A DNA stretch of 64,000 nucleotides from a virus (lineage: Duplodnaviria > Caudoviricetes): the IMG/VR virus record IMGVR_UViG_3300031998_000006, positions 32,001 to 96,000 of that record; one strand, written 5' to 3'. Position 1 is the stretch's first letter. Each line of letters begins with the position of its first letter. The notes beneath the pieces were generated by a model that saw only the letters and a list, made by a program, of their open reading frames with translations, searched no databases and was not told the DNA's origin. Below are positions 1 to 64,000 of the stretch, piece after piece. Both the position numbers and the translations under genes were made by a program.

Positions 1-315
1 TTTCATCTGTGAACCGATATGTTCAAGATTTCTACCATTAAATGGCCCATCGGGCATTTTGATTTTTACGGTATTTCCAAGTTCGTAGTCAAATATGGAT
101 TGTCCCTTAATAGCACCATAATTAAGAATGTCATTGTAAAGCCATTTGGCTTCTACGAACAGCATCTTGAAGTCTTCTTTTTGCCGTGCGGATAGCTTGT
201 TTTTCTGTACCTTGAGCATATAGACACGGCAGACTTGCGACTTACGCTTCTCGTGCGTAGCCTTCATAGCTTCCTTGATAGAAACATTCTTTGCAAGTCG
301 CTGTTCTTCGGTCAT
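1..315 (-). CDS. tnpB: TnpB-family protein, N-terminal part (runs off the window edge)
   Basis: Manual translation from ATG at 315: MTEEQRLAKNVSIKEAMKATHEKRKSQVCRVYMLKVQKNKLSARQKEDFKMLFVEAKWLYNDIL. This resembles a TnpB N-terminus and is divergent from tnpA, as in IS605. Confidence 0.7.
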   Translation of the reverse strand, partial: MTEEQRLAKNVSIKEAMKATHEKRKSQVCRVYMLKVQKNKLSARQKEDFKMLFVEAKWLYNDILNYGAIKGQSIFDYELGNTVKIKMPDGPFNGRNLEHIGSQMK

Positions 316-386
316 AGCAATAATCTAGTTAATTTTATTTAAAAATGCAAGCCATTTTTATAAAATTTAACTACATTTAGTTGTGT

Positions 387-791
387 ATGAGCAAATATGA
401 ACGATTCAACCATGCAAAAACCTTTTTGCGGTATCACCTAATTTTTTCTACAAAATATCGTAGGAAGGTTTTAAATCCTATACGGGATGACTTGTTAGAA
501 GCTATGCGGATTGCCCAAGAGAAAAACCGGAACTTCGGCATAGAGATAGACGAGGTTGACCAAGACCATATCCATCTGCTCGTCCGTATCAAGCCGAATG
601 AGTCTATCTCTAGGGTGGTACATGAGCTCAAGCAACAATCTACCTATCTAATGTGGCAAAAACACCATGATTATCTATCCAAGTTCTACTGGTCCGGTCA
701 ACACCATCTATGGACTCGTGGATATTTCGCATCTACTATAGGAGATGTTTATGAAAAAACATTGGTGGAATATATTAAAAATCAAGGTTGA
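387..791 (+). CDS. tnpA: IS200/IS605 Y1 (HUH) transposase TnpA
   Basis: YHLIFSTKYRR, HUH motif DHIHLL, LWTRGYFASTIG and C-terminal EYIKNQ (catalytic Tyr). Confidence 0.95.
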   Translation: MSKYERFNHAKTFLRYHLIFSTKYRRKVLNPIRDDLLEAMRIAQEKNRNFGIEIDEVDQDHIHLLVRIKPNESISRVVHELKQQSTYLMWQKHHDYLSKFYWSGQHHLWTRGYFASTIGDVYEKTLVEYIKNQG

Positions 792-898
792 ATGATGATT
801 AAAAAATTGATAAATTTATGTACAAGGAGTTGGTTGCGTTCATACGCCACCCTAAAGGGTGGCATCTTTCCCGTAGCCTATTGTCAAAAGGAGTTACC

Positions 899-1768
899 TT
901 GATTCAGTCCATAGCCATACAAGCCTACTTCAACCGGATGCGGCATTTCTTCACTCGTCAAGGATTTGACGAGTCTATGAAGGTTGTGTACGGAGCGGAT
1001 GCCGAAGGTCCGCAGAGATTGCTCGACCAGGATATGGCTGACAAGGATATGGACCGCAAGTCAACAACAGATAGGGAAACGGTCCGCAAGAAGCCATACA
1101 CATACCTTTTCTGGACCCGTGACTCGCTCAAGAACATTGTTAGACGCTCCATCAACCTCCAGGACGGAATCACGGAGGACGGAAAGCGGAGATTCAAGAA
1201 GACGGTTTCCGCATATTTCGGGATGGGCTGTGTACTCGTGTCTAACAAGGCTGAACTCATCGAGGACTTCTCCGAAGCGTTTGCAGCGGAGTACCAGAAT
1301 ATGCACAACATCCCCATCAACTACAAGTTCGGCTATGATGACAGAAGGGGCATCGTGGAGGGCGGTTTTGATGCGGAGTGCAACATTACCGCCATACAGG
1401 AACTTGGAACGGAAGAGCTTGTTTCCTTCCGTCAAGGGAACTTGTTCTCCTATAGCTGGAATGTCAATCTGTATTTGAATATCGTGTCCGAGTTTGCCGA
1501 TAGGCTGATGGCCCCGCTCCGCAAGGTGGTGGTGGACTTGTACAATCCGCAGGGAGTTCCCATCGTGGCTATGGATTTCAAGGTTCAGCCTAGGTTCAAC
1601 GAAGATGGCACTATTGCCAACCTTGATGAACTTACGGAAGTAGAGTCCAAGTGGAAAGACCACGTGGCTACCGATGGTACGGTGGTTCAAGTTCCCGAAC
1701 GAGCCTATGTGGAAACCGATGTGGATGATGGCTCGGACGATGGTTCGGACGATGGTTCAGGCATCTAA
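899..1768 (+). CDS. Hypothetical virion-region protein (possibly neck or tail completion)
   Basis: AAGGAG RBS followed by an in-frame TTG at 899, phage-like codon usage, and a DDGS x3 tail. The function is a guess from context. Confidence 0.6.
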   Translation: MIQSIAIQAYFNRMRHFFTRQGFDESMKVVYGADAEGPQRLLDQDMADKDMDRKSTTDRETVRKKPYTYLFWTRDSLKNIVRRSINLQDGITEDGKRRFKKTVSAYFGMGCVLVSNKAELIEDFSEAFAAEYQNMHNIPINYKFGYDDRRGIVEGGFDAECNITAIQELGTEELVSFRQGNLFSYSWNVNLYLNIVSEFADRLMAPLRKVVVDLYNPQGVPIVAMDFKVQPRFNEDGTIANLDELTEVESKWKDHVATDGTVVQVPERAYVETDVDDGSDDGSDDGSGI

Positions 1769-1923
1769 AATAATTTAAGAAATCCTATTGACATCTGCCG
1801 GTAATTTGTTGTTCGTGTTTTATAGGTATTTATATACAACTATTATTAGAGCTATTGAAATTTTTATAAATCAGCCTAAAAAATAAGATTGACATTTGTT
1901 ATATAACAATGTATTTTTAAGGT

Positions 1924-3225
1924 ATGAAGACGGTTAAACTCCAAATATCAAATGCCCCTGATGTGCTAGACGATATGCGTGTATTTAGCAGTATCGTCCG
2001 TATGGCGTTTAATCGTTACCAAGAAGGACTTTCCGAAAAGGAAGTCCGAGCCTATGTTAGTTCCAAGTTCTCCCACAATAGTTGGTTTATCCAGTCTGCC
2101 GTGAAGGAAGCACAGACTATCTATCTAGCCCGTGGAAAAGAAAAAATTGTGTTCGGGGGCAAATGGAATTTAACGCAATACCTTAAAGGCTTGATTACGA
2201 AAGAGCAGTTCAAGCGGACTCGTATGATGCCTATTTGTAGCTATGGTGAAAAGGCTAATACTGGTAATCGTCTTATAGATTTTGATTTGTTGAATAGTCT
2301 TATAATCTACAAGCCCTCTCGTTATGTTCACAAGGAAATTCGATTCTGCCCCGTAAAGAAAAAACTCGCCCACGAACTTGCTATAGTACAAGAACTTGCA
2401 GACAAAAAGAAGATGCCTATTACAGTCAAGTTCACGGATAAACATTTGTATCTAACCTATGATGAGTCCTTGATTTACAATGAAGCCTATAATAACTTGA
2501 AGTATACCAGAGTTTTAGGTATAGATATGAACCCCAACTATATAGGGGTTTCGGTTATTGAGTTTGATAAGAAGGATGAATTTAAATTATTGCACAAAGA
2601 AGTGTATGACTTAACCATTTTGACTAAACTTAGTGGCAAGGCTTCTACGGATGCTAAATCCCAGTATTATACAAACAAATTGAAACACGAAACAATCGCA
2701 ATCGCCCACAAGATTAACAAGTTGGTTGATTATTGGAAATGTTCTAAACTGGCTATTGAAGACCTTACTATCAATTCCGGAGATATACAAAAAGGAAATA
2801 CTTTCAACCGCTTATGTAATAACAAGTGGGAACGAACTCTGTTCGTGAACAAACTTAAAATGCTTGCCAACATACACAAGTATGAGTTGGTTGAAGTCAA
2901 TCCAATTTATTCATCTATCGTAGGTAACTTTGCATACGGCAATGAAAATACCCCTGATATGGTGGCAGCAAGCATCGAAATAGCTCGAAGAGCATACAAG
3001 AAGTTTGAGAAGGGGTGGTTCTACCCCAAGTTCAACGTTGAAACGCTAGATGAGCAATGGAAGCAAACACTAGCCGGAGTGAAGACTTGGAAGAAACTAT
3101 TCCAGATAGTTAAAGAAGCGAAACTGAAATATCGTTTTCTGTTATCCGATTATGTTGGAAATGCAGTCTTTAGCAAATTCTATAGGCAATGTAGGTGGAA
3201 ATTATATATATTTTCACGTAGTTGA
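1924..3225 (+). CDS. tnpB: TnpB-related RuvC nuclease lacking the Zn ribbon
   Basis: RuvC-I VLGIDMNP, RuvC-II LAIEDL, VNPIYSS and RuvC-III-like DMVAASIEIARR. No CxxC pairs. AT-rich relative to its flanks. Confidence 0.8.
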   Translation: MKTVKLQISNAPDVLDDMRVFSSIVRMAFNRYQEGLSEKEVRAYVSSKFSHNSWFIQSAVKEAQTIYLARGKEKIVFGGKWNLTQYLKGLITKEQFKRTRMMPICSYGEKANTGNRLIDFDLLNSLIIYKPSRYVHKEIRFCPVKKKLAHELAIVQELADKKKMPITVKFTDKHLYLTYDESLIYNEAYNNLKYTRVLGIDMNPNYIGVSVIEFDKKDEFKLLHKEVYDLTILTKLSGKASTDAKSQYYTNKLKHETIAIAHKINKLVDYWKCSKLAIEDLTINSGDIQKGNTFNRLCNNKWERTLFVNKLKMLANIHKYELVEVNPIYSSIVGNFAYGNENTPDMVAASIEIARRAYKKFEKGWFYPKFNVETLDEQWKQTLAGVKTWKKLFQIVKEAKLKYRFLLSDYVGNAVFSKFYRQCRWKLYIFSRS

Positions 3226-3289
3226 CTATAATTTTTGTATTTTATTTTTCCTATCGTATAAACTGAAACATTTTTCAAGGAGTTTCACG

Positions 3290-3532
3290 ATGGTTTACAA
3301 GGTTGACGATTCCCTTACCAATTTCAAGTTCTGGAGTGGTGCTGCTACGAATGCAGAACTCCTTACCTATGATGAACTAAAGCAACTTGACGATATTCTT
3401 CCGGAATATTTTGGTGAAGAAATCCCGACGCAGACGGAAATCAACGATATGTTCTGGTTTGATTTTCCGACCGTTGTGGAAGCCCTCGGTTACACCTACG
3501 ATGAAGACAATGGCGAAATCATCCGCGACTAG
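3290..3532 (+). CDS. Small acidic phage protein (FKFWSGA...TEINDMFWF)
   Basis: AAGGAG RBS and ATG at 3290; 80 aa. Confidence 0.8.
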   Translation: MVYKVDDSLTNFKFWSGAATNAELLTYDELKQLDDILPEYFGEEIPTQTEINDMFWFDFPTVVEALGYTYDEDNGEIIRD

Positions 3533-3544
3533 GAGTACAACGAT

Positions 3545-5284
3545 ATGTCTAACAACTTGAATTGGACCATCGCATACAAGACGGTCTTTGGCGAAAAGAA
3601 GGTGGAATCTTTCACGGACAAGAAGGAAGCTGACGCTCGTTATGAAGCCCTCCTTGCACGAACCTATGGTAGCCTTGGCGATATTGCCGGTGTGACGAAG
3701 CCGGTTCAGTCCGGGGCGAAGGTCACGGAATCCAAGGAACAGAAGACTCCGAAGAAGTGCGAATCTTGGGTGGTTGACTACAAGCGTCTGTTCGACTCCG
3801 AAATCGAGTCCGAAGAGTTTGACAACCTTACGGATGCGAACGAGTTCTACAACCGCCTTATGGACGATGCCGAAGGTTACGAGTTCATAGACGAACCCCG
3901 TGAAGTTGAAGGTCTTGAAGAATGCGGTGGCTCTTCTGCCGCATCTCTCGGTGCTATTCCCACGGGTGTTGTTAGACAGAACGATGAATCCAAGAAGTCC
4001 GAAGCAACGGGAGATACCGGCATTGATGCACAGATGATTGATGCCCTCCGCAAGAAAGCCAATGAGGACCGTGAATGGTTCGGCAAGTTCAACGATATGT
4101 TCTCCGAAGAACTCAAGGAAGCTGGTTTGGGTGGTTTCGTGATGGTGTTCCGTCCGAAGGACCCAACCAAGGTTGATGACCGCTTCCAGTACAACGTGGA
4201 ATGGCAGCCGTATGACTTGAACTACGATTTTGTTAAGAATGACGAGTTTAACCAGAAGACCTATGGCTTCATTGATTGCGAATGGGATGGCAAGTCCGTT
4301 GTTACGCACGACTACCGCCCATTGGACGAACAGAGCATTGACGATTTCTATGACACCGTTGTTGCAAGCGGTTCGGGCGATGAGGGTATCTTCCTCTGGG
4401 TGCTTGAGCAGTACAAGCAGAGCATCGGCAAGACGGAAGCCAAGAAGTCCGAAGCGGACGGTGATGAAGCCAAGCTCCAAGCCGCCTATGGCGATGGCGG
4501 CATCATTACTCACGAATCCTCCGCAGACGGCTTCTATGTGGATGACCATGACCCGATGGGCTATGCAATCCTCAATAACGATGTGGCTACGATGAAGGAA
4601 CTCTTCGCAGGCACTGCACCCGTTCCCGAAAAGCCTTGGACCTATGCCGGTTGGCACGAAGACACGGACGCCCCGGAAGACAAGGACGGAAACTATCCGT
4701 ATGTCTATGACTGGGAACGAGAAAACGATACCAACTTCGTGAACGACTGGAAGCGAGTTGTTGGCGAAACGAACAACGAAGAAGCCCTCAACTTTCTTCT
4801 TGAAAAGGCACCGGACTTTGTTCCTACCGCAATCGACTTCTACAATGCATTCCATGCCGGTTATGACAAGAAGCTGCTCCGCAAGTTGCTTGACAACATC
4901 AGCACGGTGGTTGACAAGGAAGACATCAGCCGTGAATATTTGAATTATGAAGACTTTGGCGAAGATGCCTACAACAACCTCGACAAGTTCTTGGATGCAT
5001 CCGAATCTTGTAAGTCCGAAGCCTTGCCCCCGAAGCAGTGGGGCAACCGCGCTCGTAAGTTCCCTTCCCGTGCCGCACTCGTCAACAAGGCGAAGACTCT
5101 CGGTGCTACCGAAATCATTAGCCACGATGATTACAAGAAGTTGAATGACGATGTGTTCCTCGACAAGATAGGCTTTGCAATGGACATCAACGGAAACTGC
5201 AAGGCTCGTCTGTGGTGGGGCGAAAAGGATGGAAAGTATTACTACACTATTACCCGTGATGTCCTCGACAAATCTGGCTGGTAA
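3545..5284 (+). CDS. Acidic multi-module protein with ESKKSE-type linkers (putative internal head polyprotein)
   Basis: AGGAG RBS. Linkers ESKKSE (3986), EAKKSE (4436) and ESCKSE (5003). Confidence 0.85.
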   Translation: MSNNLNWTIAYKTVFGEKKVESFTDKKEADARYEALLARTYGSLGDIAGVTKPVQSGAKVTESKEQKTPKKCESWVVDYKRLFDSEIESEEFDNLTDANEFYNRLMDDAEGYEFIDEPREVEGLEECGGSSAASLGAIPTGVVRQNDESKKSEATGDTGIDAQMIDALRKKANEDREWFGKFNDMFSEELKEAGLGGFVMVFRPKDPTKVDDRFQYNVEWQPYDLNYDFVKNDEFNQKTYGFIDCEWDGKSVVTHDYRPLDEQSIDDFYDTVVASGSGDEGIFLWVLEQYKQSIGKTEAKKSEADGDEAKLQAAYGDGGIITHESSADGFYVDDHDPMGYAILNNDVATMKELFAGTAPVPEKPWTYAGWHEDTDAPEDKDGNYPYVYDWERENDTNFVNDWKRVVGETNNEEALNFLLEKAPDFVPTAIDFYNAFHAGYDKKLLRKLLDNISTVVDKEDISREYLNYEDFGEDAYNNLDKFLDASESCKSEALPPKQWGNRARKFPSRAALVNKAKTLGATEIISHDDYKKLNDDVFLDKIGFAMDINGNCKARLWWGEKDGKYYYTITRDVLDKSGW

Positions 5285-5304
5285 CAAGGAGAAAAAAAAA
5301 GATT

Positions 5305-5589
5305 ATGTCCAAATTAACTATCAAGACTAACGAAGAATCTGGCGATGCATCGTTGCGTGACCTCATCCATGATGACAAGGAAAATACCCTTCTTGCAAAG
5401 TTCGGTACTTTGGGTGATGCCAACCGTTGTTTTGCGGCACTTTCTGGTGTCCTTTTCGACAATGGCGAACTTGCACAGCACGAAACCGTGGCATTGTTCC
5501 CGATTATGTCTAATGTGGCAGTCTTTATGTATGATAAAGCCGGTGCTGATGCCGTGGAAGAATACATCCTTGAACATTTCGGAGTTTAG
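5305..5589 (+). CDS. Putative internal head protein, leader MSKLTIKTNE
   Basis: AAGGAG RBS; shared 10-aa leader. Confidence 0.85.
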   Translation: MSKLTIKTNEESGDASLRDLIHDDKENTLLAKFGTLGDANRCFAALSGVLFDNGELAQHETVALFPIMSNVAVFMYDKAGADAVEEYILEHFGV

Positions 5590-5591
5590 TT

Positions 5592-5990
5592 ATGTCAAAG
5601 TTGGTAATTAAGGCTTACGAACATAGGGTAAAGGAGTCCACGGACTCTACCACTTACTCCATCATTTCTGCTTTCGGAAAGTACGAGGATGCCGATGGGC
5701 ATTCCGGTACTCTCTATGATGCAAGCACCCTCGTAACTACCCGTGAGTTTGCTTCCGCAGACGAACTTATCCAGTTCGTTTATCGCAAGTTGAAGATGAA
5801 CCCGAAGAACTGCACGGTCAATTCCCTTGATAGGGATGAGGGCGAATCGTACATTAGCCTTGAGGTTGTGTACAAGACTCGCTCTACTACCCAGTCCTAT
5901 CTGTTGCGTATCGTAGGTTACAAGCGTATCGCCTGCCCGAAGGACGAACTCGTGGATGCATTCAAACCTATTTTGTACAAGGAAGGTTGA
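5592..5990 (+). CDS. Putative internal head protein, leader MSKLVIKAYE
   Basis: GGAG RBS; shared 10-aa leader. Confidence 0.85.
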   Translation: MSKLVIKAYEHRVKESTDSTTYSIISAFGKYEDADGHSGTLYDASTLVTTREFASADELIQFVYRKLKMNPKNCTVNSLDRDEGESYISLEVVYKTRSTTQSYLLRIVGYKRIACPKDELVDAFKPILYKEG

Positions 5991-6013
5991 TTTTAATTCA
6001 AGGAGACTGTATT

Positions 6014-6382
6014 ATGGCAAAATTTAAATGTTCTATGCAGAAGAAGAAGGAATCTCTTGCCAAGGAATCCGAAGCAAAGAAGAACGAAGGGTTTATGAAT
6101 GACCTTCCGTATGATGCATCGGTTGCAATAGAATCGCTTTGTGCCGAGATTATGGCACACCCGGACACATTTACTATTGAAGATTCTGCCGTAGCTGAAA
6201 TGTGTGGCAAATGGTATATCCGTAGTTATGCGGATGGCCCCACGATGGCACATAATGAAGATGAATGGGTGGAAGAAGTTACCGCTGGGTTGTCTGGTAG
6301 CCCAGTGGATGGTTCTCCGTTTGGAGCTGCCGAAGCGGAAGAATATGCTCACAAGGTATTCCAAGAAGAACTTGCAGAATAA
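6014..6382 (+). CDS. Acidic protein with KFKCSMQKKKESL leader
   Basis: AAGGAG RBS and ATG at 6014; the leader recurs elsewhere in the window. Confidence 0.85.
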   Translation: MAKFKCSMQKKKESLAKESEAKKNEGFMNDLPYDASVAIESLCAEIMAHPDTFTIEDSAVAEMCGKWYIRSYADGPTMAHNEDEWVEEVTAGLSGSPVDGSPFGAAEAEEYAHKVFQEELAE

Positions 6383-6545
6383 TATTTTTGAATAGATAGC
6401 ACGGATTAGCTATAAATTTTGTATATTTATAGCATCAAGTTTAATGAATTAGTGGCTTTCTTCATTAAACGATAAGAACCATTTTACGATGGCTCGTTTG
6501 GAATTGAAAGCCACAGTAAGTTCCGAACGAGTCATTTTTGTATCT

Positions 6546-8240
6546 ATGAGTAAGCATTGTTGGACATTGAAGGATAAGTATGAGTCACAGTTCTCTGTGT
6601 CTTTTTATCCATTTATGTTGTCCAACACGAAGAAAGCTGAAATCCTACATAGGGCAGAAGAGATACGAGCGGTTAGAAATGAAATATCGGAAATCGTACA
6701 TAATGATATGTTACGGTTTCAAGATATGTCAAAGTTTAGTTTTCAAAAAGTATTTAATTCTTTATATAATCATAGGCTTTCTAGTCATTATTTACATAAG
6801 GCGATTGATGATGTTTGGATAGCATATAATCGTAGATTTAAGGCGATTGCTCAAAAGATTGAATTTTATAAAGTTGATAAGCTAATCCCCACATTTTATA
6901 AAATCAATACTCATGGACATCATATAGGCGATTTACGTAGTATTACTTGTCATACTCGTAAAACTGATTTGACATTAGCTCTGACTTGGTTGGCTAAACA
7001 CGGTAATGATACTACTATTGAATGGTTAAAATCTACAATAGCTTCGGGGTCTTCCAAGAATGCCTTTTATTATAAGTTATTAGGATATATTCAACGTTTT
7101 GGGTTTGGGCGACTTATGCGGTTGGCAACATCTCGACGGGATGCCTTATTTAAGTCTTATTTTTTACGCGGTAGGATTATTTTTAATTCTTTGACATTTC
7201 ATGGAAGGAGTAGGCATACTCGACCTATTGTAAGTTTGGCTCGAAAAGAAAAGGGTAAGTTTAATTGTTATATAGAACTTTCATGGCTGTGGAATAATCA
7301 AGGTTATCATGGTGTGGCTACAAATGCTTTATGCATTCCGGTTAAGTATAGTAAAGCATATCATCGGTCTTTAACTAGATATACTCATAGTTTTGATACC
7401 TTTTATACTATGGTTATTACAGGTAAGGATATTCATATAGTTTTATATAGACGAGGGTATCGGTACAAGAATAATGTAGAGATTAGTGATAACAATACTA
7501 TAGGTATAGATGTTAATTCTAAAACTAATATGTTTACTTTAAGTACGGGTGGGTTTATAGCTAATGATTCATCCCTAATAAATGAGTTTATAGTAGAATC
7601 TCGTAAGGTTGATAGAAAGCAACATCACTATAATTCTAGGTATGCTATCCAGCCTGATGTTTCAGCATTTAAGATGTCTAAAACGGATAAAATTCATATC
7701 AGTTCTATTTCTAGGAAATTGAAGGAATCTAATAGAAGAACTATTGTAAACTTATGTAAGCAACTTGCCATTAAGGGTATATGGCATATTGCTATGGAAA
7801 ATTTAATTGGATTTAAAGGTACTAAATTACATCCAAATGATGAATTAGGGTTTAATCTAGGGAGGTTGCATAAATATATAAATTTATCCTCATTAAAGGA
7901 CGAGTTTATACATATAGCTCCCAAGTACGGGTTGTCCGTATCTCTTGTGCAACCCGAATACACATCAAAGATGTGTGGACATTGCGGATGCATAGATGAC
8001 CGCAATCGTCAAACCCAAGAAGTTTTTAAATGTGTTGAATGTGGGCATACAGAAAATGCTGACGTTCATAGTGCAAAGAATATCAAATTCCGTCTTACCT
8101 CGACCGTGTTAAGGGGGTACTTGTTCGAAAGAGCGAGGGATAACGGATATAGGAACTTTCAGCCAAAGAGCTTGTCTAGGTGGCAAGTAAGGGAGTTCCT
8201 AGAAAAATGTCGTAGCAGTGGGCTATTTAGTAGTTCATAG
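6546..8240 (+). CDS. tnpB: Large TnpB-family RuvC nuclease (~560 aa)
   Basis: IGIDVN, AMENL, PEYTSKMCGHCG, FKCVECGH and NADVHSAKNI. Very AT-rich. The start could instead be 6489. Confidence 0.88.
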   Translation: MSKHCWTLKDKYESQFSVSFYPFMLSNTKKAEILHRAEEIRAVRNEISEIVHNDMLRFQDMSKFSFQKVFNSLYNHRLSSHYLHKAIDDVWIAYNRRFKAIAQKIEFYKVDKLIPTFYKINTHGHHIGDLRSITCHTRKTDLTLALTWLAKHGNDTTIEWLKSTIASGSSKNAFYYKLLGYIQRFGFGRLMRLATSRRDALFKSYFLRGRIIFNSLTFHGRSRHTRPIVSLARKEKGKFNCYIELSWLWNNQGYHGVATNALCIPVKYSKAYHRSLTRYTHSFDTFYTMVITGKDIHIVLYRRGYRYKNNVEISDNNTIGIDVNSKTNMFTLSTGGFIANDSSLINEFIVESRKVDRKQHHYNSRYAIQPDVSAFKMSKTDKIHISSISRKLKESNRRTIVNLCKQLAIKGIWHIAMENLIGFKGTKLHPNDELGFNLGRLHKYINLSSLKDEFIHIAPKYGLSVSLVQPEYTSKMCGHCGCIDDRNRQTQEVFKCVECGHTENADVHSAKNIKFRLTSTVLRGYLFERARDNGYRNFQPKSLSRWQVREFLEKCRSSGLFSSS

Positions 8241-8384
8241 GAAAATCACAAGATTCTTGTAGATTTTTAGGTTACGATAGAAATGCTGCCCCAATTATTT
8301 GAAATAAACACCTATATGGCAAATACTATATTTGCATTTTATAGGTGTTTTTGTTATTATTAGGTATATCTGGAGATTTTAATT

Positions 8385-9452
8385 ATGAAAATAATTGAAG
8401 ACTATATCCCATTTAAGTGCGAAATTATAGATGACATTTCTAGGGTGGACGAGTCCGCACAGTCCGAGGTTGCCAAGTCGGGTGGCACGATTCTCGCCAT
8501 TGTGAAGGGTCCTCATTTCTGTCCCGGAAAGGTCAGCCGTAACCACAGACTTTATACGGAAGAACTCTGGGAAGCAGCAAGCAAGGATGAGGAAGTTCAG
8601 CGCAAGCTCGCCAATGGGCAGATGTTTGGTCGTGTGGGTCACGAAGCCGAAATTACCGATGAAGACATCGGGGCAGGCAACTACTCCCACATTACTCGTA
8701 ACATCGACTGGAAGACCGGCATTGCGGAATCCGTCATCTTCAACACCCCGATGGGCAATAATCTCTACACCCTTCTCCGTGCCGGTACTACCACGATGTA
8801 TGTCAGCTCCCGTGCTGACGGCGACTACTGTGGCAAGGACGAGGATGACAATGACATTCTTGACCCGAAGACCTACAAGCTGGAACGATTTGACTTTGTT
8901 CAGGACCCCGGCTTCCTTGATGCCAAGCCGAAGCTGATTTCCGAATCCAAGAAGAAAGAGGACGAAAACCTCAAGGAAACCATTGGAGAGAAGGTTGCAG
9001 AATCGCTTCTCAACCTCGCTATGGAAATCGGAGCGCCCCTTGAACTCGATGGCTCTACCTACTCTGTTGACAAGGTTTGCGAAAGCAAGGTGGATATGTC
9101 CGATTGCGAAACGATGACCAGCGATACCTACACTCTCGGCGACTTTACCGAAGTGACGGAAGATATGCGTAAGGGAATCGTTGAACATTTCAACAACCAG
9201 CAGAAGGAACTTGAGGAATCTCGCAAGGAACTTGAAGAAGCCCACAAGCTCATCAAGACCCTCCGCTTCGCCAACCGCAAGGGCTTGGACGAAGACTATG
9301 TGGAAAGACGAGTGAGTGAGGGTGCATCGCTTGAAAGCATCGAACGCGAACATCCCACTCCGCAGCCGTTCAAGGTTGTGGAAGCCAAGTTCAAGAAGGT
9401 CAACGAAGAATACGATACACTTGATTACCTGCTCGGCTTGGGCAGAAAGTGA
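8385..9452 (+). CDS. gp21: Prohead (maturation) protease, T4 gp21-like, with C-terminal extension
   Basis: SRNHRLY, FGRVGH (His), YVSSRADG (Ser) and FDFVQDPGF follow the gp21-family motif order; lies upstream of the scaffold and capsid genes. Confidence 0.85.
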   Translation: MKIIEDYIPFKCEIIDDISRVDESAQSEVAKSGGTILAIVKGPHFCPGKVSRNHRLYTEELWEAASKDEEVQRKLANGQMFGRVGHEAEITDEDIGAGNYSHITRNIDWKTGIAESVIFNTPMGNNLYTLLRAGTTTMYVSSRADGDYCGKDEDDNDILDPKTYKLERFDFVQDPGFLDAKPKLISESKKKEDENLKETIGEKVAESLLNLAMEIGAPLELDGSTYSVDKVCESKVDMSDCETMTSDTYTLGDFTEVTEDMRKGIVEHFNNQQKELEESRKELEEAHKLIKTLRFANRKGLDEDYVERRVSEGASLESIEREHPTPQPFKVVEAKFKKVNEEYDTLDYLLGLGRK

Positions 9453-9463
9453 GGAGCATAACT

Positions 9464-9838
9464 ATGGGTAAGATGAAGATTAAGGTTCACGAAGCCGTTT
9501 CGGATAGAGCGGATATTGTGATTAGCGATTTCTTGGATGACCATAAGGCTGATGCTCATGATTTAATGACTTCGGCATTTTCTGAAATTTTGTATGGAAT
9601 GGGTCCTAACCAGACGATAGACAAAGATTTGGCAGAAGTGTTAGCGGAATACGCTTATCGTATGATTTTGTACAACGCCTACTACTATGACCAGTACGTG
9701 CCTACTTTGGAAGAATTTGCCGAAATGTGCAATAAGAAGCGTATGGAAACCCCGTTAATGGATTCTACCACCCATGCATTTACGGATGCTATTATCAAGC
9801 AAATCTATATGCAATATGCTCCTTTGTTGAAGGACTAA
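9464..9838 (+). CDS. Putative internal head protein, leader MGKMKIKVHE
   Basis: GAGGAG RBS and ATG at 9464; shared leader. Confidence 0.85.
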   Translation: MGKMKIKVHEAVSDRADIVISDFLDDHKADAHDLMTSAFSEILYGMGPNQTIDKDLAEVLAEYAYRMILYNAYYYDQYVPTLEEFAEMCNKKRMETPLMDSTTHAFTDAIIKQIYMQYAPLLKD

Positions 9839-9854
9839 TTAAGGGCGGTTACTT

Positions 9855-10445
9855 ATGTCCAAAATGACTATCCGTTTGCATGAGAGCAAGGTACAGGAAG
9901 CAACGGGCCTGTTCTTGCCAGAATCCTTGAAGGAATCTCTTGAGTTCCACCTTCCGAACTGCACCGATTGCAAATCCGTAATCGTCTGCAAGTGTGACGA
10001 AGAACTCGACGAGGACATTCAATGGGCAATCCGAGATACATCACTTCCGGTGGTGGATGCTTCCATTGCTGACAACTACCTCGTCCTCGCATTGGAAGAG
10101 AATGCATCCGATGAGGAAATCCAGTCTATCTTCAACGAAGAGTACAAGAAAGCCATCCTTACGAAAGCCCCGAAGCTGGTGGCTTCTATGGATGTGGAAT
10201 CCTTGCAGAAAGCCCTCGTGGACTTGCAATCGGGTAGCATCGGCAAGCCGTGGGAACTCGACTTTACGAACTCCGTGTCTTGGGGCTTGAACATCTTCGA
10301 TGACATCCTCTATAGCGAACAGAGCGGTGCAAGCGTCTATGCCACCGCGTTCAACTATGTGGTTTGCGGACCGGACGGAAAGGAATTGACCACAACCCGT
10401 TCTATGGTGGAAGTGAAGAACTTCCTTGACACAAATTTCAAATAG
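9855..10445 (+). CDS. Putative internal head protein, leader MSKMTIRLHE
   Basis: Shared leader; acidic. Confidence 0.85.
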   Translation: MSKMTIRLHESKVQEATGLFLPESLKESLEFHLPNCTDCKSVIVCKCDEELDEDIQWAIRDTSLPVVDASIADNYLVLALEENASDEEIQSIFNEEYKKAILTKAPKLVASMDVESLQKALVDLQSGSIGKPWELDFTNSVSWGLNIFDDILYSEQSGASVYATAFNYVVCGPDGKELTTTRSMVEVKNFLDTNFK

Positions 10446-10457
10446 GAGAAGTTTACT

Positions 10458-10856
10458 ATGGCAAAAATGACAATCAAGGTTAAGGAAGCCAAGGAATACG
10501 GAAGCATCGAAGAGGTGTTCCAGGACTTGGGCTACTTCCCGGCAGAAGACAGCGATGACAAGAAGCTCGTCTGCTATATGGACTTTGAAACGGGCATAGA
10601 TGTTCCGAAGTATGTGTCCGTTATTACTCACTATGATTTCCAAGCCGATGACCTTCTTGTTGAAGTGGCAGCCGGTTCTTATGACCACACCACTCGTGAC
10701 GGAAGCATCGGGGATATGTTCTACACCTTCATCGGTGCGGAACTTGAACATCCCACTTTCGAGCAGGTCAAGAAAGCCTGCAAGAATGCGGAAAAGGCGG
10801 CAAAATACTATATTAAGGCTTTGCAGATTAACCTAAACACAGAAGGAGCGGTGTAA
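10458..10856 (+). CDS. Putative internal head protein, leader MAKMTIKVKE
   Basis: AGGAG RBS; shared leader. Confidence 0.85.
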   Translation: MAKMTIKVKEAKEYGSIEEVFQDLGYFPAEDSDDKKLVCYMDFETGIDVPKYVSVITHYDFQADDLLVEVAAGSYDHTTRDGSIGDMFYTFIGAELEHPTFEQVKKACKNAEKAAKYYIKALQINLNTEGAV

Positions 10857-10858
10857 TT

Positions 10859-11239
10859 ATGTCCAAGATGAAGATTACAGTTCACGAAGCCAAGAACGAT
10901 AAGATAGTACCCTACACCTTGATGCAGTGCTACTATCCCGACGAAAAGCGATGGGACCCGATTCTCGTTGAAATCAACTCCAATGACCAGGGCTGGTTCT
11001 ACGATGGACTCGCTCCGGTGGACAACTTCGGCAACTTCGCCTATTACGAATTTGGTTGGGATTTCATCCATCAGCGTTGCAGGAAGGGTACGGATAAGTG
11101 TGACCCCGAAATGGTTGCCGCTATGGAGAAGGAATACTTGTCCGGGGATGACCTTGCGGATGGCTACACCTACAAGAAGGTGGACGGAAGACTCGGTGCC
11201 TATGTTCCGAAGGGCTTGCGTTACATTGGAAACAATTAA
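10859..11239 (+). CDS. Putative internal head protein, leader MSKMKITVHE
   Basis: AAGGAG RBS; shared leader. Confidence 0.85.
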   Translation: MSKMKITVHEAKNDKIVPYTLMQCYYPDEKRWDPILVEINSNDQGWFYDGLAPVDNFGNFAYYEFGWDFIHQRCRKGTDKCDPEMVAAMEKEYLSGDDLADGYTYKKVDGRLGAYVPKGLRYIGNN

Positions 11240-11445
11240 GGAAACCGTCAATAAATCCCACCCATCTTTAGTGGGTGGGTTGAATTGCCCGAAAGAATAA
11301 GGTATATTATGTCTAACAATACGGGTGGAACGCCCGGAATTTACGCCGACGGAGATATTATGATACACGTTAGTGTAGCAGCCCCGGAAACCTTGCATAC
11401 TAGGATGTGTGAAACCTACACGTCTTTAGTGTGTGGGTAGTTCAT
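11240..11445 (+). mobile_element. Non-autonomous IS200/IS605 mini element (both ends plus a tnpB 3'/omegaRNA-like segment)
   Basis: Left hairpin CCCACCCA-TCTTTAG-TGGGTGGG and right end ACCTACACGTCTTTAGTGTGTGGGTAGTTCA, both resembling the ends of the 49.6-51.0 kb element. Confidence 0.75.
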
Positions 11446-11458
11446 GGAGAAAACCACT

Positions 11459-12442
11459 ATGATTATCGACAAGATTCTCGACCGCTATGATGGCGATGCC
11501 TATGACCCGGAAGACTTTTACAAGGCGATGATGTCCTACGAAGAAGGTACGGACTTTAAGATTTCTCGCGCTCTCGACAGTGGCGAGGAAGAGGACATCA
11601 AGCGTGAACTCTGTGCCTACATCGACGATGGTAACTACAATCCGAAGATTAAGGACTTCATCAATTCCGTGAAGTGGCTCGAAGCCGATGATGGCAAGGA
11701 CTACAGCAAGGAATTTGACATCCTCGGCGAATCCAAGAAGGGCGAATCCAAGTTCAAATGCTCTATGGCAAAGAAGAAGGAATCCCTCGCAAAGAAGAGC
11801 GAAGGGTTTAAGACTGATTGGCAAATGGATGTTGTCAATAGTCTGGAAACCATCAAAGATAAGTATGGTTTGGTTGTTGAATACAAGGAAATAGAGGATG
11901 GTCTTAATGGTGTTACGGATAGTTACACTGTGAAGATTAAGCGTGGACCCCTTTCGGAAATAATGGCAATCGTGGGTCCGGATTATTTGAACCTCTTCAC
12001 GGAGGATGTATCTCGCCAGTATTTATCTAAAGATTATGATTCTACAGAAGCACTTAACAAATTGGTTGATGCTATCTCGGAATATGTGAAAAAGAATGAC
12101 TGGACTAGGGAATCCAAGAAGAGCGAAGCAACTTACGATAGACCTGTGAGCCTGTATATCACCACTCGTTACGATGATGCGGAAGAGGCCCAGAATTTCA
12201 TCAAGGATATGGTTGGCGAAGAATTAACCGTGTCCAAGGACCGTAATGGGGATGCTCTGTATGTGAGTATCGAAGGTTCGGACGATGCCATTGATGCATT
12301 CCTTGAAGTTTACAAGGATGAATATGAAAACATCTTGAATGATTGCGATGTTGATGCAAACGGATGGGTTTCCCCGGATGATACTTACTACTCTTCTATT
12401 GAAGGTCGCAAGGAATTGATGGGCGAATCCACGAAGAAATAG
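11459..12442 (+). CDS. Acidic multi-module protein with ESKK linkers
   Basis: GGAG RBS and ATG at 11459. Internal GESKKGESKFKCSMAKKKESLAKKSE and RESKKSE. Confidence 0.85.
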   Translation: MIIDKILDRYDGDAYDPEDFYKAMMSYEEGTDFKISRALDSGEEEDIKRELCAYIDDGNYNPKIKDFINSVKWLEADDGKDYSKEFDILGESKKGESKFKCSMAKKKESLAKKSEGFKTDWQMDVVNSLETIKDKYGLVVEYKEIEDGLNGVTDSYTVKIKRGPLSEIMAIVGPDYLNLFTEDVSRQYLSKDYDSTEALNKLVDAISEYVKKNDWTRESKKSEATYDRPVSLYITTRYDDAEEAQNFIKDMVGEELTVSKDRNGDALYVSIEGSDDAIDAFLEVYKDEYENILNDCDVDANGWVSPDDTYYSSIEGRKELMGESTKK

Positions 12443-12485
12443 CTTACTACGTATAATCTTCTCCAGTCGCAACAAACTAAACAAT

Positions 12486-12514
12486 AGAGTTCCGAGTTTT
12501 TCGGAACTCTTTTT
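12486..12514 (+). terminator. Rho-independent terminator
   Basis: AGAGTTCCGA/TCGGAACTCT stem followed by a T tract. Confidence 0.75.
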
Positions 12515-12930
12515 GTATTGCCATTTTCTTTCGTACAAAATAAATATAATAGTTTATCTAAATATATAACAATTTATCTATAACTCCATACTTGATAAAG
12601 TGTTATATTTGTCAAAAAGTGTCAATTTATTTGTGGGTTTCTTAAAATCCGCAAGTTTTTTTATTATATTATTTTGTTGGACACTAGGATTGAATCTACC
12701 GAAGTCATTAAAAATGCTCGGCTTAAAAACCGAGAATGCCCGAAACCATCGTAGATAGCAATATCTATGTAAGTTAGGGGTATCAAATAGGTTTTTAATC
12801 TAGGAGAGGATTCAAATTCCAGTTTAAAAGGGACGGCATTTTGCCGATTTCAAAAACCTACCCTTTTAGGAGAGCAATCCAAAAGATTGCTTAATGCAAA
12901 CAAAGTAACCCTAACAGGAGACCATCCATT

Positions 12931-13500
12931 ATGGTTAATACCAACCGAATCGCTGCTCGTTACGAAGCTCGTACCGCTGCTTTCCGCAAGCGTCTCGAAG
13001 CCAAACGTGCAGAAAAGAAACTCCGTGAAGAAGACGAAGGTATCATCGAAGTTGACGGCGTTAAGCTGAATGCCGCTGAAACCGAAGTCATCTTTGCTGA
13101 CGAAGACAAGGACATCCAGGTTGTCGCTTCTCCGAATCCGGAAAACGAAAACGAAGTCGTTGTCGCTGTTCTCACTGCTTCCAAGGATGATGTTGAAGAA
13201 GAAGAAGTTCTCGGCTCTGCATCCGTTGAAGGTAGCGAAGAAACCGCAGGTGCAGAAGAAGCACGAAAGGCTGAACGTCGCGAAGCATTCCGCAAGCGCC
13301 TTGAAGCCAAACGTGCAGAAGGTAAGTCCGCAACACCCGCTCGTAACGAAGCTCGTATTGCCGCTTTCCGCAAGCGCCTTGAAGCCCGTCGTGCTGGAAA
13401 GACGAGCGAATCCAAGGCTACGGCTACCGCTGACGCCCGTAAGAAGAGCATCGCAGAAGCCCGTGCCAAGTTCCGTTCCAAAATCGGCAAGAAAGCCTAA
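12931..13500 (+). CDS. Prohead core/scaffold protein
   Basis: Immediately upstream of the capsid gene; highly charged and helical; three AFRKRLEA(K/R)RA repeats. Confidence 0.7.
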   Translation: MVNTNRIAARYEARTAAFRKRLEAKRAEKKLREEDEGIIEVDGVKLNAAETEVIFADEDKDIQVVASPNPENENEVVVAVLTASKDDVEEEEVLGSASVEGSEETAGAEEARKAERREAFRKRLEAKRAEGKSATPARNEARIAAFRKRLEARRAGKTSESKATATADARKKSIAEARAKFRSKIGKKA

Positions 13501-13518
13501 ACCCGGAGGAAATCCAAA

Positions 13519-15174
13519 ATGAATAAACCTTCTATTGAAGAACTCTCCAATGCCAAGTACGACCGCATCGTAGAATCCTACGAAGCCCGTTATGGCAAGC
13601 AGTTTGAAAAACTCGCCAAGAGCCAGTCTTTCAAGGGCAGCTTGAGCAAGAACGATATGTTCAACCTCGGCGCTCAACTCGACAACTACAAGAAGTACGA
13701 AAGCTATGTCGCTGAAAATTCCTCGGCTTCCAGCCTTGGTGTCCTTCCGCGTGTTGCTCTCGACCTCATCTCCGCAACTTACGCCCTCTCCATCGCTCCG
13801 CAGCTTGCATCCGTGCAGACTTTGGACGAAGCCCAGGGTCTTATCTACTTCAAGAAGACTTTCACTCACGGCTATCCGTTGACCGCACAGAATGGTCTTC
13901 CGGCTCTTCCGGAAGAACGCTGGATGGGTGCAGACGGCAAGTTTGAAGGTGAACAGTCCTTCAATGGTGCTTGGAAGAAGTGGCTTGACTCTCGTCCGCG
14001 TCCGGCAACGGGTGCTGGCGACACTCTCACTCCGGAAACTCTTACCGCCAAGAACTTTGATGCCATTACCTTCAATGCCTTGAAGGGTTGGCAGTCTTCT
14101 CCGACCGGCTATATGAGCGAACGCCAGTTCGTGGCTGTTGACGGCGACACCGCCACCATCAAGTATGGTGTTGGCAACCTCCGCTGGAACACCCCGATTA
14201 ACATTCGCCTTGTTGCACCGGATGGTAAGGTGGAAGACATCGTTGGTCTTACCGCTGGTCCGGGTCAGCTCCCGACCTTCTACGGCAAGGTTGCTGTGAC
14301 CGCAGCCCAGAGCGGTAAGGACATCGTTCTCTCTGGCTTCAATGGCTACCAGGGTATGGTTGCCTATGATGTTGACTTTGAAAAGGCACCGGACGTTCCG
14401 GCTATTGAATACGGTCTCGACACGAAGGTTGTCAGCGCCGAAATCATTGGCTTGAAGGAAATGCTCGGTACTTTCAAGAGCTTCCAGTTCAACAAGCGCT
14501 TCGGTAAGGCTGCTTCCGATGAAGTCCTCGCTGACCTCACTGGTCACATGGCTATGGCTGAATCCGAAAAGGTTCTCGCCGCCTATGTCCAGTCCGCTAA
14601 CAAGTGGGCTCCGCTCACTTGGGATTTGAACAAGCCGAATACCATCTCCGAATACGAACATCGTCAGTCCTTCCTCTATGTCATCCAGGCTGCTTCTGCC
14701 GCCATCGGCGCTCGTGCAGGCAAGGGCTATGCTAACAAGATTGTTGCCGGTTATGTTGCTTGCCAGTACATCGCTTCCCTTCCGGGCTTCCGTCCTGCTC
14801 CGCAGACGAACCTCGTTGGTCCGCACGTGTATGGCACTCTCGAAAACGAAGGTATCACGGTTATTCGTAGCAACACCATCGTTGCACCGAACGAAGTTAT
14901 CTGTGCTTACAGCTCCGACAACTCCCCGTTCGAAGCTCCGGTTGTTTGCGCTACCTATATGCCGGTGTTCCTTACCGACACTATGCCGGTTGCCGATAAT
15001 CCGTTCCAGACCCAGCGTGCAATCGCTTCTTGGAAGGCTATCGAACCGGTGGTTGCTGAATTTGTTCAGCGCATCGTGATTACGAAGAACACTGCCCCGG
15101 CTGCGGATGCCTATGTGTATCTTACCAGCAATCCGGGTAATGGCTCTTCCAACGGTGGTAGCGGTAACGGCTAA
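13519..15174 (+). CDS. gp23: Major capsid protein, T4 gp23-like
   Basis: LASVQTL...GLIYF, GKGYANKIVA and EAPVVCATYMP match gp23-family motifs; strong high-expression codon bias; GGAGG RBS. Confidence 0.9.
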   Translation: MNKPSIEELSNAKYDRIVESYEARYGKQFEKLAKSQSFKGSLSKNDMFNLGAQLDNYKKYESYVAENSSASSLGVLPRVALDLISATYALSIAPQLASVQTLDEAQGLIYFKKTFTHGYPLTAQNGLPALPEERWMGADGKFEGEQSFNGAWKKWLDSRPRPATGAGDTLTPETLTAKNFDAITFNALKGWQSSPTGYMSERQFVAVDGDTATIKYGVGNLRWNTPINIRLVAPDGKVEDIVGLTAGPGQLPTFYGKVAVTAAQSGKDIVLSGFNGYQGMVAYDVDFEKAPDVPAIEYGLDTKVVSAEIIGLKEMLGTFKSFQFNKRFGKAASDEVLADLTGHMAMAESEKVLAAYVQSANKWAPLTWDLNKPNTISEYEHRQSFLYVIQAASAAIGARAGKGYANKIVAGYVACQYIASLPGFRPAPQTNLVGPHVYGTLENEGITVIRSNTIVAPNEVICAYSSDNSPFEAPVVCATYMPVFLTDTMPVADNPFQTQRAIASWKAIEPVVAEFVQRIVITKNTAPAADAYVYLTSNPGNGSSNGGSGNG

Positions 15175-15210
15175 TCCGTAAGAGAGTTCAACACCTCGGT
15201 TGAATAATCG

Positions 15211-15244
15211 GTGTCACTAGGGTAAAACCTAGTGGCACTTTTTT
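15211..15244 (+). terminator. Rho-independent terminator after the capsid gene
   Basis: GTGTCACTAGG/CCTAGTGGCAC stem followed by a T tract. Confidence 0.8.
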
Positions 15245-15314
15245 ATTTGCGGTTTGTTCGCAGTCAACAATATTTTGTTATTTTTATCAATGTATCTTTG
15301 CAAAGGATTCCATT

Positions 15315-15452
15315 ATGGCAGAAAGCACCGAAGAAGCCGATGGCAAGTTGAATAACTATGTGGAATATATGCTTATATTCCTTGAGAACGAAGTAGTCCG
15401 CAATGGCTACTACGATGAACCAGAATATCCCCTTGAACTTTTGTATCTATAA
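15315..15452 (+). CDS. Small acidic protein (45 aa)
   Basis: AAGGA RBS. MAESTEEADGKLNNYVEYMLIFLENEVVRNGYYDEPEYPLELLYL; below the ORF-track size cutoff. Confidence 0.5.
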   Translation: MAESTEEADGKLNNYVEYMLIFLENEVVRNGYYDEPEYPLELLYL

Positions 15453-15466
15453 GGAGAAATCATCCT

Positions 15467-17476
15467 ATGACGAACGAACGCAGAAGTAATGCCGATTACT
15501 TGCAGGAAATATGGGATTCCCTTGAGGGTGTCTGGGACAAGTCCAAGTATAATATGGAAAAGGGCTACGATGACGAGTACGGCTGTGAATGTATCACAAT
15601 CTCGCTTCGTGACAATGAGGATGTCCGTGCAAAGATTTATGTGGAAGACCACGAAGGTCAGCATCCTACCGGCTTTGAGGTGGTGTACCGCTACCCCGGC
15701 GACAAGGGTGTGGGCATAGGTGGCTACTACGAGTTCCAGAGTACCGATATGGACGGACTGGGTGAGGAAGTGTTTGACTACTTTGACGAAATTAAGAACA
15801 AGGTTGGAGAATCTATGAAGAACGAAGGAAAGAACGAAGTGTCCAACTTCTCTAGGGATAGCTTGGGAGTATCGTTTGACGGTAAGTTCGGCAATATGCG
15901 AAAGGGCGAAAGCTGGGTAGTTTACCCGGAAACCTTGGACAAGGGCTACATCTGCATCCAGGGCGATACTCGCTTCGGCTATATCAATGTGAACAAGGGC
16001 TTCCTCGTGTTGTCCGCACCGCATAGCACCCCGATTTATGCCGCACTAATGGTTGACATCAACAAGGGCAAGGCACAGTGTATTCCGCTTGAGAAGGAAA
16101 TCGTTGACCAGATTTTGAATGCCGTGAATGACAGAACCATCACGGACCATAGCCTTGACAATGTTATCCGCAATGCCGATGTCACGGATGACGAACTCAA
16201 GGGCGAAGCAAAGCAGATGGAAGCCACGAAGAAGTATTACGGTTATGGCAAGGATGATGTTATTGACAAGGAAGACACTGACTTTATGTGGCAAGTTGCT
16301 TATGATTGGTTTGAGGACCGATTGCCCGAACGATTAAAGGGTAAGGCTGATAGTGCCGTGTATAAAGTCATTGATAAGGATAGCCGTGCATACGAAGAAA
16401 TCTTGACTATGGACGATTACCACGATTACTTGCAAAAGTACGGTCCTGGCATCATCAAGGACATCAAGGCTAACAACGAAGCCAAGCAGTGCGAAGATGT
16501 GCAGTATTACTATGACCGCTTGAACCCTACTGAAAAGGAAAAGTTCAACGGACTCTCCGAACAGATTGAAACTTTGGTTGGTATGTATGACGAGAACGGG
16601 GAGTTGTCCAAACCGCAGCAAGACCAGCTTAAAGAATTGCGTGACACCATCTATGTGTTCGGATATGTTGCAAGGGGCTATGTCAGCTTTGCCGATGAAG
16701 TCCTTGCCAACTATGGGGTTGAACCTTTGCTTGACTCCAAGGAGCCAGTCTTCGATGAAGCCAGACAACCCGCAGAATATAGTGTGCATTCCTACAATGA
16801 TACGGACATCCAGCATTATGAAGACGGCACACCCGAAGAATGGAGATGTCAGCGTTGTGGTGGTTTGAACGGTGGCGAAGATGGTGAACCTTTTGGAAAA
16901 TACATTACGGATTCTAATGGAAAGGTTGTGATACGCTTACTGTGTTCTGGTTGTGCAGATGACGCTTGCGATATTCTTAATGCTACTCACGGAAATGTCC
17001 GTAAGGCTATAGGACTTGGTGAATCCAAGAAGTCCGAAGATGCTTCCGACCCTATGGTTATCTACAAGGAAGGTGGCATTTATCGCACTACACCGAAGTC
17101 CAACTACGATGCCCGTATTCAAAATGCTTTCCGCATCCAGAAGTGGGATGGCTTTGACACTCCGCAGGAAATCATCAACTATTGCACGAAGTATTCTAGT
17201 GGCTTTGACCCGGAGAATGTGATTATCGTCGAATCCAAGAAGAGCGAGTCCTTGACCCTCAAGCAGAAGGAACTCAAGGATATGGCACGCTACGGACAAG
17301 CCGAGGACATCACTACCATTTCCGACGCGGAAGCCAAGGAACTCAAGAAGAAGGGCATTGAAACGGTGGGCATCAGCCGTGGTGTCTATGGTATGAACGG
17401 TGCGTTGCTTCGTGACAACGAGGGTAATAAGTATGTGATTACCGCAAGAAGCAGTAATTTGTTCTACTTTGTTTGA
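15467..17476 (+). CDS. Multi-module polyprotein-like protein with E-x-K-x-x-E linkers
   Basis: Linkers ESMKNE, EAKQME, EAKQCE and ESKKSE x2 (17021, 17231); one module has CxxC...CxxC. Confidence 0.88.
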   Translation: MTNERRSNADYLQEIWDSLEGVWDKSKYNMEKGYDDEYGCECITISLRDNEDVRAKIYVEDHEGQHPTGFEVVYRYPGDKGVGIGGYYEFQSTDMDGLGEEVFDYFDEIKNKVGESMKNEGKNEVSNFSRDSLGVSFDGKFGNMRKGESWVVYPETLDKGYICIQGDTRFGYINVNKGFLVLSAPHSTPIYAALMVDINKGKAQCIPLEKEIVDQILNAVNDRTITDHSLDNVIRNADVTDDELKGEAKQMEATKKYYGYGKDDVIDKEDTDFMWQVAYDWFEDRLPERLKGKADSAVYKVIDKDSRAYEEILTMDDYHDYLQKYGPGIIKDIKANNEAKQCEDVQYYYDRLNPTEKEKFNGLSEQIETLVGMYDENGELSKPQQDQLKELRDTIYVFGYVARGYVSFADEVLANYGVEPLLDSKEPVFDEARQPAEYSVHSYNDTDIQHYEDGTPEEWRCQRCGGLNGGEDGEPFGKYITDSNGKVVIRLLCSGCADDACDILNATHGNVRKAIGLGESKKSEDASDPMVIYKEGGIYRTTPKSNYDARIQNAFRIQKWDGFDTPQEIINYCTKYSSGFDPENVIIVESKKSESLTLKQKELKDMARYGQAEDITTISDAEAKELKKKGIETVGISRGVYGMNGALLRDNEGNKYVITARSSNLFYFV

Positions 17477-19628
17477 TAACTGGGGTCTTTTACTTATGAA
17501 CTATGTTAGTATCACAACATCTTACCAAGACGGACGGAACATTGTATATGTGTCTTCTATTGGTCTAGGTAAGACTATGGCAGAAGCGGAAGATAATTGC
17601 GAAAAAACTTTGTTTAAGTATCATCCGCAAGTGAAGCCTTACTATAGGGGCATCCAGAGTTGCCAGAGTCATCACAGTAATTATGATTTCAAATTGGAAG
17701 ATGCATTTACGGAATTACGTGGTTTGGACAAGAACCCGGAATTGATGCAGATACTCCTGGATTACTTGCCCGAAGCGATTACTAGGGAATTGCCCGGAAT
17801 CAAGGTTGTTTCCGATGTGACCACCAAGACTACTCCTAATGGTTTCGTTGTTTCCGTAGACTTGCAAGATAGGGATGGTAACGAGTTCACATTGGATGTG
17901 GGCTATGGTAGCAAGGTGGGTGTCCACGTTTCCATCTTCTCGGACAAGGATAATCGCTATGTGAGTGATACGGCAAAGGGTTATCCACCGCAATGCCCTA
18001 ACATCAAGGAATTGTTAAATCAATACTACAAGCACATCAATCGTGCTAGACAAAACAAGGAAGAAAGTATGAAACAATCTAAATGCTCTATGCAGAAGAA
18101 GAAGGAATCGCTCTACAAGAAAAATGAGGGTGTGTCCGCTAGTTCGTTGTTCGCAATCGACCCTAAATCGGGTCATTCCAAGATTTACGATGAACTTTGT
18201 GACATCGTAGATAACGTGTCCTATTCCGGTGTGCTGAATGCCGAAGATGCCACGGACGAATATCCCGATGCTGTTAGTGTGGATTTTGAAGTTAGTTCCG
18301 ATGATTCCGCACCGTATTCTGTGATGGTGTCTATCTATGGCAAGGAAGAAAACGATGAAGAAAGCCAGTTGTCTTATTCTGTTTGGGATGAGTACAATAA
18401 CAATTTGAAGTCCTACAAATCGGCTGTGGGTGGCGCTCCGTTAGGTTATCAAAAGGGTTATAAGATTTCCGAATTGCCCCAGATGTGGGATGACCTTCAA
18501 AAAGATATTCAGTCTTTGGTGTCCGATGCAGAACAAGATGAATCCAAGAAGTCCGAAGCTAATCTTGACGACTTGAAGGGAATGGTTGTGAGCGAAGGAA
18601 CTATGCGTTCCGAAGACCTCATTCCGAAGTTCCTGAATGTCTTGAAGACCTATGGCAAGGATAAGTACGATGCCTACGTCAAGGAAAACCCGGAAGTTCT
18701 CGACCTCGAAGGTATGGACGATGAAACGATGGGCTATGTAGTTGACGAACTCTTCAACAAGCTGGACGAAATCTCTCCGGAAGGATTCTATTTTGCCGCC
18801 CACCCGGATGATGGTGCTTGCTATGGATTCTGGGAAGTTGACCCGAATGAATCCAAGAAGTCCGAAGACTTTGATATGAACAAGGCTTTCTTCCAGGCTA
18901 AAAAGGCTATCACTGATTGGACCAAGAGGCAGGGACATAAGACCCTGGAATGGCTCTATACGGATGGTCGTAAGAGTCCAACTTCTTATCCGTCGGGTAT
19001 TTGGGATTTTGAATGGGACACGGGTAATGGGATGGCTACTGCGGAACTTAAAGTTTCTCCGTATGAGACCCGTACTAATTCGTGGAACAACAGTATGGAC
19101 TTTAGTTTGAGAGTGGGAACTGAAGATAAGCCTACGTTCTATACTTCCGTGGAAGATGTTCTGTATGCGTTAGATACGTTAATTAGCAAGAACGAAATCA
19201 AGATGGAATCCAAGAAGCCGGAAGCCTGCAAGGGTGGCAAGGACGATGATAAGAAGGGTGGCAAGGATGGCAAGGCTGCCGAATCCAAGAAGTCCGAAGG
19301 TGTCAGTGGTACAATCACGATGAACATTGACTATAACACCTTTATGCGTCTTCTTGATGCCGCCGCGTTCCTTGATGCAGATGAAGATTACAAGGATGCT
19401 CTCTGGGATTATTATTCCGAACTGGGCGAAATTGGTGGCGAAGCCTTTGTGTTCTTTGATAACCTCTTCCAGTACACGGCTTGGTACGATGTTGACGAAA
19501 TGTATGACGAAATAGGAGAACGCTTCCAAGACGAATCCAAGAGCAAGGAAGAATGCATTCAGGATGCTATCGACGATGGCGATATGACCATCTATCAGTA
19601 CAAGGACCACTACCTCGTTCTTAACTAA
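17469..19628 (+). CDS. Multi-module polyprotein-like protein with ESKKSE linkers
   Basis: Internal SKCSMQKKKESL, ESKKSE x3 (18540, 18849, 19281) and ESKKPE. The true start may be the ATG near 17496. Confidence 0.88.
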   Translation: MFDNWGLLLMNYVSITTSYQDGRNIVYVSSIGLGKTMAEAEDNCEKTLFKYHPQVKPYYRGIQSCQSHHSNYDFKLEDAFTELRGLDKNPELMQILLDYLPEAITRELPGIKVVSDVTTKTTPNGFVVSVDLQDRDGNEFTLDVGYGSKVGVHVSIFSDKDNRYVSDTAKGYPPQCPNIKELLNQYYKHINRARQNKEESMKQSKCSMQKKKESLYKKNEGVSASSLFAIDPKSGHSKIYDELCDIVDNVSYSGVLNAEDATDEYPDAVSVDFEVSSDDSAPYSVMVSIYGKEENDEESQLSYSVWDEYNNNLKSYKSAVGGAPLGYQKGYKISELPQMWDDLQKDIQSLVSDAEQDESKKSEANLDDLKGMVVSEGTMRSEDLIPKFLNVLKTYGKDKYDAYVKENPEVLDLEGMDDETMGYVVDELFNKLDEISPEGFYFAAHPDDGACYGFWEVDPNESKKSEDFDMNKAFFQAKKAITDWTKRQGHKTLEWLYTDGRKSPTSYPSGIWDFEWDTGNGMATAELKVSPYETRTNSWNNSMDFSLRVGTEDKPTFYTSVEDVLYALDTLISKNEIKMESKKPEACKGGKDDDKKGGKDGKAAESKKSEGVSGTITMNIDYNTFMRLLDAAAFLDADEDYKDALWDYYSELGEIGGEAFVFFDNLFQYTAWYDVDEMYDEIGERFQDESKSKEECIQDAIDDGDMTIYQYKDHYLVLN

Positions 19629-19647
19629 TCGCTGTACCTCGCGTTGT

Positions 19648-19674
19648 ACCGCCCCTATTTTGGGGCGGTTTTTT
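19648..19674 (+). terminator. Rho-independent terminator
   Basis: ACCGCCCC/GGGGCGGT stem followed by a T tract. Confidence 0.8.
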
Positions 19675-19749
19675 CGTATAGGGAGATTTCTCATAGGATA
19701 GGTTTTTAGTTATATTTCCTAGTGGAAAACATTTGCAGAGGATTTAGCT

Positions 19750-20562
19750 ATGTCCAAATTGACCATCAAGGTACACGAAAACAAGTCCGAGGATTTCAAC
19801 TACGGGCGTGTTAGCACTCCGGTTGCCCAAGCCTACAAGGTTTTGGATGACCAGTATTGCGATGAAAAGACCGGTAAGATGACCGGTCCGGCATTTGACT
19901 CTATTATGCTTATGGCAGAGAATGATGAACCGATTTACAACTATGCCCAAAGCAAGAGAGTTAAGTCGCATTCTGTTGCTTGGATGGCTCTGTTGAAGGA
20001 CATTGCGATGACACTTCAATGGCACGATGATGTGCCACACGCTGAAAACTTGACCTCCGAGCAGGTCAAGAATTGGTTCAAGTTCAAGGGTCAGGATTAT
20101 AAGACGGAACTCGCTCCGTTGGTAAAGCTCATCGACGAATGGCGTGCCGATATGTTCAAGGACGAATCCAAGAAGTCCGAATCTCTCGCAGCGGATATGT
20201 CCAAGGCGATTCAGCAAAGCAAGCCTAAAGTTCTCTTGAGTGATGATGCTGTTGACTACTTTAATGATTACGATTCTATGCTTGACCAATTTGAAGGGGC
20301 ATACCAGACGGTCATTCACATCAATGGTAAGCACGGAGTTGAAGAAATGTGGTTTATTTATGAACCGGATGACAACATCGTTGCTATTGGTGACTTTGAT
20401 GTAGACCGTGCCGATGCTGAAAGGGCAAAGGAACTTATGGAAAAGTTCGTCCGTGGCGAACTTACCGAAAAGCCCGGAAACTCCGATGACCTTGAAAGTG
20501 TTGATTACATCGCCATCGTGGATGGCAATACCTACACCTCTACCGCATTCGTGGAAGGATAA
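19750..20562 (+). CDS. Putative internal head protein with MSKLTIKVHE leader and an ESKKSE linker
   Basis: Carries both motifs; ESKKSE at 20164. Confidence 0.88.
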   Translation: MSKLTIKVHENKSEDFNYGRVSTPVAQAYKVLDDQYCDEKTGKMTGPAFDSIMLMAENDEPIYNYAQSKRVKSHSVAWMALLKDIAMTLQWHDDVPHAENLTSEQVKNWFKFKGQDYKTELAPLVKLIDEWRADMFKDESKKSESLAADMSKAIQQSKPKVLLSDDAVDYFNDYDSMLDQFEGAYQTVIHINGKHGVEEMWFIYEPDDNIVAIGDFDVDRADAERAKELMEKFVRGELTEKPGNSDDLESVDYIAIVDGNTYTSTAFVEG

Positions 20563-20570
20563 TTACTACA

Positions 20571-21287
20571 ATGCTTGAACCGGATAACCAGAAAGTCTAT
20601 TTTACATCCGAAGACCTCTCGGAACTTTTCCCGGAAGCGGAAGACCCGATGAGTGCCGCTCTTGACGTGCTTGAGGGCGAGAAGTCCTTCATCGTGGTTG
20701 ACGGCACGGAACTCCCTCTCGGTTACGATTCCGAGAAGGATGCAATCATCATCGAGGATTCCGATGCATCGTCAGAAACCGCACGAAAGGCTCGTCAGCT
20801 TATGCAGTTGTTCGTGTCTAACGAACTTTTCTCTGCCCGTGACATCGAGGGCGAAAACGGATATATGCCCGATGAGGACTACCCGTATTCTGTGAATATT
20901 ACGGATGGTCAGTCCGCTAGGGTTGTGTCATATTATCCGTCCGAAGAGATGATTTATCCTACAGAAGTGAGCCTTTGGTCTGGAAGCGGTTACACCACTA
21001 CGGACATCTATGTTGAAGCGGACGATGACAATGCCGAGGGCGCTCTTGAGGAAGCCGTGGCATCCGCAGACAAGCACGGATGGAAGGGTGTGTTGTTAGA
21101 CACAACGGAAGTCGAAAATGATATGGCAGCGGATGGACACTACAATTTGGAAACGGGCGAAGGGGATGCCGTGTTCGACGAGACATACCTTTATGTGGAT
21201 GCTACGATGGCTGGTGCTTCGCAGCCCTACTATGTGTATGCCGAAAACTTCGGTGTCCGTCCTAACCGCAAGTTGAGAATTAAATAA
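20571..21287 (+). CDS. Highly acidic hypothetical protein
   Basis: ORF within the operon, with phage-like codon usage. Confidence 0.8.
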   Translation: MLEPDNQKVYFTSEDLSELFPEAEDPMSAALDVLEGEKSFIVVDGTELPLGYDSEKDAIIIEDSDASSETARKARQLMQLFVSNELFSARDIEGENGYMPDEDYPYSVNITDGQSARVVSYYPSEEMIYPTEVSLWSGSGYTTTDIYVEADDDNAEGALEEAVASADKHGWKGVLLDTTEVENDMAADGHYNLETGEGDAVFDETYLYVDATMAGASQPYYVYAENFGVRPNRKLRIK

Positions 21288-21302
21288 AGGAGCGAATGCT
21301 TT

Positions 21303-23186
21303 ATGGCTTTGAGAATTAACAATCACACGAAGGATTTTGCCGGTAAATTGCACGAATCCAAGAAGTCCGAGGGCAAGTGGGAAATCACTCCGCAAGAAAT
21401 GAATAACAAGTTCTTGCCGTTTCTTGGTAATCAAGTGGTGGCTACTCGTATTACCTCTCCGTCGCAGATTCCGGGCTACAATGCTCCGTTCAACATCGAC
21501 AAGCATTCTACCTATTACCTCATTGAACCGAATCCCGATTTCAATAGGGGTGCGAATAAGAATGTTCGTTCCGTCATTGTTGGATGGCAGGGCGATTCTA
21601 ACAAGGAATGGGTAATCCGTGTATATCCTACGGCTGACAAGTCGAAGGGTCAGTGGGATTGGAGTAATATGCCCATTGATGACGATGCAGCCGATTGGAG
21701 AGATGCGGCACGATATGTCACTAATTTGGTATTGAACGATTCAAAGAAGGAATCTACTATGACTGCACACAAGTTTGGCAACAAGTCCGAATCTTCCCGC
21801 TATGGTAGCGGTATGGCTACTCGTAAGGATTTCTCCAAGACTCGTAATCTTGGCGACATCCTTGAAGTCCTTGAATCCCACCGCAAATTGCTCAAGGCGG
21901 CTGCCGAGGATATGAACCAGAGCAAGGCTGACTTGAAGGATGCCATCAAGCGTCTTAACGAGTTTGAAAAGAATGCGGACTTCCTCAAGCAACAGTCCGT
22001 GAAGGGCATCAAGAAAGCGATAGCGGTCAAGAACTCCCCGGAAGTCCAGGCTTCGGGCGAAGTCATCGACGCTCTCAAGAGTGTCATTTCCATCATTGCG
22101 GCTGATTATGCTAACATCCCCGATGTCAAGCAGCTTATGACCGTCATAGACAGCCGATATGCCACTCGTGGTAGCCAGATTCTCACAACCCTTGAAGGTC
22201 AGGTTTCCCGTGCTATTGAAGTGGATATGAAGACCCTCCAGAACAGCATCGACAATGGCGATGTTGCCGAAGACGACATTATGAAGTTCGTGACCACCAC
22301 TACCATCACTCATGGCGTACAGAGCAAGAGCGTGGTGGAAAATGTCACTCCGGTCCTGGAACGAATGAATGCGATGATTGAAGCATCCTCCAAGATGCAG
22401 GAAGCCGTTATCGACCCGAAGGAGTTTAAGGAACTTCGTGACCTCGTGGAACAGATTGTGAAGGAAGCATCCGCTCCGAAGGACACCTTCCGTACATCCA
22501 TTGTTGCACTCGACAAGGACACTATCGCATCCGTCAAGACTGAATCCAAGATTGTTGAAGGTCTGCTCGACAAGCTCAAGTCCGTAGTGTCCGCAATCAA
22601 GGACAAGATTTCCGCTTTGTGGGATTCCTTCACTTCTCTCTTCTTTAGCGTGGAAGACGAAGCCCTTGAATCCGCTGACGTGTTCAACGAAGTGGAAGTT
22701 AGCCTTGCCATTGTTGGTATCGAGGTTCCGTCCGCTCCGAAGACTGAAAGCCTTGGTAAGCAGTTTGAAGTTCTTACGAAGTCTGTGCTTCACTGTTGCG
22801 ATAAGCTCGTCAAGGACGCTTCTCTCGCAGGAGAGTTCGACGACGAAGTTATATATGCGGAAGATGCGGTTAAGAATGCCGTTGAATCTTTCAAGAACCT
22901 CGGCAATGCTTGCAAGTCCTTGAAGTCCGTCCTCTCCTATCACAAGAACGAAGACAATATGAATGTCATCGGAATCTTGGCTGATGCCATCACGCAGATT
23001 GTTGCTGACGATGCTGGCGAAGAAGGTGGCGAGGGTAGCGAAGGTGGCGATGGCGAAGTTGGTGGCGAATCCGTCCTTGACCAGATTGAGAACGAATACT
23101 CCCCGGCTGGTGGCGAAGAGAACGAAGAACCCGAAGCTAATGCCGCACCCAACCCGGCTGAAATGGGAACTCCCGAAGAGTTCTAG
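21303..23186 (+). CDS. Large coiled-coil head-region protein with N-terminal LHESKKSE
   Basis: AAGGAG RBS; ESKKSE at 21354; long helical central region; acidic Gly/Glu tail. Confidence 0.85.
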   Translation: MALRINNHTKDFAGKLHESKKSEGKWEITPQEMNNKFLPFLGNQVVATRITSPSQIPGYNAPFNIDKHSTYYLIEPNPDFNRGANKNVRSVIVGWQGDSNKEWVIRVYPTADKSKGQWDWSNMPIDDDAADWRDAARYVTNLVLNDSKKESTMTAHKFGNKSESSRYGSGMATRKDFSKTRNLGDILEVLESHRKLLKAAAEDMNQSKADLKDAIKRLNEFEKNADFLKQQSVKGIKKAIAVKNSPEVQASGEVIDALKSVISIIAADYANIPDVKQLMTVIDSRYATRGSQILTTLEGQVSRAIEVDMKTLQNSIDNGDVAEDDIMKFVTTTTITHGVQSKSVVENVTPVLERMNAMIEASSKMQEAVIDPKEFKELRDLVEQIVKEASAPKDTFRTSIVALDKDTIASVKTESKIVEGLLDKLKSVVSAIKDKISALWDSFTSLFFSVEDEALESADVFNEVEVSLAIVGIEVPSAPKTESLGKQFEVLTKSVLHCCDKLVKDASLAGEFDDEVIYAEDAVKNAVESFKNLGNACKSLKSVLSYHKNEDNMNVIGILADAITQIVADDAGEEGGEGSEGGDGEVGGESVLDQIENEYSPAGGEENEEPEANAAPNPAEMGTPEEF

Positions 23187-23311
23187 TAGTTTACCTATTG
23201 GTCAACGTGGGGTGCGGGGGCAGTAATGCTTCCGCACCTTGTTATACACGGGCATCCGTGTATATATTATGAGGACAACCACAGATTCACAATCAGCGAT
23301 GAGGTAATATC

Positions 23312-23479
23312 GTGGTAACATTGGAAGAAAAGGTTAAGGAACTTTACAATTCCTTGAAGGCTCCATGTAAGGAGAAAGGTCTTTGTTTAGCCTGGGAAGT
23401 TCATAAAGCCTTGAATAAGTTTCGGAAGGAACATCCCGACCTCGACGAAAAGTGGTCGAGGGAAGCCTACGGCTTATAG
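23312..23479 (+). CDS. Small hypothetical protein (55 aa)
   Basis: GAGG RBS and GTG start; MVTLEEKVKELYNSLKAPCKEKGLCLAWEVHKALNKFRKEHPDLDEKWSREAYGL. Confidence 0.5.
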   Translation: MVTLEEKVKELYNSLKAPCKEKGLCLAWEVHKALNKFRKEHPDLDEKWSREAYGL

Positions 23480-23661
23480 CCCAAGCACTTGATAATTTAT
23501 TATATACCCATATATGCATACACCGAAAATTTCAAAATTAAATCGGATGGGTGGTATTAGCATATAGGGAGTACATAGTAATTTTTTTATTAAAATAAGT
23601 CCAAGCCTATTGCAAGCATAGTAATAATTATGTACATTTGTTACTGAACACGGGTGAAAGT

Positions 23662-24873
23662 ATGTGTACACTAACTTATAATGCAGAATTGCAATTTAAG
23701 GATAGCGAAGCCTTGGAGTATTGGTTGGGTTTACTTAATGCATCTAGGCTTGCTTATAATACTTGTGCTAAAATACTTTTTTCCAAGAAGATACACTTGG
23801 ACTTGAAATCTGTTCATAATGCGGTGTATTATACTTTACGAGAACAGTTCCCTATAATTCCATCTCAAGGTATTATAAAAATATATAAGGAATGTATTTC
23901 TGCATTTCGTGCAATCAATTCAAATGGGCATATAGGACATAAGATTCCTGAAAAGACGAATTGTTCAATGCGTCTGGATAAACGTTTGTACTCTAAGATG
24001 AGTATTGATGGTATAACTTTATGTTCTAGGAAATTAAATCATAGGGTTATTGCTACATTGGTTAAGTTTCCTAGGTTGGTTGAATTATTCAAGCAATATC
24101 CTACTCGCGACCCTCTAATTTTCAAGCGGGGTAATACCTTCTATCTGTCTATCCCATTTGAAGTACCCGAGATACCCCAGCACGATGATACTTGTATCGG
24201 CATTGATATGGGAGAACGAAGGTTTGCAATCACATCCGATGGGCTGATGTTCAACGATAAGGAGTATAATACCCGAAGGAGAAAGATTCGTTACTTGAAG
24301 CGATGCTTGCAGAAGAAAGGAACGAAATCTGCCAATAGGCATAAGCGTAAGCTGTCCCATAAGGAACAGAACCAGTCCACTGATATATGTAACCACATTG
24401 CCAATGCTATCATTGCCAGCACTACTGCAAGCATCATAGTTCTTGAAGACTTGAGCAACATCAAGAAAAATACATCCCATTCCAAGGAAGGATTCAAGAA
24501 GAAATCCCACAACCGTAGGATTTCCCAAATACCATTTTACAAGTTTAAACAGATATTGTCATACAAGGCACTACTCCACGGAAAACGGGTAGAAACAGTT
24601 TCTCCATTTATGACAAGCCAAGTTGATTGCACAACCAACAAGAAAGAAGGTACTCGCAAGAACCGTAGGTTCTACTGCAAGAATGGTACTGTACTTGATT
24701 CCGATTGGAATGCGGCAATCAACATCGCTCGGAAGAGCAAACATCCCTTCTCGTTCTCGATACCCTATGACGGGGCTTTGAGAACCTGGAGGGCAGGGTG
24801 CAAGTCAACCACCCAATCGTACTGTAAGCCTATCGTGGAAACACAGATAGCATTACAAGCTCGCACCTTTTAG
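23662..24873 (+). CDS. tnpB: TnpB RNA-guided nuclease family
   Basis: CIGIDMGE, VLEDL and LDSDWNAAINIA (RuvC D-E-D intact). Right-end hairpin ending in TTGAC at 24885-24889. Confidence 0.92.
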   Translation: MCTLTYNAELQFKDSEALEYWLGLLNASRLAYNTCAKILFSKKIHLDLKSVHNAVYYTLREQFPIIPSQGIIKIYKECISAFRAINSNGHIGHKIPEKTNCSMRLDKRLYSKMSIDGITLCSRKLNHRVIATLVKFPRLVELFKQYPTRDPLIFKRGNTFYLSIPFEVPEIPQHDDTCIGIDMGERRFAITSDGLMFNDKEYNTRRRKIRYLKRCLQKKGTKSANRHKRKLSHKEQNQSTDICNHIANAIIASTTASIIVLEDLSNIKKNTSHSKEGFKKKSHNRRISQIPFYKFKQILSYKALLHGKRVETVSPFMTSQVDCTTNKKEGTRKNRRFYCKNGTVLDSDWNAAINIARKSKHPFSFSIPYDGALRTWRAGCKSTTQSYCKPIVETQIALQARTF

Positions 24874-25221
24874 GGCGTGAGCGGTTGACCGAAAATGCAA
24901 AGTTTATGTTATTGTCGAATTTATTTGTTTGTAATGTATGGTGTTGACGATTTGAGATAATATAGTTGTGGTGTAGGGAGTTTACTTATAGAATATGCTG
25001 GCGGTTTTTATTACCTTCTATGCTTATTTATCGAGTACCACTTGATAATTTGTTATATAAGTAGATAATTTGTTAGATAACTAGATAATTTATTATATTT
25101 AGTTTGTACAAACTAGCGAACCATATACATTTTCAAATTAACGAAACTCCGTTGTTTTTGCATCGGGTTTTTTTATTTATATTTAAACTGTTGCAACAAA
25201 AATAAAAGGAGTATTCCTCAA

Positions 25222-26409
25222 ATGAATTTTACCGAAAATGCAAAGTCTAAATTCTGGGCGGATTTGTCTGCCGGGGTAAAGAAGACCTTTGGTCATTCTC
25301 TGGGCGAAGCATTCCACATTGACCAGTTCAAGAGCGGTCGCTTCTCCTTCACGGAATCTATTGTCAACGGTTCCGGAAATGTTACTCGTCTTATGGATAG
25401 TATCAAGGCATCTTCTCCCGTCATTGAATCCGTCCGTATGACTCCGATTACCAACGGCTACAATGCTACCTACAATGTGTCCGTGGCATTCGACCCTATT
25501 AAGGCTGAATCCGTGTATAGCAATGGCAAGACCGCCATGGCTACTGTGGATATGGACGGCAAGAAGTATGTTGTTGACAACGATGGTAATGTTGTCAAGC
25601 AGGTTGCAGATGACAAGGAAGCCGATGACTTCATCAACAACTTGAATAAGTCCACCAAGTCCAATCTCAAGAAGGAAGAATTGGAAAATGGTAATACACA
25701 ACCGGTGGATGAAGATGGTTTCCCTATCAACCTTGACGATGTGATTGCCCTCGCAAACGAAGCGCTTGATGGTACTGGTGTTTCCGTTTCCAAGGAAGAT
25801 GACCGCTTGCTTCTCAAGGGCGATTCGGAATTGCTCCGTCCGGCACAGGAATATCTCCCCGCTCCGTATTACGGTTCCGATGCCATTGAAGGTGGCTACA
25901 ACGATGCCACGGGCGACCTTGAAGCAACTATTCCGGATTATCCGAGTTGCTATGACCTCGAAGTTCTCCGCAAGTTCCTCATTGATGCCGTGAACTGCAT
26001 CATTGACAACACCCTCTGCAATAACGGTACTTGCGAAGACGACGAATGGGTTTCCGCTATGGCAGAAGCCGAACCGGACGAAAGCTATGTGACCAAGTAC
26101 GGCTACAAGGGCGAATCCTTTGTTGGCAGCAACAAGAAGGAAATTGCAACCCTCATCAAGTCGCTTATGGTCGAAAATATCGACGAAGCCCGTAAGGTTG
26201 CAGGACACTTTATGGGCAAGGAAATGGTTGAAGGGTTTGTCCGCAAGTATTCGTTTGTGGGCAAGGTGGCAGAAAAGCGAAATGTCATTCTTCCGGACGA
26301 AATGTCCGCTCTCGACCGCATCCACGAATCCGCTATGGGTCGCGCCCCGGAAAAGCGAGTGGATATGGAATCCCTCGTGAACAAGAACCTTTTTAACAAG
26401 GAGAAGTAA
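25222..26409 (+). CDS. Hypothetical virion-region protein, first gene of the tail operon
   Basis: AAGGAG RBS; high-expression codon bias; directly upstream of the sheath gene. Confidence 0.85.
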   Translation: MNFTENAKSKFWADLSAGVKKTFGHSLGEAFHIDQFKSGRFSFTESIVNGSGNVTRLMDSIKASSPVIESVRMTPITNGYNATYNVSVAFDPIKAESVYSNGKTAMATVDMDGKKYVVDNDGNVVKQVADDKEADDFINNLNKSTKSNLKKEELENGNTQPVDEDGFPINLDDVIALANEALDGTGVSVSKEDDRLLLKGDSELLRPAQEYLPAPYYGSDAIEGGYNDATGDLEATIPDYPSCYDLEVLRKFLIDAVNCIIDNTLCNNGTCEDDEWVSAMAEAEPDESYVTKYGYKGESFVGSNKKEIATLIKSLMVENIDEARKVAGHFMGKEMVEGFVRKYSFVGKVAEKRNVILPDEMSALDRIHESAMGRAPEKRVDMESLVNKNLFNKEK

Positions 26410-26412
26410 CCT

Positions 26413-28698
26413 ATGCCTATCAATGACTCCGCTGGCGTTGGCGTTTACTTGATTGACAAGTCGCAACGAGCTTCTGTTGCTATCGGATTCCGTTCTGCGG
26501 GTGCGATTGAAGCCGACAGAGGTCTTTGCAATACTCCCACTTTGATTTCCAGTGAAGCGGACTATGTTAAGACTTTTGGTACTCCGAATATGGAACGCCA
26601 CGGTCTTGCCGCTATGGAAGCCTATATGCTTGCACAGAGGAAAGTTCCGCAAGTTCTTACTCGTGCCAAGGACCCCGAATTGACGGACAACGAAACCGTC
26701 TTTGGGGCTATGAAGTTTACCGTTGAGGGTGGCAAGCTGATTGTGGACACCCAGACTCCGGCATCCAAGATTGCCACTCCCGATGACAATACCTCCGTGT
26801 TGTTCTTCAAGGGCGAGGGCGATTATTGTGCCAAGGACAACCAGAACATCGTTGTCCGTTTCAGTCAGCCCCTTACCCAGTCCGCTTATGCCAAGGACGG
26901 AAGGTCTTTCCAGGTGCAGGTGTTTGATTTCGACGGTGCTAACCACATCGACCAAGACGAAGTTGGCGAATTTGCTTTCAACCCGGATGTTGCATCCCTC
27001 ATCTCCCCGTCTGGCGAGTTCCAGTTGGAAGGTTATGAAGTTGGCGGTGGCTCGGGTAGCGATGCCGGTGGCGAAGGTCAGCACCCTGTTACCATTACCG
27101 CATTCGTGAACGGACGAATCGGTAAGGACATCTTTGATTACAGTGCCTTGAACGATGGTGGTACCGCATTTGGTCTGTTCGACCATTTCGCCAAGGCTAT
27201 CACGGATGCCAAGCTCGCTACTGGCGAAAAGGTTGTCAAGGATGCTTGGCTCGACTACATCCCTTACAGTTCTAGCCTTGACGCCGGTTCGGGTTCGGAA
27301 GCCGAAGACCCGTATGGCTACTATGTGCTTGACTCCCGTGAAGACGAAGAAACTGGCGAACGTGGCGACCAGTTCCCGCAACAGCTTAACTGCTTCGGTT
27401 TGTCCGTGACCCTTACCGCTAATGTGGAACTCCCGATTAGCGAAAAGGACCCGAGCAACCCGAACTACCGCAAGCTGACCCGTGGCTTCTATAGCTTCCC
27501 GTGTGGTAGCGTGACGGTTTCCAATAAGGATGGTGCTTGGTTTGCCAAGTTCAGCATCAGCACCAATCTGTATCTCAAGAATCGTACCGCTTATATGTAT
27601 ATGGGCAAGCAGAACGAATACTGGGCATCGTACTACAGTGCATATTGCAAGGAAACTTTCAATGTGAGTATGTCCTACGATGACTTCGACCCGAACTATG
27701 TGTCGATGCAGGCTGATGCCGTTCTCGGTAGTTCTCGTTACCTTGTTCCGAAGACTAGCGAAACTTTCAGCGATTACAAGATTGACTACGATAAGGACCG
27801 CCTTACCACGAAGTTGCAATACTTCACGGGCGAAATCGTAGCTAACTCCATCCGTGTGCAGAACAAGTCCTATGCCTACTCGCAGGCATTGGTTGGCTTG
27901 CTTGGCGACAACCTCACTCGTTGGCGTTGCCTTGCCACTCCGAACCTCGGCGATGTGATGAACCCGGCTGACTTCCTCTCCGCAATTACCGCTGCGGAAG
28001 AATCCACCTTGGGTCTTTCCAACATTGGTCGTGCCGCATCTACGGATGTGTTCGGCAACCTCACGGGCCGTCACGGAAACCGCTTCATCGCTGACTACTC
28101 GCAGTATGCATACCGCACCCTCGCTGGCAAGCGTACCGCTGTTACCTTGGCTTGCTTGGTGTCCGACTTGCTCAACACCCACTACAATGAAGGTATTGAA
28201 GCCCGTCCTCCGTTCGGCTACAACTACGGACAGATTTCTTGCTTGAAGCTCTCGCAGGAGTTCTCCGGTGCTGAAAGAAATATGCTTGCTCGTCAGCTCA
28301 AGATTAACCCTGTCATTGAGGATGGTGGTTACTTTATCTGGGACGAACGCACTAGCCAGTTGACGGACACCTCGCTTTCCGACATCCATTGCATCATTTC
28401 GTTTATCTGGATGAAGTTTGCAATCTACGATGCGATGAAAGCATTCGTGGCTGAATACAATGACCAGTCCACGGTTAATCGTGGTCTTGCGGTCTTGAAC
28501 CAGTTGAACCAGACTTTCATCAGCCGTAACTACATTGAAGAAGGTATTGTCAATGCCGATAACAACGTCATTGGTGACGAAGTTCTCCGCTTCGACTATG
28601 CCGTTCGCTTCAAGGGTGTTGCACGCTTTGTGGATGTCTATATTACCGCATACAGCCAGACTCAAACCTTGGCTGTGTCGCTTGCACAGGAGGCTTAA
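26413..28698 (+). CDS. gp18: Contractile tail sheath protein (gp18-like)
   Basis: N-terminal GVYLIDKS and LISSEADYVKTFGTP; C-terminal PPFGYNYG, ERNML...KINPV, IWDERT and FVAEYND. Confidence 0.88.
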   Translation: MPINDSAGVGVYLIDKSQRASVAIGFRSAGAIEADRGLCNTPTLISSEADYVKTFGTPNMERHGLAAMEAYMLAQRKVPQVLTRAKDPELTDNETVFGAMKFTVEGGKLIVDTQTPASKIATPDDNTSVLFFKGEGDYCAKDNQNIVVRFSQPLTQSAYAKDGRSFQVQVFDFDGANHIDQDEVGEFAFNPDVASLISPSGEFQLEGYEVGGGSGSDAGGEGQHPVTITAFVNGRIGKDIFDYSALNDGGTAFGLFDHFAKAITDAKLATGEKVVKDAWLDYIPYSSSLDAGSGSEAEDPYGYYVLDSREDEETGERGDQFPQQLNCFGLSVTLTANVELPISEKDPSNPNYRKLTRGFYSFPCGSVTVSNKDGAWFAKFSISTNLYLKNRTAYMYMGKQNEYWASYYSAYCKETFNVSMSYDDFDPNYVSMQADAVLGSSRYLVPKTSETFSDYKIDYDKDRLTTKLQYFTGEIVANSIRVQNKSYAYSQALVGLLGDNLTRWRCLATPNLGDVMNPADFLSAITAAEESTLGLSNIGRAASTDVFGNLTGRHGNRFIADYSQYAYRTLAGKRTAVTLACLVSDLLNTHYNEGIEARPPFGYNYGQISCLKLSQEFSGAERNMLARQLKINPVIEDGGYFIWDERTSQLTDTSLSDIHCIISFIWMKFAIYDAMKAFVAEYNDQSTVNRGLAVLNQLNQTFISRNYIEEGIVNADNNVIGDEVLRFDYAVRFKGVARFVDVYITAYSQTQTLAVSLAQEA

Positions 28699-28701
28699 AC
28701 T

Positions 28702-29286
28702 ATGCCGGAAAACATTACTCTCATGGAATTGCTCGGCAAGGAGTTCAAGGAAGCTGACTATATGGTTTCGTCCAACTGGCGTATCGACTTTAGTGCCTGC
28801 AAGGAATTGAAGGAACTGATGGGCGAATATGCCGGGGACACTCCAAAGCAGATGTCTTTCGCTTGCCATTCCAACTTCCAGTTTGAAACGAACATTGAAT
28901 ATGCGGAAGCTGAAATCAAGGGTATGCACATCTCGCAAGCCGCTTGGCAGGACCGCTATATTGACTCGCTCACGCTTGATGTCTATGAAAAGATGGACCA
29001 CCGTCTTTTCAAGGCTCTCGTGACCGCATCTAACAACACCGCAGGCTACTATGCATCTCGTGACATCAACAAGAAGGAAAAGTACACCTTCTCCGGTATC
29101 ACGCTCCGTGCATTGGGCAACACCGATGGTGGCGATACCGCTACTGTTGAACTTGTCTATAGTCTTCTCGGTGTGCAGATTAAGCGAGTTCAGTCGCCGG
29201 AATACACTTCGGATTCCGCTGAAATCGGCTCTGTGCAGCTTGAACTCAAGGCACACGGCTGGGGTATTATCAACGGCACAACCTAA
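28702..29286 (+). CDS. Tail tube protein (putative)
   Basis: 194 aa, directly after the sheath gene, with a beta-rich pattern (LTLDVYE, VQLEL). Confidence 0.7.
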   Translation: MPENITLMELLGKEFKEADYMVSSNWRIDFSACKELKELMGEYAGDTPKQMSFACHSNFQFETNIEYAEAEIKGMHISQAAWQDRYIDSLTLDVYEKMDHRLFKALVTASNNTAGYYASRDINKKEKYTFSGITLRALGNTDGGDTATVELVYSLLGVQIKRVQSPEYTSDSAEIGSVQLELKAHGWGIINGTT

Positions 29287-29306
29287 TCCGTTGGCTCGGT
29301 AATTCA

Positions 29307-29343
29307 AAATCCCCTAATCCGTCAAGTGGATTGGGGGATTTTT
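29307..29343 (+). terminator. Rho-independent terminator
   Basis: AAAATCCCC...GGGGATTTTT hairpin. Confidence 0.75.
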
Positions 29344-29358
29344 ATGTATATTTAAGGT

Positions 29359-29781
29359 ATGGCATTTACTCGTCAAAATGGACTTACCGTCCAATCGGCA
29401 ATAGACACGACCTTCTTGGACACCGCACACTTTGATGCAGAGTGTGCCTTTCCTAGTGGGTATGAGGAACTTAACAAGTTGACTATTACCAATATTGGGG
29501 GGCTTCGTCCGTTCATCATCAACGATGGCGATTTGAAGACCCAGGAGTTCACTGTGGAAGCTATTCTTACCATCAAGCAGGAAGTGCTTCTCCATAATCT
29601 CTATACGGCTACAATCCATCCGGGTTATGTTGACTTGAGATACCCTATCATATTCAGTTGGGGTCATCCCGATAGCCCGAACCAGATTAAGTGCTATCTT
29701 GCAAACTACGAACCGCCCGATTCCGTGGACTATAGCAGTGCCGATATATTGGATGTCAAGCTCACGCTTCGGGCGATATAA
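29359..29781 (+). CDS. Hypothetical tail-region protein
   Basis: ORF between the tube and hub genes. Confidence 0.75.
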   Translation: MAFTRQNGLTVQSAIDTTFLDTAHFDAECAFPSGYEELNKLTITNIGGLRPFIINDGDLKTQEFTVEAILTIKQEVLLHNLYTATIHPGYVDLRYPIIFSWGHPDSPNQIKCYLANYEPPDSVDYSSADILDVKLTLRAI

Positions 29782-29798
29782 TCAACCGAGGAAATAAA

Positions 29799-30545
29799 AT
29801 GATTATACCCGTAAACAAGCTCCCTTCCAACTTCAAGCCTTATCCGTTTAAGTCCTTCAAGTTGAAAGCGATGAATCTGCAACAGGCTATCGACTTGGGA
29901 AAATCCCCTAGTCTGGTGGATGTCCGAAACTTGATACAGAAACTCGTGGACGATGAAATCGACGCGAAGATTCTTGTTCCGGTGGATGTGAAGTATATCC
30001 TGGCGATGCTCTCGTTCCACGCCTACCCGAAGATGTCTTGGACACTCAATCTTGAATGTCCGCATTGCAAGGACAAGCATAAGAGGGCAATCACTATGAA
30101 GGATTTCCCTCCGGTCCCGAGTCTTTCGGACGATGACCCCTATCCGCTAACGATTGACGATGAAACCCACGTGTGGAAGCTGGGCTACTGCTCCGTTGAG
30201 GACTGGGACCAGATGGTGTCCAAGCTGAACATCGGCAAGGACACCCAGATTGAAGACCTTGACCCAGCAATGTACATCGACATCATCGCACCCTATGTGC
30301 TTTCCGTTGACGATAGCACGGAGAATATCCGTGAGAAGTTGCTGAACATCGAGGATTTCAATGTCCTTAACTTGATGCTTGAAGCAATCAAGACCTACTT
30401 CCTCGATGACACGGAAGCCGAATTTGAATGCCCCAAGTGCAAGAAGAAATATAGCGTGGCTTTGAGTGCCGTGGAGGTCACTCAATACACCCCGTTTCTT
30501 GACAAGAAAGCGGTTAGCAGATATAAGGTTAATTTTAGGATTTGA
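29799..30545 (+). CDS. Baseplate hub / tail assembly chaperone (T4 gp26-like)
   Basis: KLPSNFKPY, DVKYILAML, CPHC and CPKC motifs; precedes the tape-measure-like gene. Confidence 0.65.
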   Translation: MIIPVNKLPSNFKPYPFKSFKLKAMNLQQAIDLGKSPSLVDVRNLIQKLVDDEIDAKILVPVDVKYILAMLSFHAYPKMSWTLNLECPHCKDKHKRAITMKDFPPVPSLSDDDPYPLTIDDETHVWKLGYCSVEDWDQMVSKLNIGKDTQIEDLDPAMYIDIIAPYVLSVDDSTENIREKLLNIEDFNVLNLMLEAIKTYFLDDTEAEFECPKCKKKYSVALSAVEVTQYTPFLDKKAVSRYKVNFRI

Positions 30546-30663
30546 CCTTGATATGACTAAATCCGTGGCAGAGGTGGAAGACTACCTCCGCGCCCGTGAA
30601 GAGATGCTTGAGAACGAGAAGAAGAAAGCACAGACCAAGAAACCGCCTATGAGGTAAGACACT

Positions 30664-32649
30664 ATGGCTACTTTGCAAGACCTTATGAATGGCTTGAAGA
30701 ATCAGCGAGAGAGGGCTTCCGAGAAGTCCCCTGTTGCGGATGCCTTGAACAAGACTATGACGGGTATGAAGCAAGTGTCAACCGCCATAGACAAGTTGCA
30801 GTTGGCGGTTCGTGACCAGATGGCTGCCAATATGGTTGCAAAGAAAGCCGGTAACTCGGACGACGTGAATACAACCATCCGTAGTATGCTCAAGGCTAAA
30901 GTTGCCGAAGACCAGCTTGAATCCGAACGCCACAAGCGGATGATGGACATTGCGGAGGAACTTGTTCCGAAGGTCACGGAAGAGCAGTTGAAAGCGTTCC
31001 GTATGCAACAGTTGGTTGCACGTGAACACAAGAAGACTCTTGAAGCTACGATAGAGATTGAAGAGAAAAAGGCGGCTATACAGAAGAAGAACGAAGAGGA
31101 AATCGCCAAGCGAAGAATTGCCGTCATTGAGAAGGAGAGGGCGCAAGCCAACTTTGATGCCCAGGACAAGTATGGCACTATCGAGTCTGCTATTGGTGGG
31201 CTGGGTGGCAAGGCACAAGATACCTTGTCCAAGTTTCTTGTTGATGGCTTGAATCGCTTTGTGAAGGAACGCAAGGAAACTCCGGTTGTACAGAACATCA
31301 AGGAAACTTACGATGCGAAGGTTGACCGCCAGAACAATATTGCGAACAACCGCAAGGCACAGATAGACAAGGTTCTTGGCACAAAGAAGGAGGACATCAA
31401 CGAAGAGTTCTCCATTCGTGCGGCAAAGTATGGCATTTCCAATCCGGGTTCGGCTGCGAAGCTGTACATGGATAGGGAATCGCAAGTCAGTTCTCTTGCT
31501 AGGGAGGGGGAGAGCCTTGAGAAATCCCTTGTTTCGGGTAGGGCGAAGTTCAGTTCTCCTAGGATGGAATCCGCAATCCAGGATGTGGCTAAAGCTATCC
31601 GTGGAGAAGCCCCGGAAAAGAAAGCACCGGCTGCCAAGGTAACGAAGAAGGAAGAACCCGAAATCGTGCCTACCTTGCCGAAGGGTCACATCGAGGATTT
31701 TGTAAACGAAACCACAAGACCTATGACCGCTCCGCAGGCGAAGGTTCTTGATGATGTTCCTAGACACACGATTGTTCCCGATGTAGAACCGGAATCAAAG
31801 CCCGAAGCCCAGACTACGGCAAAGCCTGCTCCGAAGAACGCAAGGTTTGAGCGTGCGAAGGTGCAGAGAACTAGACCTAGTGGCCCGGCTACGAAGCGGT
31901 CTGCTCCGTTGGCTCCCGTGCAATCCCCAGCATCCACGGGTATGTTCGGTAGCAAGTCCGGTGCCGTAAACTTCGGTGGTATTACAAAGGCTCTTGGTGG
32001 AATCGTGAGCAAGCTGGGTACTATCGCAAGTTCAGCGGTAAAGTTCCTCGGTCCGTGGGCATTGGTGGCAAATTCCATTATGGCGTTTGACAGACTCGTT
32101 CCTATCGTGAGCGATTTGGCTGGGGCTATTATGGATATGTCAAAGCTCATTATGCCTTTGATTGTGTCCTCCATCATTGAAACGGGGGCGCAGATTCTAG
32201 GTGGCATCAATGGCTTGATAAACTTATTCGACCATGCAAAGTTAATTGGTCCGCATTGGACTGACAAGAATCCCGAAGTTCAGCAGGCGCTCTCTCAAGA
32301 AAGGGAGAAGGAAGCCGAACGGCAATCAAAGCTCCAAAAGGCGAAGAAGGAATCCGCTCAAGGCGGTGTGGTTATCGACACTACCTCCGCTCGTAGGGGT
32401 GCGGTTGTAGGCACGGCTACGGTCACTAGAAGGGAGATGGCTCTTACGCCCCCGTCCGAAGAGAATGCAATCAAGGAGCAGGCTAGGGTTGCACAAGCAC
32501 CCGCACCTACTCCGTATCAAGCCGCGGATTGGCAGCAACAGAAGGAGCAGAACCAAGCGCTCCGTGAATCCGTCATTGCCGCATCCCATAACCCCGGAAC
32601 AACCCCGATTATGGTGGCTAACCCCGCTCTTGCTCCGTGGGCGGTGTAG
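30664..32649 (+). CDS. Tape-measure-like protein
   Basis: Long helical Ala/Lys/Glu-rich protein with an amphipathic Gly/Ala/Leu/Ile segment, located in the tail module. Confidence 0.55.
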   Translation: MATLQDLMNGLKNQRERASEKSPVADALNKTMTGMKQVSTAIDKLQLAVRDQMAANMVAKKAGNSDDVNTTIRSMLKAKVAEDQLESERHKRMMDIAEELVPKVTEEQLKAFRMQQLVAREHKKTLEATIEIEEKKAAIQKKNEEEIAKRRIAVIEKERAQANFDAQDKYGTIESAIGGLGGKAQDTLSKFLVDGLNRFVKERKETPVVQNIKETYDAKVDRQNNIANNRKAQIDKVLGTKKEDINEEFSIRAAKYGISNPGSAAKLYMDRESQVSSLAREGESLEKSLVSGRAKFSSPRMESAIQDVAKAIRGEAPEKKAPAAKVTKKEEPEIVPTLPKGHIEDFVNETTRPMTAPQAKVLDDVPRHTIVPDVEPESKPEAQTTAKPAPKNARFERAKVQRTRPSGPATKRSAPLAPVQSPASTGMFGSKSGAVNFGGITKALGGIVSKLGTIASSAVKFLGPWALVANSIMAFDRLVPIVSDLAGAIMDMSKLIMPLIVSSIIETGAQILGGINGLINLFDHAKLIGPHWTDKNPEVQQALSQEREKEAERQSKLQKAKKESAQGGVVIDTTSARRGAVVGTATVTRREMALTPPSEENAIKEQARVAQAPAPTPYQAADWQQQKEQNQALRESVIAASHNPGTTPIMVANPALAPWAV

Positions 32650-32661
32650 TGAGGTATTGCT

Positions 32662-33582
32662 ATGGATGGTATTGAATCTAAAGAATTTCGTAGGCTTGCT
32701 AGACAGAATTGTTATCGCTATGGGTGTATCTATGTGTATTCCGATGGTTATGTGTCGTTGGACAAGCACAATTTCCCGAACTATAGTTCCAAGGACGGAA
32801 CGGGGGCTGTTGAGAAGTTCCTTACTTTGATACAGAGCCTAGGTTCTCAAGCAACCGGCAACGACCCCGCTGATAAGTTGTCCAAGCCCCTTCCGGGTGT
32901 GCAATGGTCTGGGGATAGTCTTGACGTGTCCATCAGTCTTGACGGGGAGATGTACTTTATAGACTATCGTGACTATGTGACCTACAAGCGCCAAATTCGT
33001 AACGAACTCGTATCGCAGGGATGGGAGCAGGTTGTATCACGAAACGAAACCTTGGGTATGAGCCTATCGTCCTATAGACCCACGAAGCACGGCTCGGATG
33101 CTCTGTACAACGATGACCCTGTGGATGCGGCTGGGATGGCTATGATGACATCCGCAATGCAACACACTATGGACCAAGGCAAGATGCTCGTGGGCTATAT
33201 CAGTAACGATTCACAGATGTATGCGGAGGGCAAGGCTCGTTCGGAATCCTCTATGGCTGGACGGAATGCCGGTATTCCTATTGCCGGTGGTCTTACTGGC
33301 ATCGGTGCAAATATCGGGGCGGGCATTGAAGCGATGGGTGCGAACTTCAATTCGGGCATTGTGGGCAAGTGGGCTTGTGCCGGTCATCCGGTGGAACTGC
33401 TCATAGAGGGGCAAGTAATGGCTCAAAGCGTCAGCGGAGTCCTCACGGAAGCCACCTTCACGGAAAAGGGCTACGTGGTGGACGAAACCTCCAACGGGGC
33501 GGTCTATCCTACACAGATGCACGTGAACATCAACATCAAGAATATGTATGGGGCATTATCTACTACTAGCTCCGTAAAATAA
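32662..33582 (+). CDS. Hypothetical tail/baseplate protein
   Basis: GAGG RBS; context; C-terminal YPTQMHVNINI. Confidence 0.7.
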   Translation: MDGIESKEFRRLARQNCYRYGCIYVYSDGYVSLDKHNFPNYSSKDGTGAVEKFLTLIQSLGSQATGNDPADKLSKPLPGVQWSGDSLDVSISLDGEMYFIDYRDYVTYKRQIRNELVSQGWEQVVSRNETLGMSLSSYRPTKHGSDALYNDDPVDAAGMAMMTSAMQHTMDQGKMLVGYISNDSQMYAEGKARSESSMAGRNAGIPIAGGLTGIGANIGAGIEAMGANFNSGIVGKWACAGHPVELLIEGQVMAQSVSGVLTEATFTEKGYVVDETSNGAVYPTQMHVNINIKNMYGALSTTSSVK

Positions 33583-33596
33583 TAGGAGAGGGTCTT

Positions 33597-33863
33597 ATGC
33601 TCGAACAGAAAACCATTGAACGATTCTTGGCGAATAACAGTAGTGTCAATCCGCAGTCCGTTATGGGTAATGTGGTGCAGGCGAATCTCAAGACGAGATA
33701 CCGCCCGGACGAGCTGTTCATCCGTGATGGCTATATGAAATGGGATATGATTTTCAACGGCATCGACACTCCCCATCGTATGCCCAATCGTGCTACGATG
33801 GCTCAAGTGGACCGCACTTGGCTTGCTACCGAACTGAACGAATTGAAGGACTTTAAAATCTAA
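33597..33863 (+). CDS. Small baseplate-type protein (gp53/LysM-like candidate)
   Basis: RYRPDEL...WDMIFNGIDTP resembles the gp53-like 'RPD...W...NGI' pattern; weak evidence. Confidence 0.55.
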   Translation: MLEQKTIERFLANNSSVNPQSVMGNVVQANLKTRYRPDELFIRDGYMKWDMIFNGIDTPHRMPNRATMAQVDRTWLATELNELKDFKI

Positions 33864-34666
33864 TGCTTGAATGTTCTCTTGGAAAGATTGAAGGTGCGGT
33901 AATCCGCAAGGCTTTGTCCGGTTACACCTTTGCCGAACTGCAAGTGCCGATGGACAACTACTCGGACTCTCCGAAGTTTACCTTGACGGTGGACAGTGTG
34001 AAGACGGAATACAAGACCGTTGGAAGCGAGGTGTATATGCACCCCGGAGAGAAGGTGCAAGTTAAGGTTTCCGCTATCAAGGCTGACCAAGAGAAGTGGC
34101 TTGAACCTAATCCGTTGTCCGTTGAGTCTATGGAAGCATCCGAAATCCTCAAGGGGCTTGGTATAGAGAATGGACCGAAGATTCCCATTACTCTATTGAA
34201 CCTTTTCTTGAACAAGGGTCAGTTGGCTGTGGTGCTTTCCAATATGTCGCCAAAGTCAGCATTCGTGGACTTTGAGTCTGGCAAGGTTGCGTACTATTCG
34301 GAACTCTACAAGCAGAAGCCCACACAGGTTCAAGTTCCGTTTCGTAGGATGTACGGACGAGCGCCCATTGCCGGTTACATCGGATGGGAGAGCCTAGTCA
34401 GCGGAGTGTTTCCTGATGATACCCAAGTTGTCCTTCCTTATGGTCAGTTTACGAACATCGACCAGTCCACGATGGAAAACTTGATGAACAACTGCAATGA
34501 GATTTCCAAGATGTTTAGCGATATGCAGATATTCACTTGGGCTGCCGAATTGCCGGTGGGTGGCACGGTATTGAGTCCGCTGACCTATGACAAGAAGGTT
34601 ATCGTGGCGGCAGAAGAGCAATGGGATGTCAACGACAATGTTGTGGCAGCCTACTATTGCATTTGA
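33863..34666 (+). CDS. Hypothetical baseplate-region protein
   Basis: Translationally coupled (TAATG) to the previous gene. Confidence 0.75.
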   Translation: MLECSLGKIEGAVIRKALSGYTFAELQVPMDNYSDSPKFTLTVDSVKTEYKTVGSEVYMHPGEKVQVKVSAIKADQEKWLEPNPLSVESMEASEILKGLGIENGPKIPITLLNLFLNKGQLAVVLSNMSPKSAFVDFESGKVAYYSELYKQKPTQVQVPFRRMYGRAPIAGYIGWESLVSGVFPDDTQVVLPYGQFTNIDQSTMENLMNNCNEISKMFSDMQIFTWAAELPVGGTVLSPLTYDKKVIVAAEEQWDVNDNVVAAYYCI

Positions 34667-34675
34667 GTGTGGTCT

Positions 34676-34921
34676 ATGAAGTATCTGTTAATTAAGTCTG
34701 TAATCGGCATAAAGGGGGCAACCCCGATGTCTATGGCTACACCAGTGGTAACGGAATGCCGTTCCAAGCAGGAAGCCCTAAACGTCCTAAATGGCGAAGT
34801 ACGGGGCTTCCGTGATGGCGTCAAGCGATTCCGCAAGGTGGCTGAATCAAGGGGAGATATAGTTGCCGAGTGCTTCCATACCCACGACGAAATCCTTACC
34901 TACACGATTGTAAAGGCATAG
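34676..34921 (+). CDS. Hypothetical protein
   Basis: Short ORF that ends the operon. Confidence 0.55.
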   Translation: MKYLLIKSVIGIKGATPMSMATPVVTECRSKQEALNVLNGEVRGFRDGVKRFRKVAESRGDIVAECFHTHDEILTYTIVKA

Positions 34922-34955
34922 CCTAAATTTTTCTTAATTATTTTACGAAACCCTA

Positions 34956-34984
34956 TTGACAGAATCTAGGTAAAGTGTTATATT
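34956..34984 (+). promoter_or_regulatory. Sigma70-type early promoter (repeated family)
   Basis: TTGACA-17-TATATT with GTAAAGTGT just before the -10. Confidence 0.85.
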
Positions 34985-35011
34985 TGGTAACAGATAACCA
35001 CAACCGGGGAT

Positions 35012-36140
35012 ATGCCGATGGGCGAAGAACTCAAGATACGGAAGGAATCTAACCACTACACCGCCACTTACAATGGCAGGACTTTGTGGATTAAGCACGA
35101 TTATCAGTTTGACACTTGGGATGTTGAGGAACCTTGGGCTACCAAGAATCCCGATGGCACTTTTAAGAGCAAGCATCTTGATTCGTTTGACCGCCTTTAT
35201 AGGGCGAAGAATTATGTCGTCCGCATCCTCGCAAGAGATTTGAAGCGTTCGGAGGTATAGTATGCGGTGGAACAGAAATGTAAAAGAAATCCCGCCAAAG
35301 ACCGAAATCCTTGTCCTTACCGACTTGGGCGAAGTCCTTATTGCTTGGAGAAACCGAAAGAACGGCAGATACCTTGATGTCAAGACCCTACTGAATGACA
35401 AGATTGAATGGCTTTCCAAGAGCATTGACTTGAAGGAAAAGTGGGGCAAGGCTCACTATTGCCCGATTGTCTATTGGAGTAGGATAGACAACCTCACGAA
35501 GAAGCAGCACGATGCCGTGTTTGAACCCAGCCCTCGTTGGAACAAGATGTTCGACTATAACGGAATTTAAATTAGAGGTACATAATGAACGGAAAGACAT
35601 CCATCTATAGTTTTGAAATCGACAATCTCCTTGACCCTAACGGGGGATTGTGGCACGATACCACCATCCGTGTTGTAGATACGGATTACGAAAAGGCATA
35701 CTCCCGTGCAATGGAAATTGCCCCCAAGGTGTTCCCGGACGGCACGAAGTTGCGTTACACGGTCTCCGTGGGTACTTGGGATGATTCGTTGCCGGAGAAC
35801 AAGCAATACTCGGCATCTGGCTACAAGTATTTCCGCAAGAGCTTGCCACCGGCAACCCTTGAAGACTACAACACCGCTACGGGTAACTAGCCCTATGAAT
35901 GTTGAAGTATTCAAGAACCTTTGCCGGACCGTGTTCCCGGATTGCTACATCCGCTGTGTGTCCAAGAGCATCCCTATTGTGGATGTGGACTTGTGGCACT
36001 ACGGACCGAGGATAGCACACTTCTGGAAGGATAGCTGCGTGGCTTGGTACAAGGGCGAAACTTTCTGTGCCAAGTGCGATTGGACATCCGAAGAGTTTGA
36101 AGCCCTTCTCAAGAACGTCAAGGAATCCTACGGAAAGTAG
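35012..36140 (+). CDS. Four short hypothetical early genes (35012-35260, 35262-35570, 35585-35890, ~35895-36140)
   Basis: Tightly packed + strand ORFs after the promoter, most with an RBS. Confidence 0.7.
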
Positions 36141-36353
36141 CAATCCACAATCTGCACACTTTATTCACAATTTCTATATTTGGTGCGGATGCCCCCCATC
36201 GTGTGTACGATGCTCCCCTATAATTCCAAGGGCATCCGCACCATCTACTAGGTCTGGATTATATGCAACTTGGAAGCACTCCCGGAATTTTTGCAATCCT
36301 TATCCTTGGTGGGGGTGCTTCCAAATTTTTAAATCAATCGAGGTAAATACAAT

Positions 36354-36734
36354 ATGGCTCATAAGAATGCCCCCAAGGTCACTCCCGAATCCGCAAAGCT
36401 CAACTACGAAGCGTTCATCACGGAACAGGCGAAGGAGTTCGCCCCGATGTTACAGGAAGCCTTTCCAACCCAGTCAGCCCTTCTCATCGCCCTAGACAAC
36501 TCCGTTCGCTACTTGGGAACGGCAAGCGAAACGATGCCCAAGGTAACGGCTGACGATTTCTGTATGCACGGACCGCTCAATAGCTTCCCGAACCAGTTGC
36601 TTGCCCTGATGGTGCTTTTCGTGGCAAGTGGTGTGTTCGTGTCCACGGACCCCGAAGTGCAAGTGTTCTCCATTAAGAATGCCAGCAAGTGGGTGTTCAC
36701 AGGCAAGATTCCCACCACGAAGGTATGCGGCTGA
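36354..36734 (+). CDS. Hypothetical protein
   Basis: GAGG RBS; preceded by a structured leader. Confidence 0.75.
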   Translation: MAHKNAPKVTPESAKLNYEAFITEQAKEFAPMLQEAFPTQSALLIALDNSVRYLGTASETMPKVTADDFCMHGPLNSFPNQLLALMVLFVASGVFVSTDPEVQVFSIKNASKWVFTGKIPTTKVCG

Positions 36735-37135
36735 TGCAGTTCTTGAGGGACTTGTTTTTATGTGCCGTGGTCATCGGGTGTGGATTCGTAGCCCCTTTCT
36801 GTTTGTGTGACCGCCTGTTTGAACTCCCAGTTGAAATATCGCTGATGGTTGGATGGGTAATCTGTTCCGTCCTTACCGCTTGGCTGATGGGCAAAGGAGA
36901 TGATGACGATGACTAAACAGAAGCACTATCCGTTGGTACCCGGCAAGGAGCATCCGCATAACGATACGGTTACTATATCCCGAATGGAGTACGATATGCT
37001 CCGTGAAATCGCAAGGCTGCACGAGATGCTTTTGAATAGAGTGGAGAAGGTCCTGCCCGAAGTCCGTGCCGACTTCAAGAAGCTGACCGGCAAATAAGCC
37101 CCCAATAAAAATATCAATTATTTTAAGAATATCTG

Positions 37136-37163
37136 TTGACGATGGCAGATATTTTGTTATATT
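37136..37163 (+). promoter_or_regulatory. Early promoter (repeated family)
   Basis: TTGACG-16-TATATT, followed by an AC-rich leader and CCGAGGAT RBS. Confidence 0.75.
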
Positions 37164-37206
37164 TAGAGTACATAGACAACCAACCACACAATCCGAGGAT
37201 AGCCGA

Positions 37207-38250
37207 ATGGCAAAGCAGAAGAAGGTAAAGAAGGTAGAGGAAGCGGTAAACCCCATCGTGTTCAACTGCAACTACCTTACACTCAAGAGAGCGGAGTCCG
37301 TGATGGGCAAGCATCTCAACCCTATCGTGATGGACACCCTCAAGGACAAGGCGAAGCTCTACAAGTTTCGTAGGCTCAAGATTCTTCCGCTGACCATCCA
37401 CTACTATGAGAAGTTCAAGGATGCCCCCGGCTATGTGCCGGTGGAATTGGGCGATGTCCTCGGATGCCCCATCAACTCCTATCTGTGTGATGCCTATGTC
37501 TATCCAAGCCCCCGTTGCAGAATCCGCAAGCTATCGGAGCGTGCCACCCAGTTCCTTCTCTCGCTGGGTGTTCCATCGGACGATTTGAGGATTGAATATC
37601 GCAAGTATCTTTCCGATTCAGCGGAAGCGAGTGAGCAGGAAGAGGTGCATCCCGGAATCTCTAGCGGTTTCTTCGAGGAACTTCTTGAACTCCCCATCAA
37701 CGGGCATACGGAATACATCTACGTGCTTTCGTCGCCGGAGATGTGCTATGTGACCCATCGCCGTGACCCGAAGGTTGGCGAGAACGAATACTTCAACATC
37801 CCCGTCCACCGAACGATGCGTAGCACGGAGATGATTGGGGCAGCCCTTGAATACGATGAGAAGTATGACAACCCCACGACCGGAAGCCTTTTCGACGTGG
37901 AATCATTCCTTGCGAATCTGTGGATTGCAGAAACCCTCCATACTTGCGAACCTTGTATGGAACCGGAATGGTCTAGGCACGCTACGGATAGGCTCGTGGT
38001 TGCATCGGGCAAGAAGCCCTTGAAGCACTCGCAGGCTTACCGCTACATCCACATCACGGACGAGGTGTGGACGAAGTACGAGGGTGGCTTGAAAAATGTC
38101 CGTGAGTGCAAGAATTTCAGCGTTCCTAGCTGGTTCGTCCGCGCCCACTATGCGAGGATGCACGGGAAGACGGTACTCGTCAAGGCTCACTATGCCTACA
38201 GAAGAAAGGGAATCGTGAACACGGCTGAACCCGTGGATTACATAGTCTAA
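37207..38250 (+). CDS. Hypothetical protein with C-terminal VRAHY...VKAHY repeat
   Basis: 347-aa ORF with RBS; duplicated VxAHYA motif. Confidence 0.8.
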   Translation: MAKQKKVKKVEEAVNPIVFNCNYLTLKRAESVMGKHLNPIVMDTLKDKAKLYKFRRLKILPLTIHYYEKFKDAPGYVPVELGDVLGCPINSYLCDAYVYPSPRCRIRKLSERATQFLLSLGVPSDDLRIEYRKYLSDSAEASEQEEVHPGISSGFFEELLELPINGHTEYIYVLSSPEMCYVTHRRDPKVGENEYFNIPVHRTMRSTEMIGAALEYDEKYDNPTTGSLFDVESFLANLWIAETLHTCEPCMEPEWSRHATDRLVVASGKKPLKHSQAYRYIHITDEVWTKYEGGLKNVRECKNFSVPSWFVRAHYARMHGKTVLVKAHYAYRRKGIVNTAEPVDYIV

Positions 38251-38280
38251 AAAAAAATTGAATTATTTTACGAAATCCTA

Positions 38281-38309
38281 TTGACAGACATTAGATAAAG
38301 TGTTATATT
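38281..38309 (+). promoter_or_regulatory. Early promoter (repeated family)
   Basis: TTGACA-17-TATATT, with GATAAAGTGTTATATT. Confidence 0.85.
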
Positions 38310-38854
38310 TAGGTTGTAATTGATAACCACAACCACTTACACCGAGGATTATCCCAATGAAAATCAATGTTGTTACTCCGCAGGATGCTATCGAACTCAT
38401 AGAGTTCTCCACCGGCATCAACATCCATAAGTTCAACTGGGTGCATCGCCCCGAACAGGCTTCCGCTTGCTTCGACATCAATGGCGAACCCGCAAAGATT
38501 ATCGTGTACAAGATGGGCCTCAAGGGTCTTGTTGACATTATCTTGCCGGGTCGTGGAATCAGCATCAACATCATCGACCGCAAGGACCACGAACTCTACA
38601 ACATCTAGGGGTATATGCTATGGAAAAGATTGAAGAGATTAGAACCTATTGGTGCGTCCGCTTGAAGTCTAGCCAGTTCAAGAGAACTCACGTGTTTTGT
38701 CAGTTTGCCGGGGAGTTCCGCTTGCAGTATCGCCAGTGGCTTGAAGACCATCTCCCGAAGCTCCAAGAAAAGTATGGCAAGGATATGATTGCCTTGAGAG
38801 TTACTACCGCTGGTGGACTCAACCGCCCCTACAACCCGAACAAGGACTAGACCT

Positions 38855-39418
38855 ATGAAGATTGAATATATTACCAAACCGCTCCCCCAGTATGTGACCA
38901 CTACCCTTGCTCCGGGGATGAAGTACCATAGCACTACCTACACTTGCCCTCTGTGCAAGATTCCGTACAGCAAGCGTGACTTTGAAGCCCACGTGTTCAA
39001 GACCCACGGAAGCCGAATCGACGAAGCATTCGCTCTGCTCTACGGTGTTCCGTTCCCTAGCCGTTGCTCTTGCGGAAAGGAACTCCACTACAGCCAAGCC
39101 AAGAAGGGATTCCCGAAGACTTGTGGTAACTGCTCTATGGGAACTACAGAATCCCCGAAGTACAAGAATGCCGATGATGCCCACAAGCACGTGGAACAGT
39201 TGCAGGCATTGCTTGCGAATGCTAGGGCAGAGGAAACCCGATTGAAGAAGGAAGCCGAACTCTCCAAGATTCCGCTTGACCAACTAAACTTCCCTTCCTC
39301 CAAGTACAATCCGTTTATGAAGAGGTTGACGATGATGATTCGCACCTATGCCGTGAACGGAGAATCGGACAAGCTCAAGGAACTTGCAAACTTCATAGAC
39401 TCAAAGATTGCAGATTAA
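38855..39418 (+). CDS. Zinc-finger protein
   Basis: C2H2 motif CPLC-x12-H-x4-H, plus CSCG and CGNC; coiled-coil C-terminus. Confidence 0.75.
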   Translation: MKIEYITKPLPQYVTTTLAPGMKYHSTTYTCPLCKIPYSKRDFEAHVFKTHGSRIDEAFALLYGVPFPSRCSCGKELHYSQAKKGFPKTCGNCSMGTTESPKYKNADDAHKHVEQLQALLANARAEETRLKKEAELSKIPLDQLNFPSSKYNPFMKRLTMMIRTYAVNGESDKLKELANFIDSKIAD

Positions 39419-39445
39419 CAATCAACCTAGAGGAAACTAATTCCA

Positions 39446-39754
39446 ATGAAGAAAATTATTCTGGCGGTGTTGACCGCTTCTGTTATGTCCAATGCCGGTA
39501 TGTTCTCGTATATGGAAGCATCCGAAGCCAAGGACAACGCCCGTGCCGCCAACCGCACCGCTACGGAAAACAAGAGGTCTATTGAGGTGGTTAAGGAAGA
39601 TGTGCAGATGCTTAACCGAAAGGTAAAGTGGATGAAGGATTCCATCCACACTCTAAATGTTAAGCTGGATTCTCTTCAAGCCCAGAATCGGGAAATCCTT
39701 GAACTCTTGAAGTCTTTCAATACTGACAAGAAGGGGTACTTGAGAATAAGATGA
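39446..39754 (+). CDS. Signal-peptide-bearing coiled-coil protein
   Basis: MKKIILAVLTASVMSNA signal peptide followed by heptad repeats. Confidence 0.75.
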   Translation: MKKIILAVLTASVMSNAGMFSYMEASEAKDNARAANRTATENKRSIEVVKEDVQMLNRKVKWMKDSIHTLNVKLDSLQAQNREILELLKSFNTDKKGYLRIR

Positions 39755-39886
39755 AAAGACATCGTATCAAGGGTCAACACATAGTTTTTGTGGGAACTAT
39801 CATTATCTGTGGGATAGGTAGTTTGCTTCGACTTCTGGAACTCTTTCAGCATTAAAATTCACTCACAACCAAAGGAAAACAACCAA

Positions 39887-40438
39887 ATGAAAAATCCGTT
39901 ATTTATCTTCATCGCCATCGTCATTCTCTGTGGTGCTATCGCCATCGTAGGCGTGTTCGGGGTGCAGAGTTCCCAGAACTCCGCAATCGCCAAGGAACAG
40001 CTCGTAGAAAGCTCCCAGAGCGACTTGAACGCGGAATACAACCGCAGAGCCGGTCTTCTTGTCAACTTGGCAGAAGCCGTGAAATCCTATGACAAGCACG
40101 AAGCCGAAGTAATCGTGCAGATGTCCAAGGCACGAAACATCAGCGACAATGGCGATGTCCAGGCTTCTATGTATGTCAAGGCGGTTGCCGAACGATACCC
40201 GCAACTCCGCTCGGTCGAGAACTATGACCGCTATATGACGGAGTTGGCGATGACGGAAAACCGCATTGCAAGCCACCGCAAATACTACAACACTACGGTC
40301 CGTGACTATAAGCGATATGTTAAGAGTTTCCCCACCAGACTCTTCCTCTCGTGGCTCGGTTACGAAGAGAAGGATTATGGCTACCTTGAGTTTAAGAACG
40401 CCCCCGTGGATGCACCTACCGGCTTGTTGAAGGATTAA
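39887..40438 (+). CDS. lemA: LemA family membrane protein
   Basis: N-terminal TM helix, YNRRAGLLVNL, AVAERYPQLRS, ELAMTENRIA, YN..VRDY and FPT. Confidence 0.9.
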   Translation: MKNPLFIFIAIVILCGAIAIVGVFGVQSSQNSAIAKEQLVESSQSDLNAEYNRRAGLLVNLAEAVKSYDKHEAEVIVQMSKARNISDNGDVQASMYVKAVAERYPQLRSVENYDRYMTELAMTENRIASHRKYYNTTVRDYKRYVKSFPTRLFLSWLGYEEKDYGYLEFKNAPVDAPTGLLKD

Positions 40439-40444
40439 GATTCT

Positions 40445-41275
40445 ATGCCCTACCCTTACTCATACCATAACGGTTCGGATGTCGAAGTGACGAAGAGGGA
40501 GATGTTCGTGTCCGCTCTGTTCGTCTTGCTTGCCCTCATCGCAGGAATCTGCATTGCCGGTTCTATCCGCAGTTGCGAGGACGATGAGAATGTCAAGTAT
40601 TACGAAGCGGTGCAGATTTCGGATAGCACCCAATTCAACTATGCTTTCAAGACGAATGCCGGTCACACCTTGGCATACGGCACCGTGGAAGCGGTTGGGT
40701 TTGTCACGGATGACGGAGTGGGCAGCTATATGATGCTCCACAGAGTCCTTGAGGAATATCGCCAGCATACGAAGACGGTGTGTACGGGCGAGGGAAAGAA
40801 CAGGAGTTGCCATACCAAGACATACTGGACTTGGGATGAGATGTCCTCTAGGGATTTTTCCGTCAGCCGTGTGACCTTCCTAGGAAGGACATTCTACTAT
40901 TCGGAATTTCCCGAACTCCCGAAGCCTAGGTATGTGACCACCATCGACTTGCCACGGAAGGGTCTGTTCTCCAACAAGCAGAGGTATGTGTACTATGGAA
41001 GGTACTTGACCTACACCGGCACTATGTATGCTAATGTGGATAACCATTCCATCAACAACGGCAAGTTCCTTGACGGAGTTCCGTTGGACAAGGCTGTTGA
41101 AGCACTCATCCACAAGTGGGGGGTTCCCGTCTTCTGGGGTGTGTTCGGGGTAGTTGTCCTGATTATCGTCATCGTGTTCGTTGTTGCGAAGAACGAATGG
41201 CTTTACGGAAAGTTCTGGAGAGAACGGAGAAGACAGAAAGAGGAAATGGAAAGAATCTGGGAGAACTTGCACTGA
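40445..41275 (+). CDS. Two-TM membrane protein adjacent to LemA
   Basis: Hydrophobic helices near both termini flank a soluble loop. Confidence 0.8.
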   Translation: MPYPYSYHNGSDVEVTKREMFVSALFVLLALIAGICIAGSIRSCEDDENVKYYEAVQISDSTQFNYAFKTNAGHTLAYGTVEAVGFVTDDGVGSYMMLHRVLEEYRQHTKTVCTGEGKNRSCHTKTYWTWDEMSSRDFSVSRVTFLGRTFYYSEFPELPKPRYVTTIDLPRKGLFSNKQRYVYYGRYLTYTGTMYANVDNHSINNGKFLDGVPLDKAVEALIHKWGVPVFWGVFGVVVLIIVIVFVVAKNEWLYGKFWRERRRQKEEMERIWENLH

Positions 41276-41288
41276 TACTAGAGTTTAC

Positions 41289-42635
41289 ACAAAAAATATA
41301 CAAGGTAGATGCCACCTTTTAAGGTAACATGGGAATTGGTGAAATTAGCCCTTGACAATGCTAGGCAATTATTATATATTTACCCATAGGTGTATATGAA
41401 ACATACGGAACTCTACATAACCTACAATGCTGAAATGGTATTCCCTAATAACGAATGCCGTTCTCACTTTATGGAGTTGTTAGAGCAGGCCCGTGATGCT
41501 TATAATGAATGTGCCAAGATTATTTATGATAATAGCATTCCGTTGGACATCAAGAGCGTCCATAATGCGGTGTATTCCCACATCCGTAGTTCATATTCTA
41601 AACTCACATCCAACGCCGTAATAGCACTCTATAGGGATGTGATGGGTGCTATCCGTAGCATCAAGTCCAACAAACACGAAAATGCTAGGATTCCCGAAAA
41701 GACTCATCTAAATCATAAACTGAACAGATATTTATACAAGCACTTGACGGCAGAGGGTATTTGGCTGACTACGAACACCAAGAGAATCCGTAGCCACATC
41801 ACATTCAAGACATACCCCCGCTTACAAGAGATGTTCCAGAAATATGTTCCGGGCGACCCCACTATCTTCTTACGAGATGGCAGGTTCTATATGTCCATTC
41901 CATTCAAGGTACCGGAAATCCCTCTACAGAACGATACCTGTATTGGTGTGGATATGGGTGAGCGTAGGTTCGCAATCACATCCGATGGGCTGATGCTCAA
42001 CGATAAGGAATATAACGCTAGACGCAGAAAGATTCGTTACTTAAAGCGATGCTTGCAGAAGAAGAGTACAAAGTCTGCTAACCGACATCAATACAAGCTG
42101 TCTAGGAAAGAACAGAACCAGTCCACTAATATATGTAACCACATTGCCAATGCAATTATCCACAGCACTTCTGCAAGTATCATAGTCATTGAAGACTTGA
42201 GTAACATCAAGAAATGCACATCTAAATCCAAAGAAGGTTTAAAGACGAAATCTCATAACCGTAGGATTTCGCAGATACCTTTCTACAAGTTTAAACAGAT
42301 ATTGTCATACAAGGCACTACTCCACGGAAAGCGAGTAGAAACGGTTTCTCCATTTATGACAAGCCAAACTGATTGCACAACCGGAAAGAAAGATGGTATT
42401 CGTAAGAACCGTAGGTTCTATTGTGCCAATGGCATCATACTAGATTCGGATTGGAATGCGGCAATCAACATCGCTCGGAAGAGCAAACATCCCTTCTCGT
42501 TCTCTATTCCTTATGACGGGGCTTTGAGAACCTGGAGGGCAGGGTGCAAGTCAACCACCCAATCGTACTGTAAGCCTATCGTGGAAACACAGATAGCATT
42601 ACAAGCTCACACCTTTTAGGGCGTGGGTAGTTGAC
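41289..42635 (+). mobile_element. IS1341-like (tnpB-only) element
   Basis: Preceded by TTTAC (41284-41288). Left-end-like GATGCCACCTTTTAAGGT, related to the tnpA element's hairpin. Right end CACACCTTTTAGGGCGTGGGTAGTTGAC. Confidence 0.7.
41396..42619 (+). CDS. tnpB: TnpB RNA-guided nuclease family
   Basis: CIGVDMGE, VIEDL and LDSDWNAAINIA; C-terminal half nearly identical to the 23662 copy. Confidence 0.92.
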   Translation: MKHTELYITYNAEMVFPNNECRSHFMELLEQARDAYNECAKIIYDNSIPLDIKSVHNAVYSHIRSSYSKLTSNAVIALYRDVMGAIRSIKSNKHENARIPEKTHLNHKLNRYLYKHLTAEGIWLTTNTKRIRSHITFKTYPRLQEMFQKYVPGDPTIFLRDGRFYMSIPFKVPEIPLQNDTCIGVDMGERRFAITSDGLMLNDKEYNARRRKIRYLKRCLQKKSTKSANRHQYKLSRKEQNQSTNICNHIANAIIHSTSASIIVIEDLSNIKKCTSKSKEGLKTKSHNRRISQIPFYKFKQILSYKALLHGKRVETVSPFMTSQTDCTTGKKDGIRKNRRFYCANGIILDSDWNAAINIARKSKHPFSFSIPYDGALRTWRAGCKSTTQSYCKPIVETQIALQAHTF

Positions 42636-42828
42636 TCTTCGGCACATCAAGTGACCACAGGTATGCTAAAGAAACCGCTCCTTTGTCCGGAAGTCAAGGA
42701 TATGCTGTGGTGCATCCTTGCCGCCTTTGTGTTCTGGGTGGCGGTTGCCGTGTACTTTGTATTTATCCGATGAGGTGTAGCCATAGCTGTAGATACGGAA
42801 CATCTTGATTCCTATGGCATCTTGGATA

Positions 42829-43621
42829 TGATGAAGACGATGACCCACATCAGCTTTGAGGGCGTGGTGTTGACCCGTGAGGAACGGTCAAACATCCGCA
42901 AGCTGCTCGAGAATATGGACATCCGCACTTGCGATGCCCGTGGAACAGAAGCGATGATTAAGAACCTTGAAGCCATTCGCAAGCTCGCCAAGGACTATCC
43001 TAGCAAGGATGGTGATGACGCCAAGGCTTCCATATTCATTTTAGACTCACTTTCAGCATTGAAGGATATTGACAAATGAGCGATTTCGACATCAAGTCAA
43101 CTTTGGAATGTAAACCCGATAGCTTGTGTACGGAAGTTACATTCCACAATCGGGGTGGCTACCCAATCCATATCCGCTTCACGGATAAGGATGTTACGGT
43201 CGTGGGCGATTACGGATGCTGGGTCTTCAAGGGCAATATCTGTAATCCTTACCGATTTTTCTGTGGCAACCATATCAACCCGGACTACTGGGCAGAGAAA
43301 TTGAATGCCGCTCCCCGTACCTATTGGGATAGGGGTGTGGATGAAGACCGCTTGAAGAAGACCCTGCTTGAAGATTATTCGGAGTATGGAGTGACAGCGG
43401 AAGACATCGACGAACTCTGTGCCGATAGGGATTCCGTGGAATCTTGGGGCGATGTCGTGATAGACTTGAATGACAAGAAGGGATGGGGGATTGAACACGA
43501 AGACCTGTGGCATACGGTTAGCGGCTGTATAGCGGACGACTGGTGCTACTTGCAGATTTGCGAACTCGTGCAGACCGCATCAAACTACCTCCGTGAACGT
43601 GGAATAGATAAAAAATCTTAA
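42829..43621 (+). CDS. Two hypothetical proteins (~42829-43079 and 43076-43621)
   Basis: Coupled ORFs; the second has VVGDYG.WVF and INPDYWAEKL motifs. Confidence 0.7.
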
Positions 43622-43638
43622 AATTTTACGAAATACTA

Positions 43639-43667
43639 TTGACATCCTCTAGGTAAAGTGTTATATT
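43639..43667 (+). promoter_or_regulatory. Early promoter (repeated family)
   Basis: TTGACA-17-TATATT. Confidence 0.85.
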
Positions 43668-43712
43668 TGGAGTACAGAAGACAACCACTCACACTTTACC
43701 GAGGATAGTTCA

Positions 43713-46269
43713 ATGCTCAAGCTCATCAATAAGGAACTCGCCAAGCACTCCGTAAGGATGCTCAAGTACAAGGGGATGTATTATTTCCAGCTCTTCCGTG
43801 AGAATGGCGACCTCTTGGCAATGCGTTGCACCTACAGACAGACTCTCGATGAAGGGTCGAAGGAAATGTGGATTGCCGATGGCATCGCCTATGCCAACGA
43901 AATCAAGAAGGGGGCTGCATAATGTCTTTCAAGGAAATTGCTGAAAAGCCGTTCGTTGAATCCTGTTTTGGTTGTTACCACTGGTGCAAGGCATCGGATG
44001 TGCAGGACCGTATCAAGGAACTTGAATATGCCCACGATGCGGAACTTCTGGAACTCAAGGTGGCTTATGAAGCCGAACTCAAGAAACTCCGCACCCAGCA
44101 CACCCACGAAATCAGCCGCTCCCTTGAGGACCGGCTGAAATGGGATGGCGAACTGTTGCAGATTGCAGAGTATGCCCGTGCCACTATTGACCGCATCATA
44201 GGTATGGCTGACCCTCGTGGCGAAATCAAGAAGCACTTGAAGGAAGTGGACGAGGAAACCAAGCAGAACATCCTGTGCGGTCTTATGACCGGCACGTTCA
44301 ACTTTGCCTTTACGGGAGAAGAGGTCATGGGGATGGTCAAGTCTATGATGGAAGGATGCAAGGAGAAGACTAACTAGAATGTAAGGAATAAATAAGGGGA
44401 CATTTTATGGAAATCAAGCGATTGAGGAAGAATGCTGAAAACAACCGATACAATTACCAGTTCGTGAAGGATGTTGGTTCTCGTGAAATGGCGAAGCTCC
44501 TAGAATCCGAAATCCGTAACGGGTCTTGTATGTCCTTCAATAATGGTATGGGTTATCTGTTGTCCGTGAAGGGCAAAACCCTTGTGCTGAAAACGAATCG
44601 TTGTATATATAGCCCCTCCGTGGAAATGTCTATCGACGAATCGGCTATGATTCAAGAGGTGTTTACAAGTAGGGTTAGGAATGCTCTGTACAATATTTAT
44701 GAAAGAACTAATGTTCTTGTGAGGAAGTAGATAATGAAATCGGGCATTATTGAAAACGGAAAAATCATTATGAGCGATATGGAAGCAGGAATCAAGAAGG
44801 AAACCGAAGGTATGGGTGCAAAGGACATTCCCGAAGTGGGCAAGGTCTATCATCTGTTCGACGATGGCAAGATTCGCCTATCAAGGCATTGCCTAATGGA
44901 ATGCGTTGAAGTCATTCCCTTCAAGGAATTTTCCAAGAACCCGAAGTATGCGGAACTCTTCAAGACCTGGCGAGAGGAAGTCAAGGAATGTGACTGGCTC
45001 TATTCCGAAACTACGGACTACATCGTGGGATGCCGGTATAAGGAACATCCTAAAGAAAAGGTTTTGTATTTTGCACGAACGGTTGAATGGAAGTGGTGGT
45101 TCGGGTTTGGAACTTTCCTTGATAACGGATTGCTCGATGTAACCCGAAAGGCTTGGGCAGAGTTTTATGAAGATGCCCACAACCCGGACTTGTTCGGCTA
45201 TTCCGATGAGGACTTGGCTGAAATAGAAGAACTCAACAAATATTAGGAGAAGCCGATGACTCTTGAAGAATTGCAGAAAGCAGTGGCGAATAAGCCGGTC
45301 TTTGTGAGGATGAGTTCCGTTACCATCGACCCGAATGCCCATATCGTTCACGATGTATATGGTCTGGTTCATTCTATCCACCAGACCTACGCTTGTAGGG
45401 ATGGGGGTTACTATGATGCCTATGCAGCCTGTTGCAATGTAATATTTGATGTCACGGAAATCACGGACCCCTCTGGCGAATCCTCCCGAATCATCGGTCA
45501 GGTTCGGTTCAATGAACTTTTGTGCGGAAAGGGAACTGCGGACATCTTGCAGTTTTTGAATGATATTCAGTTGTGCAAGCCCCCGAAGGATGTAGTTACA
45601 CAGATTACCGCAGACTTGAAAAAGCAAGCTATGGATGCTTATGCCCGTGCATCCACTTGGAGTGAACTGACGGGCGAACCTTCAATCGGATTGAGTGTGA
45701 GGTAGTATGGAGATGTCTTTTAGCGAAATGGAGAAGAGGGTGCTTACATTGCAGTCAATGGGCAAGCCGGTTCCTATGGATGGTGGCGACCCGTTCCTTT
45801 CAAAGTATGGCAGACCTTTTACGGAAACGGAGAAGCATTGGTATTGCATCCTCTTCGGGAATGCAAAGTAGGGGGTAGCTATGGCTAAACATTTCTGGTG
45901 GGGATTCCTGTATTGGGCGAAGACCGGCAAGAGGTCCTACGGGTATATCCTTGACAAGAGGGATTACCACCACGCCCTTGAACAATACAAGATGAAGCAA
46001 CTGCTCAAGACTGAAAAGGATGAATTGGAGGATAGATAGGAACTATGGACTTTACTAGGGAATGCCCCGAATGCAACGGAAAGACGGTAAGGCTAGTCCA
46101 GTGTCAGCTCTGCAAGAATGTGAAGTGCAAGCACTCACAGGCATTGAAGTACCTTTCTCCCACGGACTGGTTTATGATGCTGACGGACGAGGAAAAGGAA
46201 ACATTGGTGGATATGTTGCAGAATGCCTATGACCGCTTTCGCAAGCAACACGGAGTTGCCCATGCCTAA
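43713..46269 (+). CDS. Run of short hypothetical early genes (43713, 43922, 44407, 44734, 45256, 46045 and others)
   Basis: Consecutive + strand ORFs with RBSs. Confidence 0.7.
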
Positions 46270-46373
46270 ATCGGGCGGTTTGCCGGATTAAACTTCCATA
46301 TTTGCAGAATTTCTGCAAATTCGGGGTCTATGCCCGGCATCTTCGGGATTATGCGGAAATTTATAAAAGACTA

Positions 46374-46402
46374 TTGACAATAGGCAGATAGAGTGTTATA
46401 TT
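46374..46402 (+). promoter_or_regulatory. Early promoter (repeated family)
   Basis: TTGACA-17-TATATT. Confidence 0.85.
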
Positions 46403-46436
46403 TAACGGCAAGTTAAACCACAACCGAGGAACACCT

Positions 46437-49400
46437 ATGAGTGTTGATTCTTTCCATTACAAGTTTGAAGACTTGAAGTCCGTGACTGGGTGTGACATCG
46501 ACTTGGGTCGCGTTGAGGGCGAAGGTATCCTTGACCCCGATGACAACTACTACCCGAAGACTCTAGTGGATGCCGCTATCTGTGAATTGGATGCCCACCG
46601 CTTGTGTTTTGATACCGACCGCAAGATGTACTTGAAGCAGTACGATGATACCTTGAAGAAATGCTGGGCTTACGAAAATCGTCTGTTCCATAGCAACTAC
46701 AAGCGGTGTTGCCAGCTCGTCAAGGAATGCTACCGCAACAAGGAAAAGTGGCTCGTTACCGCTAGGGCTGTGGCTACCACTGATAGTCTTGTTGCCTATG
46801 CGGATTCCAAGGTTGCCCTCTGGGTAAAGTGGGAGGACCGCTGGCAGAAACTCGCTAACTATTTTGGATTGAAAGAATGATTACCTTGAATTGCAAAGAC
46901 GGAACTCTCGAACTCGACGAGGGCATCTACGAAGATTCTTGCCTAGTCCGTGACCTCGTGGACAACACGAATGGATGGATTGCAAGCCATACGAAGCAGG
47001 AGGTCTATGATGAAATCGAAGAACTCTACTACAAGTAACCGATTCACGATGGATGACTTCAACCGTATCTGCACGGATTGCGGACTCATCCATACGGAGG
47101 ACACTCCGCTCCATAGCGTGTTCAGTGTCAATCATCCGCTATCCAACAAGCCCATCGCAATCGCCACCTACATCAAGTCGAAGGATTCCACGGACGATAA
47201 CCCGGACGAGTTCGTTGCGGTGGAGGTCAGCGAATCGACCTATGCCAAGGCGTTGCCGTTCCGTGTTGATTACATTCGCACCATCCGTACTTGGCTTCTT
47301 GACGAACAGCAAATCCGTGATGCCATCAAGAGTGTGACATCGTTCCTTGATGCCGAATACAAGGCACGGAAGGGAAAGACGATTTCAATGGAGAGGTTCT
47401 TCCACTTCATCAACAACGATATTGAACACCTGTTCTATACGGATTTGGAACTTTCGTGTACCGTGCAGGAGTTTTTGGACAATATGTACGGAGTTACCGC
47501 AACCATCAATAAGGGAGATAACAAATGGGGTCTAATAAAAGAGTAGGGCTTGATATGCCCTTGATTTGCATTGTTCGCAAGGACGGAACGGAAGTGAACG
47601 GAGTTCCTATCGGGTTCTATTCCCGGATGGTCAGCACCACTCCCGAAGACAAGATGGACCCGGCATTGGATGCAAGGAATGTCAAGGAGAAGGTTGGCTA
47701 TGTGGTGTTCCCTTTCGTGCAAGTTCCCTACGATGACATTGATGAAGTATATACTTTCGACGCCAAGGGTGAACGGCACGGGGGCAAGGTTAATTGCGGA
47801 GTTCACGCACTTATCCACATCTGGGGATTGAATAGGGAGTTCAAGAAATGAGCAAGGTCATCTATGTGATTCAAGCCTATCGGTTCTGGGATGATAATTC
47901 CATCGACTCCCGAAACATCGGATGGCAGGAGGACAAGGACACTGCTATTGATAGCCTTGTGACCAACAGCGGGGTAATTGCGGATAGTGTCGGGAATGCC
48001 GCCTACTATCCCTATGCCTTGGTTGAGGAAGTTCCCAACGGCATCTATCCCGATTGCCTTGAGCATCGCGTGTGGTTCTTTGAATGGGACCGTGAGAAAG
48101 TCCGGTATGTTCCTAGCACTCGTCCGAAAGACTGGGAGGGCGTTGTAGGTTTTACTATGGGGTAATTATGCAACAGATTACATACCTATTACAGCCGGGG
48201 CTTCTCCACTTGGCAGAAGCCTTTCCCTCGGACCACAACGGAGAATCCGTTCGTGGTCACTCTGTAGAGTTCAGCGGGGAGTACACCACCCTCAAGCGGA
48301 TGCTCCGTGAACTTGCTCTGTACTTGGGAAAGCCTAATCTTGCCGAACTCCACAACTGGCACGTGTCCGAAGTGGAGGATGGCAGATTCCTTCTCGATGT
48401 GGATTTCTTGGTTGACCACAACGAGAAAGAGCCTACCGCAGAAAGGCTGAACAAGTGGGAGAATGGCGAAGCCCAGTTGTTCAATGCACACTACTACTTT
48501 GAAGTCCGGTGCCGGTATATGGAGGTTGTTTCCGAACAGGACATTCTCAAGGCTCTCGGAATCACATTCATCTAGGAGGACATTCCTATGACCTATGAAG
48601 AACTCAAGGAACATCTTGAGAAGAACGGCCCCACATTCATCAAGCTGAAACGGGTAGAGCCTTGCGTGGATGCGAAGATATATAGCACTCTATATCTGCT
48701 TGTCAGCAAGGTTGCCCCGGCTGAAATGTTCGACGGTATGGGTTATATGACCATCCCGAATGGCTACACTCTGGATTGCATCATCCGCATAGACGATTCG
48801 GAATACTGGGAGGACTACAGGGATAAGCCCAAGGAACGGAAGCAATCCGTGGAGTTCAACCGCCCCGTCTATGTCCACGGCAAGCAGCTAGAAACTTGTA
48901 CCATCTGCAAGCCCCCGAAGGACGTGTGCAATATGCTGACCGCAACCCTTGAGGAAGAGAAACGGAGGGCTACGGAAACATTGAACGAATGGAATGCCAA
49001 GCGGTTTGGATGGATAGAGGAATCCCATGGCTGACGAATCCCTCTACAGAAAGAACCGCTCCAAGCTGGCGAAGGTTGCGGACAAGCCTACGCATATACT
49101 CCGTGTACAATACAAGTTCTTGCAGTCGCCTTATTTGAGCAAGCTCCAAGAAAAAGTGAACGAGTTCGTGGTCAAGAACAATGCTGAATCCGTGACTTTG
49201 ACCACGGGGGAGGTCTGCCAGAAGGGGATGATGCTCTGTGACCGCCCTAATCCCAATGGCGATTACTATACCCTCTATATTGCGAACATAAAGTACATCG
49301 AGGACTACACCGCCCGTAGGATGTCCGAGGAATTGGATAAGTGGCTAGAATCTAGGTTGAAGGAATATTCCGAACAGCATATCGGGATGCTTCCACCTTT

Positions 49401-49551
49401 AGGATTACGCTCCGTCGAAACCGGTAGAGTGATTTCCCACGAGGACCTAGTACGGAACTATGCGGAGAAGCTGATGGCATCCGAAGAGTACAAGGCTGCG
49501 GAGAGGGAACTGGAAATTAAGTACAGCGAGAAGCCATCTGCTGAAAAATAA
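46437..49551 (+). CDS. Run of short hypothetical early genes (46437, 46877, 47049, 47555, 47848, 48168, 48588, 49027)
   Basis: Consecutive, often translationally coupled ORFs. Confidence 0.7.
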
Positions 49552-49562
49552 TTTATATTGAC

Positions 49563-51032
49563 AAATAGGTGGCCACAAGCCCACGCATCTTTAGTGGACG
49601 TGGCTAGGAACAATAGATAGCACTTGCTTTTTCATAAGTATTTATGTATATTTCTAGAGTAGAAATTATTGAAAAGGTCTGGTTTCAATAATAGAACAAG
49701 TTTTTCGGTAGCAATGCCGATTCTTCCTATTAGTGCCAGACCCACTAATAGGATTTTTTTGTTTATGGTAGTCACAAAAGGTATAGAGTTAAGGCTTTAC
49801 CCAACCAAGGCACAGAAGGTGTTCTTCAACAAGTGCATTGGTGCGGAACGAGTTGCCTATAATGCTATGCTGAATACCAAGATGGTTCTCTACAATGATT
49901 ATGGTGTGAAGAACTTTAATCCTAATTGGAGTTCCCTCAAGGAGTTCTACCCCTGGATGAATGAGGTGGATAGCAGATGCCTTAACTATGCCAAGATAGA
50001 GGTAGCCACCGCATACAAGAACTGGTTTCGCTCATTGAAAACAGGCGGGAAGGTTGGACACCCCAAGTTCAAGAAGAAATCTCATTCCGGCAACTATCAT
50101 AATACATCTATGCCAACCACCCCTAATAAACTATTTAGGGATGGTTGGATATTCATACCCAAGGCTGGGCTTGTCAAGTTTGTTCATTACAAGGAATTGG
50201 ACTTAACAAAGATTAAGAAAATCCGGTATCTTACAATCAAGCGTACAAACACGAATAAGTATTTTGTGTCCGTATGTTGCGATGTGGAGTTGCCCGAATA
50301 TGAGCATACGGGTAACTGCATTGGTCTAGACCTTGGAATCAAGGATTTAATCGTTACATCCGATGGTACAAAGTTTGAGAACAAGAGATTTATAAAGTCT
50401 TGCGAGAAAAGGATTACGCACTTGCGGCGAATCCATTCCCACAAGCAGAAAGGTAGTAGGAATCGTGAAAAAGCACGGATTAGGCTTGCTACCGCCTATG
50501 AAAAACTAGGCAACAGAAAGAAAGACTACCTTCATAAGCTGACAACAAAGATTGTTCGTGAGAACGATATAATCTGTATAGAGGACTTGAACGTGAAGGG
50601 TATGCTCAATAACCATACTCTAGCCAAGTCTATAAGCGATTGCTCGTTCTCTATGCTACGGTCTATGTTGACATACAAGTGTGAGTGGTACGGACGAAAA
50701 CTTGTCGTGATAGATAGATGGAGTCCAAGTAGCAAACGATGCTCTTGTTGTGGGCATATTATGGCAAGTATGGGGCTTGACATCCGTGAGTGGGTATGCC
50801 CATCTTGTCATACAGTCCACGATAGGGATGTCAATGCCGCAAAGAACATACTTGATGAAGGTTTACGAATTTTAGATATAGGGCCGGAACTGCCCGAATA
50901 CAAGCCTGTGGAGAACCCAACTATGGATGACCGTGCGGAAACGTACCTAAAAAGTAGCGGTTCTGTGAAGCAGGAAGCCTATATGCGGATGGGTGGGGAA
51001 ACCACTACATCTTTAGCATGTGGGTAGTTCAC
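49563..51032 (+). mobile_element. IS1341-like (tnpB-only) element
   Basis: Left CCCACGCATCTTTAGTGGACGTGG and right CTACATCTTTAGCATGTGGGTAGTTCAC hairpins. Confidence 0.75.
49765..51027 (+). CDS. tnpB: TnpB, canonical IS605 OrfB type
   Basis: LRLYPTKAQ, IGLDLGIKDL, ICIEDLNVKGM, SSKRCSCCG, WVCPSC and HDRDVNAAKNI. Confidence 0.95.
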   Translation: MVVTKGIELRLYPTKAQKVFFNKCIGAERVAYNAMLNTKMVLYNDYGVKNFNPNWSSLKEFYPWMNEVDSRCLNYAKIEVATAYKNWFRSLKTGGKVGHPKFKKKSHSGNYHNTSMPTTPNKLFRDGWIFIPKAGLVKFVHYKELDLTKIKKIRYLTIKRTNTNKYFVSVCCDVELPEYEHTGNCIGLDLGIKDLIVTSDGTKFENKRFIKSCEKRITHLRRIHSHKQKGSRNREKARIRLATAYEKLGNRKKDYLHKLTTKIVRENDIICIEDLNVKGMLNNHTLAKSISDCSFSMLRSMLTYKCEWYGRKLVVIDRWSPSSKRCSCCGHIMASMGLDIREWVCPSCHTVHDRDVNAAKNILDEGLRILDIGPELPEYKPVENPTMDDRAETYLKSSGSVKQEAYMRMGGETTTSLACG

Positions 51033-51098
51033 TCATATCACTATCTCCGTCCGGTCAAGTGGCCCGAGATTTTTATTATAAATTTTTAATAATTCCTA

Positions 51099-51127
51099 GT
51101 GACACTTACACGATAAAGTGTTATATT
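51099..51127 (+). promoter_or_regulatory. Early promoter (repeated family)
   Basis: GTGACA-17-TATATT, GATAAAGTGTTATATT, AC-rich leader and CCGAGGAT. Confidence 0.75.
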
Positions 51128-51162
51128 TATGTCAAAGACAACCACCACCGAGGATAGTATTT

Positions 51163-52732
51163 ATGTCCAATCACAAGAATCGTGAACTCAAGGGTGCTGA
51201 AATCCGTCAGTTGGCTGAAATGTGCGCCAATCACTTGCGTATGATTGACCCGCATGGCTTCGGGCTGTGCTGGCGTTCCGACGCAGAAACGGTAAACAAG
51301 GTCGCGGAAGTCCTTGGTATTCCGTGGCGAATCTCCGATGGCTGGGACACTCGCATCGGTCCTAGACTCGTGAAGGTAGGGTAGCACTATGGCAAAGACT
51401 AATCAGCCGGAGATGGAAGTAATCTCCGCAGAAACTTACGGAAAGCTCAAGGCTATCAATGCCCGAATCAACGAACTCAATGCCCAGATAAAGGAACTTG
51501 AGCAGGAAGCCTATGACCTCGTACCGAAGCACACCTTCGACGAATGCAAGGAGCGAGGTTGCATCCATACCTATAGGAATCGCTGGGATTGCCACCATCC
51601 GTGTGTCCGTAGATTGCACGAGATGGGTAGCTTGAGAGATTACTACGAAAAGCAGAAGCCCGTGTTCAAGCCCCGTGTGGAATACCCGATGCTTGGATGG
51701 AAGAAAGTAACCTCTCGTGGGCAGCGATGGGGCGGTGTATGGCATAGCGGTTGGGATGTTGTCAAGGAAACCGAGAAGACCCTTACACTTGATGACAAGA
51801 TTCAATTACTTAAAAGCACAATCACTACCATTGAAGATGTCATTTATATCAAGAGCCGTACCGGTGCTACCTACTTCTGTGCGGATGACCCAGCAACTCT
51901 CGATATGCAAGTGACCTTGTTGGATGTTGCCCACAAAGAATGGGCTGAACAGAATTGCCGGTTGGTCACTTCTATGATTGATGGCGATGGGCATAGCTAC
52001 CATGGAACTATTGAGCAGCGAGTAGGTGAATCCAAGGAAGAATGGATGAACCGAATTTTTGGAGAATAGATAACGATGATTAAGATTATCCCCGACCTTG
52101 AAAACTATAGCGGTAGTTTCACTATCCAATGCGAGACAAAGGAAGAAACGGATTTTGTCGCTGAAAACAAGACGGCTATCTTGGACAGGTTTGTTCGTGA
52201 AAATTTCAACAATATCGGACACTTGAATGTCCGCACCTTCCAAGACTACCTAGAGTTCAACCGACTCTCCCCGCAGGAAGTTTTAGAGGAATACGATGGG
52301 CACCCCTGCCTTGAGTTCGGTGAACTTGAAAAGCATACGGTGGGAATCATCTTGCAGGAAGCCTGCAAGGGTGTGGGCTACACTTCGCTCACTATGGACA
52401 AGTTGCAATACCTTGCCAACGATATGTTCGCCAACAGAACACATCAAGCCAAGATGCAGGTTGGCGATGTGTTTGAAAGCCTCGGATGCACCGTGGACAT
52501 CTACAAGCACACTACCGCAGGCGGGGTGTACGCAAGTGCGAGTTACAACGGAACGAAGTTCGGGTTGCTCGGCATTGAATCTGTGTCCCTGTTCTTGCTC
52601 AAGCCCAAGGTGCTTATGGAGCATTTTGAATACAAGGCGATTTCCAATATGGGCGAAGGCGAGTTCAAGTCCATAGTGGAGCGATACATCGCTGTTATCC
52701 GCAAGGAACAGGAAGGGGGAGCATCGGTATGA
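51163..52732 (+). CDS. Three hypothetical proteins (51163-51384, 51389-52069, 52076-52732)
   Basis: Consecutive ORFs after the promoter. Confidence 0.7.
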
Positions 52733-53181
52733 TTCCGTTCAAGTTCATTATGTTGGGAATGCCCCTAGAGGATTCTATGGGCTTGGATGTTTCGGAACAG
52801 ACCGTCTACCGCAATCAATATGGGATAGATGCCCTCATAGACCTGTCTGTGAAGTTGGCGGGCAAGCAGATTCCCTGTATGCTTGTGTCGGCTGAATGGA
52901 ATTACATTAACCTGCATCGCAGGGTAGCCAAGCATTTCCCGCTAGATATGCAGTTGCCCGCCAATTATGTTCTGTCCGCTTTCAATGGGGTTAGGATTAC
53001 CCCCTCGGAGTGCATCGGCTTGCTGAATCACAGAAGGCAGATGATGGCAGACTTGCCACGCGTGGTGCTAGTGGATTGGTTGGACTTTTCGGATATGTTG
53101 GACTACCGCACGCTTGACATCTACTGCAAGCGAAACAATGTGTCGGTGATTTGCGTGAAGCAGTTGCCCTATTCTTATTAG
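52729..53181 (+). CDS. Degenerate DnaB/RecA-fold-like protein
   Basis: CMLVSAEW, VVLVDWLD and NNVSVICVKQL echo DnaB motifs H1a/H2/H3; no Walker A. Confidence 0.4.
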   Translation: MIPFKFIMLGMPLEDSMGLDVSEQTVYRNQYGIDALIDLSVKLAGKQIPCMLVSAEWNYINLHRRVAKHFPLDMQLPANYVLSAFNGVRITPSECIGLLNHRRQMMADLPRVVLVDWLDFSDMLDYRTLDIYCKRNNVSVICVKQLPYSY

Positions 53182-53193
53182 GAGAAACCCCCA

Positions 53194-53664
53194 ATGAATA
53201 AACTCACAGAAGAACACTGCAAGTTTGTTGCGATGACCTGCAAGACCGTGAAGGAATTTTGGAGCAAGCACCGCTCTGTCGCTATGAAGGCTGCGGACAA
53301 GGGTTGGTATAGTTCCTACACTTGGCTCCGCAGGGAGCGTGTTCCCCGCAACTTTTGGACATATGAAGCCTGCCTTGCCGAAGCCTCCAAGTATAGCACC
53401 ATCGCAGAGTTTAGGGCGAACTCCTCGTCTGCCTATGTGACCGCCAATCAAAAGGGGTGGCTCAAGCACTTCGGGCTTAAAAGAGGTATGGGCGAGAAGC
53501 ACTTTTGGACAGAAGAAACTTGCAGGGAAGAAGCCCTCAAGTACAAGACCAAGGGCGACTTTAGGGAAGGGTGCCCCTCTGCCTACTATATGGCAATCCA
53601 TAAGGGTTGGATGCCCTCGTTTACCTTCCTAGAGAGCCGTAAGAAGTTCCGCAAGGAGAAGTAG
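53194..53664 (+). CDS. Tandem-repeat protein (three ~48-aa repeats)
   Basis: Three copies of (W)T.E.C..(E)A..(Y).T..(E)F......A(Y)..A..KGW. Confidence 0.8.
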   Translation: MNKLTEEHCKFVAMTCKTVKEFWSKHRSVAMKAADKGWYSSYTWLRRERVPRNFWTYEACLAEASKYSTIAEFRANSSSAYVTANQKGWLKHFGLKRGMGEKHFWTEETCREEALKYKTKGDFREGCPSAYYMAIHKGWMPSFTFLESRKKFRKEK

Positions 53665-53668
53665 CCCT

Positions 53669-56393
53669 ATGACTTATTCCGAAGCCCACGACTACCTTAA
53701 ATCGCAGGGATGCACCTTTACCTACGACAATGCAGACAAGCCCGTATTCTCCGATGTCCACGTTTTCTATGATGGCAAGGAGTTCGGGATGATGGGCTTG
53801 CACAATATGGCATTCTACACGGACCGCCAACACAAGTTCATCGAGCAGTTCAACTACCGGACGATGTGGATTTATGGTGGCAACGCCAAGTTCAAGGAAC
53901 TCATTGCCCGATACATTGCGGATAGCAAGGGCGAACTTCCTAGCACGGGAGATTTGTTCGACGATATTGACCCTCAAAGTTTAAGGAACTGTATCTAATG
54001 ATTACGATTGTTCAAGAAAATAGGCAAGACCAAACATTCTTGCTCAAGATTACCGATATGACCCCGGAACAGATTGACGCCATCTACGGTGCCATCTGTG
54101 CGGAAGGGGATAGCGATGCCGATACTTGCGGAGAGTATTGGATGGTTGTGGTCAACACGGACTACACGACCTTCACGGCTATGTCCGATGTCATCCGTGG
54201 GCTGATGGACAAGTACAATCCCAAGGACCTGAAAGCCCCCAAGGAATTGAAGAGCGAAATGGCATACTTTATGATGCTCCAAGAGGGCGAATCTGCTCGG
54301 GTGTACCTCAAGGAAGATGTAGATAACCTTCTGGCATATTTAAAGAACAACCCTTCATCATTATTTTAGGTAACTACTATGAAAGGTGTATATATTCCCT
54401 ACAACCCCGCATTTGAACGGGCGCTGAAAAGATTCCTCAAGGAACAGAAAGCCAAGGAGAAGAAGCGATGAGTCACAACTTGAAAGAATACAAGGCTGAC
54501 GAAGAGTTCGGCAACGGTCTGGTCTATTCCATCCCCGAAGTGGAAGCCGTCCTCAAGGATATGGAAACCAAGATGGAATTGCTCGTCAAGGACACCCACA
54601 AGGAGCGTGACGAGTATATCAACTGGGTCAATGACTTGCAGAAGCGGAACATCGCCCTCCGCATCCAAGTACAGAAGATGATGAAGATTATGTACAAGGC
54701 TTGTGCGAACTGGGCTATGTCCAACACCATCGTTTCCGATGTGTGGGAGCAGGGCGAACCGAAGAAGTGGCTTGATATGAAGGACAAGTGCCTTGAACTG
54801 GCGAAGCGCTGTGACGCCCGAATCGCTGAATGCAAGGAGAAGTGACCGTATGATTATCAAGAAAATCGACCTTACCTCCGATAGATTCAACGAACAGAAG
54901 ATTCTCATACAGTTGAATTACACGGAACTTTCCAAGCTCGCCAATGCCGTCCACAACATTGAAGTCAAGAGCGAAGACGATGCTTGGCTCAAGTGGCAAT
55001 TTGCCGCTCTCCGTGACTTGTGCCACGATGGGGGCTTTATGACGGACTTTGCCCCGGCAAGCATCTTCCCGGCAATTATGAAAGAACTCAAGGCTGTTGA
55101 AGCCAAGAACAAGAAAAAGAAGAAGGGCTGATATGCTAGTACGCGTATTATTTGGTGGCACGGTGGCATTGACCAACTATGTCAATGAACACCAAATCGA
55201 CCGCAAGGACATCCAGAGCATCTTGCAGGTGGGTAAGGAACTATTTGTGTTGCTCTATTGGAAGGACTAACCTATGGCTTGGCTGAATGGCGAAGACGGA
55301 TGGTATGATTGTATGAAATGCGGAGAAAAATTCTTCGCAACTGAATACCATCCTTTGTGTGAACGATGCGAAGCCCGTAAAAGGCTGATGAAGATGGGGT
55401 TGCTCCCCAAGGAAAAGAAAAGGAAATAGCCTATGGCAATGACGGAACTCAAAGAACCCGAAAAGGTGTTCGGGGAGCGTAGCGGTGTCACATTTCGATG
55501 TGGTGCTTGCAAGTGCGGATTCTTTCAAGAGATGCGGTACATCCGATTCTATGATACGGGCGATGGCGTTTACCGCTATGTCCTTCAAACCGAATGCCCA
55601 AACTGCAAGGGCGACGTGTCAGTTTTATCCGATGGCATTCTGGGGTAGATTATGGATATAAAAGAATGGGTAGCCAGCGAAGTAGAAGAGTATGACGATG
55701 AAAGGCTTGAAAAATCGGAGGACGGCAAGATTTCCCTTACCCGTCTGTACTTCAAGTCCGATGTGGACAAGTACCTCAAGGAACTTGAAGAGAAGCACAA
55801 CGAGGAAATCTCGTGGCTACAGAAAGAGGTGGACCGCGTTAAGCGGTTGAACGAATCGCTGAACAACGAGAGGATTTCTAGGGATAGCAAGGTCATCATG
55901 GACTTGCTCAAGAACGACCGGCATCACAGATACAAGCATTGCAAGAATATGGCTGACAAGTGCCATATCCTCTGGTGGAAGGAAAAGCTGGAGGGCAACA
56001 CCTCCAAGGGTGTATGGTGGTGGCGGTGGTGGAACATCTGGCTTGGGCTGGCAGAGAAGGTCAAGGAGGAATCGTTGTATGGGAGATAGCAACATCCGAT
56101 ACTACCCCAAGGATGAGGTGGATGCCTATGTCAATTCCCTCAAGGAACAGATATGCAAGCTGAAAGATTCCCTAGCCCTTTCCTATGAAGACCGCCTATG
56201 GCAGAAGTACAAGCGTTGCAAGAATATGGCTGACGCTTGCCATCTTCTGTATTGCCGGTACGAAAGGTACACCATCAACTACAATATCATCGGTCCTACA
56301 ATGGAGCGGTGGAAAATAAGTATGCACTCATTCGTTAAAGACGGGGCTTTCTTCATATCCCCACCTACGCCAATGCAACTCCCTATCAACTAG
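53669..56393 (+). CDS. Run of short hypothetical genes (53669, 53998, 54468, 54850, 55433, 55652, 56079 and others)
   Basis: Consecutive ORFs; several are paralogous to each other. Confidence 0.7.
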
Positions 56394-57860
56394 AAGCCCA
56401 CGGGCATCCCGCATAAGCCACGTACCGACAACCCCACGGAGCGGAATCAGCCGGGGCAGAAAAGCAACCCTATAACATCGCACACCTACAACTACATCCA
56501 TACTCCACCACACCCATACCACACACTCTATCAATTAATACAATTATATCAATCACCATACCCATCCCCACGATTTTATACTATATTTATCCACATAGCT
56601 TATGCTCCGTGGCTAGGCGACCAAAGGGAGGCCCGTGTGTTCCTCCCCCATAAATCAAAAAGCCACCTACATAGCACATTACACCTTACAAAAACCTTTC
56701 AGCCCCCAGACCTAAAAATCCGGGGGCTGTTTGTCTATATCCGCACAAAATACCTCCCCACTATCGCACCCCTACAATTACACCCATACACATACTCTAT
56801 CACACCCATAGCACACATATACCATCCTCGTGCATCCCTGCTCTCCAACTATACTCCATACATCCCCTATATACACCCTATACGGGCATCCGTAATACTC
56901 TGTCACCGCTAATCCCTTTCCCTCTATACTGATGCTCAAAGGTGCAGGTGCAGAGGGGCGGTCACGAATCGGATGCGGTGGATTTCCCATACCCCCAATC
57001 ATCACTATTCCGTGACATTTGTCATAAAATAGTGGCAGCACCCCTACCCACCTTCCGAATATTTTGTTATATTATGCATAGTTTTCCGTTCTGCGGTCTG
57101 CCGGTGCCAGTGTCTATCCCGTGTGTTGTAGCATCCGGTCCGGCATCCGTATAACGCATTACATCTTCTCTCATTATCAGCCCCACGGACATAAAACCCC
57201 CGTGGGGCTTTTCCATTCCAGCCAAAAAATATCTTATATTTATGTGAGTTAATTAACTCAACTACCTTTAAAGGAGAAACTACAACCATGGCTACCAAAT
57301 TCCATTGCTCCATGCAGAAAAAGAAGGAATCCCTCGCCAAGTCCAACGAATCCGTGTTCCACCACGGATGCCCGTAAGTTCGTGGACGCCCATTCCAACG
57401 GAATCCTCTCTACCCTTGCCGAAATCTGTGCTATGACCGCCGACGCCACCATTGAAGATGTCAACGGGCTATCCGGTCCCGACAGACTGGGTGTCATCAA
57501 GGACGATGCCCAGTTCGCCTACAAGGAATACGAACAGCCCCTCAAGGACCTCGCAATCCGTCTAGCCACCAAGTTCGCCACCGCAAAAGTGGAAGGGTGG
57601 AACAGCACTACCCTAATGAACGGAAACCTGTAGTCCGTCCATCTCCCTCTATGCATCGCCAGTCCCAGTCCGTAAGAGGTGGGGGCTTTCTTTATGTCCG
57701 TACCTCCAACAATGCAACTCCCTATCAAGCTGACCTATCGCATAGGCGGTATCGCAACCGGCAGATTCCCACAAAATACTACCACACATCGTACAACACC
57801 ACAACGGAGCGAAATCAGCAGGGGGCAGAAAAAACAAACCAACACCGCACACCTACAAAT
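56343..57860 (+). repeat. Two degenerate ~150-180 bp direct repeats (~56343-56492 and ~57682-57858)
   Basis: Shared blocks GGGGCTTTCTT, CAATGCAACTCCCTATCAA, ACGGAGCG.AATCAGC.GGGGCAGAAAA and CGCACACCTACAA. Confidence 0.75.
57288..57633 (+). pseudogene. Frameshifted gene with KFHCSMQKKKESL leader
   Basis: AAGGAG RBS and MATKFHCSMQKKKESLAKSNESV; coding then continues in the +1 frame (STTDARKFVDAHSNG...). Confidence 0.65.
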
Positions 57861-58374
57861 ATCCCCATACATTACATTCACACTGGCATACATACTCCCA
57901 CTACATCCTACCACATACTACACCCATAGCATATACACTCCCACTACCGATTCCATCTTCAAACGCGATATATCCCCGTCACTCCCATACACGGGCAACA
58001 CTATGCCCCCATCAGCCCCATATACCATCCCTACCGATTCCATACCGCATTATCACCCCTATCCCTAGTGTGCAAATGTGCATATACACGGAGGGGCGGG
58101 TGCAGGGGCTTATTTTCAAGTGCGGTAGACTGGCACTATCGGACTGATTATTTGTTATATTACTATGACGAGAAGATAATGTGTTATATAGGACGGAAGC
58201 TCCCCCTCCGAGTAGCCCCGCTGACTCCTGTTACACACAAGTTAGTAAAGTCCGTACAAGCTAATGTGCGGACTACAGCCCGTGTCGGCTTTTGACACAA
58301 AGGAACACACAGATGATGACGAGGTTTATGAGTGCCGGGATGCCCCCATACGGGGCTGATATAGGGAGGACGCC

Positions 58375-58926
58375 ATGAGCGATACTAGAGTGAAAGTACA
58401 CCCGACTCTTGGGATTCTTGTGTGTACTGATGGTCATATTATGAAGCCCGCTCGGCATACTCGCCCCTATTGTTGCTGGACATACGGTTACGAATTGGGG
58501 CAAGGGTATAAGGGTGTAACTATACTAGACAAGAGATATAAAGTTCATCGGCTTGTGGCTGAAACTTTTATCCCGAATCCGGAAAACAAGCCAGAGATTG
58601 ACCATATAAATCGGAATCCCAGTGACAATCGCGTGGAGAACTTGAGGTGGGCTACTCGTACAGAGAATAATAGAAACACTCATGCTAATGATGGCTGTGC
58701 TAGTAAATATGGGGTACACCAATATGAGGACTTAAAGGATTATAATAGGAAAAGGGCTGCCCGATGGATTCGTACAGACAGTGGTAGGGCTTCACGTGAG
58801 AAGTATTTAGAGAAGTATTGGCAGACTCATAGGGTAGTCCGTTGTGCTGATGGGAAAGACCATAAAATGACAAATGAGCGTGCCGAAGAATTATTGAAAT
58901 TGAAGGTGCCGGAGAGGATTATATGA
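58375..58926 (+). CDS. HNH homing endonuclease (HNH_3-type)
   Basis: VHRLVAETFIPNPENKPEIDHINRNPSDNRVENLRWAT..EN. Confidence 0.92.
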   Translation: MSDTRVKVHPTLGILVCTDGHIMKPARHTRPYCCWTYGYELGQGYKGVTILDKRYKVHRLVAETFIPNPENKPEIDHINRNPSDNRVENLRWATRTENNRNTHANDGCASKYGVHQYEDLKDYNRKRAARWIRTDSGRASREKYLEKYWQTHRVVRCADGKDHKMTNERAEELLKLKVPERII

Positions 58927-59231
58927 CAAGATTCTTGAGTGCCGAAACTCTTTTGGCGGTTTCGTTCGTCCGGTCGGGGCTACACACGCTGACCCTCGAA
59001 TCGGTAAGGCTTTATGGGGTACGGATGCTCCCGGAACTGGAGAAGCGGACCGGCTGCGGATGGGTTCTGCAATGGAGCAACAGATACCTTGAGGAAGTGA
59101 GGGCAGCCTTCGTGGAGATAGACGAGGACTGTGCGATGCTGACCACGGACATGGATGGACTAGGGAAGGTTCTCGCCTACATCCCTAACGAGGTCATCGA
59201 GGTTGCCGGGGCCGTGGAGTGGGAAGAATGA
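58923..59231 (+). CDS. Hypothetical protein
   Basis: Coupled (ATGA) to the HNH gene. Confidence 0.65.
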   Translation: MTRFLSAETLLAVSFVRSGLHTLTLESVRLYGVRMLPELEKRTGCGWVLQWSNRYLEEVRAAFVEIDEDCAMLTTDMDGLGKVLAYIPNEVIEVAGAVEWEE

Positions 59232-59596
59232 GTGCCTACCTACACAGAACCGTGGAGATGGCTGACGGGCGAAAGATTCGCGTGGAGGTGCGGGTGGCGA
59301 AGCTGCTCAAGCTCCTCCCCAAGCACTTGAGGACGGTGGACAATATGATGGACATAGCACAGAGGGTAATGTAATGGGAGCATTGATTACGGTAGGGTTC
59401 GTTGGGCTTATGCTTTATGTGGGCAAGCGTATGTTCAGCGTGAGGGATTGGGGCAAGAAGAATTAGGGGATGCTTACTCGCCCACATTTCTTTGTGGGAA
59501 TGCCTTGCTACGGCAGGCTGACGGATGTTGCTAGTGGCATCCGTCTTTTTGTTTGCCCTAGTGTGACACCCCTCTTGCAAATATATGATAGGGTTT

Positions 59597-59671
59597 TGTT
59601 ACATAGATTGCCCCAAAGTGCCGATTAGGTTTTACATTAGTGTTACATAGATTGCCCCAAAGTGCCGATTA
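59597..59671 (+). repeat. Perfect 31-bp direct repeat x2 with a 13-bp spacer
   Basis: TGTTACATAGATTGCCCCAAAGTGCCGATTA at 59597-59627 and 59641-59671. Confidence 0.9.
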
Positions 59672-59716
59672 AAATTTATTATGTTTTGTATGATTAAATC
59701 CTATAGTGAGGGTATT

Positions 59717-60565
59717 ATGGACTTTAAAGACTACACACTTTTGAATGAACAGCAGTACATCAAACATAGCCCCAACCATCTTCCGTATTTTGCTCCTGGG
59801 GAGTTATCCAAGATTGAGAATTATGAGTATGCTCGAAATGAGGGCTATTACGGATGGGTTATCCATCATAGGCTAGGGAATACGATTGGAGGTAACGATG
59901 GCATTCCTAGAAAAGAACTCATAGTCCGAAACTTATATTATGCAAGACCCGCTAGTGACCTTATGTTTCTAACGAATACGGCACATTCAAAATTACATTG
60001 TGGCGATAGTCCGGGTTCGTATGACAATCCCATCTATGTAACTGTGGCTATGCGATATAGGTCACTTATACGGCGTTTAGATAGGGGCGAAACTCTGCCC
60101 CGTGCAGACGAGCGATTTATCATAGAATTTTGCACTCGTACTAACAGGGATGTGCCTAATGGACTCCGTATAGGGAGTATGCATACTAGCATAGAGCATC
60201 GTAGAGCAATTTGCTTACGATTGATTGCCGGGGGCATCGGTGCATTAGATACACGCATACAGCAACAGAACCGGATAATTCGTATGCTCCATTCTATAGG
60301 GGAGGACACCTCCAATAATATTAGGGCGATTGAACGGATGCTTTTAGGGGATAAGGACTTCTTACAGATGAATGGGGGTGTTGCATTTCTATTGCCTTAT
60401 TCTAGGGATGAATTGACGGGCATCCGTAGGGATTCCCATAGACTCCAGTACGATAAGGCTAATAGAAACCGTGCAGAAGCCATCAAGAAAAAGATGGCGA
60501 ACGGGGAGAAGCTGATACCGGCTGAACGGAAATTTAAGTCAGTCCACAAGGAACTTTTTAAATAA
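59717..60565 (+). CDS. HNH-like endonuclease-domain protein with C-terminal helical repeats
   Basis: IENYE.A...WVIHHRL...LYYARPASDLMFLT...HSKLH, an HNH-like His pattern. Confidence 0.6.
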   Translation: MDFKDYTLLNEQQYIKHSPNHLPYFAPGELSKIENYEYARNEGYYGWVIHHRLGNTIGGNDGIPRKELIVRNLYYARPASDLMFLTNTAHSKLHCGDSPGSYDNPIYVTVAMRYRSLIRRLDRGETLPRADERFIIEFCTRTNRDVPNGLRIGSMHTSIEHRRAICLRLIAGGIGALDTRIQQQNRIIRMLHSIGEDTSNNIRAIERMLLGDKDFLQMNGGVAFLLPYSRDELTGIRRDSHRLQYDKANRNRAEAIKKKMANGEKLIPAERKFKSVHKELFK

Positions 60566-60592
60566 AAAACCACCTGCTCAAGTGGTCAGGTG

Positions 60593-60635
60593 GACAATAT
60601 CTTATCTTTTACATAGTAAAAGATAAGATATTGTC
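60593..60635. repeat. Perfect 20-bp inverted repeat with a 3-nt loop
   Basis: GACAATATCTTATCTTTTAC-ATA-GTAAAAGATAAGATATTGTC. Confidence 0.9.
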
Positions 60636-61115
60636 TTATGTTTGGCAAGGGTCAGCTTTGTTACTTTTTGCTTACATTTGAGTAGTGTACGGGATGCCCC
60701 ATACACTACTCTCCACCAATAGGAAAACCCCACCAACATCTCTGTCAGTGGGGTTTTCTTTGCTCATCGGCGTTTGCATCCGATGCCCCGCATTACGTTC
60801 ACGGATTGCTCCGCTATCCCCATAGGGTGCGGCAGACGATTTGAGGGAGTTCGTGGGCTATGTACACTCGCCCAAGCCTATCCTAGTCTGGTATTACGGT
60901 CCTTGCCGTCGCAAGTCAATGGTGCAATAGTAACAAATTATCTATCGGATGGCAAGCCACTAGAGTATAGGGAAATCCGCAAAACCCCGAAAAAGCCCAT
61001 AGGGTTTTGCACCCATTTGCCATATTTGCAGAGTTTCTTAAATCTGTGCAAACGATTTACTATATTTTTGGCATATTTGCAAAGATTGTAGATAATCTAT
61101 GAAAAGGAGATACGG

Positions 61116-61508
61116 ATGACTACACACACGGACAAGACCCGCGACCGCATCCACGAATCAATGGAAGCCCTCCACAGCTCCGCACAGAGGTACGAAGCCA
61201 TACAGAACGCCATCCGTGGCGGTGGGGCTATATGCCTAAAGGATTACGGATTCTACAGGCGGTACTGCAAGCGGAACGGAATCAGCCCCATGGACTTGCA
61301 CATAGATAGGGATGCCCTTCCCGTGACCTATGAAAAGCACCCTATGGCTACGGAGGATTCCGCTGCAAGGTATAGTGCCATTCGCACACGGTTGCGTTCC
61401 GGGCGTTCCATAAAAGTGACGGACTACCAGTTCCTAAAGCGGTACTGCAATCGGACGGGTGCGAAGATGCCTAACGTGCGATTTGAGATGTATGTTTTCG
61501 AGGTTTGA
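61116..61508 (+). CDS. Two-repeat hypothetical protein
   Basis: AAGGAG RBS; RY.AI...(I/L)R.G..I...DY.F..RYC.R.G occurs twice. Confidence 0.75.
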   Translation: MTTHTDKTRDRIHESMEALHSSAQRYEAIQNAIRGGGAICLKDYGFYRRYCKRNGISPMDLHIDRDALPVTYEKHPMATEDSAARYSAIRTRLRSGRSIKVTDYQFLKRYCNRTGAKMPNVRFEMYVFEV

Positions 61509-61715
61509 CTATAAACTATGCAAATCCCCCTACACCTCGTATTTCTATGGGTGCAATCCCCTCTGCCCCTCCGCATACTAGCCATACTGGTCTATGCCAT
61601 ATTCGCCATATACGGAAAGCCCTCCGTGCATGGGAGGGAGCAATCGCACGGAGGGCTTGTAAGAAGGAGAAAATAGGGCGGTCAGCATACACATACCGCC
61701 CACATCAAATATACA

Positions 61716-62796
61716 TTATTGTCGGCGAATCATCCGCTTCCTTATCACGGATTTCAGCGAGGGATGGAGCTTCGCCCCGCACTTCGGGCAATAGGATATG
61801 GGGATGCAGATGCCCGTGGTGTCGCCATCCCCGGCATAGAGTTCCACGGCTATCTCTCCGCGGTCCGTTATCCTAGCTTCCCTAGGCTCAAGCCACGACC
61901 CTTCGTCCACGAGGTACTTGCCACCCTTGCAGTATTCGCATCCCTTCCTAGCCATATCAAAACCCCCACACTCCACGAATCCAGGCTATCCAGAACCACA
62001 CCAAGTACATCAGCCCAGCCAAGAACACTAGGACGTAGAGAATCTGCCACAGGCATCCGTGTACGGAATCCCCGCACCCGTCCAAGCAGTAGAGGATGCA
62101 GAACACCGCGACCGCAAGTAGCATCTGTTCACGGCTTATGCCCTCCACCTCCATCCCGAAGAGGTAGAAGAGTGTCAGCAAGCCTATCGTTGCGAATACG
62201 CTGAACCTTCCCATATCCCTATCCCCCACACATCATCCTACAGCCACTAGCCATCAGCCACACGAAGTAGACGCACCCTAGAACCATCGCAAGGGCGTAG
62301 TAGCCAAATACTCCTTTCTCCATAGCGTAGTCAGCCACGCCATCCCTAGAAAGCCACAGAAGTAGGGCTATGTCAACCACGCCCAATGCTATCGGTGTGT
62401 AATCGGTAAACACCATCACAATATCCTCTAACCGCATCTCTCGCTCTCCTTCTGGCATCGCCAACCCACGGACATCCATCTAGCCACATTGTCATCGGCA
62501 TACGGGTACGTGGGAAATGTTCCACCGTTGTAGTCGAGGGCAACGGATTCAGCCCAGTTCCTTATGGCACGGTACATCGCTTTCCTGTATCGGGCGGCAA
62601 GCATCCGGGAGTCCTTGTCCTTCGTGAGTTCGAGGATGTGCCGGTACCGCTCCGCTCGTCTGTAGTGGATTCCGATTTTGCGGAGCAGTTCCGTGTTTTC
62701 CGCTATCAGCTTCTCGTACATCATCTTGTAGTATTCAAGGCTGTGTTCCCTTGAATCCATAACGTTCGCCAGGGCTTCGTCTTCGTTTGTGGGCAT
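61716..62796 (-). CDS. Minus-strand cluster of short genes (61716-~61953, 61957-62229, 62219-~62440, 62428-62796), two of them hydrophobic
   Basis: Consecutive - strand ORFs; the first has CEYC...CPKC and converges on the + strand block. Confidence 0.6.
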
Positions 62797-63034
62797 AGTA
62801 GATATTTCCTTATATTTAGATAAAGTATTATATAATAGGTTGTATGGAATATGGCAGATAAAGTGTTATATTAGTCTGTATGTATTAACTTGTGCGAAAT
62901 CGGTAGGTAGAGATTTTCGGGAGTGCGTGGGGAGCGAGGGGGTGGGGGACTTTGTTCCTCCCCACCCATATAACAGAATATCGGATATAACAAGTTATCA
63001 GCCACAAGTAACAAGCCATCCGTTCCGGTAGGGA

Positions 63035-63964
63035 TTAGTGCCACTCGCACCCGGCAACATAGGCGTTCGTATCTTCCGTGTCTATACCTAGTTCATAGGT
63101 GTCGAAGAGCCTATCGGACGCTATGGCTGCGGAGAGTGCATTGTACAGGGTGTCCAGTTGCGGACGGGTAAGGATGAACTTTCGGAGAGATACGGATTCA
63201 TAGTTTTCGCAGGAATGGGATTCGGCGTCCTTGACGGGGATGGAGAAGGGGTGGTCGGTGACTTCGGGGTTTTCATGGCACACGATGACGTCGCCCGTAC
63301 CTAGCGGAACGATGGAGCAGTGACGGCAGTGTAGGCAATTTTGTGAGGTCATAGGGGATGTACTCCTAGGGTATTGGGTGGGATATAACTTGCTATCTAG
63401 CGGATTGGTTTGTGGGTGGCGTAGTTGGGTAGCCAGATGCTAGAGTCCGAGTGGATGCGGAATAGGAAGCTACGGCAGGAGTGGCATAGTGGCACGGAGT
63501 CGAGGTTGGAGATATATGCGAGGGGGTTTCCGCACTGGGAGCAGGGCTTGAGGGATAGGTATAGAGTCATAGCAATAGTAGGTGGTAGACACAGTAGATT
63601 GATGAAGAGATAAAGGCGATTAGTAGTACGATAACCGGTAGTAGGAAGCATAGCGAAAACAGAATCCATGCACGACGCTCAAAATTTCGGACGATTAGGT
63701 GTGTCATAGTGGATGTCATCAGGTCAAGGAGCGGAGGTATTCCTTTCCAAGCACTCCGCATAGCCGCTGGTCGTAAAGAGTGCATTCGTCAGCCCATAGG
63801 ATGTTGCCGTGGGCGCGGACATATAGGACGGGTCTGTTCTTGTCCAGAACTACGAGGACTCCCCCGCTCCGTGCCATCCGTTTGAAACGCCGATTGGAGC
63901 GGTAGAGCGAGTATAGGGAACGGAACGGTCCGGAATCTGGGATGATGAAATTTTGAGGGGTCAT
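63035..63964 (-). CDS. Minus-strand short genes (63035-63352 Cys-rich; 63719-63964 and others)
   Basis: ORFs with plausible composition; function unknown. Confidence 0.5.
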
Positions 63965-64000
63965 AGAGGGTTATTCCCAAGGAAGTTTCATCAGCGGGAT

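Follow-up and report, generated by a model that had tools for sequence, protein, structure and literature searches.

Genes and features of the head-gene cluster

The DNA analysed here, called the window, is a 64,000 nt stretch (IMGVR_UViG_3300031998_000006:32001-96000) of an uncultured genome of 215,310 bp, and it carries the head-gene cluster of a myovirus-like phage. ORF 8385-9452 encodes a T4 gp21-type prohead protease and ORF 13519-15174 a T4-type capsid protein. The long proteins of the head genes consist of small, unrelated modules joined by one six-residue peptide of the form E-S-K-K-x-E. Features are listed below by window position; leaders of type 1 and type 2 are N-terminal signals described further on.

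3545..5284, + strand: polyprotein A, 579 aa, four modules; linkers ESKKSE 3986-4003, EAKKSE 4436-4453, ESCKSE 5003-5020
5305..5589, + strand: small ORF, 94 aa, type-1 leader MSKLTIKTNE
5592..5990, + strand: small ORF, 132 aa, type-1 leader MSKLVIKAYE
6014..6382, + strand: ORF B, probable start ATG 6014; type-2 leader MAKFKCSMQKKKESLAKESEAKKNE, then one acidic module
8385..9452, + strand: prohead protease, T4 gp21 / Peptidase_S77 type, 355 aa
9464..9838, + strand: small ORF, 124 aa, type-1 leader MGKMKIKVHE
9855..10445, + strand: small ORF, 196 aa, type-1 leader MSKMTIRLHE
10458..10856, + strand: small ORF, 132 aa, type-1 leader MAKMTIKVKE
10859..11239, + strand: small ORF, 126 aa, type-1 leader MSKMKITVHE
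11444..12442, + strand: polyprotein D, 332 aa; ESKKGE 11729-11746, internal type-2 element SKFKCSMAKKKESLAKKSE 11747-11803, ESKKSE 12110-12127
12931..13500, + strand: scaffold-like repeat protein, 189 aa, AFRKRLEA[KR]RA repeats, directly upstream of the capsid gene
13519..15174, + strand: major capsid protein, Gp23 type, Pfam PF07068 E 1.2e-8
15467..17476, + strand: polyprotein F, 669 aa, six modules; linkers ESMKNE 15809, EAKQME 16205, EAKQCE 16478, ESKKSE 17021 and 17231
17249-17473, + strand: module F0, the final 75 aa of polyprotein F, a conserved C-terminal module
17496..19628, + strand: polyprotein G, probable start ATG 17496, conserved C-terminal module; type-2 element 18063-18128, ESKKSE 18540, 18849 and 19281, ESKKPE 19206
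19750..20562, + strand: ORF H, 270 aa; type-1 leader MSKLTIKVHE, module, ESKKSE 20164-20181, module
20571..21287, + strand: ORF I, 238 aa, net charge -37, no linker
21303..23186, + strand: ORF J, 627 aa; 23-residue N-terminal peptide ending in ESKKSE (21354-21371), conserved 604-aa body
genome 195,246-197,399: remote polyprotein, by terminase and portal

The remote polyprotein and the conserved 75-aa C-terminal module are absent from the earlier note on this DNA. The capsid protein has a conserved R[IL]VE-SYEARY near its N-terminus and does not contain the ESKK motif, which counts against the polyprotein reading favoured below. An EARKAE sequence in ORF 12931-13500 was considered as a linker and rejected, as it is not kept in relatives; the ORF is shown for context only and is excluded from the count.

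No Pfam family is found in any window polyprotein at E<=0.01, and at E<=1 there are sub-threshold matches only; two homologues show sub-threshold zinc-ribbon or Lar-like matches. Polyprotein A matches neither a Pfam nor a PHROG family, and no window polyprotein has a functional PHROG, the only match of ORF 17469-19628 being phrog_29605, a family of unknown function. Family searches of the modules recognise no function, which likewise counts against that reading. The earlier suggestion that acidic modules could be DNA mimics or anti-defence effectors has nothing in its favour other than their acidity and hypervariability; no module matched a known effector family.

Distribution of the linker peptide

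The nine window copies of ESKKSE given in the earlier note are all present at the positions listed above, in six ORFs (beginning at 3545, 11444, 15467, 17469, 19750 and 21303), on the + strand and in frame, and none occurs in the three minus-strand frames of the window. The variants it named are likewise all found (EAKKSE, ESCKSE, ESKKGE, ESKKPE, ESMKNE, EAKQME and EAKQCE, as listed), and EAKKNE at 6071 and ESKKKE at 8943, within the protease, can be added. The whole genome has 10 copies of ESKKSE. In the nine motif-bearing ORFs (4,399 residues) the 10 observed copies compare with 0.0015 expected by composition, and 5,000 shuffles give a mean of 0.0012 and a maximum of 1; for the relaxed motif, 21 are observed and 0.13 expected.

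A six-frame search of the 215,310 bp finds 22 relaxed-motif matches. The + strand has 21 of them, divided between two loci: genome 35,986-53,354, the region of the earlier note, and genome 196,044-197,133, in an ORF directly upstream of terminase and portal. The lone minus-strand match is at genome 151,694. Since the + strand matches all lie in two head/packaging loci, tail and early genes are free of the motif, as the earlier note had remarked for the window. The blocks between motifs, which it had called mostly acidic, are 19 to 272 aa long (median about 120), and 30 of 42 have a pI below 5.5.

The prohead protease

The protease matches PHROG phrog_207, 'head maturation protease' (E 1e-20), and is 38% identical to the RHph_TM30 head maturation protease. 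In a Foldseek search of the PDB with its AlphaFold model (mean pLDDT 78.7), the top three matches are chains of T4 gp21, 5jbl (E 8e-6 to 1.4e-5, probability 1.00, target TM 0.68-0.70), with herpesvirus proteases ranking next, weakly. As modelled, ORF 8385-9452 has the T4 gp21 / assemblin fold. The window protease has no Pfam match at E<=0.01, and phmmer against PDB sequences does not find gp21; an 81%-identical orthologue, P0122, matches PF03420 (Peptidase_S77) over residues 13-188 with E 1.7e-5 and 24.8 bits, the cut-off being 27. These sequence-level results weigh against the favoured reading. Residues H86, H102 and S141 (in VSSR), candidates for the catalytic His and Ser, are invariant in 61 sequences, as is E187. 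The phrog_207 and 5jbl matches place the protease in the gp21 type, a family whose enzymes cut after Glu (PMC9026906; this paper, PMC10052503, PMC5512222 and PMC3012670 are cited throughout from excerpts). By analogy, the product of ORF 8385 would cut head proteins after Glu inside the prohead.

The protease itself carries ESKKKE (8943-8960, aa 187-192) in the stretch that joins its protease domain to its C-terminal domain. The motif falls in what the AlphaFold model presents as a low-confidence, flexible interdomain linker, residues 189-197 having a pLDDT below 50. The site kept in all of the 72 protease homologues compared is [IV][ST]E|S, at the first Glu of the motif, and the KKxE part is found in the near clade only. 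Thus either the first or the last Glu may be the cut point.

Conservation as peptide and as DNA

Motifs of the E-S-K-K-x-E type are carried by 12 of 15 related loci, every one on the strand of the capsid gene; L009 has no motif, and L012 and L013 have EARKAE only. A degenerate DNA pattern gave 9, 16 and 4 forward and 0, 0 and 1 reverse matches in three larger relatives, and none in controls.

The motif may be maintained mainly as DNA, as an 18-nt microhomology joint for cassette recombination with the peptide as a passenger, and the codons of this genome deserve attention here. GAATCCAAGAAG encodes 15 of the 16 in-frame ESKK (P 1.3e-8), and all 16 have TCC as the first Ser codon (P 4.6e-7), a uniformity beyond what codon bias predicts; thus copying or recombination contributes to motif identity. 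Similarity breakpoints also pile up exactly at the motif (see below). However, relatives swap synonymous Ser, Glu and Lys codons (AGC, TCA, TCT, GAG, AAA) and keep E-S-K-K-x-E, so that the peptide, and not only the DNA, is under selection, as the earlier note had argued from the second Ser, which is TCC seven times and AGC twice in the window. In addition, the window copies of ESKKSE are all in frame on the coding strand, position 5 varies when the E, K, K and E do not, and the motif is kept in the protease gene at a position that is not shuffled. A mainly DNA-level role is highly improbable, and recombination at the linkers is in any case compatible with processing of the peptide.

Modules and their shuffling

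Modules are about 70-270 aa, mostly acidic and mutually unrelated, and form chains of two to six; relatives have as many as 11 motif sites in one protein. In a set of 120 homologues of ORF 15467-17476, ESKKSE is the commonest 6-mer (224 copies, the runner-up having about 105), and 113 module families form 108 architectures. At least two BLAST similarity boundaries fall on 426 of 481 internal motif sites, and such boundaries are 9.8-fold denser at the motif. A cluster-based breakpoint count gives an enrichment of only about twofold (434 of 1,255 vs 226 expected), which counts against the favoured reading.

Modules of all window polyproteins and of the remote polyprotein recur inside homologues of ORF 15467. 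Modules m3 and m4 of polyprotein A are found again in other ORFs and positions among relatives, and m3 of polyprotein D in other ORFs. The module of ORF B forms the C-terminal portion of longer ORFs in both L001 and L002, and what follows residue 10 in ORF 10859-11239 is found in L005 as the C-terminal module of a 632-aa polyprotein. The second module of ORF H is a stand-alone leader-bearing ORF in L010 and L011; ORF I, a distant paralogue of this module, is kept in relatives. The stand-alone homologues that the earlier note proposed to look for do occur, either behind a 10-residue leader or with a direct Met start. Recurrence in other ORFs, breakpoints and architectures together indicate that the motif marks the borders of independently evolving modules. 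An AlphaFold model of one family polyprotein is poor (mean pLDDT 43.6); that the linkers lie between folds is suggested by the protease model and the homology boundaries.

The variable N-terminal modules could alternatively be a disposable propeptide or core that aids assembly and is degraded or expelled after cutting, as with T4 gp22 and the long SPN3US propeptides, so that no effectors are delivered and only the conserved C-terminal modules (F0, the C-terminus of G, the body of J) are functional virion proteins. The conserved modules are indeed C-terminal: F0 is last in 93 of 95 cases, and among the matches listed for 328 representatives it is C-terminal or stands alone. Of 14 sites in SPN3US, 13 serve to remove N-terminal propeptides, which are as long as 254 residues and are themselves multiply cut (PMC10052503), and the acidity of most modules is expected of material leaving a DNA-filled head. 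Variable modules, however, also exist as stand-alone leader-bearing ORFs, they are kept as whole units from phage to phage (40-95% identity), and more than 100 families look like selected cargo rather than filler, as do the T-even internal proteins (PMC3012670). Disposal of the variable modules is rather unlikely, though it is the most serious of the alternatives to delivery.

Junction profile and leader signals

In 107 junctions before the conserved C-terminal module, Glu is at P1 in all 107, Ser at P2 in 97, Lys at P3 in 102 and Lys at P4 in 89; P7-P12 are not conserved, and conservation fades upstream of the last Glu. In 233 of 267 ESKKxE sites one of S, A, G and D stands at P1'. Linker position 5 is free to vary, and E, K, K and E are fixed. 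At the sequence level this profile is cut-site-like. Lys at P3, a feature not remarked in the earlier note, departs from the cutting rules of the protease family, which are L/I-x-E in T4, S/A-x-E in phiKZ and A-x-E in SPN3US (PMC9026906, PMC10052503).

Three interchangeable signals precede modules: the internal E-S-K-K-x-E, a 10-residue leader and a leader of about 20 residues. The two kinds of leader, and their interchange with the linker, are also additions to the earlier note. The type-1 consensus is M-S-K-L/M-x-I-x-V-H-E, N-terminal, with V, L, A, T or I at P3 here and the same leader in relatives; the type-2 consensus is KFKCSMxKKKESLxKKxE. Each of the three signals has Glu as its last residue, with a small residue after it. 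The pattern M[SGAP]K[LM]xIxxxE occurs at eight ORF starts in the genome, seven in the head cluster and one at genome 191,119, near the remote polyprotein. One module starts as M-ANI, MKKSE-ANI, MKTSE-ANI or ESKKSE-AS[V] in different proteins, and stand-alone ORFs with an MSKxxIxVHE leader are internal modules elsewhere. Judged by these sequences, linker and leaders are equivalent signals; by analogy with T4, the leader would direct its protein into the prohead and be removed by the protease.

The profile bears on whether the hexapeptide is cut at all. It could be a flexible charged spacer, or a short motif that binds scaffold, capsid interior or DNA, with the domains remaining joined in the virion as in uncut polyvalent proteins. 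Six conserved residues, where known gp21-type enzymes need three (PMC9026906), and a Lys at P3 outside the known rules would fit this, and N4 vRNAP and polyvalent proteins of the ArdC type are transferred without processing (PMC5512222). Such a spacer would not account for conservation that peaks at the last Glu and decays upstream, for the small residue after the linker, or for the same module beginning at Met-Ala or after a five-residue MKKSE stub, where there is nothing to space. The motif moreover marks a domain boundary in the protease itself, a place at which members of the family process themselves (PMC10052503). Retention of an uncut spacer is quite improbable.

Proposed mechanism and significance

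The hexapeptide resembles a cut site for the phage's own T4-type head protease, and one gene may thus yield many capsid-loaded proteins. The reading that we favour, with moderate rather than strong confidence, is that the polyproteins are loaded into the prohead and there release their pieces by cuts after Glu. Precursors would be co-assembled into the prohead core; the protease would cut each signal on the C-terminal side of its last Glu, much as T4 gp21 cuts capsid targeting sequences, and a few dozen small proteins would be freed inside the capsid. Recombination at the linkers would swap modules between genes and phages, the shuffling itself being observed. More speculatively, the pieces could then exit with the DNA and act early in infection. 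The earlier note had read the ORFs as packaged, cut and injected polyproteins, and the conserved peptide, the module borders, the restriction to head/packaging loci, the gp21-type protease and the invariant last Glu uphold this in part, prohead entry, cutting and injection being our inference.

A wider proposal, which we put forward as a possibility short of an even chance, is a cassette system: a shared, fast-turning pool of more than 100 modules with a universal E-S-K-K-x-E joint, loaded into the prohead, released by the protease and entering the host with the DNA, the joint serving as both protease site and recombination point. If true, this would be a tailed-phage counterpart of viral polyproteins and polymorphic-effector cassettes.

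If the cuts occur, one late gene would deliver many independent small proteins into the capsid, in a set that would differ in almost every related phage, and uncultured jumbo phages would then hold a large and unexplored stock of proteins that are candidates for early action or anti-defence. Their predictable, clean boundaries would make expression and screening easy, and the linker is a simple sequence handle for finding cargo genes in metagenomes. Six-residue recognition with Lys at P3 would, if true, be a new specificity for the gp21 family, and the signal a natural means of multi-cargo loading, similar to the capsid targeting sequence of T4 that serves in protein packaging.

Comparison with known systems

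A literature search for the linker and polyprotein arrangement found no description of it, and three known systems come nearest. The internal proteins of T4 (IPI, IPII, IPIII, Alt) are, like the proteins here, small, diverse, otherwise unrelated and encoded among head genes. They likewise have in common only a short N-terminal signal ending in hydrophobic-x-Glu, of 10 residues in IPIII, the length given for the T4 capsid targeting sequence (PMC9026906). That sequence is removed by gp21, whose fold the protease here has in its model. They differ in that here most modules are concatenated, with an internal six-residue linker having Lys at P3 and leaders of two types. Homology to IPI, IPII or IPIII was not found in the two of seven leader ORFs scanned against PHROGs (9855-10445 and 19750-20562), the latter also having no match in a Pfam scan.

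The giant phages phiKZ, 201phi2-1 and SPN3US also have a gp21-related protease (gp175/gp245), with inner-body and ejection proteins in the head. The protease cuts many head proteins after Glu, some precursors multiply, and removes its own C-terminal part, and many products are ejected with the DNA (PMC10052503, PMC9026906). However, their motif is S/A-x-E or A-x-E with few other determinants, and with Lys at P3 in 102 of 107 junctions the linker does not follow the S/A/G-x-E pattern of phiKZ and SPN3US. The cuts there mostly strip N-terminal propeptides from single proteins and do not separate strings of unrelated modules, and combinatorial module shuffling is not described in the excerpts cited (PMC10052503, PMC9026906). 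The capsid protein and protease here are also not close to this group, their best phage matches being of the Rhizobium RHph_TM30 type, at 30% identity over the whole tblastn match and 36% in the best blastp segment.

The polyvalent proteins of phages and conjugative elements (Iyer, Burroughs, Anand, de Souza and Aravind 2017, PMC5512222) are mosaics of 2-15 domains. Like the proteins here they are encoded next to virion genes, are predicted to be packaged and then delivered along with the DNA, and have fast-diversifying architectures; the mosaic character is equally evident in the 108 architectures among 120 homologues, and the genes here flank those of protease and capsid and lie beside terminase and portal. 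Polyvalent proteins differ in having recognisable enzymatic and LPD domains and in being processed, where processing is proposed, by a zincin-like metallopeptidase within the chain (PMC5512222), and Pfam at E<=0.01 finds no effector, LPD or metallopeptidase domain in the window polyproteins. In contrast to the polyvalent proteins, the joints here are a fixed hexapeptide that fits the phage's own prohead protease.

Occurrence of the linker motif

The window covers positions 32,001-96,000 of one virus contig 215,310 bp long. An earlier note had reported nine copies of ESKKSE around the head genes. All nine are found at the positions it gave, each of them in frame within one of six + strand ORFs, and the variants that it listed are present as well. 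Polyprotein ORFs are designated here by their start positions (3545, 11444, 15467, 17496 and 19750).

Head, packaging and tail features (window coordinates unless the genome is stated)
8385-9452: prohead protease of the T4 gp21 type
12931-13500: scaffold-like repeat protein
13519-15174: major capsid protein
17249-17473: F0, the last 75 aa of ORF 15467-17476, 81-99% identical in near relatives
26413-28698: tail sheath gene
genome 195,246-197,399, + strand: remote polyprotein ORF, 717 aa, with ESKKNE, ESKKSE and ESKKNE, directly upstream of the terminase
genome 199,813-202,662: terminase homolog, outside the window
genome 206,295-207,656: portal homolog, outside the window

The nine motif-bearing ORFs (4,399 residues) contain 10 copies of ESKKSE where composition predicts 0.0015, and 5,000 shuffles of these ORFs give a mean of 0.0012 and a maximum of 1. 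The relaxed motif (E-S-K-K-x-E with variants) is seen 21 times in the same ORFs against 0.13 expected. In all six frames of the whole genome it has 22 matches, 21 of them on the + strand at two loci, i.e., the region described in the earlier note and the remote polyprotein ORF; the sole remaining match is on the minus strand at genome position 151,694. Thus the motif is confined to the head and packaging clusters and, in agreement with the earlier note, is missing from tail and early genes. EARKAE in ORF 12931 was rejected as a linker site because relatives do not keep its last Glu.

Modules bounded by the motif

Throughout the clade, this peptide marks the borders of modules that shuffle independently. 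When the window ORFs are cut at the motif and compared with related loci, the pieces reappear as units in other genes or positions. Module 3 of ORF 3545, here upstream of the protease, is in loci L010 and L011 part of the gene that follows the capsid gene. ORF 10859 stands alone here; minus its first 10 residues, it is the module at the C-terminus of a 632-aa protein of locus L005. In L010 and L011 the second module of ORF 19750 occurs by itself, as an ORF that begins with an MKITIHE leader. The ends of 54 whole-module matches to the related loci were also counted, leaving out the near-duplicates L003, L004, L014 and L015 together with four non-mosaic proteins. A strict motif or a protein end coincides with 30 of the starts and 38 of the ends, where chance predicts about 12 in either case.

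When a database was searched with ORF 15467-17476 as query, 7,999 candidates were scored and 188 proteins reached E<=1e-5. The 120 listed homologs are 367-1,161 aa long, and query coverage is 12-24% in most. ESKKSE is their commonest 6-mer (224 copies), the runners-up (~105 copies) coming from the shared C-terminal module, and 117 of the 120 have at least one relaxed motif. Cutting these proteins at the motif yields 651 segments, 578 of at least 40 aa, that form 113 families in 108 architectures; every window polyprotein and the remote polyprotein contribute modules found among them. Similarity boundaries from BLAST, obtained without motif-based cutting, show the same pattern: at 426 of 481 internal sites at least two boundaries lie within the motif ±2 residues. 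Boundary density at the motif is 9.8 times that elsewhere, with 38% of boundaries in 5.8% of residues. A cruder count of clustered breakpoints shows about twofold enrichment (434 of 1,255 vs 226 expected). The AlphaFold model of one family polyprotein, P0039 (33 sequences), places its three linkers in coil at local pLDDT minima, with a mean pLDDT of 43.6 that makes the model too poor to count.

Module F0 comes at the end in 93 of 95 cases and is more conserved than the capsid protein among near relatives. It has 328 representative homologs at E<=0.001; among the matches listed it is always C-terminal or a stand-alone protein of 68-80 aa, and distant lineages show other recurrent junctions ahead of it, several of them hydrophobic-x-E|S. 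Lineage-specific junction peptides include ..ESS|RKKYTQ and ..SRKP[IV]|KS. Pfam and PHROG scans assigned the stand-alone relatives to no family, and an ESM Atlas look-up returned unnamed small proteins alone. More distant relatives, i.e., L018 and L019 (~130-kb phages with a protease ~48% identical) and the Rhizobium phage RHph_TM30, have compact head modules, and a search of L018 and L019 for polyproteins and an enriched k-mer found neither. Thus the polyprotein expansion is a feature of the ~215-kb clade, and a co-variation test could not pair a different linker with a different protease site, as L018 and L019 are without polyproteins.

Conservation at the peptide and DNA levels

Capsid-protein similarity (67-84% identity) was used to collect 15 related loci. 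E-S-K-K-x-E-type motifs are present in 12, with every match on the capsid strand; the exceptions are L009, without any motif, and L012 and L013, with EARKAE alone. Copies in relatives use synonymous codons (Ser AGC, TCA, TCT; Glu GAG; Lys AAA).

Matches to a degenerate DNA pattern for the motif in three larger related records (forward; reverse; control)
G001, 213 kb, 97% complete: 9; 0; 0
G002, 216 kb, 99% complete: 16; 0; 0
G003, 186 kb, 85% complete: 4; 1; 0

The matches in G001 and G002 are again in the head cluster and at a second locus ~50 kb away. Together these results show that selection acts on the peptide, in line with the earlier note's argument that more than the DNA is conserved. 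Within this genome, the 12-mer GAATCCAAGAAG is found at 15 of the 16 in-frame ESKK sites (genome 35,986-53,354 and 196,044-197,133; P 1.3e-8), far beyond codon bias, and the first Ser codon is TCC at all 16 (background 0.40, P 4.6e-7). On either side of these sites the DNA shows neither relationship nor conservation. We read the uniformity as due in part to copying or recombination at linkers, on top of peptide selection.

Linkers, leaders and module starts

The 107 junctions that precede the conserved last module give a profile like that of a cleavage site.

Residue preference at 107 junctions
P1: Glu 107/107
P2: Ser 97/107
P3: Lys 102/107
P4: Lys 89/107
P5: Ser 53/107, Ala 24/107
P6: Glu 65/107
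P7-P12: no residue preference

The residue after ESKKxE is S, A, G or D at 233 of 267 sites. One module begins, depending on context, as M-ANI, MKKSE-ANI, MKTSE-ANI or ...ESKKSE-AS[V], and another as MKNE-AHY or, in window ORF 11444, ESKKSE-ATY. The same module thus follows differing stubs or linkers, which points to a constant mature start directly behind the last Glu.

Leaders are interchangeable with the linker. One leader, 10 residues long and of the MSKLTIKVHE type, is also present in relatives. Genome-wide it begins 8 ORFs: 7 belong to the head cluster, and the eighth, at genome 191,119, is close to the remote polyprotein. A second element of ~20 residues, KFKCSMxKKKESLxKKxE, is N-terminal in ORF 6014-6382 and internal in ORFs 11444 and 17496. 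Both behave like the linker.

The prohead protease

ORF 8385-9452 matches phrog_207, "head maturation protease" (E 1e-20), and is 38% identical to the annotated RHph_TM30 protease; an 81%-identical ortholog matches Pfam Peptidase_S77 over residues 13-188, slightly under the cut-off. A phmmer search against PDB sequences gave no relevant match. The best three PDB matches of its AlphaFold model (61 sequences, mean pLDDT 78.7) are T4 gp21 chains. This gp21-fold protease has the motif in its own linker: ESKKKE, residues 187-192, lies between the protease domain and the C-terminal domain of the model, whose sole internal low-confidence stretch is residues 189-197. A complex prediction that paired the protease domain (residues 1-192) with 51 residues of linker segment from ORF G (17496-19628) scored 0.00 without controls and gave no verdict.

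Throughout 72 protease homologs the site [IV][ST]E|S is kept, and its Glu is the first Glu of the motif; the KKxE that follows is limited to the near clade. Cleavage by the protease might thus follow the first Glu, the second or each of them. The module starts argue for the second.

Neighboring genes

The capsid protein is of the Gp23 type (Pfam PF07068, E 1.2e-8). Its nearest counterparts among 50,697 phage records are in Rhizobium phages of the RHph_TM30 type (30% identity), and megablast against the same records found no nucleotide counterpart of the region. About 19 residues from its start (window 13519-13600) the sequence R[IL]VE-SYEARY is conserved and reads RQVE-AYE in farther relatives; it may be a maturation site of the hydrophobic-x-Glu kind.

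Three ORFs resembling TnpB or Cas12f-TNB transposases are within structural gene clusters (window 6489-8240 and 23638-24873; genome 202,931-204,709, or L016:14931-16709). The first lies in a low-GC patch (0.35 vs ~0.46), with a cargo ORF on one side and the protease on the other. The terminase large subunit (L016:11801-14788, genome 199,801-202,788) has an in-frame interruption of ~390 residues with an HNH endonuclease domain, bordered by ...YLEV|CLSGDTEV... and ...VVTSN|CITGCIGAGKST, that looks like an intein.

Some antisense ORFs are very long, reaching 1,374 aa; they are on the - strand opposite real + strand genes at 25183-29307, 3377-5287 and 12850-14826. They accompany a near absence of TTA, CTA and TCA codons (1-4% of their families) and therefore are probably not genes. 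GC skew is -0.27 at window 56001-58000, whereas almost every other 2-kb bin has positive skew; a few genes on the opposite strand may form a short block there.

Proposed processing and comparison with known systems

The precursors would be loaded into the prohead and cleaved after the last Glu of the linker, as proposed by analogy with the capsid-targeting-sequence proteins of T4 and with head proteolysis in giant phages. Ejection of the modules, with an early or anti-defense role, is speculation that draws on their hypervariability and on the T-even internal proteins, which according to PMC3012670 are diverse and share the targeting sequence as their sole common part. The earlier proposal that acidic modules could be effectors agrees with the hypervariability, but recognizable function was found for no module in Pfam and PHROG scans, the Pfam scans being without significant match and single modules giving sub-threshold noise alone at E<=1.

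A literature search, supplementary files being outside its scope, found no description of such linkers ("ESKKSE" was without a match); queries on prohead protease, polyprotein, capsid targeting sequence, ejection and cargo proteins returned known T4, phiKZ, SPN3US and crassvirus work. In published work, gp21 cleaves after Glu at L/I-x-E, residues 1-10 of IPIII form the capsid targeting sequence of T4, and phiKZ has an S/A-x-E motif (PMC9026906); SPN3US has A-x-E, and its protease cuts off the C-terminal part of itself (PMC10052503). The linker described here, with Lys at P3, departs from the T4 rule, whereas the 10-residue MSKLTIKVHE-type leader (V/L/A-x-E) obeys it closely. Polyvalent proteins (PMC5512222) have in common with these polyproteins a mosaic, virion-linked logic, but their defining features are domains of known kind and a metallopeptidase within the chain, and Pfam scans found neither here.

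Follow-up and report, generated by a model that had tools for sequence, protein, structure and literature searches.

A short N-terminal leader (consensus, MSKMKIKVHE) is shared by otherwise unrelated proteins of an uncultivated phage and its metagenomic relatives. It is probably an analogue, in function but not in sequence, of the phage T4 capsid targeting sequence (CTS), and would serve to load cargo into the head, where the cargo would be trimmed. Such an analogue had been proposed in the initial annotation, and the proposal gains support from a peptide module on unrelated cargo, a gp21-family protease, a gp23-like capsid protein, and a hydrophobic-x-Glu motif at leader residues 8 to 10. Virion location, cleavage after Glu10, targeting by residues 1 to 7, and injection we infer by analogy with T4.

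Leader peptides and their cargo

The stretch of DNA analyzed (64,000 nucleotides; here, the window) is part of a genome of 215,310 bases (G000); the phage is known solely from metagenomes. A six-frame scan of the window with the pattern M[SGA]K[LM].I[KRT]..E gave exactly seven matches, all on the plus strand and starting where leader ORFs 1 to 7 start (Table 1), and no match in any of 30 mononucleotide shuffles. These are the seven ORFs, with the same peptides ending at Glu10, that had been named in the initial annotation. Since a stop codon lies only 4 to 15 codons upstream of each, the seven leaders are ORF starts. The ATG at 9464 follows GAGGAG and is a likelier start than the GTG at 9449, which the ORF-listing program chose. 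The DNA upstream of the leaders has nothing in common except ribosome-binding sites.

For the genome as a whole, the count of seven was too low: G000 has at least 11 leader-type starts. Two more full leaders are found beyond the window (G000 positions 191119 and 191400), and shortened ones are found at 192588 (MLKIKVHE) and 208433 (MALTIKLHE). Nine G000 ORF starts match the core leader pattern, each with a Met 0 to 3 residues upstream. Two further matches, on the minus strand, lack an adjacent Met, and each of 20 shuffles yielded zero to two matches. The N terminus of the 627-aa ORF resembles a variant leader that carries an insertion (cf. MALRINIHE/SKKTE in relatives). The leader length first given, 10 residues, is correct for the full-length copies, but the range is 7 to 11 residues.

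Among 38 distinct full-length leader ORFs from G000 and related metagenomic phages, M1, I6, and E10 are present in 38/38, and position 8 is V in 28, L in 6, I in 2, A in 1, and T in 1; S2, K3, M/L4, K7, and H9 are also conserved. With a wider pattern, 88 distinct ORFs were recovered from 688,829 bases (reversed-sequence control, 0), and these fall into 48 cargo clusters (BLASTP, E < 1e-3), so that the survey of related phages suggested earlier did find one leader on differing cargo. The leader is conserved as a peptide and not as DNA. Codon identity within the 38 leaders is 0.79 at positions 1 and 2 and only 0.49 at position 3, and 37 of the 38 30-mers are distinct, which makes a DNA-level element unlikely. 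Homologues of the 9855 product with 37 to 39% overall identity retain M[SP]KM[TI]IRLHESK[KV]QEA; the leader outlasts its cargo and is a linear motif separate from the fold. In five genomes (G000, L019, L021, L024, and L037), the leader also follows, in the same frame, a conserved domain of ~108 aa, so that an N-terminal position is not the strict rule for all reading frames. Every leader, these internal copies included, keeps its own Met.

The cargo is unrelated and turns over rapidly, differing between related phages under a constant leader. All-versus-all BLASTP of the nine G000 leader proteins (residue 13 to the end) gave a best pair of only E = 0.72, and four of the nine had no homologue in the retrieved parts of relatives; both results agree with the initial annotation, which had seen no similarity downstream of the leader and had assumed a variable cargo set. 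Cargo lengths span 87 to 399 aa, the median pI is 4.5 (pI < 6 in 32 of 38), and no cargo protein belongs to a recognizable structural-protein family. Pfam and PHROG searches gave no match for the product of leader ORF 1 or for the 579-aa ORF, and orthologues of leader ORF 5 have short leader variants. The product of leader ORF 4, the cargo family most conserved in relatives, was modeled with AlphaFold2 at a mean pLDDT of 84, with residues 1 to 17 below 50 and the remainder averaging ~90; a fold search with this model gave no match at E <= 1e-3. The suggestion of a beta-strand-like leader had its sole basis in the alternating residue pattern, which is present, but in this one protein residues 1 to 17 are left unstructured.

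Table 1. Features of the window (a slash marks the end of a leader)
Feature	Position	Strand	Description
579-aa acidic ORF	3545..5284	+	two E[SA]KKSE sites; candidate polyprotein
Leader ORF 1	5305..5589	+	94 aa; MSKLTIKTNE, T-N-E end least canonical
Leader ORF 2	5592..5990	+	132 aa; MSKLVIKAYE
Prohead (head maturation) protease, T4 gp21 (S77) family	8385..9452	+	phrog_207, E 1e-20
Leader ORF 3	9464..9838	+	124 aa; MGKMKIKVHE
Leader ORF 4	9855..10445	+	196 aa; MSKMTIRLHE/SKVQE
Leader ORF 5	10458..10856	+	132 aa; MAKMTIKVKE
Leader ORF 6	10859..11239	+	126 aa; MSKMKITVHE
332-aa acidic ORF	11444..12442	+	ESKKGE, ESKKSE, and KCSMAKKKESL motif
Scaffold candidate	12931..13500	+	189 aa; immediately upstream of capsid gene, kept in relatives
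Major capsid protein, gp23-like	13519..15174	+	PF07068, E 1.2e-8
669-aa acidic ORF	15467..17476	+	two ESKKSE sites
719-aa acidic ORF	17469..19628	+	four ESKK[SP]E sites and KCSMQKKKESL; candidate polyprotein
Leader ORF 7	19750..20562	+	270 aa; MSKLTIKVHE; leader, domain A, ESKKSE (20164-20181), domain B
627-aa ORF	21303..23186	+	N terminus MALRINNHTKDFAGKLHE/SKKSE, leader-like

Linkers and domain boundaries

The ESKKSE motif occurs in G000 in ORFs of the head module and in one 717-aa ORF near the second leader cluster. As had been noted earlier, leader ORF 7 contains both the leader and ESKKSE, and the link then drawn between the two motifs is strengthened by the relatives. The leader Glu often doubles as the Glu that opens E-SKKxE, and either motif can be found at the N-terminal boundary of orthologous domains: (i) domains A and B of leader ORF 7 are found separately in relatives, after ESKKSE or a short leader, with domain B behind the short leader MKITIHE in L010 and L011; (ii) in L004 and L005, the cargo domain of leader ORF 6 makes up the C-terminal part of a 639-aa ORF and comes immediately behind GESKKSE; (iii) an internal domain of the 669-aa ORF, preceded by NNEAKQCE, has 73% identity to one directly behind the leader in L001; and (iv) one cargo family has the leader in front in L010 and KCSM..ESLAKKRSE in L011, L002, and L007.

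Since orthologous domains are preceded by the leader, by ESKKSE, or by this third motif, all three mark the boundaries of mature domains, and since cargo domains occur in either format, we regard the leader and ESKKSE as alternatives to each other, both serving as N-terminal boundary modules within one cargo-cassette system. The same cargo domains may thus be delivered alternatively as segments of large polyproteins parted by ESKKSE-type linkers. The position two before either Glu of ESKKSE is often not hydrophobic, so the protease rule is not the simple T4 one for all boundaries.

Head proteins and comparison with known systems

Of the seven window leader genes, five are in the interval from the protease gene to the capsid gene or shortly follow the latter, and the other two are ~3 kb upstream of the protease gene, adjoining an ESKKSE protein. 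PF03420 is not matched by the protease of the window itself, even with the threshold relaxed to E <= 1; this protein is tied to gp21 through the family profile (hhalign against T4 gp21: probability, 93.4%; E, 2.6e-7); 10 of the 24 family members match PF03420. A putative autocleavage site, L-I-S-E187/S-K-K-K-E, is found at the end of the catalytic domain. E187 and S188 are present in 24/24 family members, as is the motif [ILVA]-[ST]-E/S, which aligns with I-T-E/S of T4 gp21.

The capsid protein is 25 to 30% identical to annotated capsid proteins of cultured phages among the matches listed. Its putative maturation site, V-x-E66/N, is present in each of the 13 clade members compared, although the middle residue varies; T4 gp23 loses 65 residues, according to an excerpt of PMC9026906. 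Hydrophobic-x-Glu is consequently seen at three places, namely, leader residues 8 to 10, V-x-E66 of the capsid protein, and [ILVA]-[ST]-E/S of the protease, with the T-N-E and A-Y-E ends of leader ORFs 1 and 2 being weaker fits. The candidate scaffold function of the 189-aa ORF is based only on position and composition. This ORF has AFRKRLEA[KR]RA repeats, and AlphaFold2 (pLDDT 66) predicts a helix, a five-strand beta unit, an acidic disordered linker, and a long helix. By capsid protein and protease, the closest cultured relatives among the matches listed are Rhizobium, Vibrio, and Escherichia myoviruses; phiKZ, 201phi2-1, and SPN3US are absent from these matches (one list comprising 15 of 22 records).

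The CTS of T4 proteins IPI, IPII, IPIII, and Alt is likewise a short N-terminal propeptide common to otherwise unrelated proteins. The T4 IPII/IPIII leader, which we translated, also has 10 residues and ends in I-A-E/A, so that in both systems a hydrophobic position 8 and Glu10 are followed by a small residue, and both genomes combine a gp21-family protease with a gp23-like capsid protein. In the excerpts available, CTS residues 4 and 7 are assigned to targeting and residues 8 and 10 to processing, the T4 prohead protease motif is L/I-x-E (PMC9026906), and the cargo of T4-type internal proteins differs between related phages (PMC3012670, PMC9026906), as it does here. Four features of T4-type CTS as a functional class were found: an N-terminal segment on unrelated proteins, hydrophobic-x-Glu (V, L, or I at position 8 in 36 of 38 leaders), the protease and capsid families, and variable cargo. 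However, the consensus shares only 2 of 10 residues (M1 and E10) with the T4 IPII/IPIII leader, and we rejected homology to the T4 CTS as a sequence family. Position 8 is mostly Val here and Leu or Ile in T4, and the leader alternates basic and hydrophobic residues, unlike the T4 CTS. In contrast to the T4 internal proteins, which the excerpt of PMC9026906 calls basic, the cargo is acidic, and cargo genes are far more numerous per genome than in T4 (at least 11 in G000). For the exchange of the leader with polyprotein linkers (ESKKSE and KCSMQKKKESL), no T4 counterpart was found in the literature excerpts examined.

Two other classes do not fit the leader either. In a plain prohead-protease maturation site (as in capsid protein, scaffold, or protease), just hydrophobic-x-Glu would be conserved and the flanks would be free, but the leader also keeps S2, K3, M/L4, I6, K7, and H9. 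It is also not of the long propeptide type of the giant phages phiKZ, 201phi2-1, and SPN3US, given its 7 to 11 residues and its V, L, or I at position 8 in 36 of 38. In those phages, as excerpted from PMC5694885, propeptides are mostly >100 residues with the motif A/S/G-x-E, and a gp21-related protease cuts after Glu at a short x-x-E and autocleaves C-terminally. The Glu-terminated short motif and the gp21-related protease are common to both. The SPN3US paralogues gp53 and gp54 have identical N termini that their authors read as CTS-like (PMC5694885, in the same excerpt), but that N terminus joins two paralogues, whereas the leader joins dozens of unrelated proteins.

Another short tag found on diverse cargo is the encapsulin cargo-loading peptide, a linear tag that is independent of cargo fold and takes diverse cargo into a shell of the HK97 fold. 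Encapsulin tags are usually C-terminal and uncleaved and bind the shell protein itself.

Alternative explanations and proposed function

The leader could be nothing but a high-affinity site for the prohead protease, a processing junction like ESKKSE with no targeting role. Cargo would then enter the head by passive trapping, by binding through its own fold, or only within polyproteins, and each stand-alone leader gene would be derived from a segment of a polyprotein and would have retained its junction. The interchange of leader and ESKKSE before orthologous domains, the in-frame leaders behind another domain in five genomes, and the frequent SKKxE directly after the leader Glu are as this explanation would have them. 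We nevertheless consider it unlikely. The capsid and protease sites need just hydrophobic-x-Glu, and the K3, M/L4, I6, K7, and H9 that the leader adds seem to exceed what cleavage alone needs. The Met retained even by the internal leaders suggests that the leader is made as an N terminus, and the stand-alone proteins of the 48 cargo clusters have no other common targeting feature.

A role unrelated to the capsid seems equally doubtful. The leader could be a recognition tag for an enzyme of the phage or the host (in modification or the control of degradation), a localization signal, or a nascent peptide that affects translation of co-regulated genes. Besides the lack of recognizable structural families among the cargo, this has in its favor that at least four G000 leader genes are not in the head module: three (191119, 191400, and 192588) are near Rad50/Mre11-like and ParB-like genes, and one (208433) is flanked by exonuclease genes. 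However, ipII and ipIII of T4 are not in the head gene cluster either, which makes location weak evidence. The invariant Glu with V, L, or I two positions before it fits the specificity of the protease family present in this genome, the length and layout match those of the T4 leader, and the leader is equivalent to the ESKKSE linkers of the head-module ORFs and the 717-aa ORF.

That the leader is a relic, either 5' DNA conserved for recombination or cassette exchange or the remnant of one diverged paralogue family, is very improbable in spite of the clear shuffling of cargo domains among genes and genomes, because the codon and 30-mer data speak against the former, the cargo lengths, the 48 clusters, and the leader's position before differing domains of the same protein family argue against simple paralogy, and paralogy would leave the fixation of residues 1 to 10 alone unexplained.

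As a CTS analogue, the leader would be an N-terminal propeptide on the cargo in which residues ~3 to 7 (alternating basic and hydrophobic; K3, M/L4, I6, and K7) retain the protein in the core of the assembling prohead, and residues 8 to 10 ([V/L/I]-x-E) are the site for the gp21-family prohead protease of the phage. The cut after Glu10 would free the acidic mature cargo protein inside the head, from which it would probably be injected together with the DNA.

A broader proposal is possible, and we put it forward tentatively: the leader may be an autonomous, portable capsid-loading tag that arose independently of the T4 CTS. It would act in combinatorial cassettes whose effector domains, acidic and unrelated to one another, number in the dozens. 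These domains, which may be DNA mimics or antidefense proteins of other kinds, would move freely between leader-led single genes and ESKKSE-linked polyproteins, would all be cut free in the head by one Glu-specific protease, and would be injected with the DNA. If this is true, the clade would supply a second and orthogonal packaging tag, along with a list of ~50 protein families that are candidate injected effectors.

Leader-bearing ORFs in the genome and in related phages

The window covers bases 32001-96000 of one 215,310-base virus record (the whole genome is here designated G000), and a six-frame scan of it for M[SGA]K[LM].I[KRT]..E returned the same seven leader sites that the initial annotation had listed and none more. 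All seven are on the plus strand, 4 to 15 codons past an upstream stop. A Shine-Dalgarno-like GGAG or AGGA lies ahead of each start, and the upstream DNA of the leader ORFs otherwise has nothing in common. The strict pattern gave 0 matches in 30 shuffles of the window. The count of seven is correct for the window but too low for the genome, in which two more full leaders and, by a core-pattern scan, two shortened ones were found (see the table). The core-pattern scan also gave two minus-strand matches without an adjacent Met, which look like chance; 20 shuffles contained 0 to 2 core-pattern matches each. The N-terminus of a 627-aa ORF resembles MALRINIHE↓SKKTE (the arrow marks the boundary) on orthologues of another cargo.

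Coordinates of features in the window and elsewhere in the genome (G000; L027 and L045 are stretches of it)
Feature	Coordinates	Remarks
Y1 transposase-like/TnpB-like ORFs	window 381-791, 1924-3225, 6489-8240, 23638-24873; G000 189449-190834 (-); L045:2931-4709	
316-aa ORF	window 818-1768	C-terminal DDGSDDGSDDGSGI repeat
Antisense open frames, 636, 658, and 1374 aa	window 3377-5287 (-), 12850-14826 (-), 25183-29307 (-)	
KCSM[QA]KKKESL[AY]K..[SN]EG motif	window about 6010-6080, 11730-11800, 18070-18130	in three acidic head-module ORFs
Head maturation protease	window 8385-9452	phrog_207, E 1e-20
Scaffold candidate, 189 aa	window 12931-13500	directly upstream of capsid gene; conserved in all relatives
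gp23-like major capsid protein	window 13519-15174	PF07068, E 1.2e-8
627-aa ORF	window 21303	N-terminus MALRINNHTKDFAGKLHE↓SKKSE
Tail sheath gene	window 26413-28698	after capsid region
Full leader	G000 191119	MPKLKIKIHE
Full leader	G000 191400	MSRLKIKVHE
~108-aa domain	G000 191712-192311 (L027:7712-8311)	end ...YSLYAIGESK; also in related loci L019, L021, L024, and L037
Shortened leader	G000 192588	MLKIKVHE; core-pattern scan
437-aa ORF	L027:9523-10836 (G000 193523-194836)	weak ParBc_2 match below Pfam cut-off
922-aa ORF	L045:20-2788 (G000 200020-202788)	HNH endonuclease matches, residues about 103-181; weak large-terminase match, residues 354-470
Shortened leader	G000 208433	MALTIKLHE; core-pattern scan

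Fifteen related IMG/VR loci were recovered via the capsid protein, at 67-84% identity. A degenerate DNA pattern for MxK[LMIVF]xIKVHE occurs in 11 stretches in all of IMG/VR, 5 of them on contigs already recovered via the capsid protein; among the other 6, 5 have tblastx matches to this genome and one (locus L020) has none. The consensus-leader DNA pattern was found in 16 stretches of metagenome contigs, and the 12 examined all match this genome by tblastx; the same pattern had 0 matches in 185,579 reference prokaryote genomes, which offer no prophage or host link. Whole-record scans of five related records returned 4, 7, 3, 1, and 0 leader matches, all on the same strand as the capsid gene, and a control pattern read backwards returned 0 in these records. 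The initial annotation had proposed surveying related phages for the leader on different cargo: with a wider pattern admitting variants of 7-11 residues, 88 distinct leader ORFs, falling into 48 cargo clusters, were identified in 688,829 bases versus 0 in the reversed sequences. A blastn search with window 8001-16000 gave no match in the phage collection, and in the nearest cultured phages by capsid protein, Rhizobium phage RHph_TM30 and Escherichia phage IME392, the head modules are compact and lack such a cargo expansion.

In the pooled full-length leaders, M1, I6, E10, and M or L at position 4 are each present in 38 of 38 distinct ORFs, and S2 (29), K3 (31), K7 (29), and H9 (28) in most of them. 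Position 8 is V in 28 ORFs, L in 6, I in 2, A in 1, and T in 1, and position 11 is occupied by S and A in 15 and 10 ORFs, respectively. Identity is 0.79 at codon positions 1 and 2 and 0.49 at position 3, and 37 of the 38 leader DNA 30-mers differ, pointing to conservation that acts on the peptide; these codon statistics reject a DNA-level element. Simple paralogy of the leader proteins was rejected by the cargo clustering and by all-against-all BLASTP of residues 13 to the end of this genome's leader proteins, where the best pair had an E value of 0.72, in agreement with the earlier observation that the downstream sequences are unrelated.

The seven window leader proteins had no match above noise in Pfam or PHROGs, and nor did the 33 leader proteins searched, apart from one that matches phrog_5162, a family of unknown function. 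No Pfam match was obtained for the large acidic ORFs, candidate polyproteins, that contain the recurrent boundary motif ESKKSE, and the protein at window 19750 had no usable match in the ESM Atlas. In the window 9855 family, the N-terminal sequence M[SP]KM[TI]IRLHESK[KV]QEA is almost unchanged in homologues with 37-39% overall identity. An AlphaFold2 model of this family (12-row alignment; mean pLDDT, 84; pTM, 0.77) had residues 1-17 below 50, and Foldseek returned 0 matches at E <= 0.001 in PDB and 0 in BFVD. In this family, the leader behaves as a linear motif outside the predicted cargo fold.

Head genes and the putative cleavage site

The order of the genes for the protease, the scaffold candidate, and the capsid protein mirrors that of T4 genes 21, 22, and 23, with inserted cargo genes. 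Annotated capsid proteins from Rhizobium, Vibrio, and Escherichia myoviruses share 25-30% identity with the capsid protein found here. The 189-aa ORF preceding its gene is plausibly the scaffold; three AFRKRLEA[KR]RA basic helix repeats in it flank a disordered linker and a small beta unit, both acidic. The protease has 72 homologue clusters in a large protein collection. Pfam family PF03420 (Peptidase_S77, the T4 gp21 family) was matched by 10 of 24 aligned members of the protease family, the window's own protease giving no match, and the family profile aligned with T4 gp21 over 147 columns (93.4% probability; E value, 2.6e-7). Against PDB sequences, the protease had chance-level matches only. 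One protease homologue (P0016) comes from a 224-kb contig and bears the NCBI label of hypothetical protein from a Clostridia bacterium MAG; either this hints at the host, or a phage contig was placed in a bacterial bin.

Of the seven window leader genes, five occupy the interval from the protease to the scaffold candidate or come just past the capsid gene, and the remaining two precede the protease by about 3 kb. Outside the head module there are at least four leader genes: the leader cluster at 191-192.6 kb adjoins a weakly ParB-like protein and a further ESKKSE protein, and the copy at 208 kb has exonuclease genes on both sides. Such positions do not refute a reading of the leader as similar to the T4 capsid targeting sequence (CTS), because T4 ipII and ipIII likewise do not map among the head genes; denV and e flank them in the T4 record.

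Some other elements were seen along the genome. An IS200/IS605-type Y1 transposase-like ORF and several TnpB-like ORFs are scattered through the structural module; those at window 1924 and G000 189449 show clear mutual similarity, and one such ORF matches PHROG transposase families. The 922-aa ORF may encode a terminase that carries a homing-endonuclease domain, either inserted or fused. The 437-aa ParB-like-nuclease ORF, beside the second leader cluster, could encode another packaged enzyme. Three long antisense frames oppose clearly coding plus-strand genes and are probably codon-composition artefacts that mislead naive ORF calling. The 316-aa ORF had no family match.

According to an excerpt of PMC9026906, T4 gp21 cleaves after Glu in L/I-x-E, and in the T4 CTS processing is governed by residues 8 and 10 and targeting by residues 4 and 7. 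The leader of T4 IPII and IPIII (T4 record) has 10 residues and ends in I-A-E↓A, and the leader described here also has 10 residues and ends in [V/L/I]-x-E↓[S/A]. T4 gp23 loses 65 residues (PMC9026906), and the capsid protein here has V-x-E66↓N, whose middle residue varies freely, in all 13 clade members. C-terminal processing is described for gp21 and for the phiKZ and SPN3US proteases (PMC9026906, PMC5694885). In the protease family, E187-S188 is invariant in 24 of 24 members, preceded by [ILVA]-[ST], and in a profile alignment it falls on I-T-E-S near the C terminus of T4 gp21. The site in the present protease, L-I-S-E↓S-K-K-K-E, is a hydrophobic-x-Glu site and an ESKKxE start at once. The capsid protein and the protease carry a predicted leader-type site where T4 has one, and, by analogy, leader Glu10 looks like a cleavage site.

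Beyond the hydrophobic-x-Glu of the capsid and protease sites, the leader also fixes K3, M/L4, I6, K7, and mostly H9; it is the only common part of the stand-alone cargo proteins; and every leader keeps its own Met, including those in frame behind a ~108-aa domain in five genomes. These features fit a tag that would be made as a free N terminus and putatively binds something in the prohead. This conserved ~108-aa domain continues in frame into a Met-leader, after which the cargo differs between genomes; the arrangement may reflect protein fusion, internal initiation of translation, or both. The codons for I-G-E-S-K before the in-frame leader contain GGAGAA, a putative ribosome-binding-like sequence.

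Boundary motifs of orthologous domains

The strongest comparative evidence comes from orthologous domains that are preceded by different boundary modules in the loci of related uncultivated phages (L001 to L005, L007, L008, L010, and L011). The window 10859 cargo, which has a leader in this genome, forms the C-terminal part of a 639-aa L004/L005 ORF and immediately follows GESKKSE there. The window 19750 protein consists of a leader, domain A, ESKKSE, and domain B; in L003, domain A lies behind ESKKSE within a 743-aa ORF, and in L010/L011, domain B comes after a short leader, MKITIHE. A leader-led L001 domain has its counterpart (73% identity) inside the window's 669-aa ORF, after NNEAKQCE. 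One cargo family has the leader in L002, ESKKSE/ESKKNE within longer ORFs in L001 and L007, and a short leader variant plus ESKKNE in L008, and another has the leader in L010 and KCSM..ESLAKKRSE in L011, L002, and L007. These exchanges argue that the leader, ESKKSE, and KCSMQKKKESL are interchangeable, each putatively marking the N-terminal boundary of a mature domain. In relatives, the leader Glu often doubles as the first Glu of E-SKKxE (MSKMKIKVRE-SKKNE and MALRINIHE-SKKTE). Many ESKKSE sites fall outside the simple T4 rule, a hydrophobic residue being missing two positions ahead of either Glu.

Relation to the T4 capsid targeting sequence

The T4 leader and the leader described here match in 2 of 10 residues. 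The predicted mature cargo is acidic (median pI, 4.5; below 6 in 32 of 38 proteins and above 8 in 1), whereas the T4 internal proteins are basic (PMC9026906). In the excerpts of PMC3012670, PMC5694885, PMC9026906, and PMC10229621, the T4 CTS is the sole short, portable capsid-loading tag described, and it has already been employed to load foreign proteins into heads (PMC10229621). A full-text literature search for KIKVHE, ESKKSE, and MSKMKIKV anywhere in a word found no occurrence, and none of the papers retrieved with CTS terms, as judged by title, concerns this clade.

With moderate confidence, and as the best-supported reading, we propose that the leader of this clade of uncultivated ~215-kb phages is an analogue of the CTS, unrelated to it in sequence and associated with a polyprotein-linker system; by the same analogy, the leader proteins would be virion associated, cleaved, and injected. 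The leader would then single out many rapidly evolving orphan proteins as likely to be delivered by the virion, a class that includes anti-defence functions such as that of T4 IPI*. A second, sequence-unrelated tag could also serve as an orthogonal tool. The swap of leader and polyprotein linker before the same domains gives a concrete picture of phages shuffling packaged cargo, and, if the proposal is true, a second tag of different sequence in a different phage lineage would show capsid loading by such tags to be a general principle.

What the first reader, a model, noticed from the sequence alone, without database searches (positions are those of the whole stretch)
23662..25249. TnpB whose predicted guide matches the start of the phage's own tail operon (possible domesticated RNA-guided regulator)
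Seen: right after the right-end TTGAC (24885-24889) the sequence reads CGAAAATGCAAAGTTTA (24890-24906). Codons 4-10 of ORF 25222 read TTTAC|CGAAAATGCAAAGTCTA (25228-25249), which is 14 contiguous matches and 16/17 overall; similarity then stops. TTTAC also precedes the left end of the sister element (41284), making it a plausible TAM. I could not find the sister's left-end hairpin upstream of this copy. Known: TnpB guides come from the ~16-20 nt flanking the right end, and TnpB-derived TldRs repress transcription. Inference: this is an immobilised TnpB retargeted to bind the first tail-operon gene. The RuvC D-E-D residues are intact, so the short or mismatched guide may allow binding without cutting.
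Basis: partly seen in the sequence, partly recalled or inferred. Interest (0 to 1): 0.82.

Follow-up and report, generated by a model that had tools for sequence, protein, structure and literature searches.

The report
Immobile phage TnpB aimed at neighbour gene
A transposon-derived RNA-guided nuclease gene in a large rumen phage has lost its left end, and its built-in guide still matches the first codons of the gene next door because the element once inserted into a copy of that gene's start; whether the phage uses this is open.

Summary
The 17 nt after the right end (24890-24906) match 25233-25249 at 16/17. The target follows TTTAC. This is the only match with 2 or fewer mismatches in the 215-kb phage genome, and the chance of it within 350 bp is about 3e-6.

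It is homology by descent, not retargeting. Similarity continues weakly for 21 more nt (13/21), starts at the base after a TAM-type pentamer, and shares four derived bases with this phage's own gene. That is what a canonical IS605-type insertion into a copy of the gene start leaves behind.

None of five related phages has the cassette. Copy 1 lacks the left-end hairpin, but keeps an open frame, D-E-D, a covarying omegaRNA scaffold and a phage-type promoter.

The guide block has decayed less than the adjacent relic (1/17 vs 8/21 changes, p about 0.03). Contigs from two other samples bridge parts of the cassette.

"Binding without cutting" is not supported. The TAM-proximal match is 14 nt, the one mismatch is an rU:dG wobble at position 15, and published TnpBs cut with about 12 bp.

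Best reading: an immobilised, probably cleavage-competent TnpB-omegaRNA relic. Adaptive use (competition or regulation) is possible but unshown.

The parts
23486..23506 (+). Promoter-like motif P' (CACTTGATAATTTATTATATA) upstream of tnpB copy 1. With 25039-25059 it forms a 20/21 direct repeat that brackets the insert.
   Evidence: These are the only two copies of this TTG...ATATA variant in the genome. The related ext-10-like motifs stand before other genes.
23507..23661 (+). Leader of tnpB copy 1. It is phage-type leader-like sequence joined to the last roughly 22-100 nt of the element's internal 5' region. There is no left-end hairpin and no TAM junction.
   Evidence: identity with relatives is clear only from about 23641; no left-end hairpin; no inverted repeat; it resembles the leader of gene X and, more strongly, a leader at genome position 213391-213490.
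23662..24873 (+). tnpB copy 1 (403 aa from the ATG at 23662; the frame is open from TTG 23638). The RuvC D-E-D is intact. The Zn-finger CxxC pairs are absent, as in the whole clade.
24710..24889 (+). omegaRNA scaffold overlapping the 3' end of tnpB. It ends at the right-end boundary GTTGAC.
   Evidence: 11 sequences, 39 predicted pairs, 9 of them with compensatory changes. Conservation ends at column 180, which is 24889.
24890..24906 (+). Predicted guide (the first 17 nt after the right end).
24907..24927 (+). Decayed remainder of the relic of gene X's start (corresponds to codons 10-16).
   Evidence: 13/21 identical. The changes lie on the relic side and run mostly GC to AT.
24928..25038 (+). 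111-nt AT-rich spacer of unknown origin.
   Evidence: no match in the genome or in any fetched locus; 6/33 against gene X.
25039..25099 (+). Three tandem promoter-like motifs of gene X.
   Evidence: the same triple array stands in all 5 related phages.
25100..25221 (+). 5' leader of gene X, with a hairpin, a T-run and the ribosome-binding region.
   Evidence: a hairpin stands at the same place in the relatives, with different stem sequences.
25228..25249 (+). TAM-like TTTAC (25228-25232) plus the 17-nt target (25233-25249), on the coding strand of gene X, codons 3-10.
25222..26409 (+). Gene X (395 aa, function unknown), directly upstream of the tail sheath gene 26413-28698.
   Evidence: It has no Pfam or PHROG family. 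AF2 mean pLDDT is 63 and Foldseek found no PDB hit at E<=1e-3.
41284..42635 (+). Sister element (copy 2): TTTAC 41284-41288, left end from 41289, tnpB 41390-42619, right end at 42635. Its left-end hairpin has two stem-breaking bases compared with L032.
381..866 (.). Y1 transposase TnpA (381-791, + strand) with a perfect cognate left-end hairpin on the minus strand (843-866). This is the potential trans-mobiliser.

Best explanation
This is an immobilised IS200/IS605-family TnpB-omegaRNA cassette.

Origin (largely shown): the element once inserted in the canonical way, directly 3' of a TTYAC motif, into a copy of the first codons of the neighbouring gene X. Its right-end flank, which becomes the omegaRNA guide, is therefore codons 4-9 of X. 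Later the left-end hairpin and the upstream junction were lost and replaced by a phage-type promoter and leader. The cassette now sits between the small upstream gene and X's own promoter array, 343 bp from an intact copy of its target.

Present working (inferred): the TnpB protein, from copy 1 or from the near-identical 3' half of copy 2, loads the omegaRNA. The complex recognises TTTAC plus 14-17 nt on the coding strand. By analogy with studied TnpBs it is expected to cut about 15-21 nt downstream, in codons 9-11 of X. It would do so in this phage's own genomes and in co-infecting relatives that carry the same start sequence. Breaks would be mended by recombination among replicating phage genomes.

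I judge the match to be mainly an inherited by-product. About 45% it is neutral. About 35-40% it is now used, more likely as a nuclease in inter-phage competition or recombination than as a repressor.
For: - Homology begins exactly at the base after the right end, and after TTTAC in X.
- It runs for 38 nt: 16/17, then 13/21, with P(13 or more) = 3e-4.
- Four positions are shared between relic and own X but differ in all 4 distinct relatives, so the relic was copied from this lineage's X.
- 7 of the 9 mismatches polarise to the relic side, 2 are ambiguous and 0 fall on X.
- 5 of 5 related phages have small gene, then three promoter motifs, then leader, then X, with no cassette.
- The insert is bracketed by a 20/21 direct repeat.
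- The left-end hairpin is absent.
- D-E-D is intact.
- Copy 1 has 4 private changes at otherwise invariant columns, against 0-11 in the nine relatives.
- C-half dN/dS is 0.09-0.14.
- The omegaRNA scaffold is intact, with 9 of 39 pairs covarying.
- Seed length exceeds the roughly 12 bp that ISDra2 TnpB needs to cut (PMC10097598).
- The cassette is not an assembly artefact. An X4 contig bridges 24793-25236, and X5 contigs cover 24811-25138 and 23339-23988.
Against: - A cleavage-competent nuclease aimed at an intact site in its own genome should be counter-selected. Yet TAM, seed and guide are all kept, while the adjacent relic changed at 8 of 21 positions. This argues either for no activity or for a tolerated or useful activity, and I cannot tell which.
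- The TAM preference of this TnpB is inferred only from 11 left flanks. TTCAC dominates (7 of 11) and TTTAC occurs once.
- The omegaRNA 3' end is unmapped.
- The Zn-finger cysteine pairs are missing in the whole clade, so nuclease activity is assumed, not shown.
- The history of the left side is unresolved. The leader resembles another locus (score 32.2) more than X's leader (26.7). The 111-nt spacer has no source.
- No second genome with the same junction could be read base by base.
Confidence: 0.55

Rival explanations
1. Selfish or competitive nuclease. The fixed guide is kept because the complex cuts the start of X in co-infecting related phages. Repair from the cassette-bearing genome then co-converts the nearby cassette, or simply disadvantages the rival. 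This is the logic of free-standing homing endonucleases of T4-like phages (that comparison is recalled, not from a call).
For: - The guide block is better kept than the neighbouring relic: 1/17 vs 8/21 changes, Fisher p=0.026, hypergeometric 0.023.
- 3 of 5 related loci (L007, L008, L009) carry TTTAC plus a perfect 13-nt seed. L008 and L009 are identical in the stretch shown.
- The target lies 343 bp from the cassette.
- The nuclease triad and scaffold are intact.
- The cassette persists in contigs of two other samples.
Against: - The phage's own site is the best match of all (16/17 with a wobble, against 15/17 in L007 and L008). There is no visible self-immunity and so no asymmetry to drive spread.
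- 0 of 5 relatives has acquired the cassette.
- L006 and L010 have two seed mismatches.
- p of about 0.03 from one locus is weak.
Confidence: 0.22
2. One reading: a domesticated RNA-guided regulator. The complex binds codons 4-10 of X without cutting and acts as a roadblock that tunes the tail operon.
For: - The cassette is immobile and has its own phage-type promoter.
- The guide is better kept than its flank.
- The guide pairs with the template strand inside the first 30 nt of the gene.
- Wild-type TnpB can bind without cutting when pairing is short, at 10 nt (PMC13507860).
- Phage-encoded TnpB-derived repressors exist (bioRxiv 10.1101/2023.11.30.569447).
Against: - RuvC D-E-D is intact, and the protein is as conserved as in mobile copies.
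- Pairing is 14 nt contiguous, or 17 counting the wobble. That is above the roughly 12 bp sufficient for cutting in ISDra2 and at the length where ISDge10 still makes indels.
- The target is in coding sequence, about 130-190 nt downstream of the promoter motifs, not on a promoter as in TldR.
- There is no conserved association: 0 of 5 relatives of X have it, and 0 of 36 other TnpB loci show a guide-like match at the right end within 3 kb.
Confidence: 0.12
3. Pure neutral relic of a recent accident. The guide matches only because too little time has passed, and the complex is not made or not active.
For: - Origin by descent is shown.
- The 3' half of copy 1 is 80-92% identical to copy 2, against 48-53% in the 5' half. 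Gene conversion could therefore keep the scaffold intact without selection.
- The sister's left-end hairpin is also damaged, which suggests a decaying family in this genome.
- Only a weak trace appears in an RNA library: one 235-nt contig over 23664-23898, which could be DNA carry-over.
Against: - It is not recent. The adjoining 21 nt of the same relic have 8 changes and the following sequence is unrecognisable.
- Over that time, the unconverted 5' half of the ORF (GC 34%, synonymous sites saturated) stayed open. Copy 1 has only 4 private changes at invariant columns across the whole protein.
- The promoter motif is kept at 20/21.
Confidence: 0.3

Closest known systems
Canonical IS200/IS605 TnpB-omegaRNA (OMEGA) elements such as ISDra2 (PMC10097598, passages read; element biology otherwise recalled)
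   Same: - A TnpB with a RuvC triad.
- An omegaRNA scaffold overlapping the 3' end of the gene.
- A guide equal to the DNA flanking the right end.
- A target equal to a 5-nt motif plus that flank.
- A Y1 TnpA with a matching hairpin in the same genome.
   Different: - Copy 1 has no left end, so it cannot be excised. The usual purpose of the guide (re-cutting the emptied donor site) therefore no longer applies.
- An intact 'empty-site' copy of its target sits 343 bp away in cis, inside a conserved structural-module gene.
- The Zn-finger cysteine pairs are missing clade-wide.
TldR, TnpB-like nuclease-dead repressors, some prophage-encoded (bioRxiv 10.1101/2023.11.30.569447, passages read)
   Same: - TnpB-derived and no longer mobile.
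- Phage-borne.
- A fixed guide with a TAM-flanked genomic target.
   Different: - The TldR RuvC is inactivated or truncated; here it is intact.
- TldR targets overlap promoters of host genes; here the target is the phage's own coding sequence.
- TldR loci are conserved with their partner genes across genomes; here 0 of 5 relatives have the cassette.
- fliC_P carries TAM and seed mutations that prevent self-targeting; here the self site is the best match.
Guide-length switching of wild-type TnpB between binding and cutting (ISDge10; PMC13507860, abstract and passages read)
   Same: It shows that a nuclease-intact TnpB can act as a binder only.
   Different: That needs about 10 nt of pairing. 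Here 14 contiguous nt (17 with the wobble) are available unless the RNA is trimmed shorter, which is untested.
Free-standing homing endonucleases of T4-like phages (recalled from general knowledge; no call)
   Same: A nuclease gene sits a few hundred bp from the site it recognises in related phage genomes, inside a conserved module.
   Different: - Recognition is RNA-guided.
- No protecting polymorphism is seen in the carrier's own site.
- No evidence of spread to the relatives sampled.

Membership tests
IS200/IS605 TnpB-omegaRNA element | TnpB protein with OrfB_IS605/TNB domains and a RuvC D-E-D | tested here: met
   PF07282 scores E 1.4e-15. PF01385 scores 28.9 bits, just under its 30.5 cut-off. 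D, E and D align to the ISDra2 TnpB chain and an AI-designed relative, and are invariant in 10 of 10 clade members aligned (L016 dropped because my frame finder failed on it).
IS200/IS605 TnpB-omegaRNA element | Structured omegaRNA scaffold ending at the right-end boundary, followed by a variable guide | tested here: met
   11 sequences and 39 pairs, of which 9 have both-side changes. All 11 are identical in GTTGAC and unrelated after it. There is no Rfam family match.
IS200/IS605 TnpB-omegaRNA element | Left end with subterminal hairpin abutting the TAM | tested here: not met
   Absent upstream of copy 1. It is present in 9 relatives and in the TnpA element. In copy 2 it is damaged.
IS200/IS605 TnpB-omegaRNA element | Y1 transposase available (in cis or in trans) | tested here: met
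   PF01797, E 5.7e-31, at 381-791, with a cognate hairpin at 843-866. It is in trans only.
IS200/IS605 TnpB-omegaRNA element | CxxC...CxxC zinc finger in the TNB domain | tested here: not met
   There is one Cys where each pair is expected, in all 10 clade members.
IS200/IS605 TnpB-omegaRNA element | RNA-guided, TAM-dependent DNA cleavage | not testable with these tools
   Needs biochemistry or an interference assay.
TldR (nuclease-dead TnpB-derived repressor) | Inactivated or truncated RuvC | tested here: not met
   D-E-D is intact and the protein is full length.
TldR (nuclease-dead TnpB-derived repressor) | Guide complementary to a TAM-flanked site overlapping a promoter | tested here: not met
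   A TAM-like flank is present, but the site is codons 4-9 of the coding sequence, downstream of the promoter motifs.
TldR (nuclease-dead TnpB-derived repressor) | Conserved association with the regulated or partner gene across genomes | tested here: not met
   0 of 5 loci with a relative of X carry the cassette. No other record has the same junction: 0 of 32 pattern hits have the scaffold upstream, and a second pattern gave 0 hits. Near-identical strains in two other samples do carry it.
Homing-endonuclease-like drive | Recognition site present in related genomes that lack the nuclease gene | tested here: met
   L007, L008 and L009 have TTTAC plus a 13-nt seed. L006 and L010 have TTCAC but 2 seed mismatches.
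Homing-endonuclease-like drive | Carrier's own site protected | tested here: not met
   The phage's own site matches at 16/17, and the one mismatch is a wobble.

The most novel reading that the evidence does not exclude
A virus has fixed a nuclease-intact TnpB-omegaRNA unit, stripped of its transposon left end and given a phage promoter. Its hard-wired guide is kept by selection on the first codons of the phage's own tail-module gene. It would serve either as a site-specific break or recombination device and weapon against sibling phages, or as a cutting-restrained regulator. This would be a step between a selfish OMEGA element and a dedicated single-guide system, distinct from the nuclease-dead TldR route.
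Probability: 0.2. Interest if true: 0.8.

Novelty: new variant of a known kind. Interest (0 to 1): 0.5.

Why it matters
TnpB is the ancestor of Cas12. The known exits from selfish life are CRISPR association and nuclease-dead repressors.

This cassette is a naturally immobilised but catalytically intact TnpB. Its frozen guide faces an intact, TAM-flanked copy of its target in the same small genome. That makes it a clean natural test case for three questions:
- How are such complexes tolerated?
- Do they drive gene conversion between phages?
- Can regulation arise before the nuclease dies?

It is also a caution for annotation. A guide-to-neighbour match can arise automatically from the insertion history and is not by itself evidence of domestication.

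In my searches of the paper library I found no description of a nuclease-intact TnpB whose guide matches its own phage's structural gene. These were term searches, not exhaustive, and supplements were not consulted.

Tried and rejected
- Chance match: rejected.
- Assembly artefact: rejected, because contigs from other samples bridge the junctions.
- GenBank phage relatives: none by megablast of 22800-26500 or by tblastn of X.
- Same right-end/guide junction elsewhere: 1 viral and 31 metagenome pattern hits. 0 of these 32 has the omegaRNA hairpin upstream, so all are chance. A second pattern from the right end gave 0 viral hits.
- Strain covariation of guide and target: not obtained. The one read-laying run printed only the best-supported differences (307 were not shown), so I cannot say whether 24890-24906 varies in X4 or X5. 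The absence of listed differences there is not evidence. RNA run X22 gave one contig over 23664-23898 and none over the scaffold or guide. This shows nothing about the omegaRNA.
- Empty site of copy 2 in relatives, to confirm TTTAC as an insertion motif: only 1 of 4 records held the upstream gene, and its downstream region is unrelated. Inconclusive.
- A third copy of the gene start upstream of tnpB (23522-23543): not significant, score 22 against shuffles of 18.9 +/- 2.5.
- A simple tandem duplication of X's promoter, leader and start as the full history: not established. The left leader is more like another locus, and the 111-nt spacer has no source.
- Recurrence. Within 3 kb, 37 TnpB loci were scanned. 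Of one search's 38 loci, 33 were used: L015, L021, L023 and L038 were dropped as duplicates and L019 as truncated. Four of the 5 own-genome loci were added; L005 was dropped. Only copy 1 has a run of matches at its right end. The other loci gave isolated single 15-mers. L046 has a repeated palindromic terminator-like 19-mer. Within the genome, none of the other right ends has a guide-like match with 2 or fewer mismatches next to a TAM-like motif; those ends are copy 2 plus 6 of a second family. One search was an over-verbose first version of this scan.
- Identity of X: no Pfam or PHROG family. No Atlas lead. The AF2 model has mean pLDDT 63 and pTM 0.32. Foldseek against the PDB gave 0 hits at E<=1e-3.
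- Rfam: no family.
- Relaxed selection on copy 1: not seen. There is only a modest excess in distance to outgroups in the N-half, 0.36-0.41 against 0.28-0.36. N-half dS was saturated and not computable.
- Supplementary files of papers were not consulted. Mismatch-tolerance figures were read only through main text and legends.
Full report
**Setting**

The window is bases 32001-96000 of a 215,310-bp IMG/VR virus record with five TnpB-like matches. The region is the structural module:
- head maturation protease, 8385-9452
- major head protein, 13519-15174
- gene X, 25222-26409, no family
- tail sheath, 26413-28698, phrog_23, E 1.3e-17
- baseplate hub, 29799-30545

GenBank phages hold nothing similar. 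Public runs that hold the stretch are bovine gut metagenomes.

**Observation**

The right end finishes GGTTGAC at 24889. The next 17 nt match 25233-25249 at 16/17, and TTTAC precedes the target. This is the only site in the genome with 2 or fewer mismatches. Its chance expectation is 3e-6 within 350 bp and 7e-9 with TTYAC in front.

The boundary is secure. The sister copy and nine related IMG/VR copies are conserved through GTTGAC and unrelated afterwards. The last 180 nt fold into a conserved scaffold, with 9 of 39 pairs showing compensatory changes.

The family's left flank is TTCAC in 7 of 11 elements. CTCAC, TTTAC (the sister), AATAC and TTGAC (the TnpA element) occur once each. TTTAC is therefore a plausible TAM but not the commonest form.

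**What the match is**

The similarity does not stop at 17 nt. The next 21 nt are 13/21 identical, with a background probability of 13 or more of 3e-4. After that, identity falls to 6/33. The right-end flank is therefore a 38-nt relic of codons 4-16 of X, starting exactly at the base after the TAM-type pentamer. That is the signature of an ordinary IS605-type insertion into a copy of the start of X.

The relic came from this lineage. At four positions the relic and the phage's own X agree against all four distinct relatives. 7 of the 9 relic-versus-X differences are changes on the relic side, 2 are ambiguous and none fall on the X side. Most run GC to AT.

All five loci with a relative of X (64-70% aa identity) show small gene, three promoter-like motifs, leader hairpin and then X, with no cassette. 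In the window, about 1.55 kb is inserted there, bracketed by a 20/21 direct repeat of the first promoter motif.

Read directly: the right end's last letters give TTG ACC GAA... in X's frame. An insertion at this site could therefore have left X translatable from TTG. This is inference only.

**State of the cassette**

- Copy 1 has no left-end hairpin. A cognate Y1 TnpA with a perfect hairpin lies at 381-866. Copy 1 cannot be excised.
- Upstream it carries a phage-type promoter motif and a leader. The leader resembles X's leader (score 26.7, 0 of 300 shuffles reach it; without the motif 17.3, 5 of 500). It resembles another leader at genome 213391-213490 even more (score 32.2). The left-side history is therefore unresolved.
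- The 111 nt between the relic and X's promoters match nothing.
- The ORF is open and D-E-D is present. Private changes at invariant columns number 4, against 0-11 in relatives. C-half dN/dS is 0.09-0.14.
- The Zn-finger cysteine pairs are missing in the whole clade.
- Identity to copy 2 rises from about 50% in the 5' half to 92% at the right end. The 5' half is unusually AT-rich: 34% GC, against 47% for the window. This suggests gene conversion or scaffold constraint at the 3' end, and long residence.

**Is the match used?**

For:
- Within one relic, the 17-nt guide block has 1 change and the next 21 nt have 8 (Fisher p=0.026, hypergeometric 0.023).
- The promoter motif is likewise kept, at 20/21.
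- Contigs from two other samples and studies cover the cassette. X4 covers 24793-25236 with 20 differences and 3 gaps. X5 covers 24811-25000 with 3 differences, 24987-25138 with 6, and 23339-23988 with 5.

Against:
- The statistic is modest and comes from a single locus.
- No relative has the cassette.
- No other TnpB locus examined shows the arrangement.
- I could not read the guide in the other strains, because one search lists only the best-supported differences.

**Cutting or binding?**

The single mismatch (position 15) puts guide U opposite target-strand G, which is a wobble. ISDra2 TnpB needs about 12 TAM-proximal bp and still cuts with double mismatches at positions 13-16 (PMC10097598). 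ISDge10 loses cutting only as the guide falls from 14 to 10 nt (PMC13507860). The proposed 'binding without cutting' therefore does not follow from the sequence. It would need RNA trimming or another restraint.

TldR membership fails on the intact RuvC, the non-promoter target and the lack of a conserved association (for the defining features).

A homing-like role fits the geometry and the presence of the site in L007-L009. It lacks self-protection, because the phage's own site is the best match.

**Verdict**

It is wrong on mechanism of origin, because the guide is inherited rather than retargeted. It is unsupported on mode of action.

The best explanation is an immobilised, probably cleavage-competent TnpB-omegaRNA relic whose guide-target pair is a by-product of insertion history. 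There is a real but unproven possibility (about 35-40%) that the pair is now maintained, more likely for nuclease-based competition or recombination than for repression.

I class it as a new variant of a known kind, of moderate interest.

Noticed in passing
window 381-866: An IS200-like unit: a Y1 transposase (136 aa) on the + strand, with a perfect left-end hairpin on the minus strand at 843-866. The hairpin is flanked by TTGAC and overlaps the annotated start of ORF 818-1768.
   Followed up: partly
window 11253-11286, 11411-11444, 50998-51031 (further copies outside the window at genome 31032, 112970, 118415, 132933): A second family of IS605-type right ends: a hairpin followed by GTGGGTAGTTCA. 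At least six copies are in the genome, some without an adjacent tnpB. The end at 11444 supplies the A of the ATG of ORF 11444-12442, so these elements sit exactly at gene starts.
   Followed up: partly
window 6489-8240: A 583-aa ORF whose C-terminal part matches the TnpB-type 'transposase' PHROG 506 (E 5e-24). This is a further TnpB-like gene inside the head module, not found by the search with copy 1.
   Followed up: no
window 41289-41340: The sister copy's left-end hairpin reads GCCACC...GGTAAC, where its nearest relative L032 has GCCACC...GGTGGC. Two stem pairs are broken and no inverted repeat is detected. Copy 2 may also be losing mobility.
   Followed up: partly
window 24151-24889 vs 41900-42635: Identity between the two tnpB copies climbs from about 50% (5' half) to 92% (last 240 nt). 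This suggests gene conversion or strong omegaRNA constraint. Copy 1's 5' half is only 34% GC.
   Followed up: partly
window 34941, 38266, 43624, 46359, 51084: Five copies of a 49-nt promoter-like block, which reads as TTGACA, then 17 nt, then TATATT, with conserved upstream TTTTACGAAA. The tail-gene motifs look like the spacer-plus-extended-minus-10 part of the same design.
   Followed up: no
window 25100-25221 and L006-L010 just upstream of position 5001: Between the promoter motifs and the start of X, every relative has a hairpin followed by a T-run, at the same place but with different stem sequences. It looks like a terminator or attenuator inside the leader. The simple scan did not flag the window's copy.
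   Followed up: no
window 25183-29307 (minus strand), also 3377-5287, 12850-14826, 21741-22943: Very long antisense open frames (up to 1374 aa) shadow the structural genes. They are probably a codon-usage effect rather than genes.
   Followed up: no
window 5304, 5591, 9459, 10453, 10854, 19745; and 6013, 11743, 18068, 57290: Repeated gene starts (ATG TCC AAA TTG ACC ATC AAG-like) and a repeated KCSMQKKKESL-like coding motif occur in several head-module genes. They suggest paralogous small proteins or shared processing motifs.
   Followed up: no
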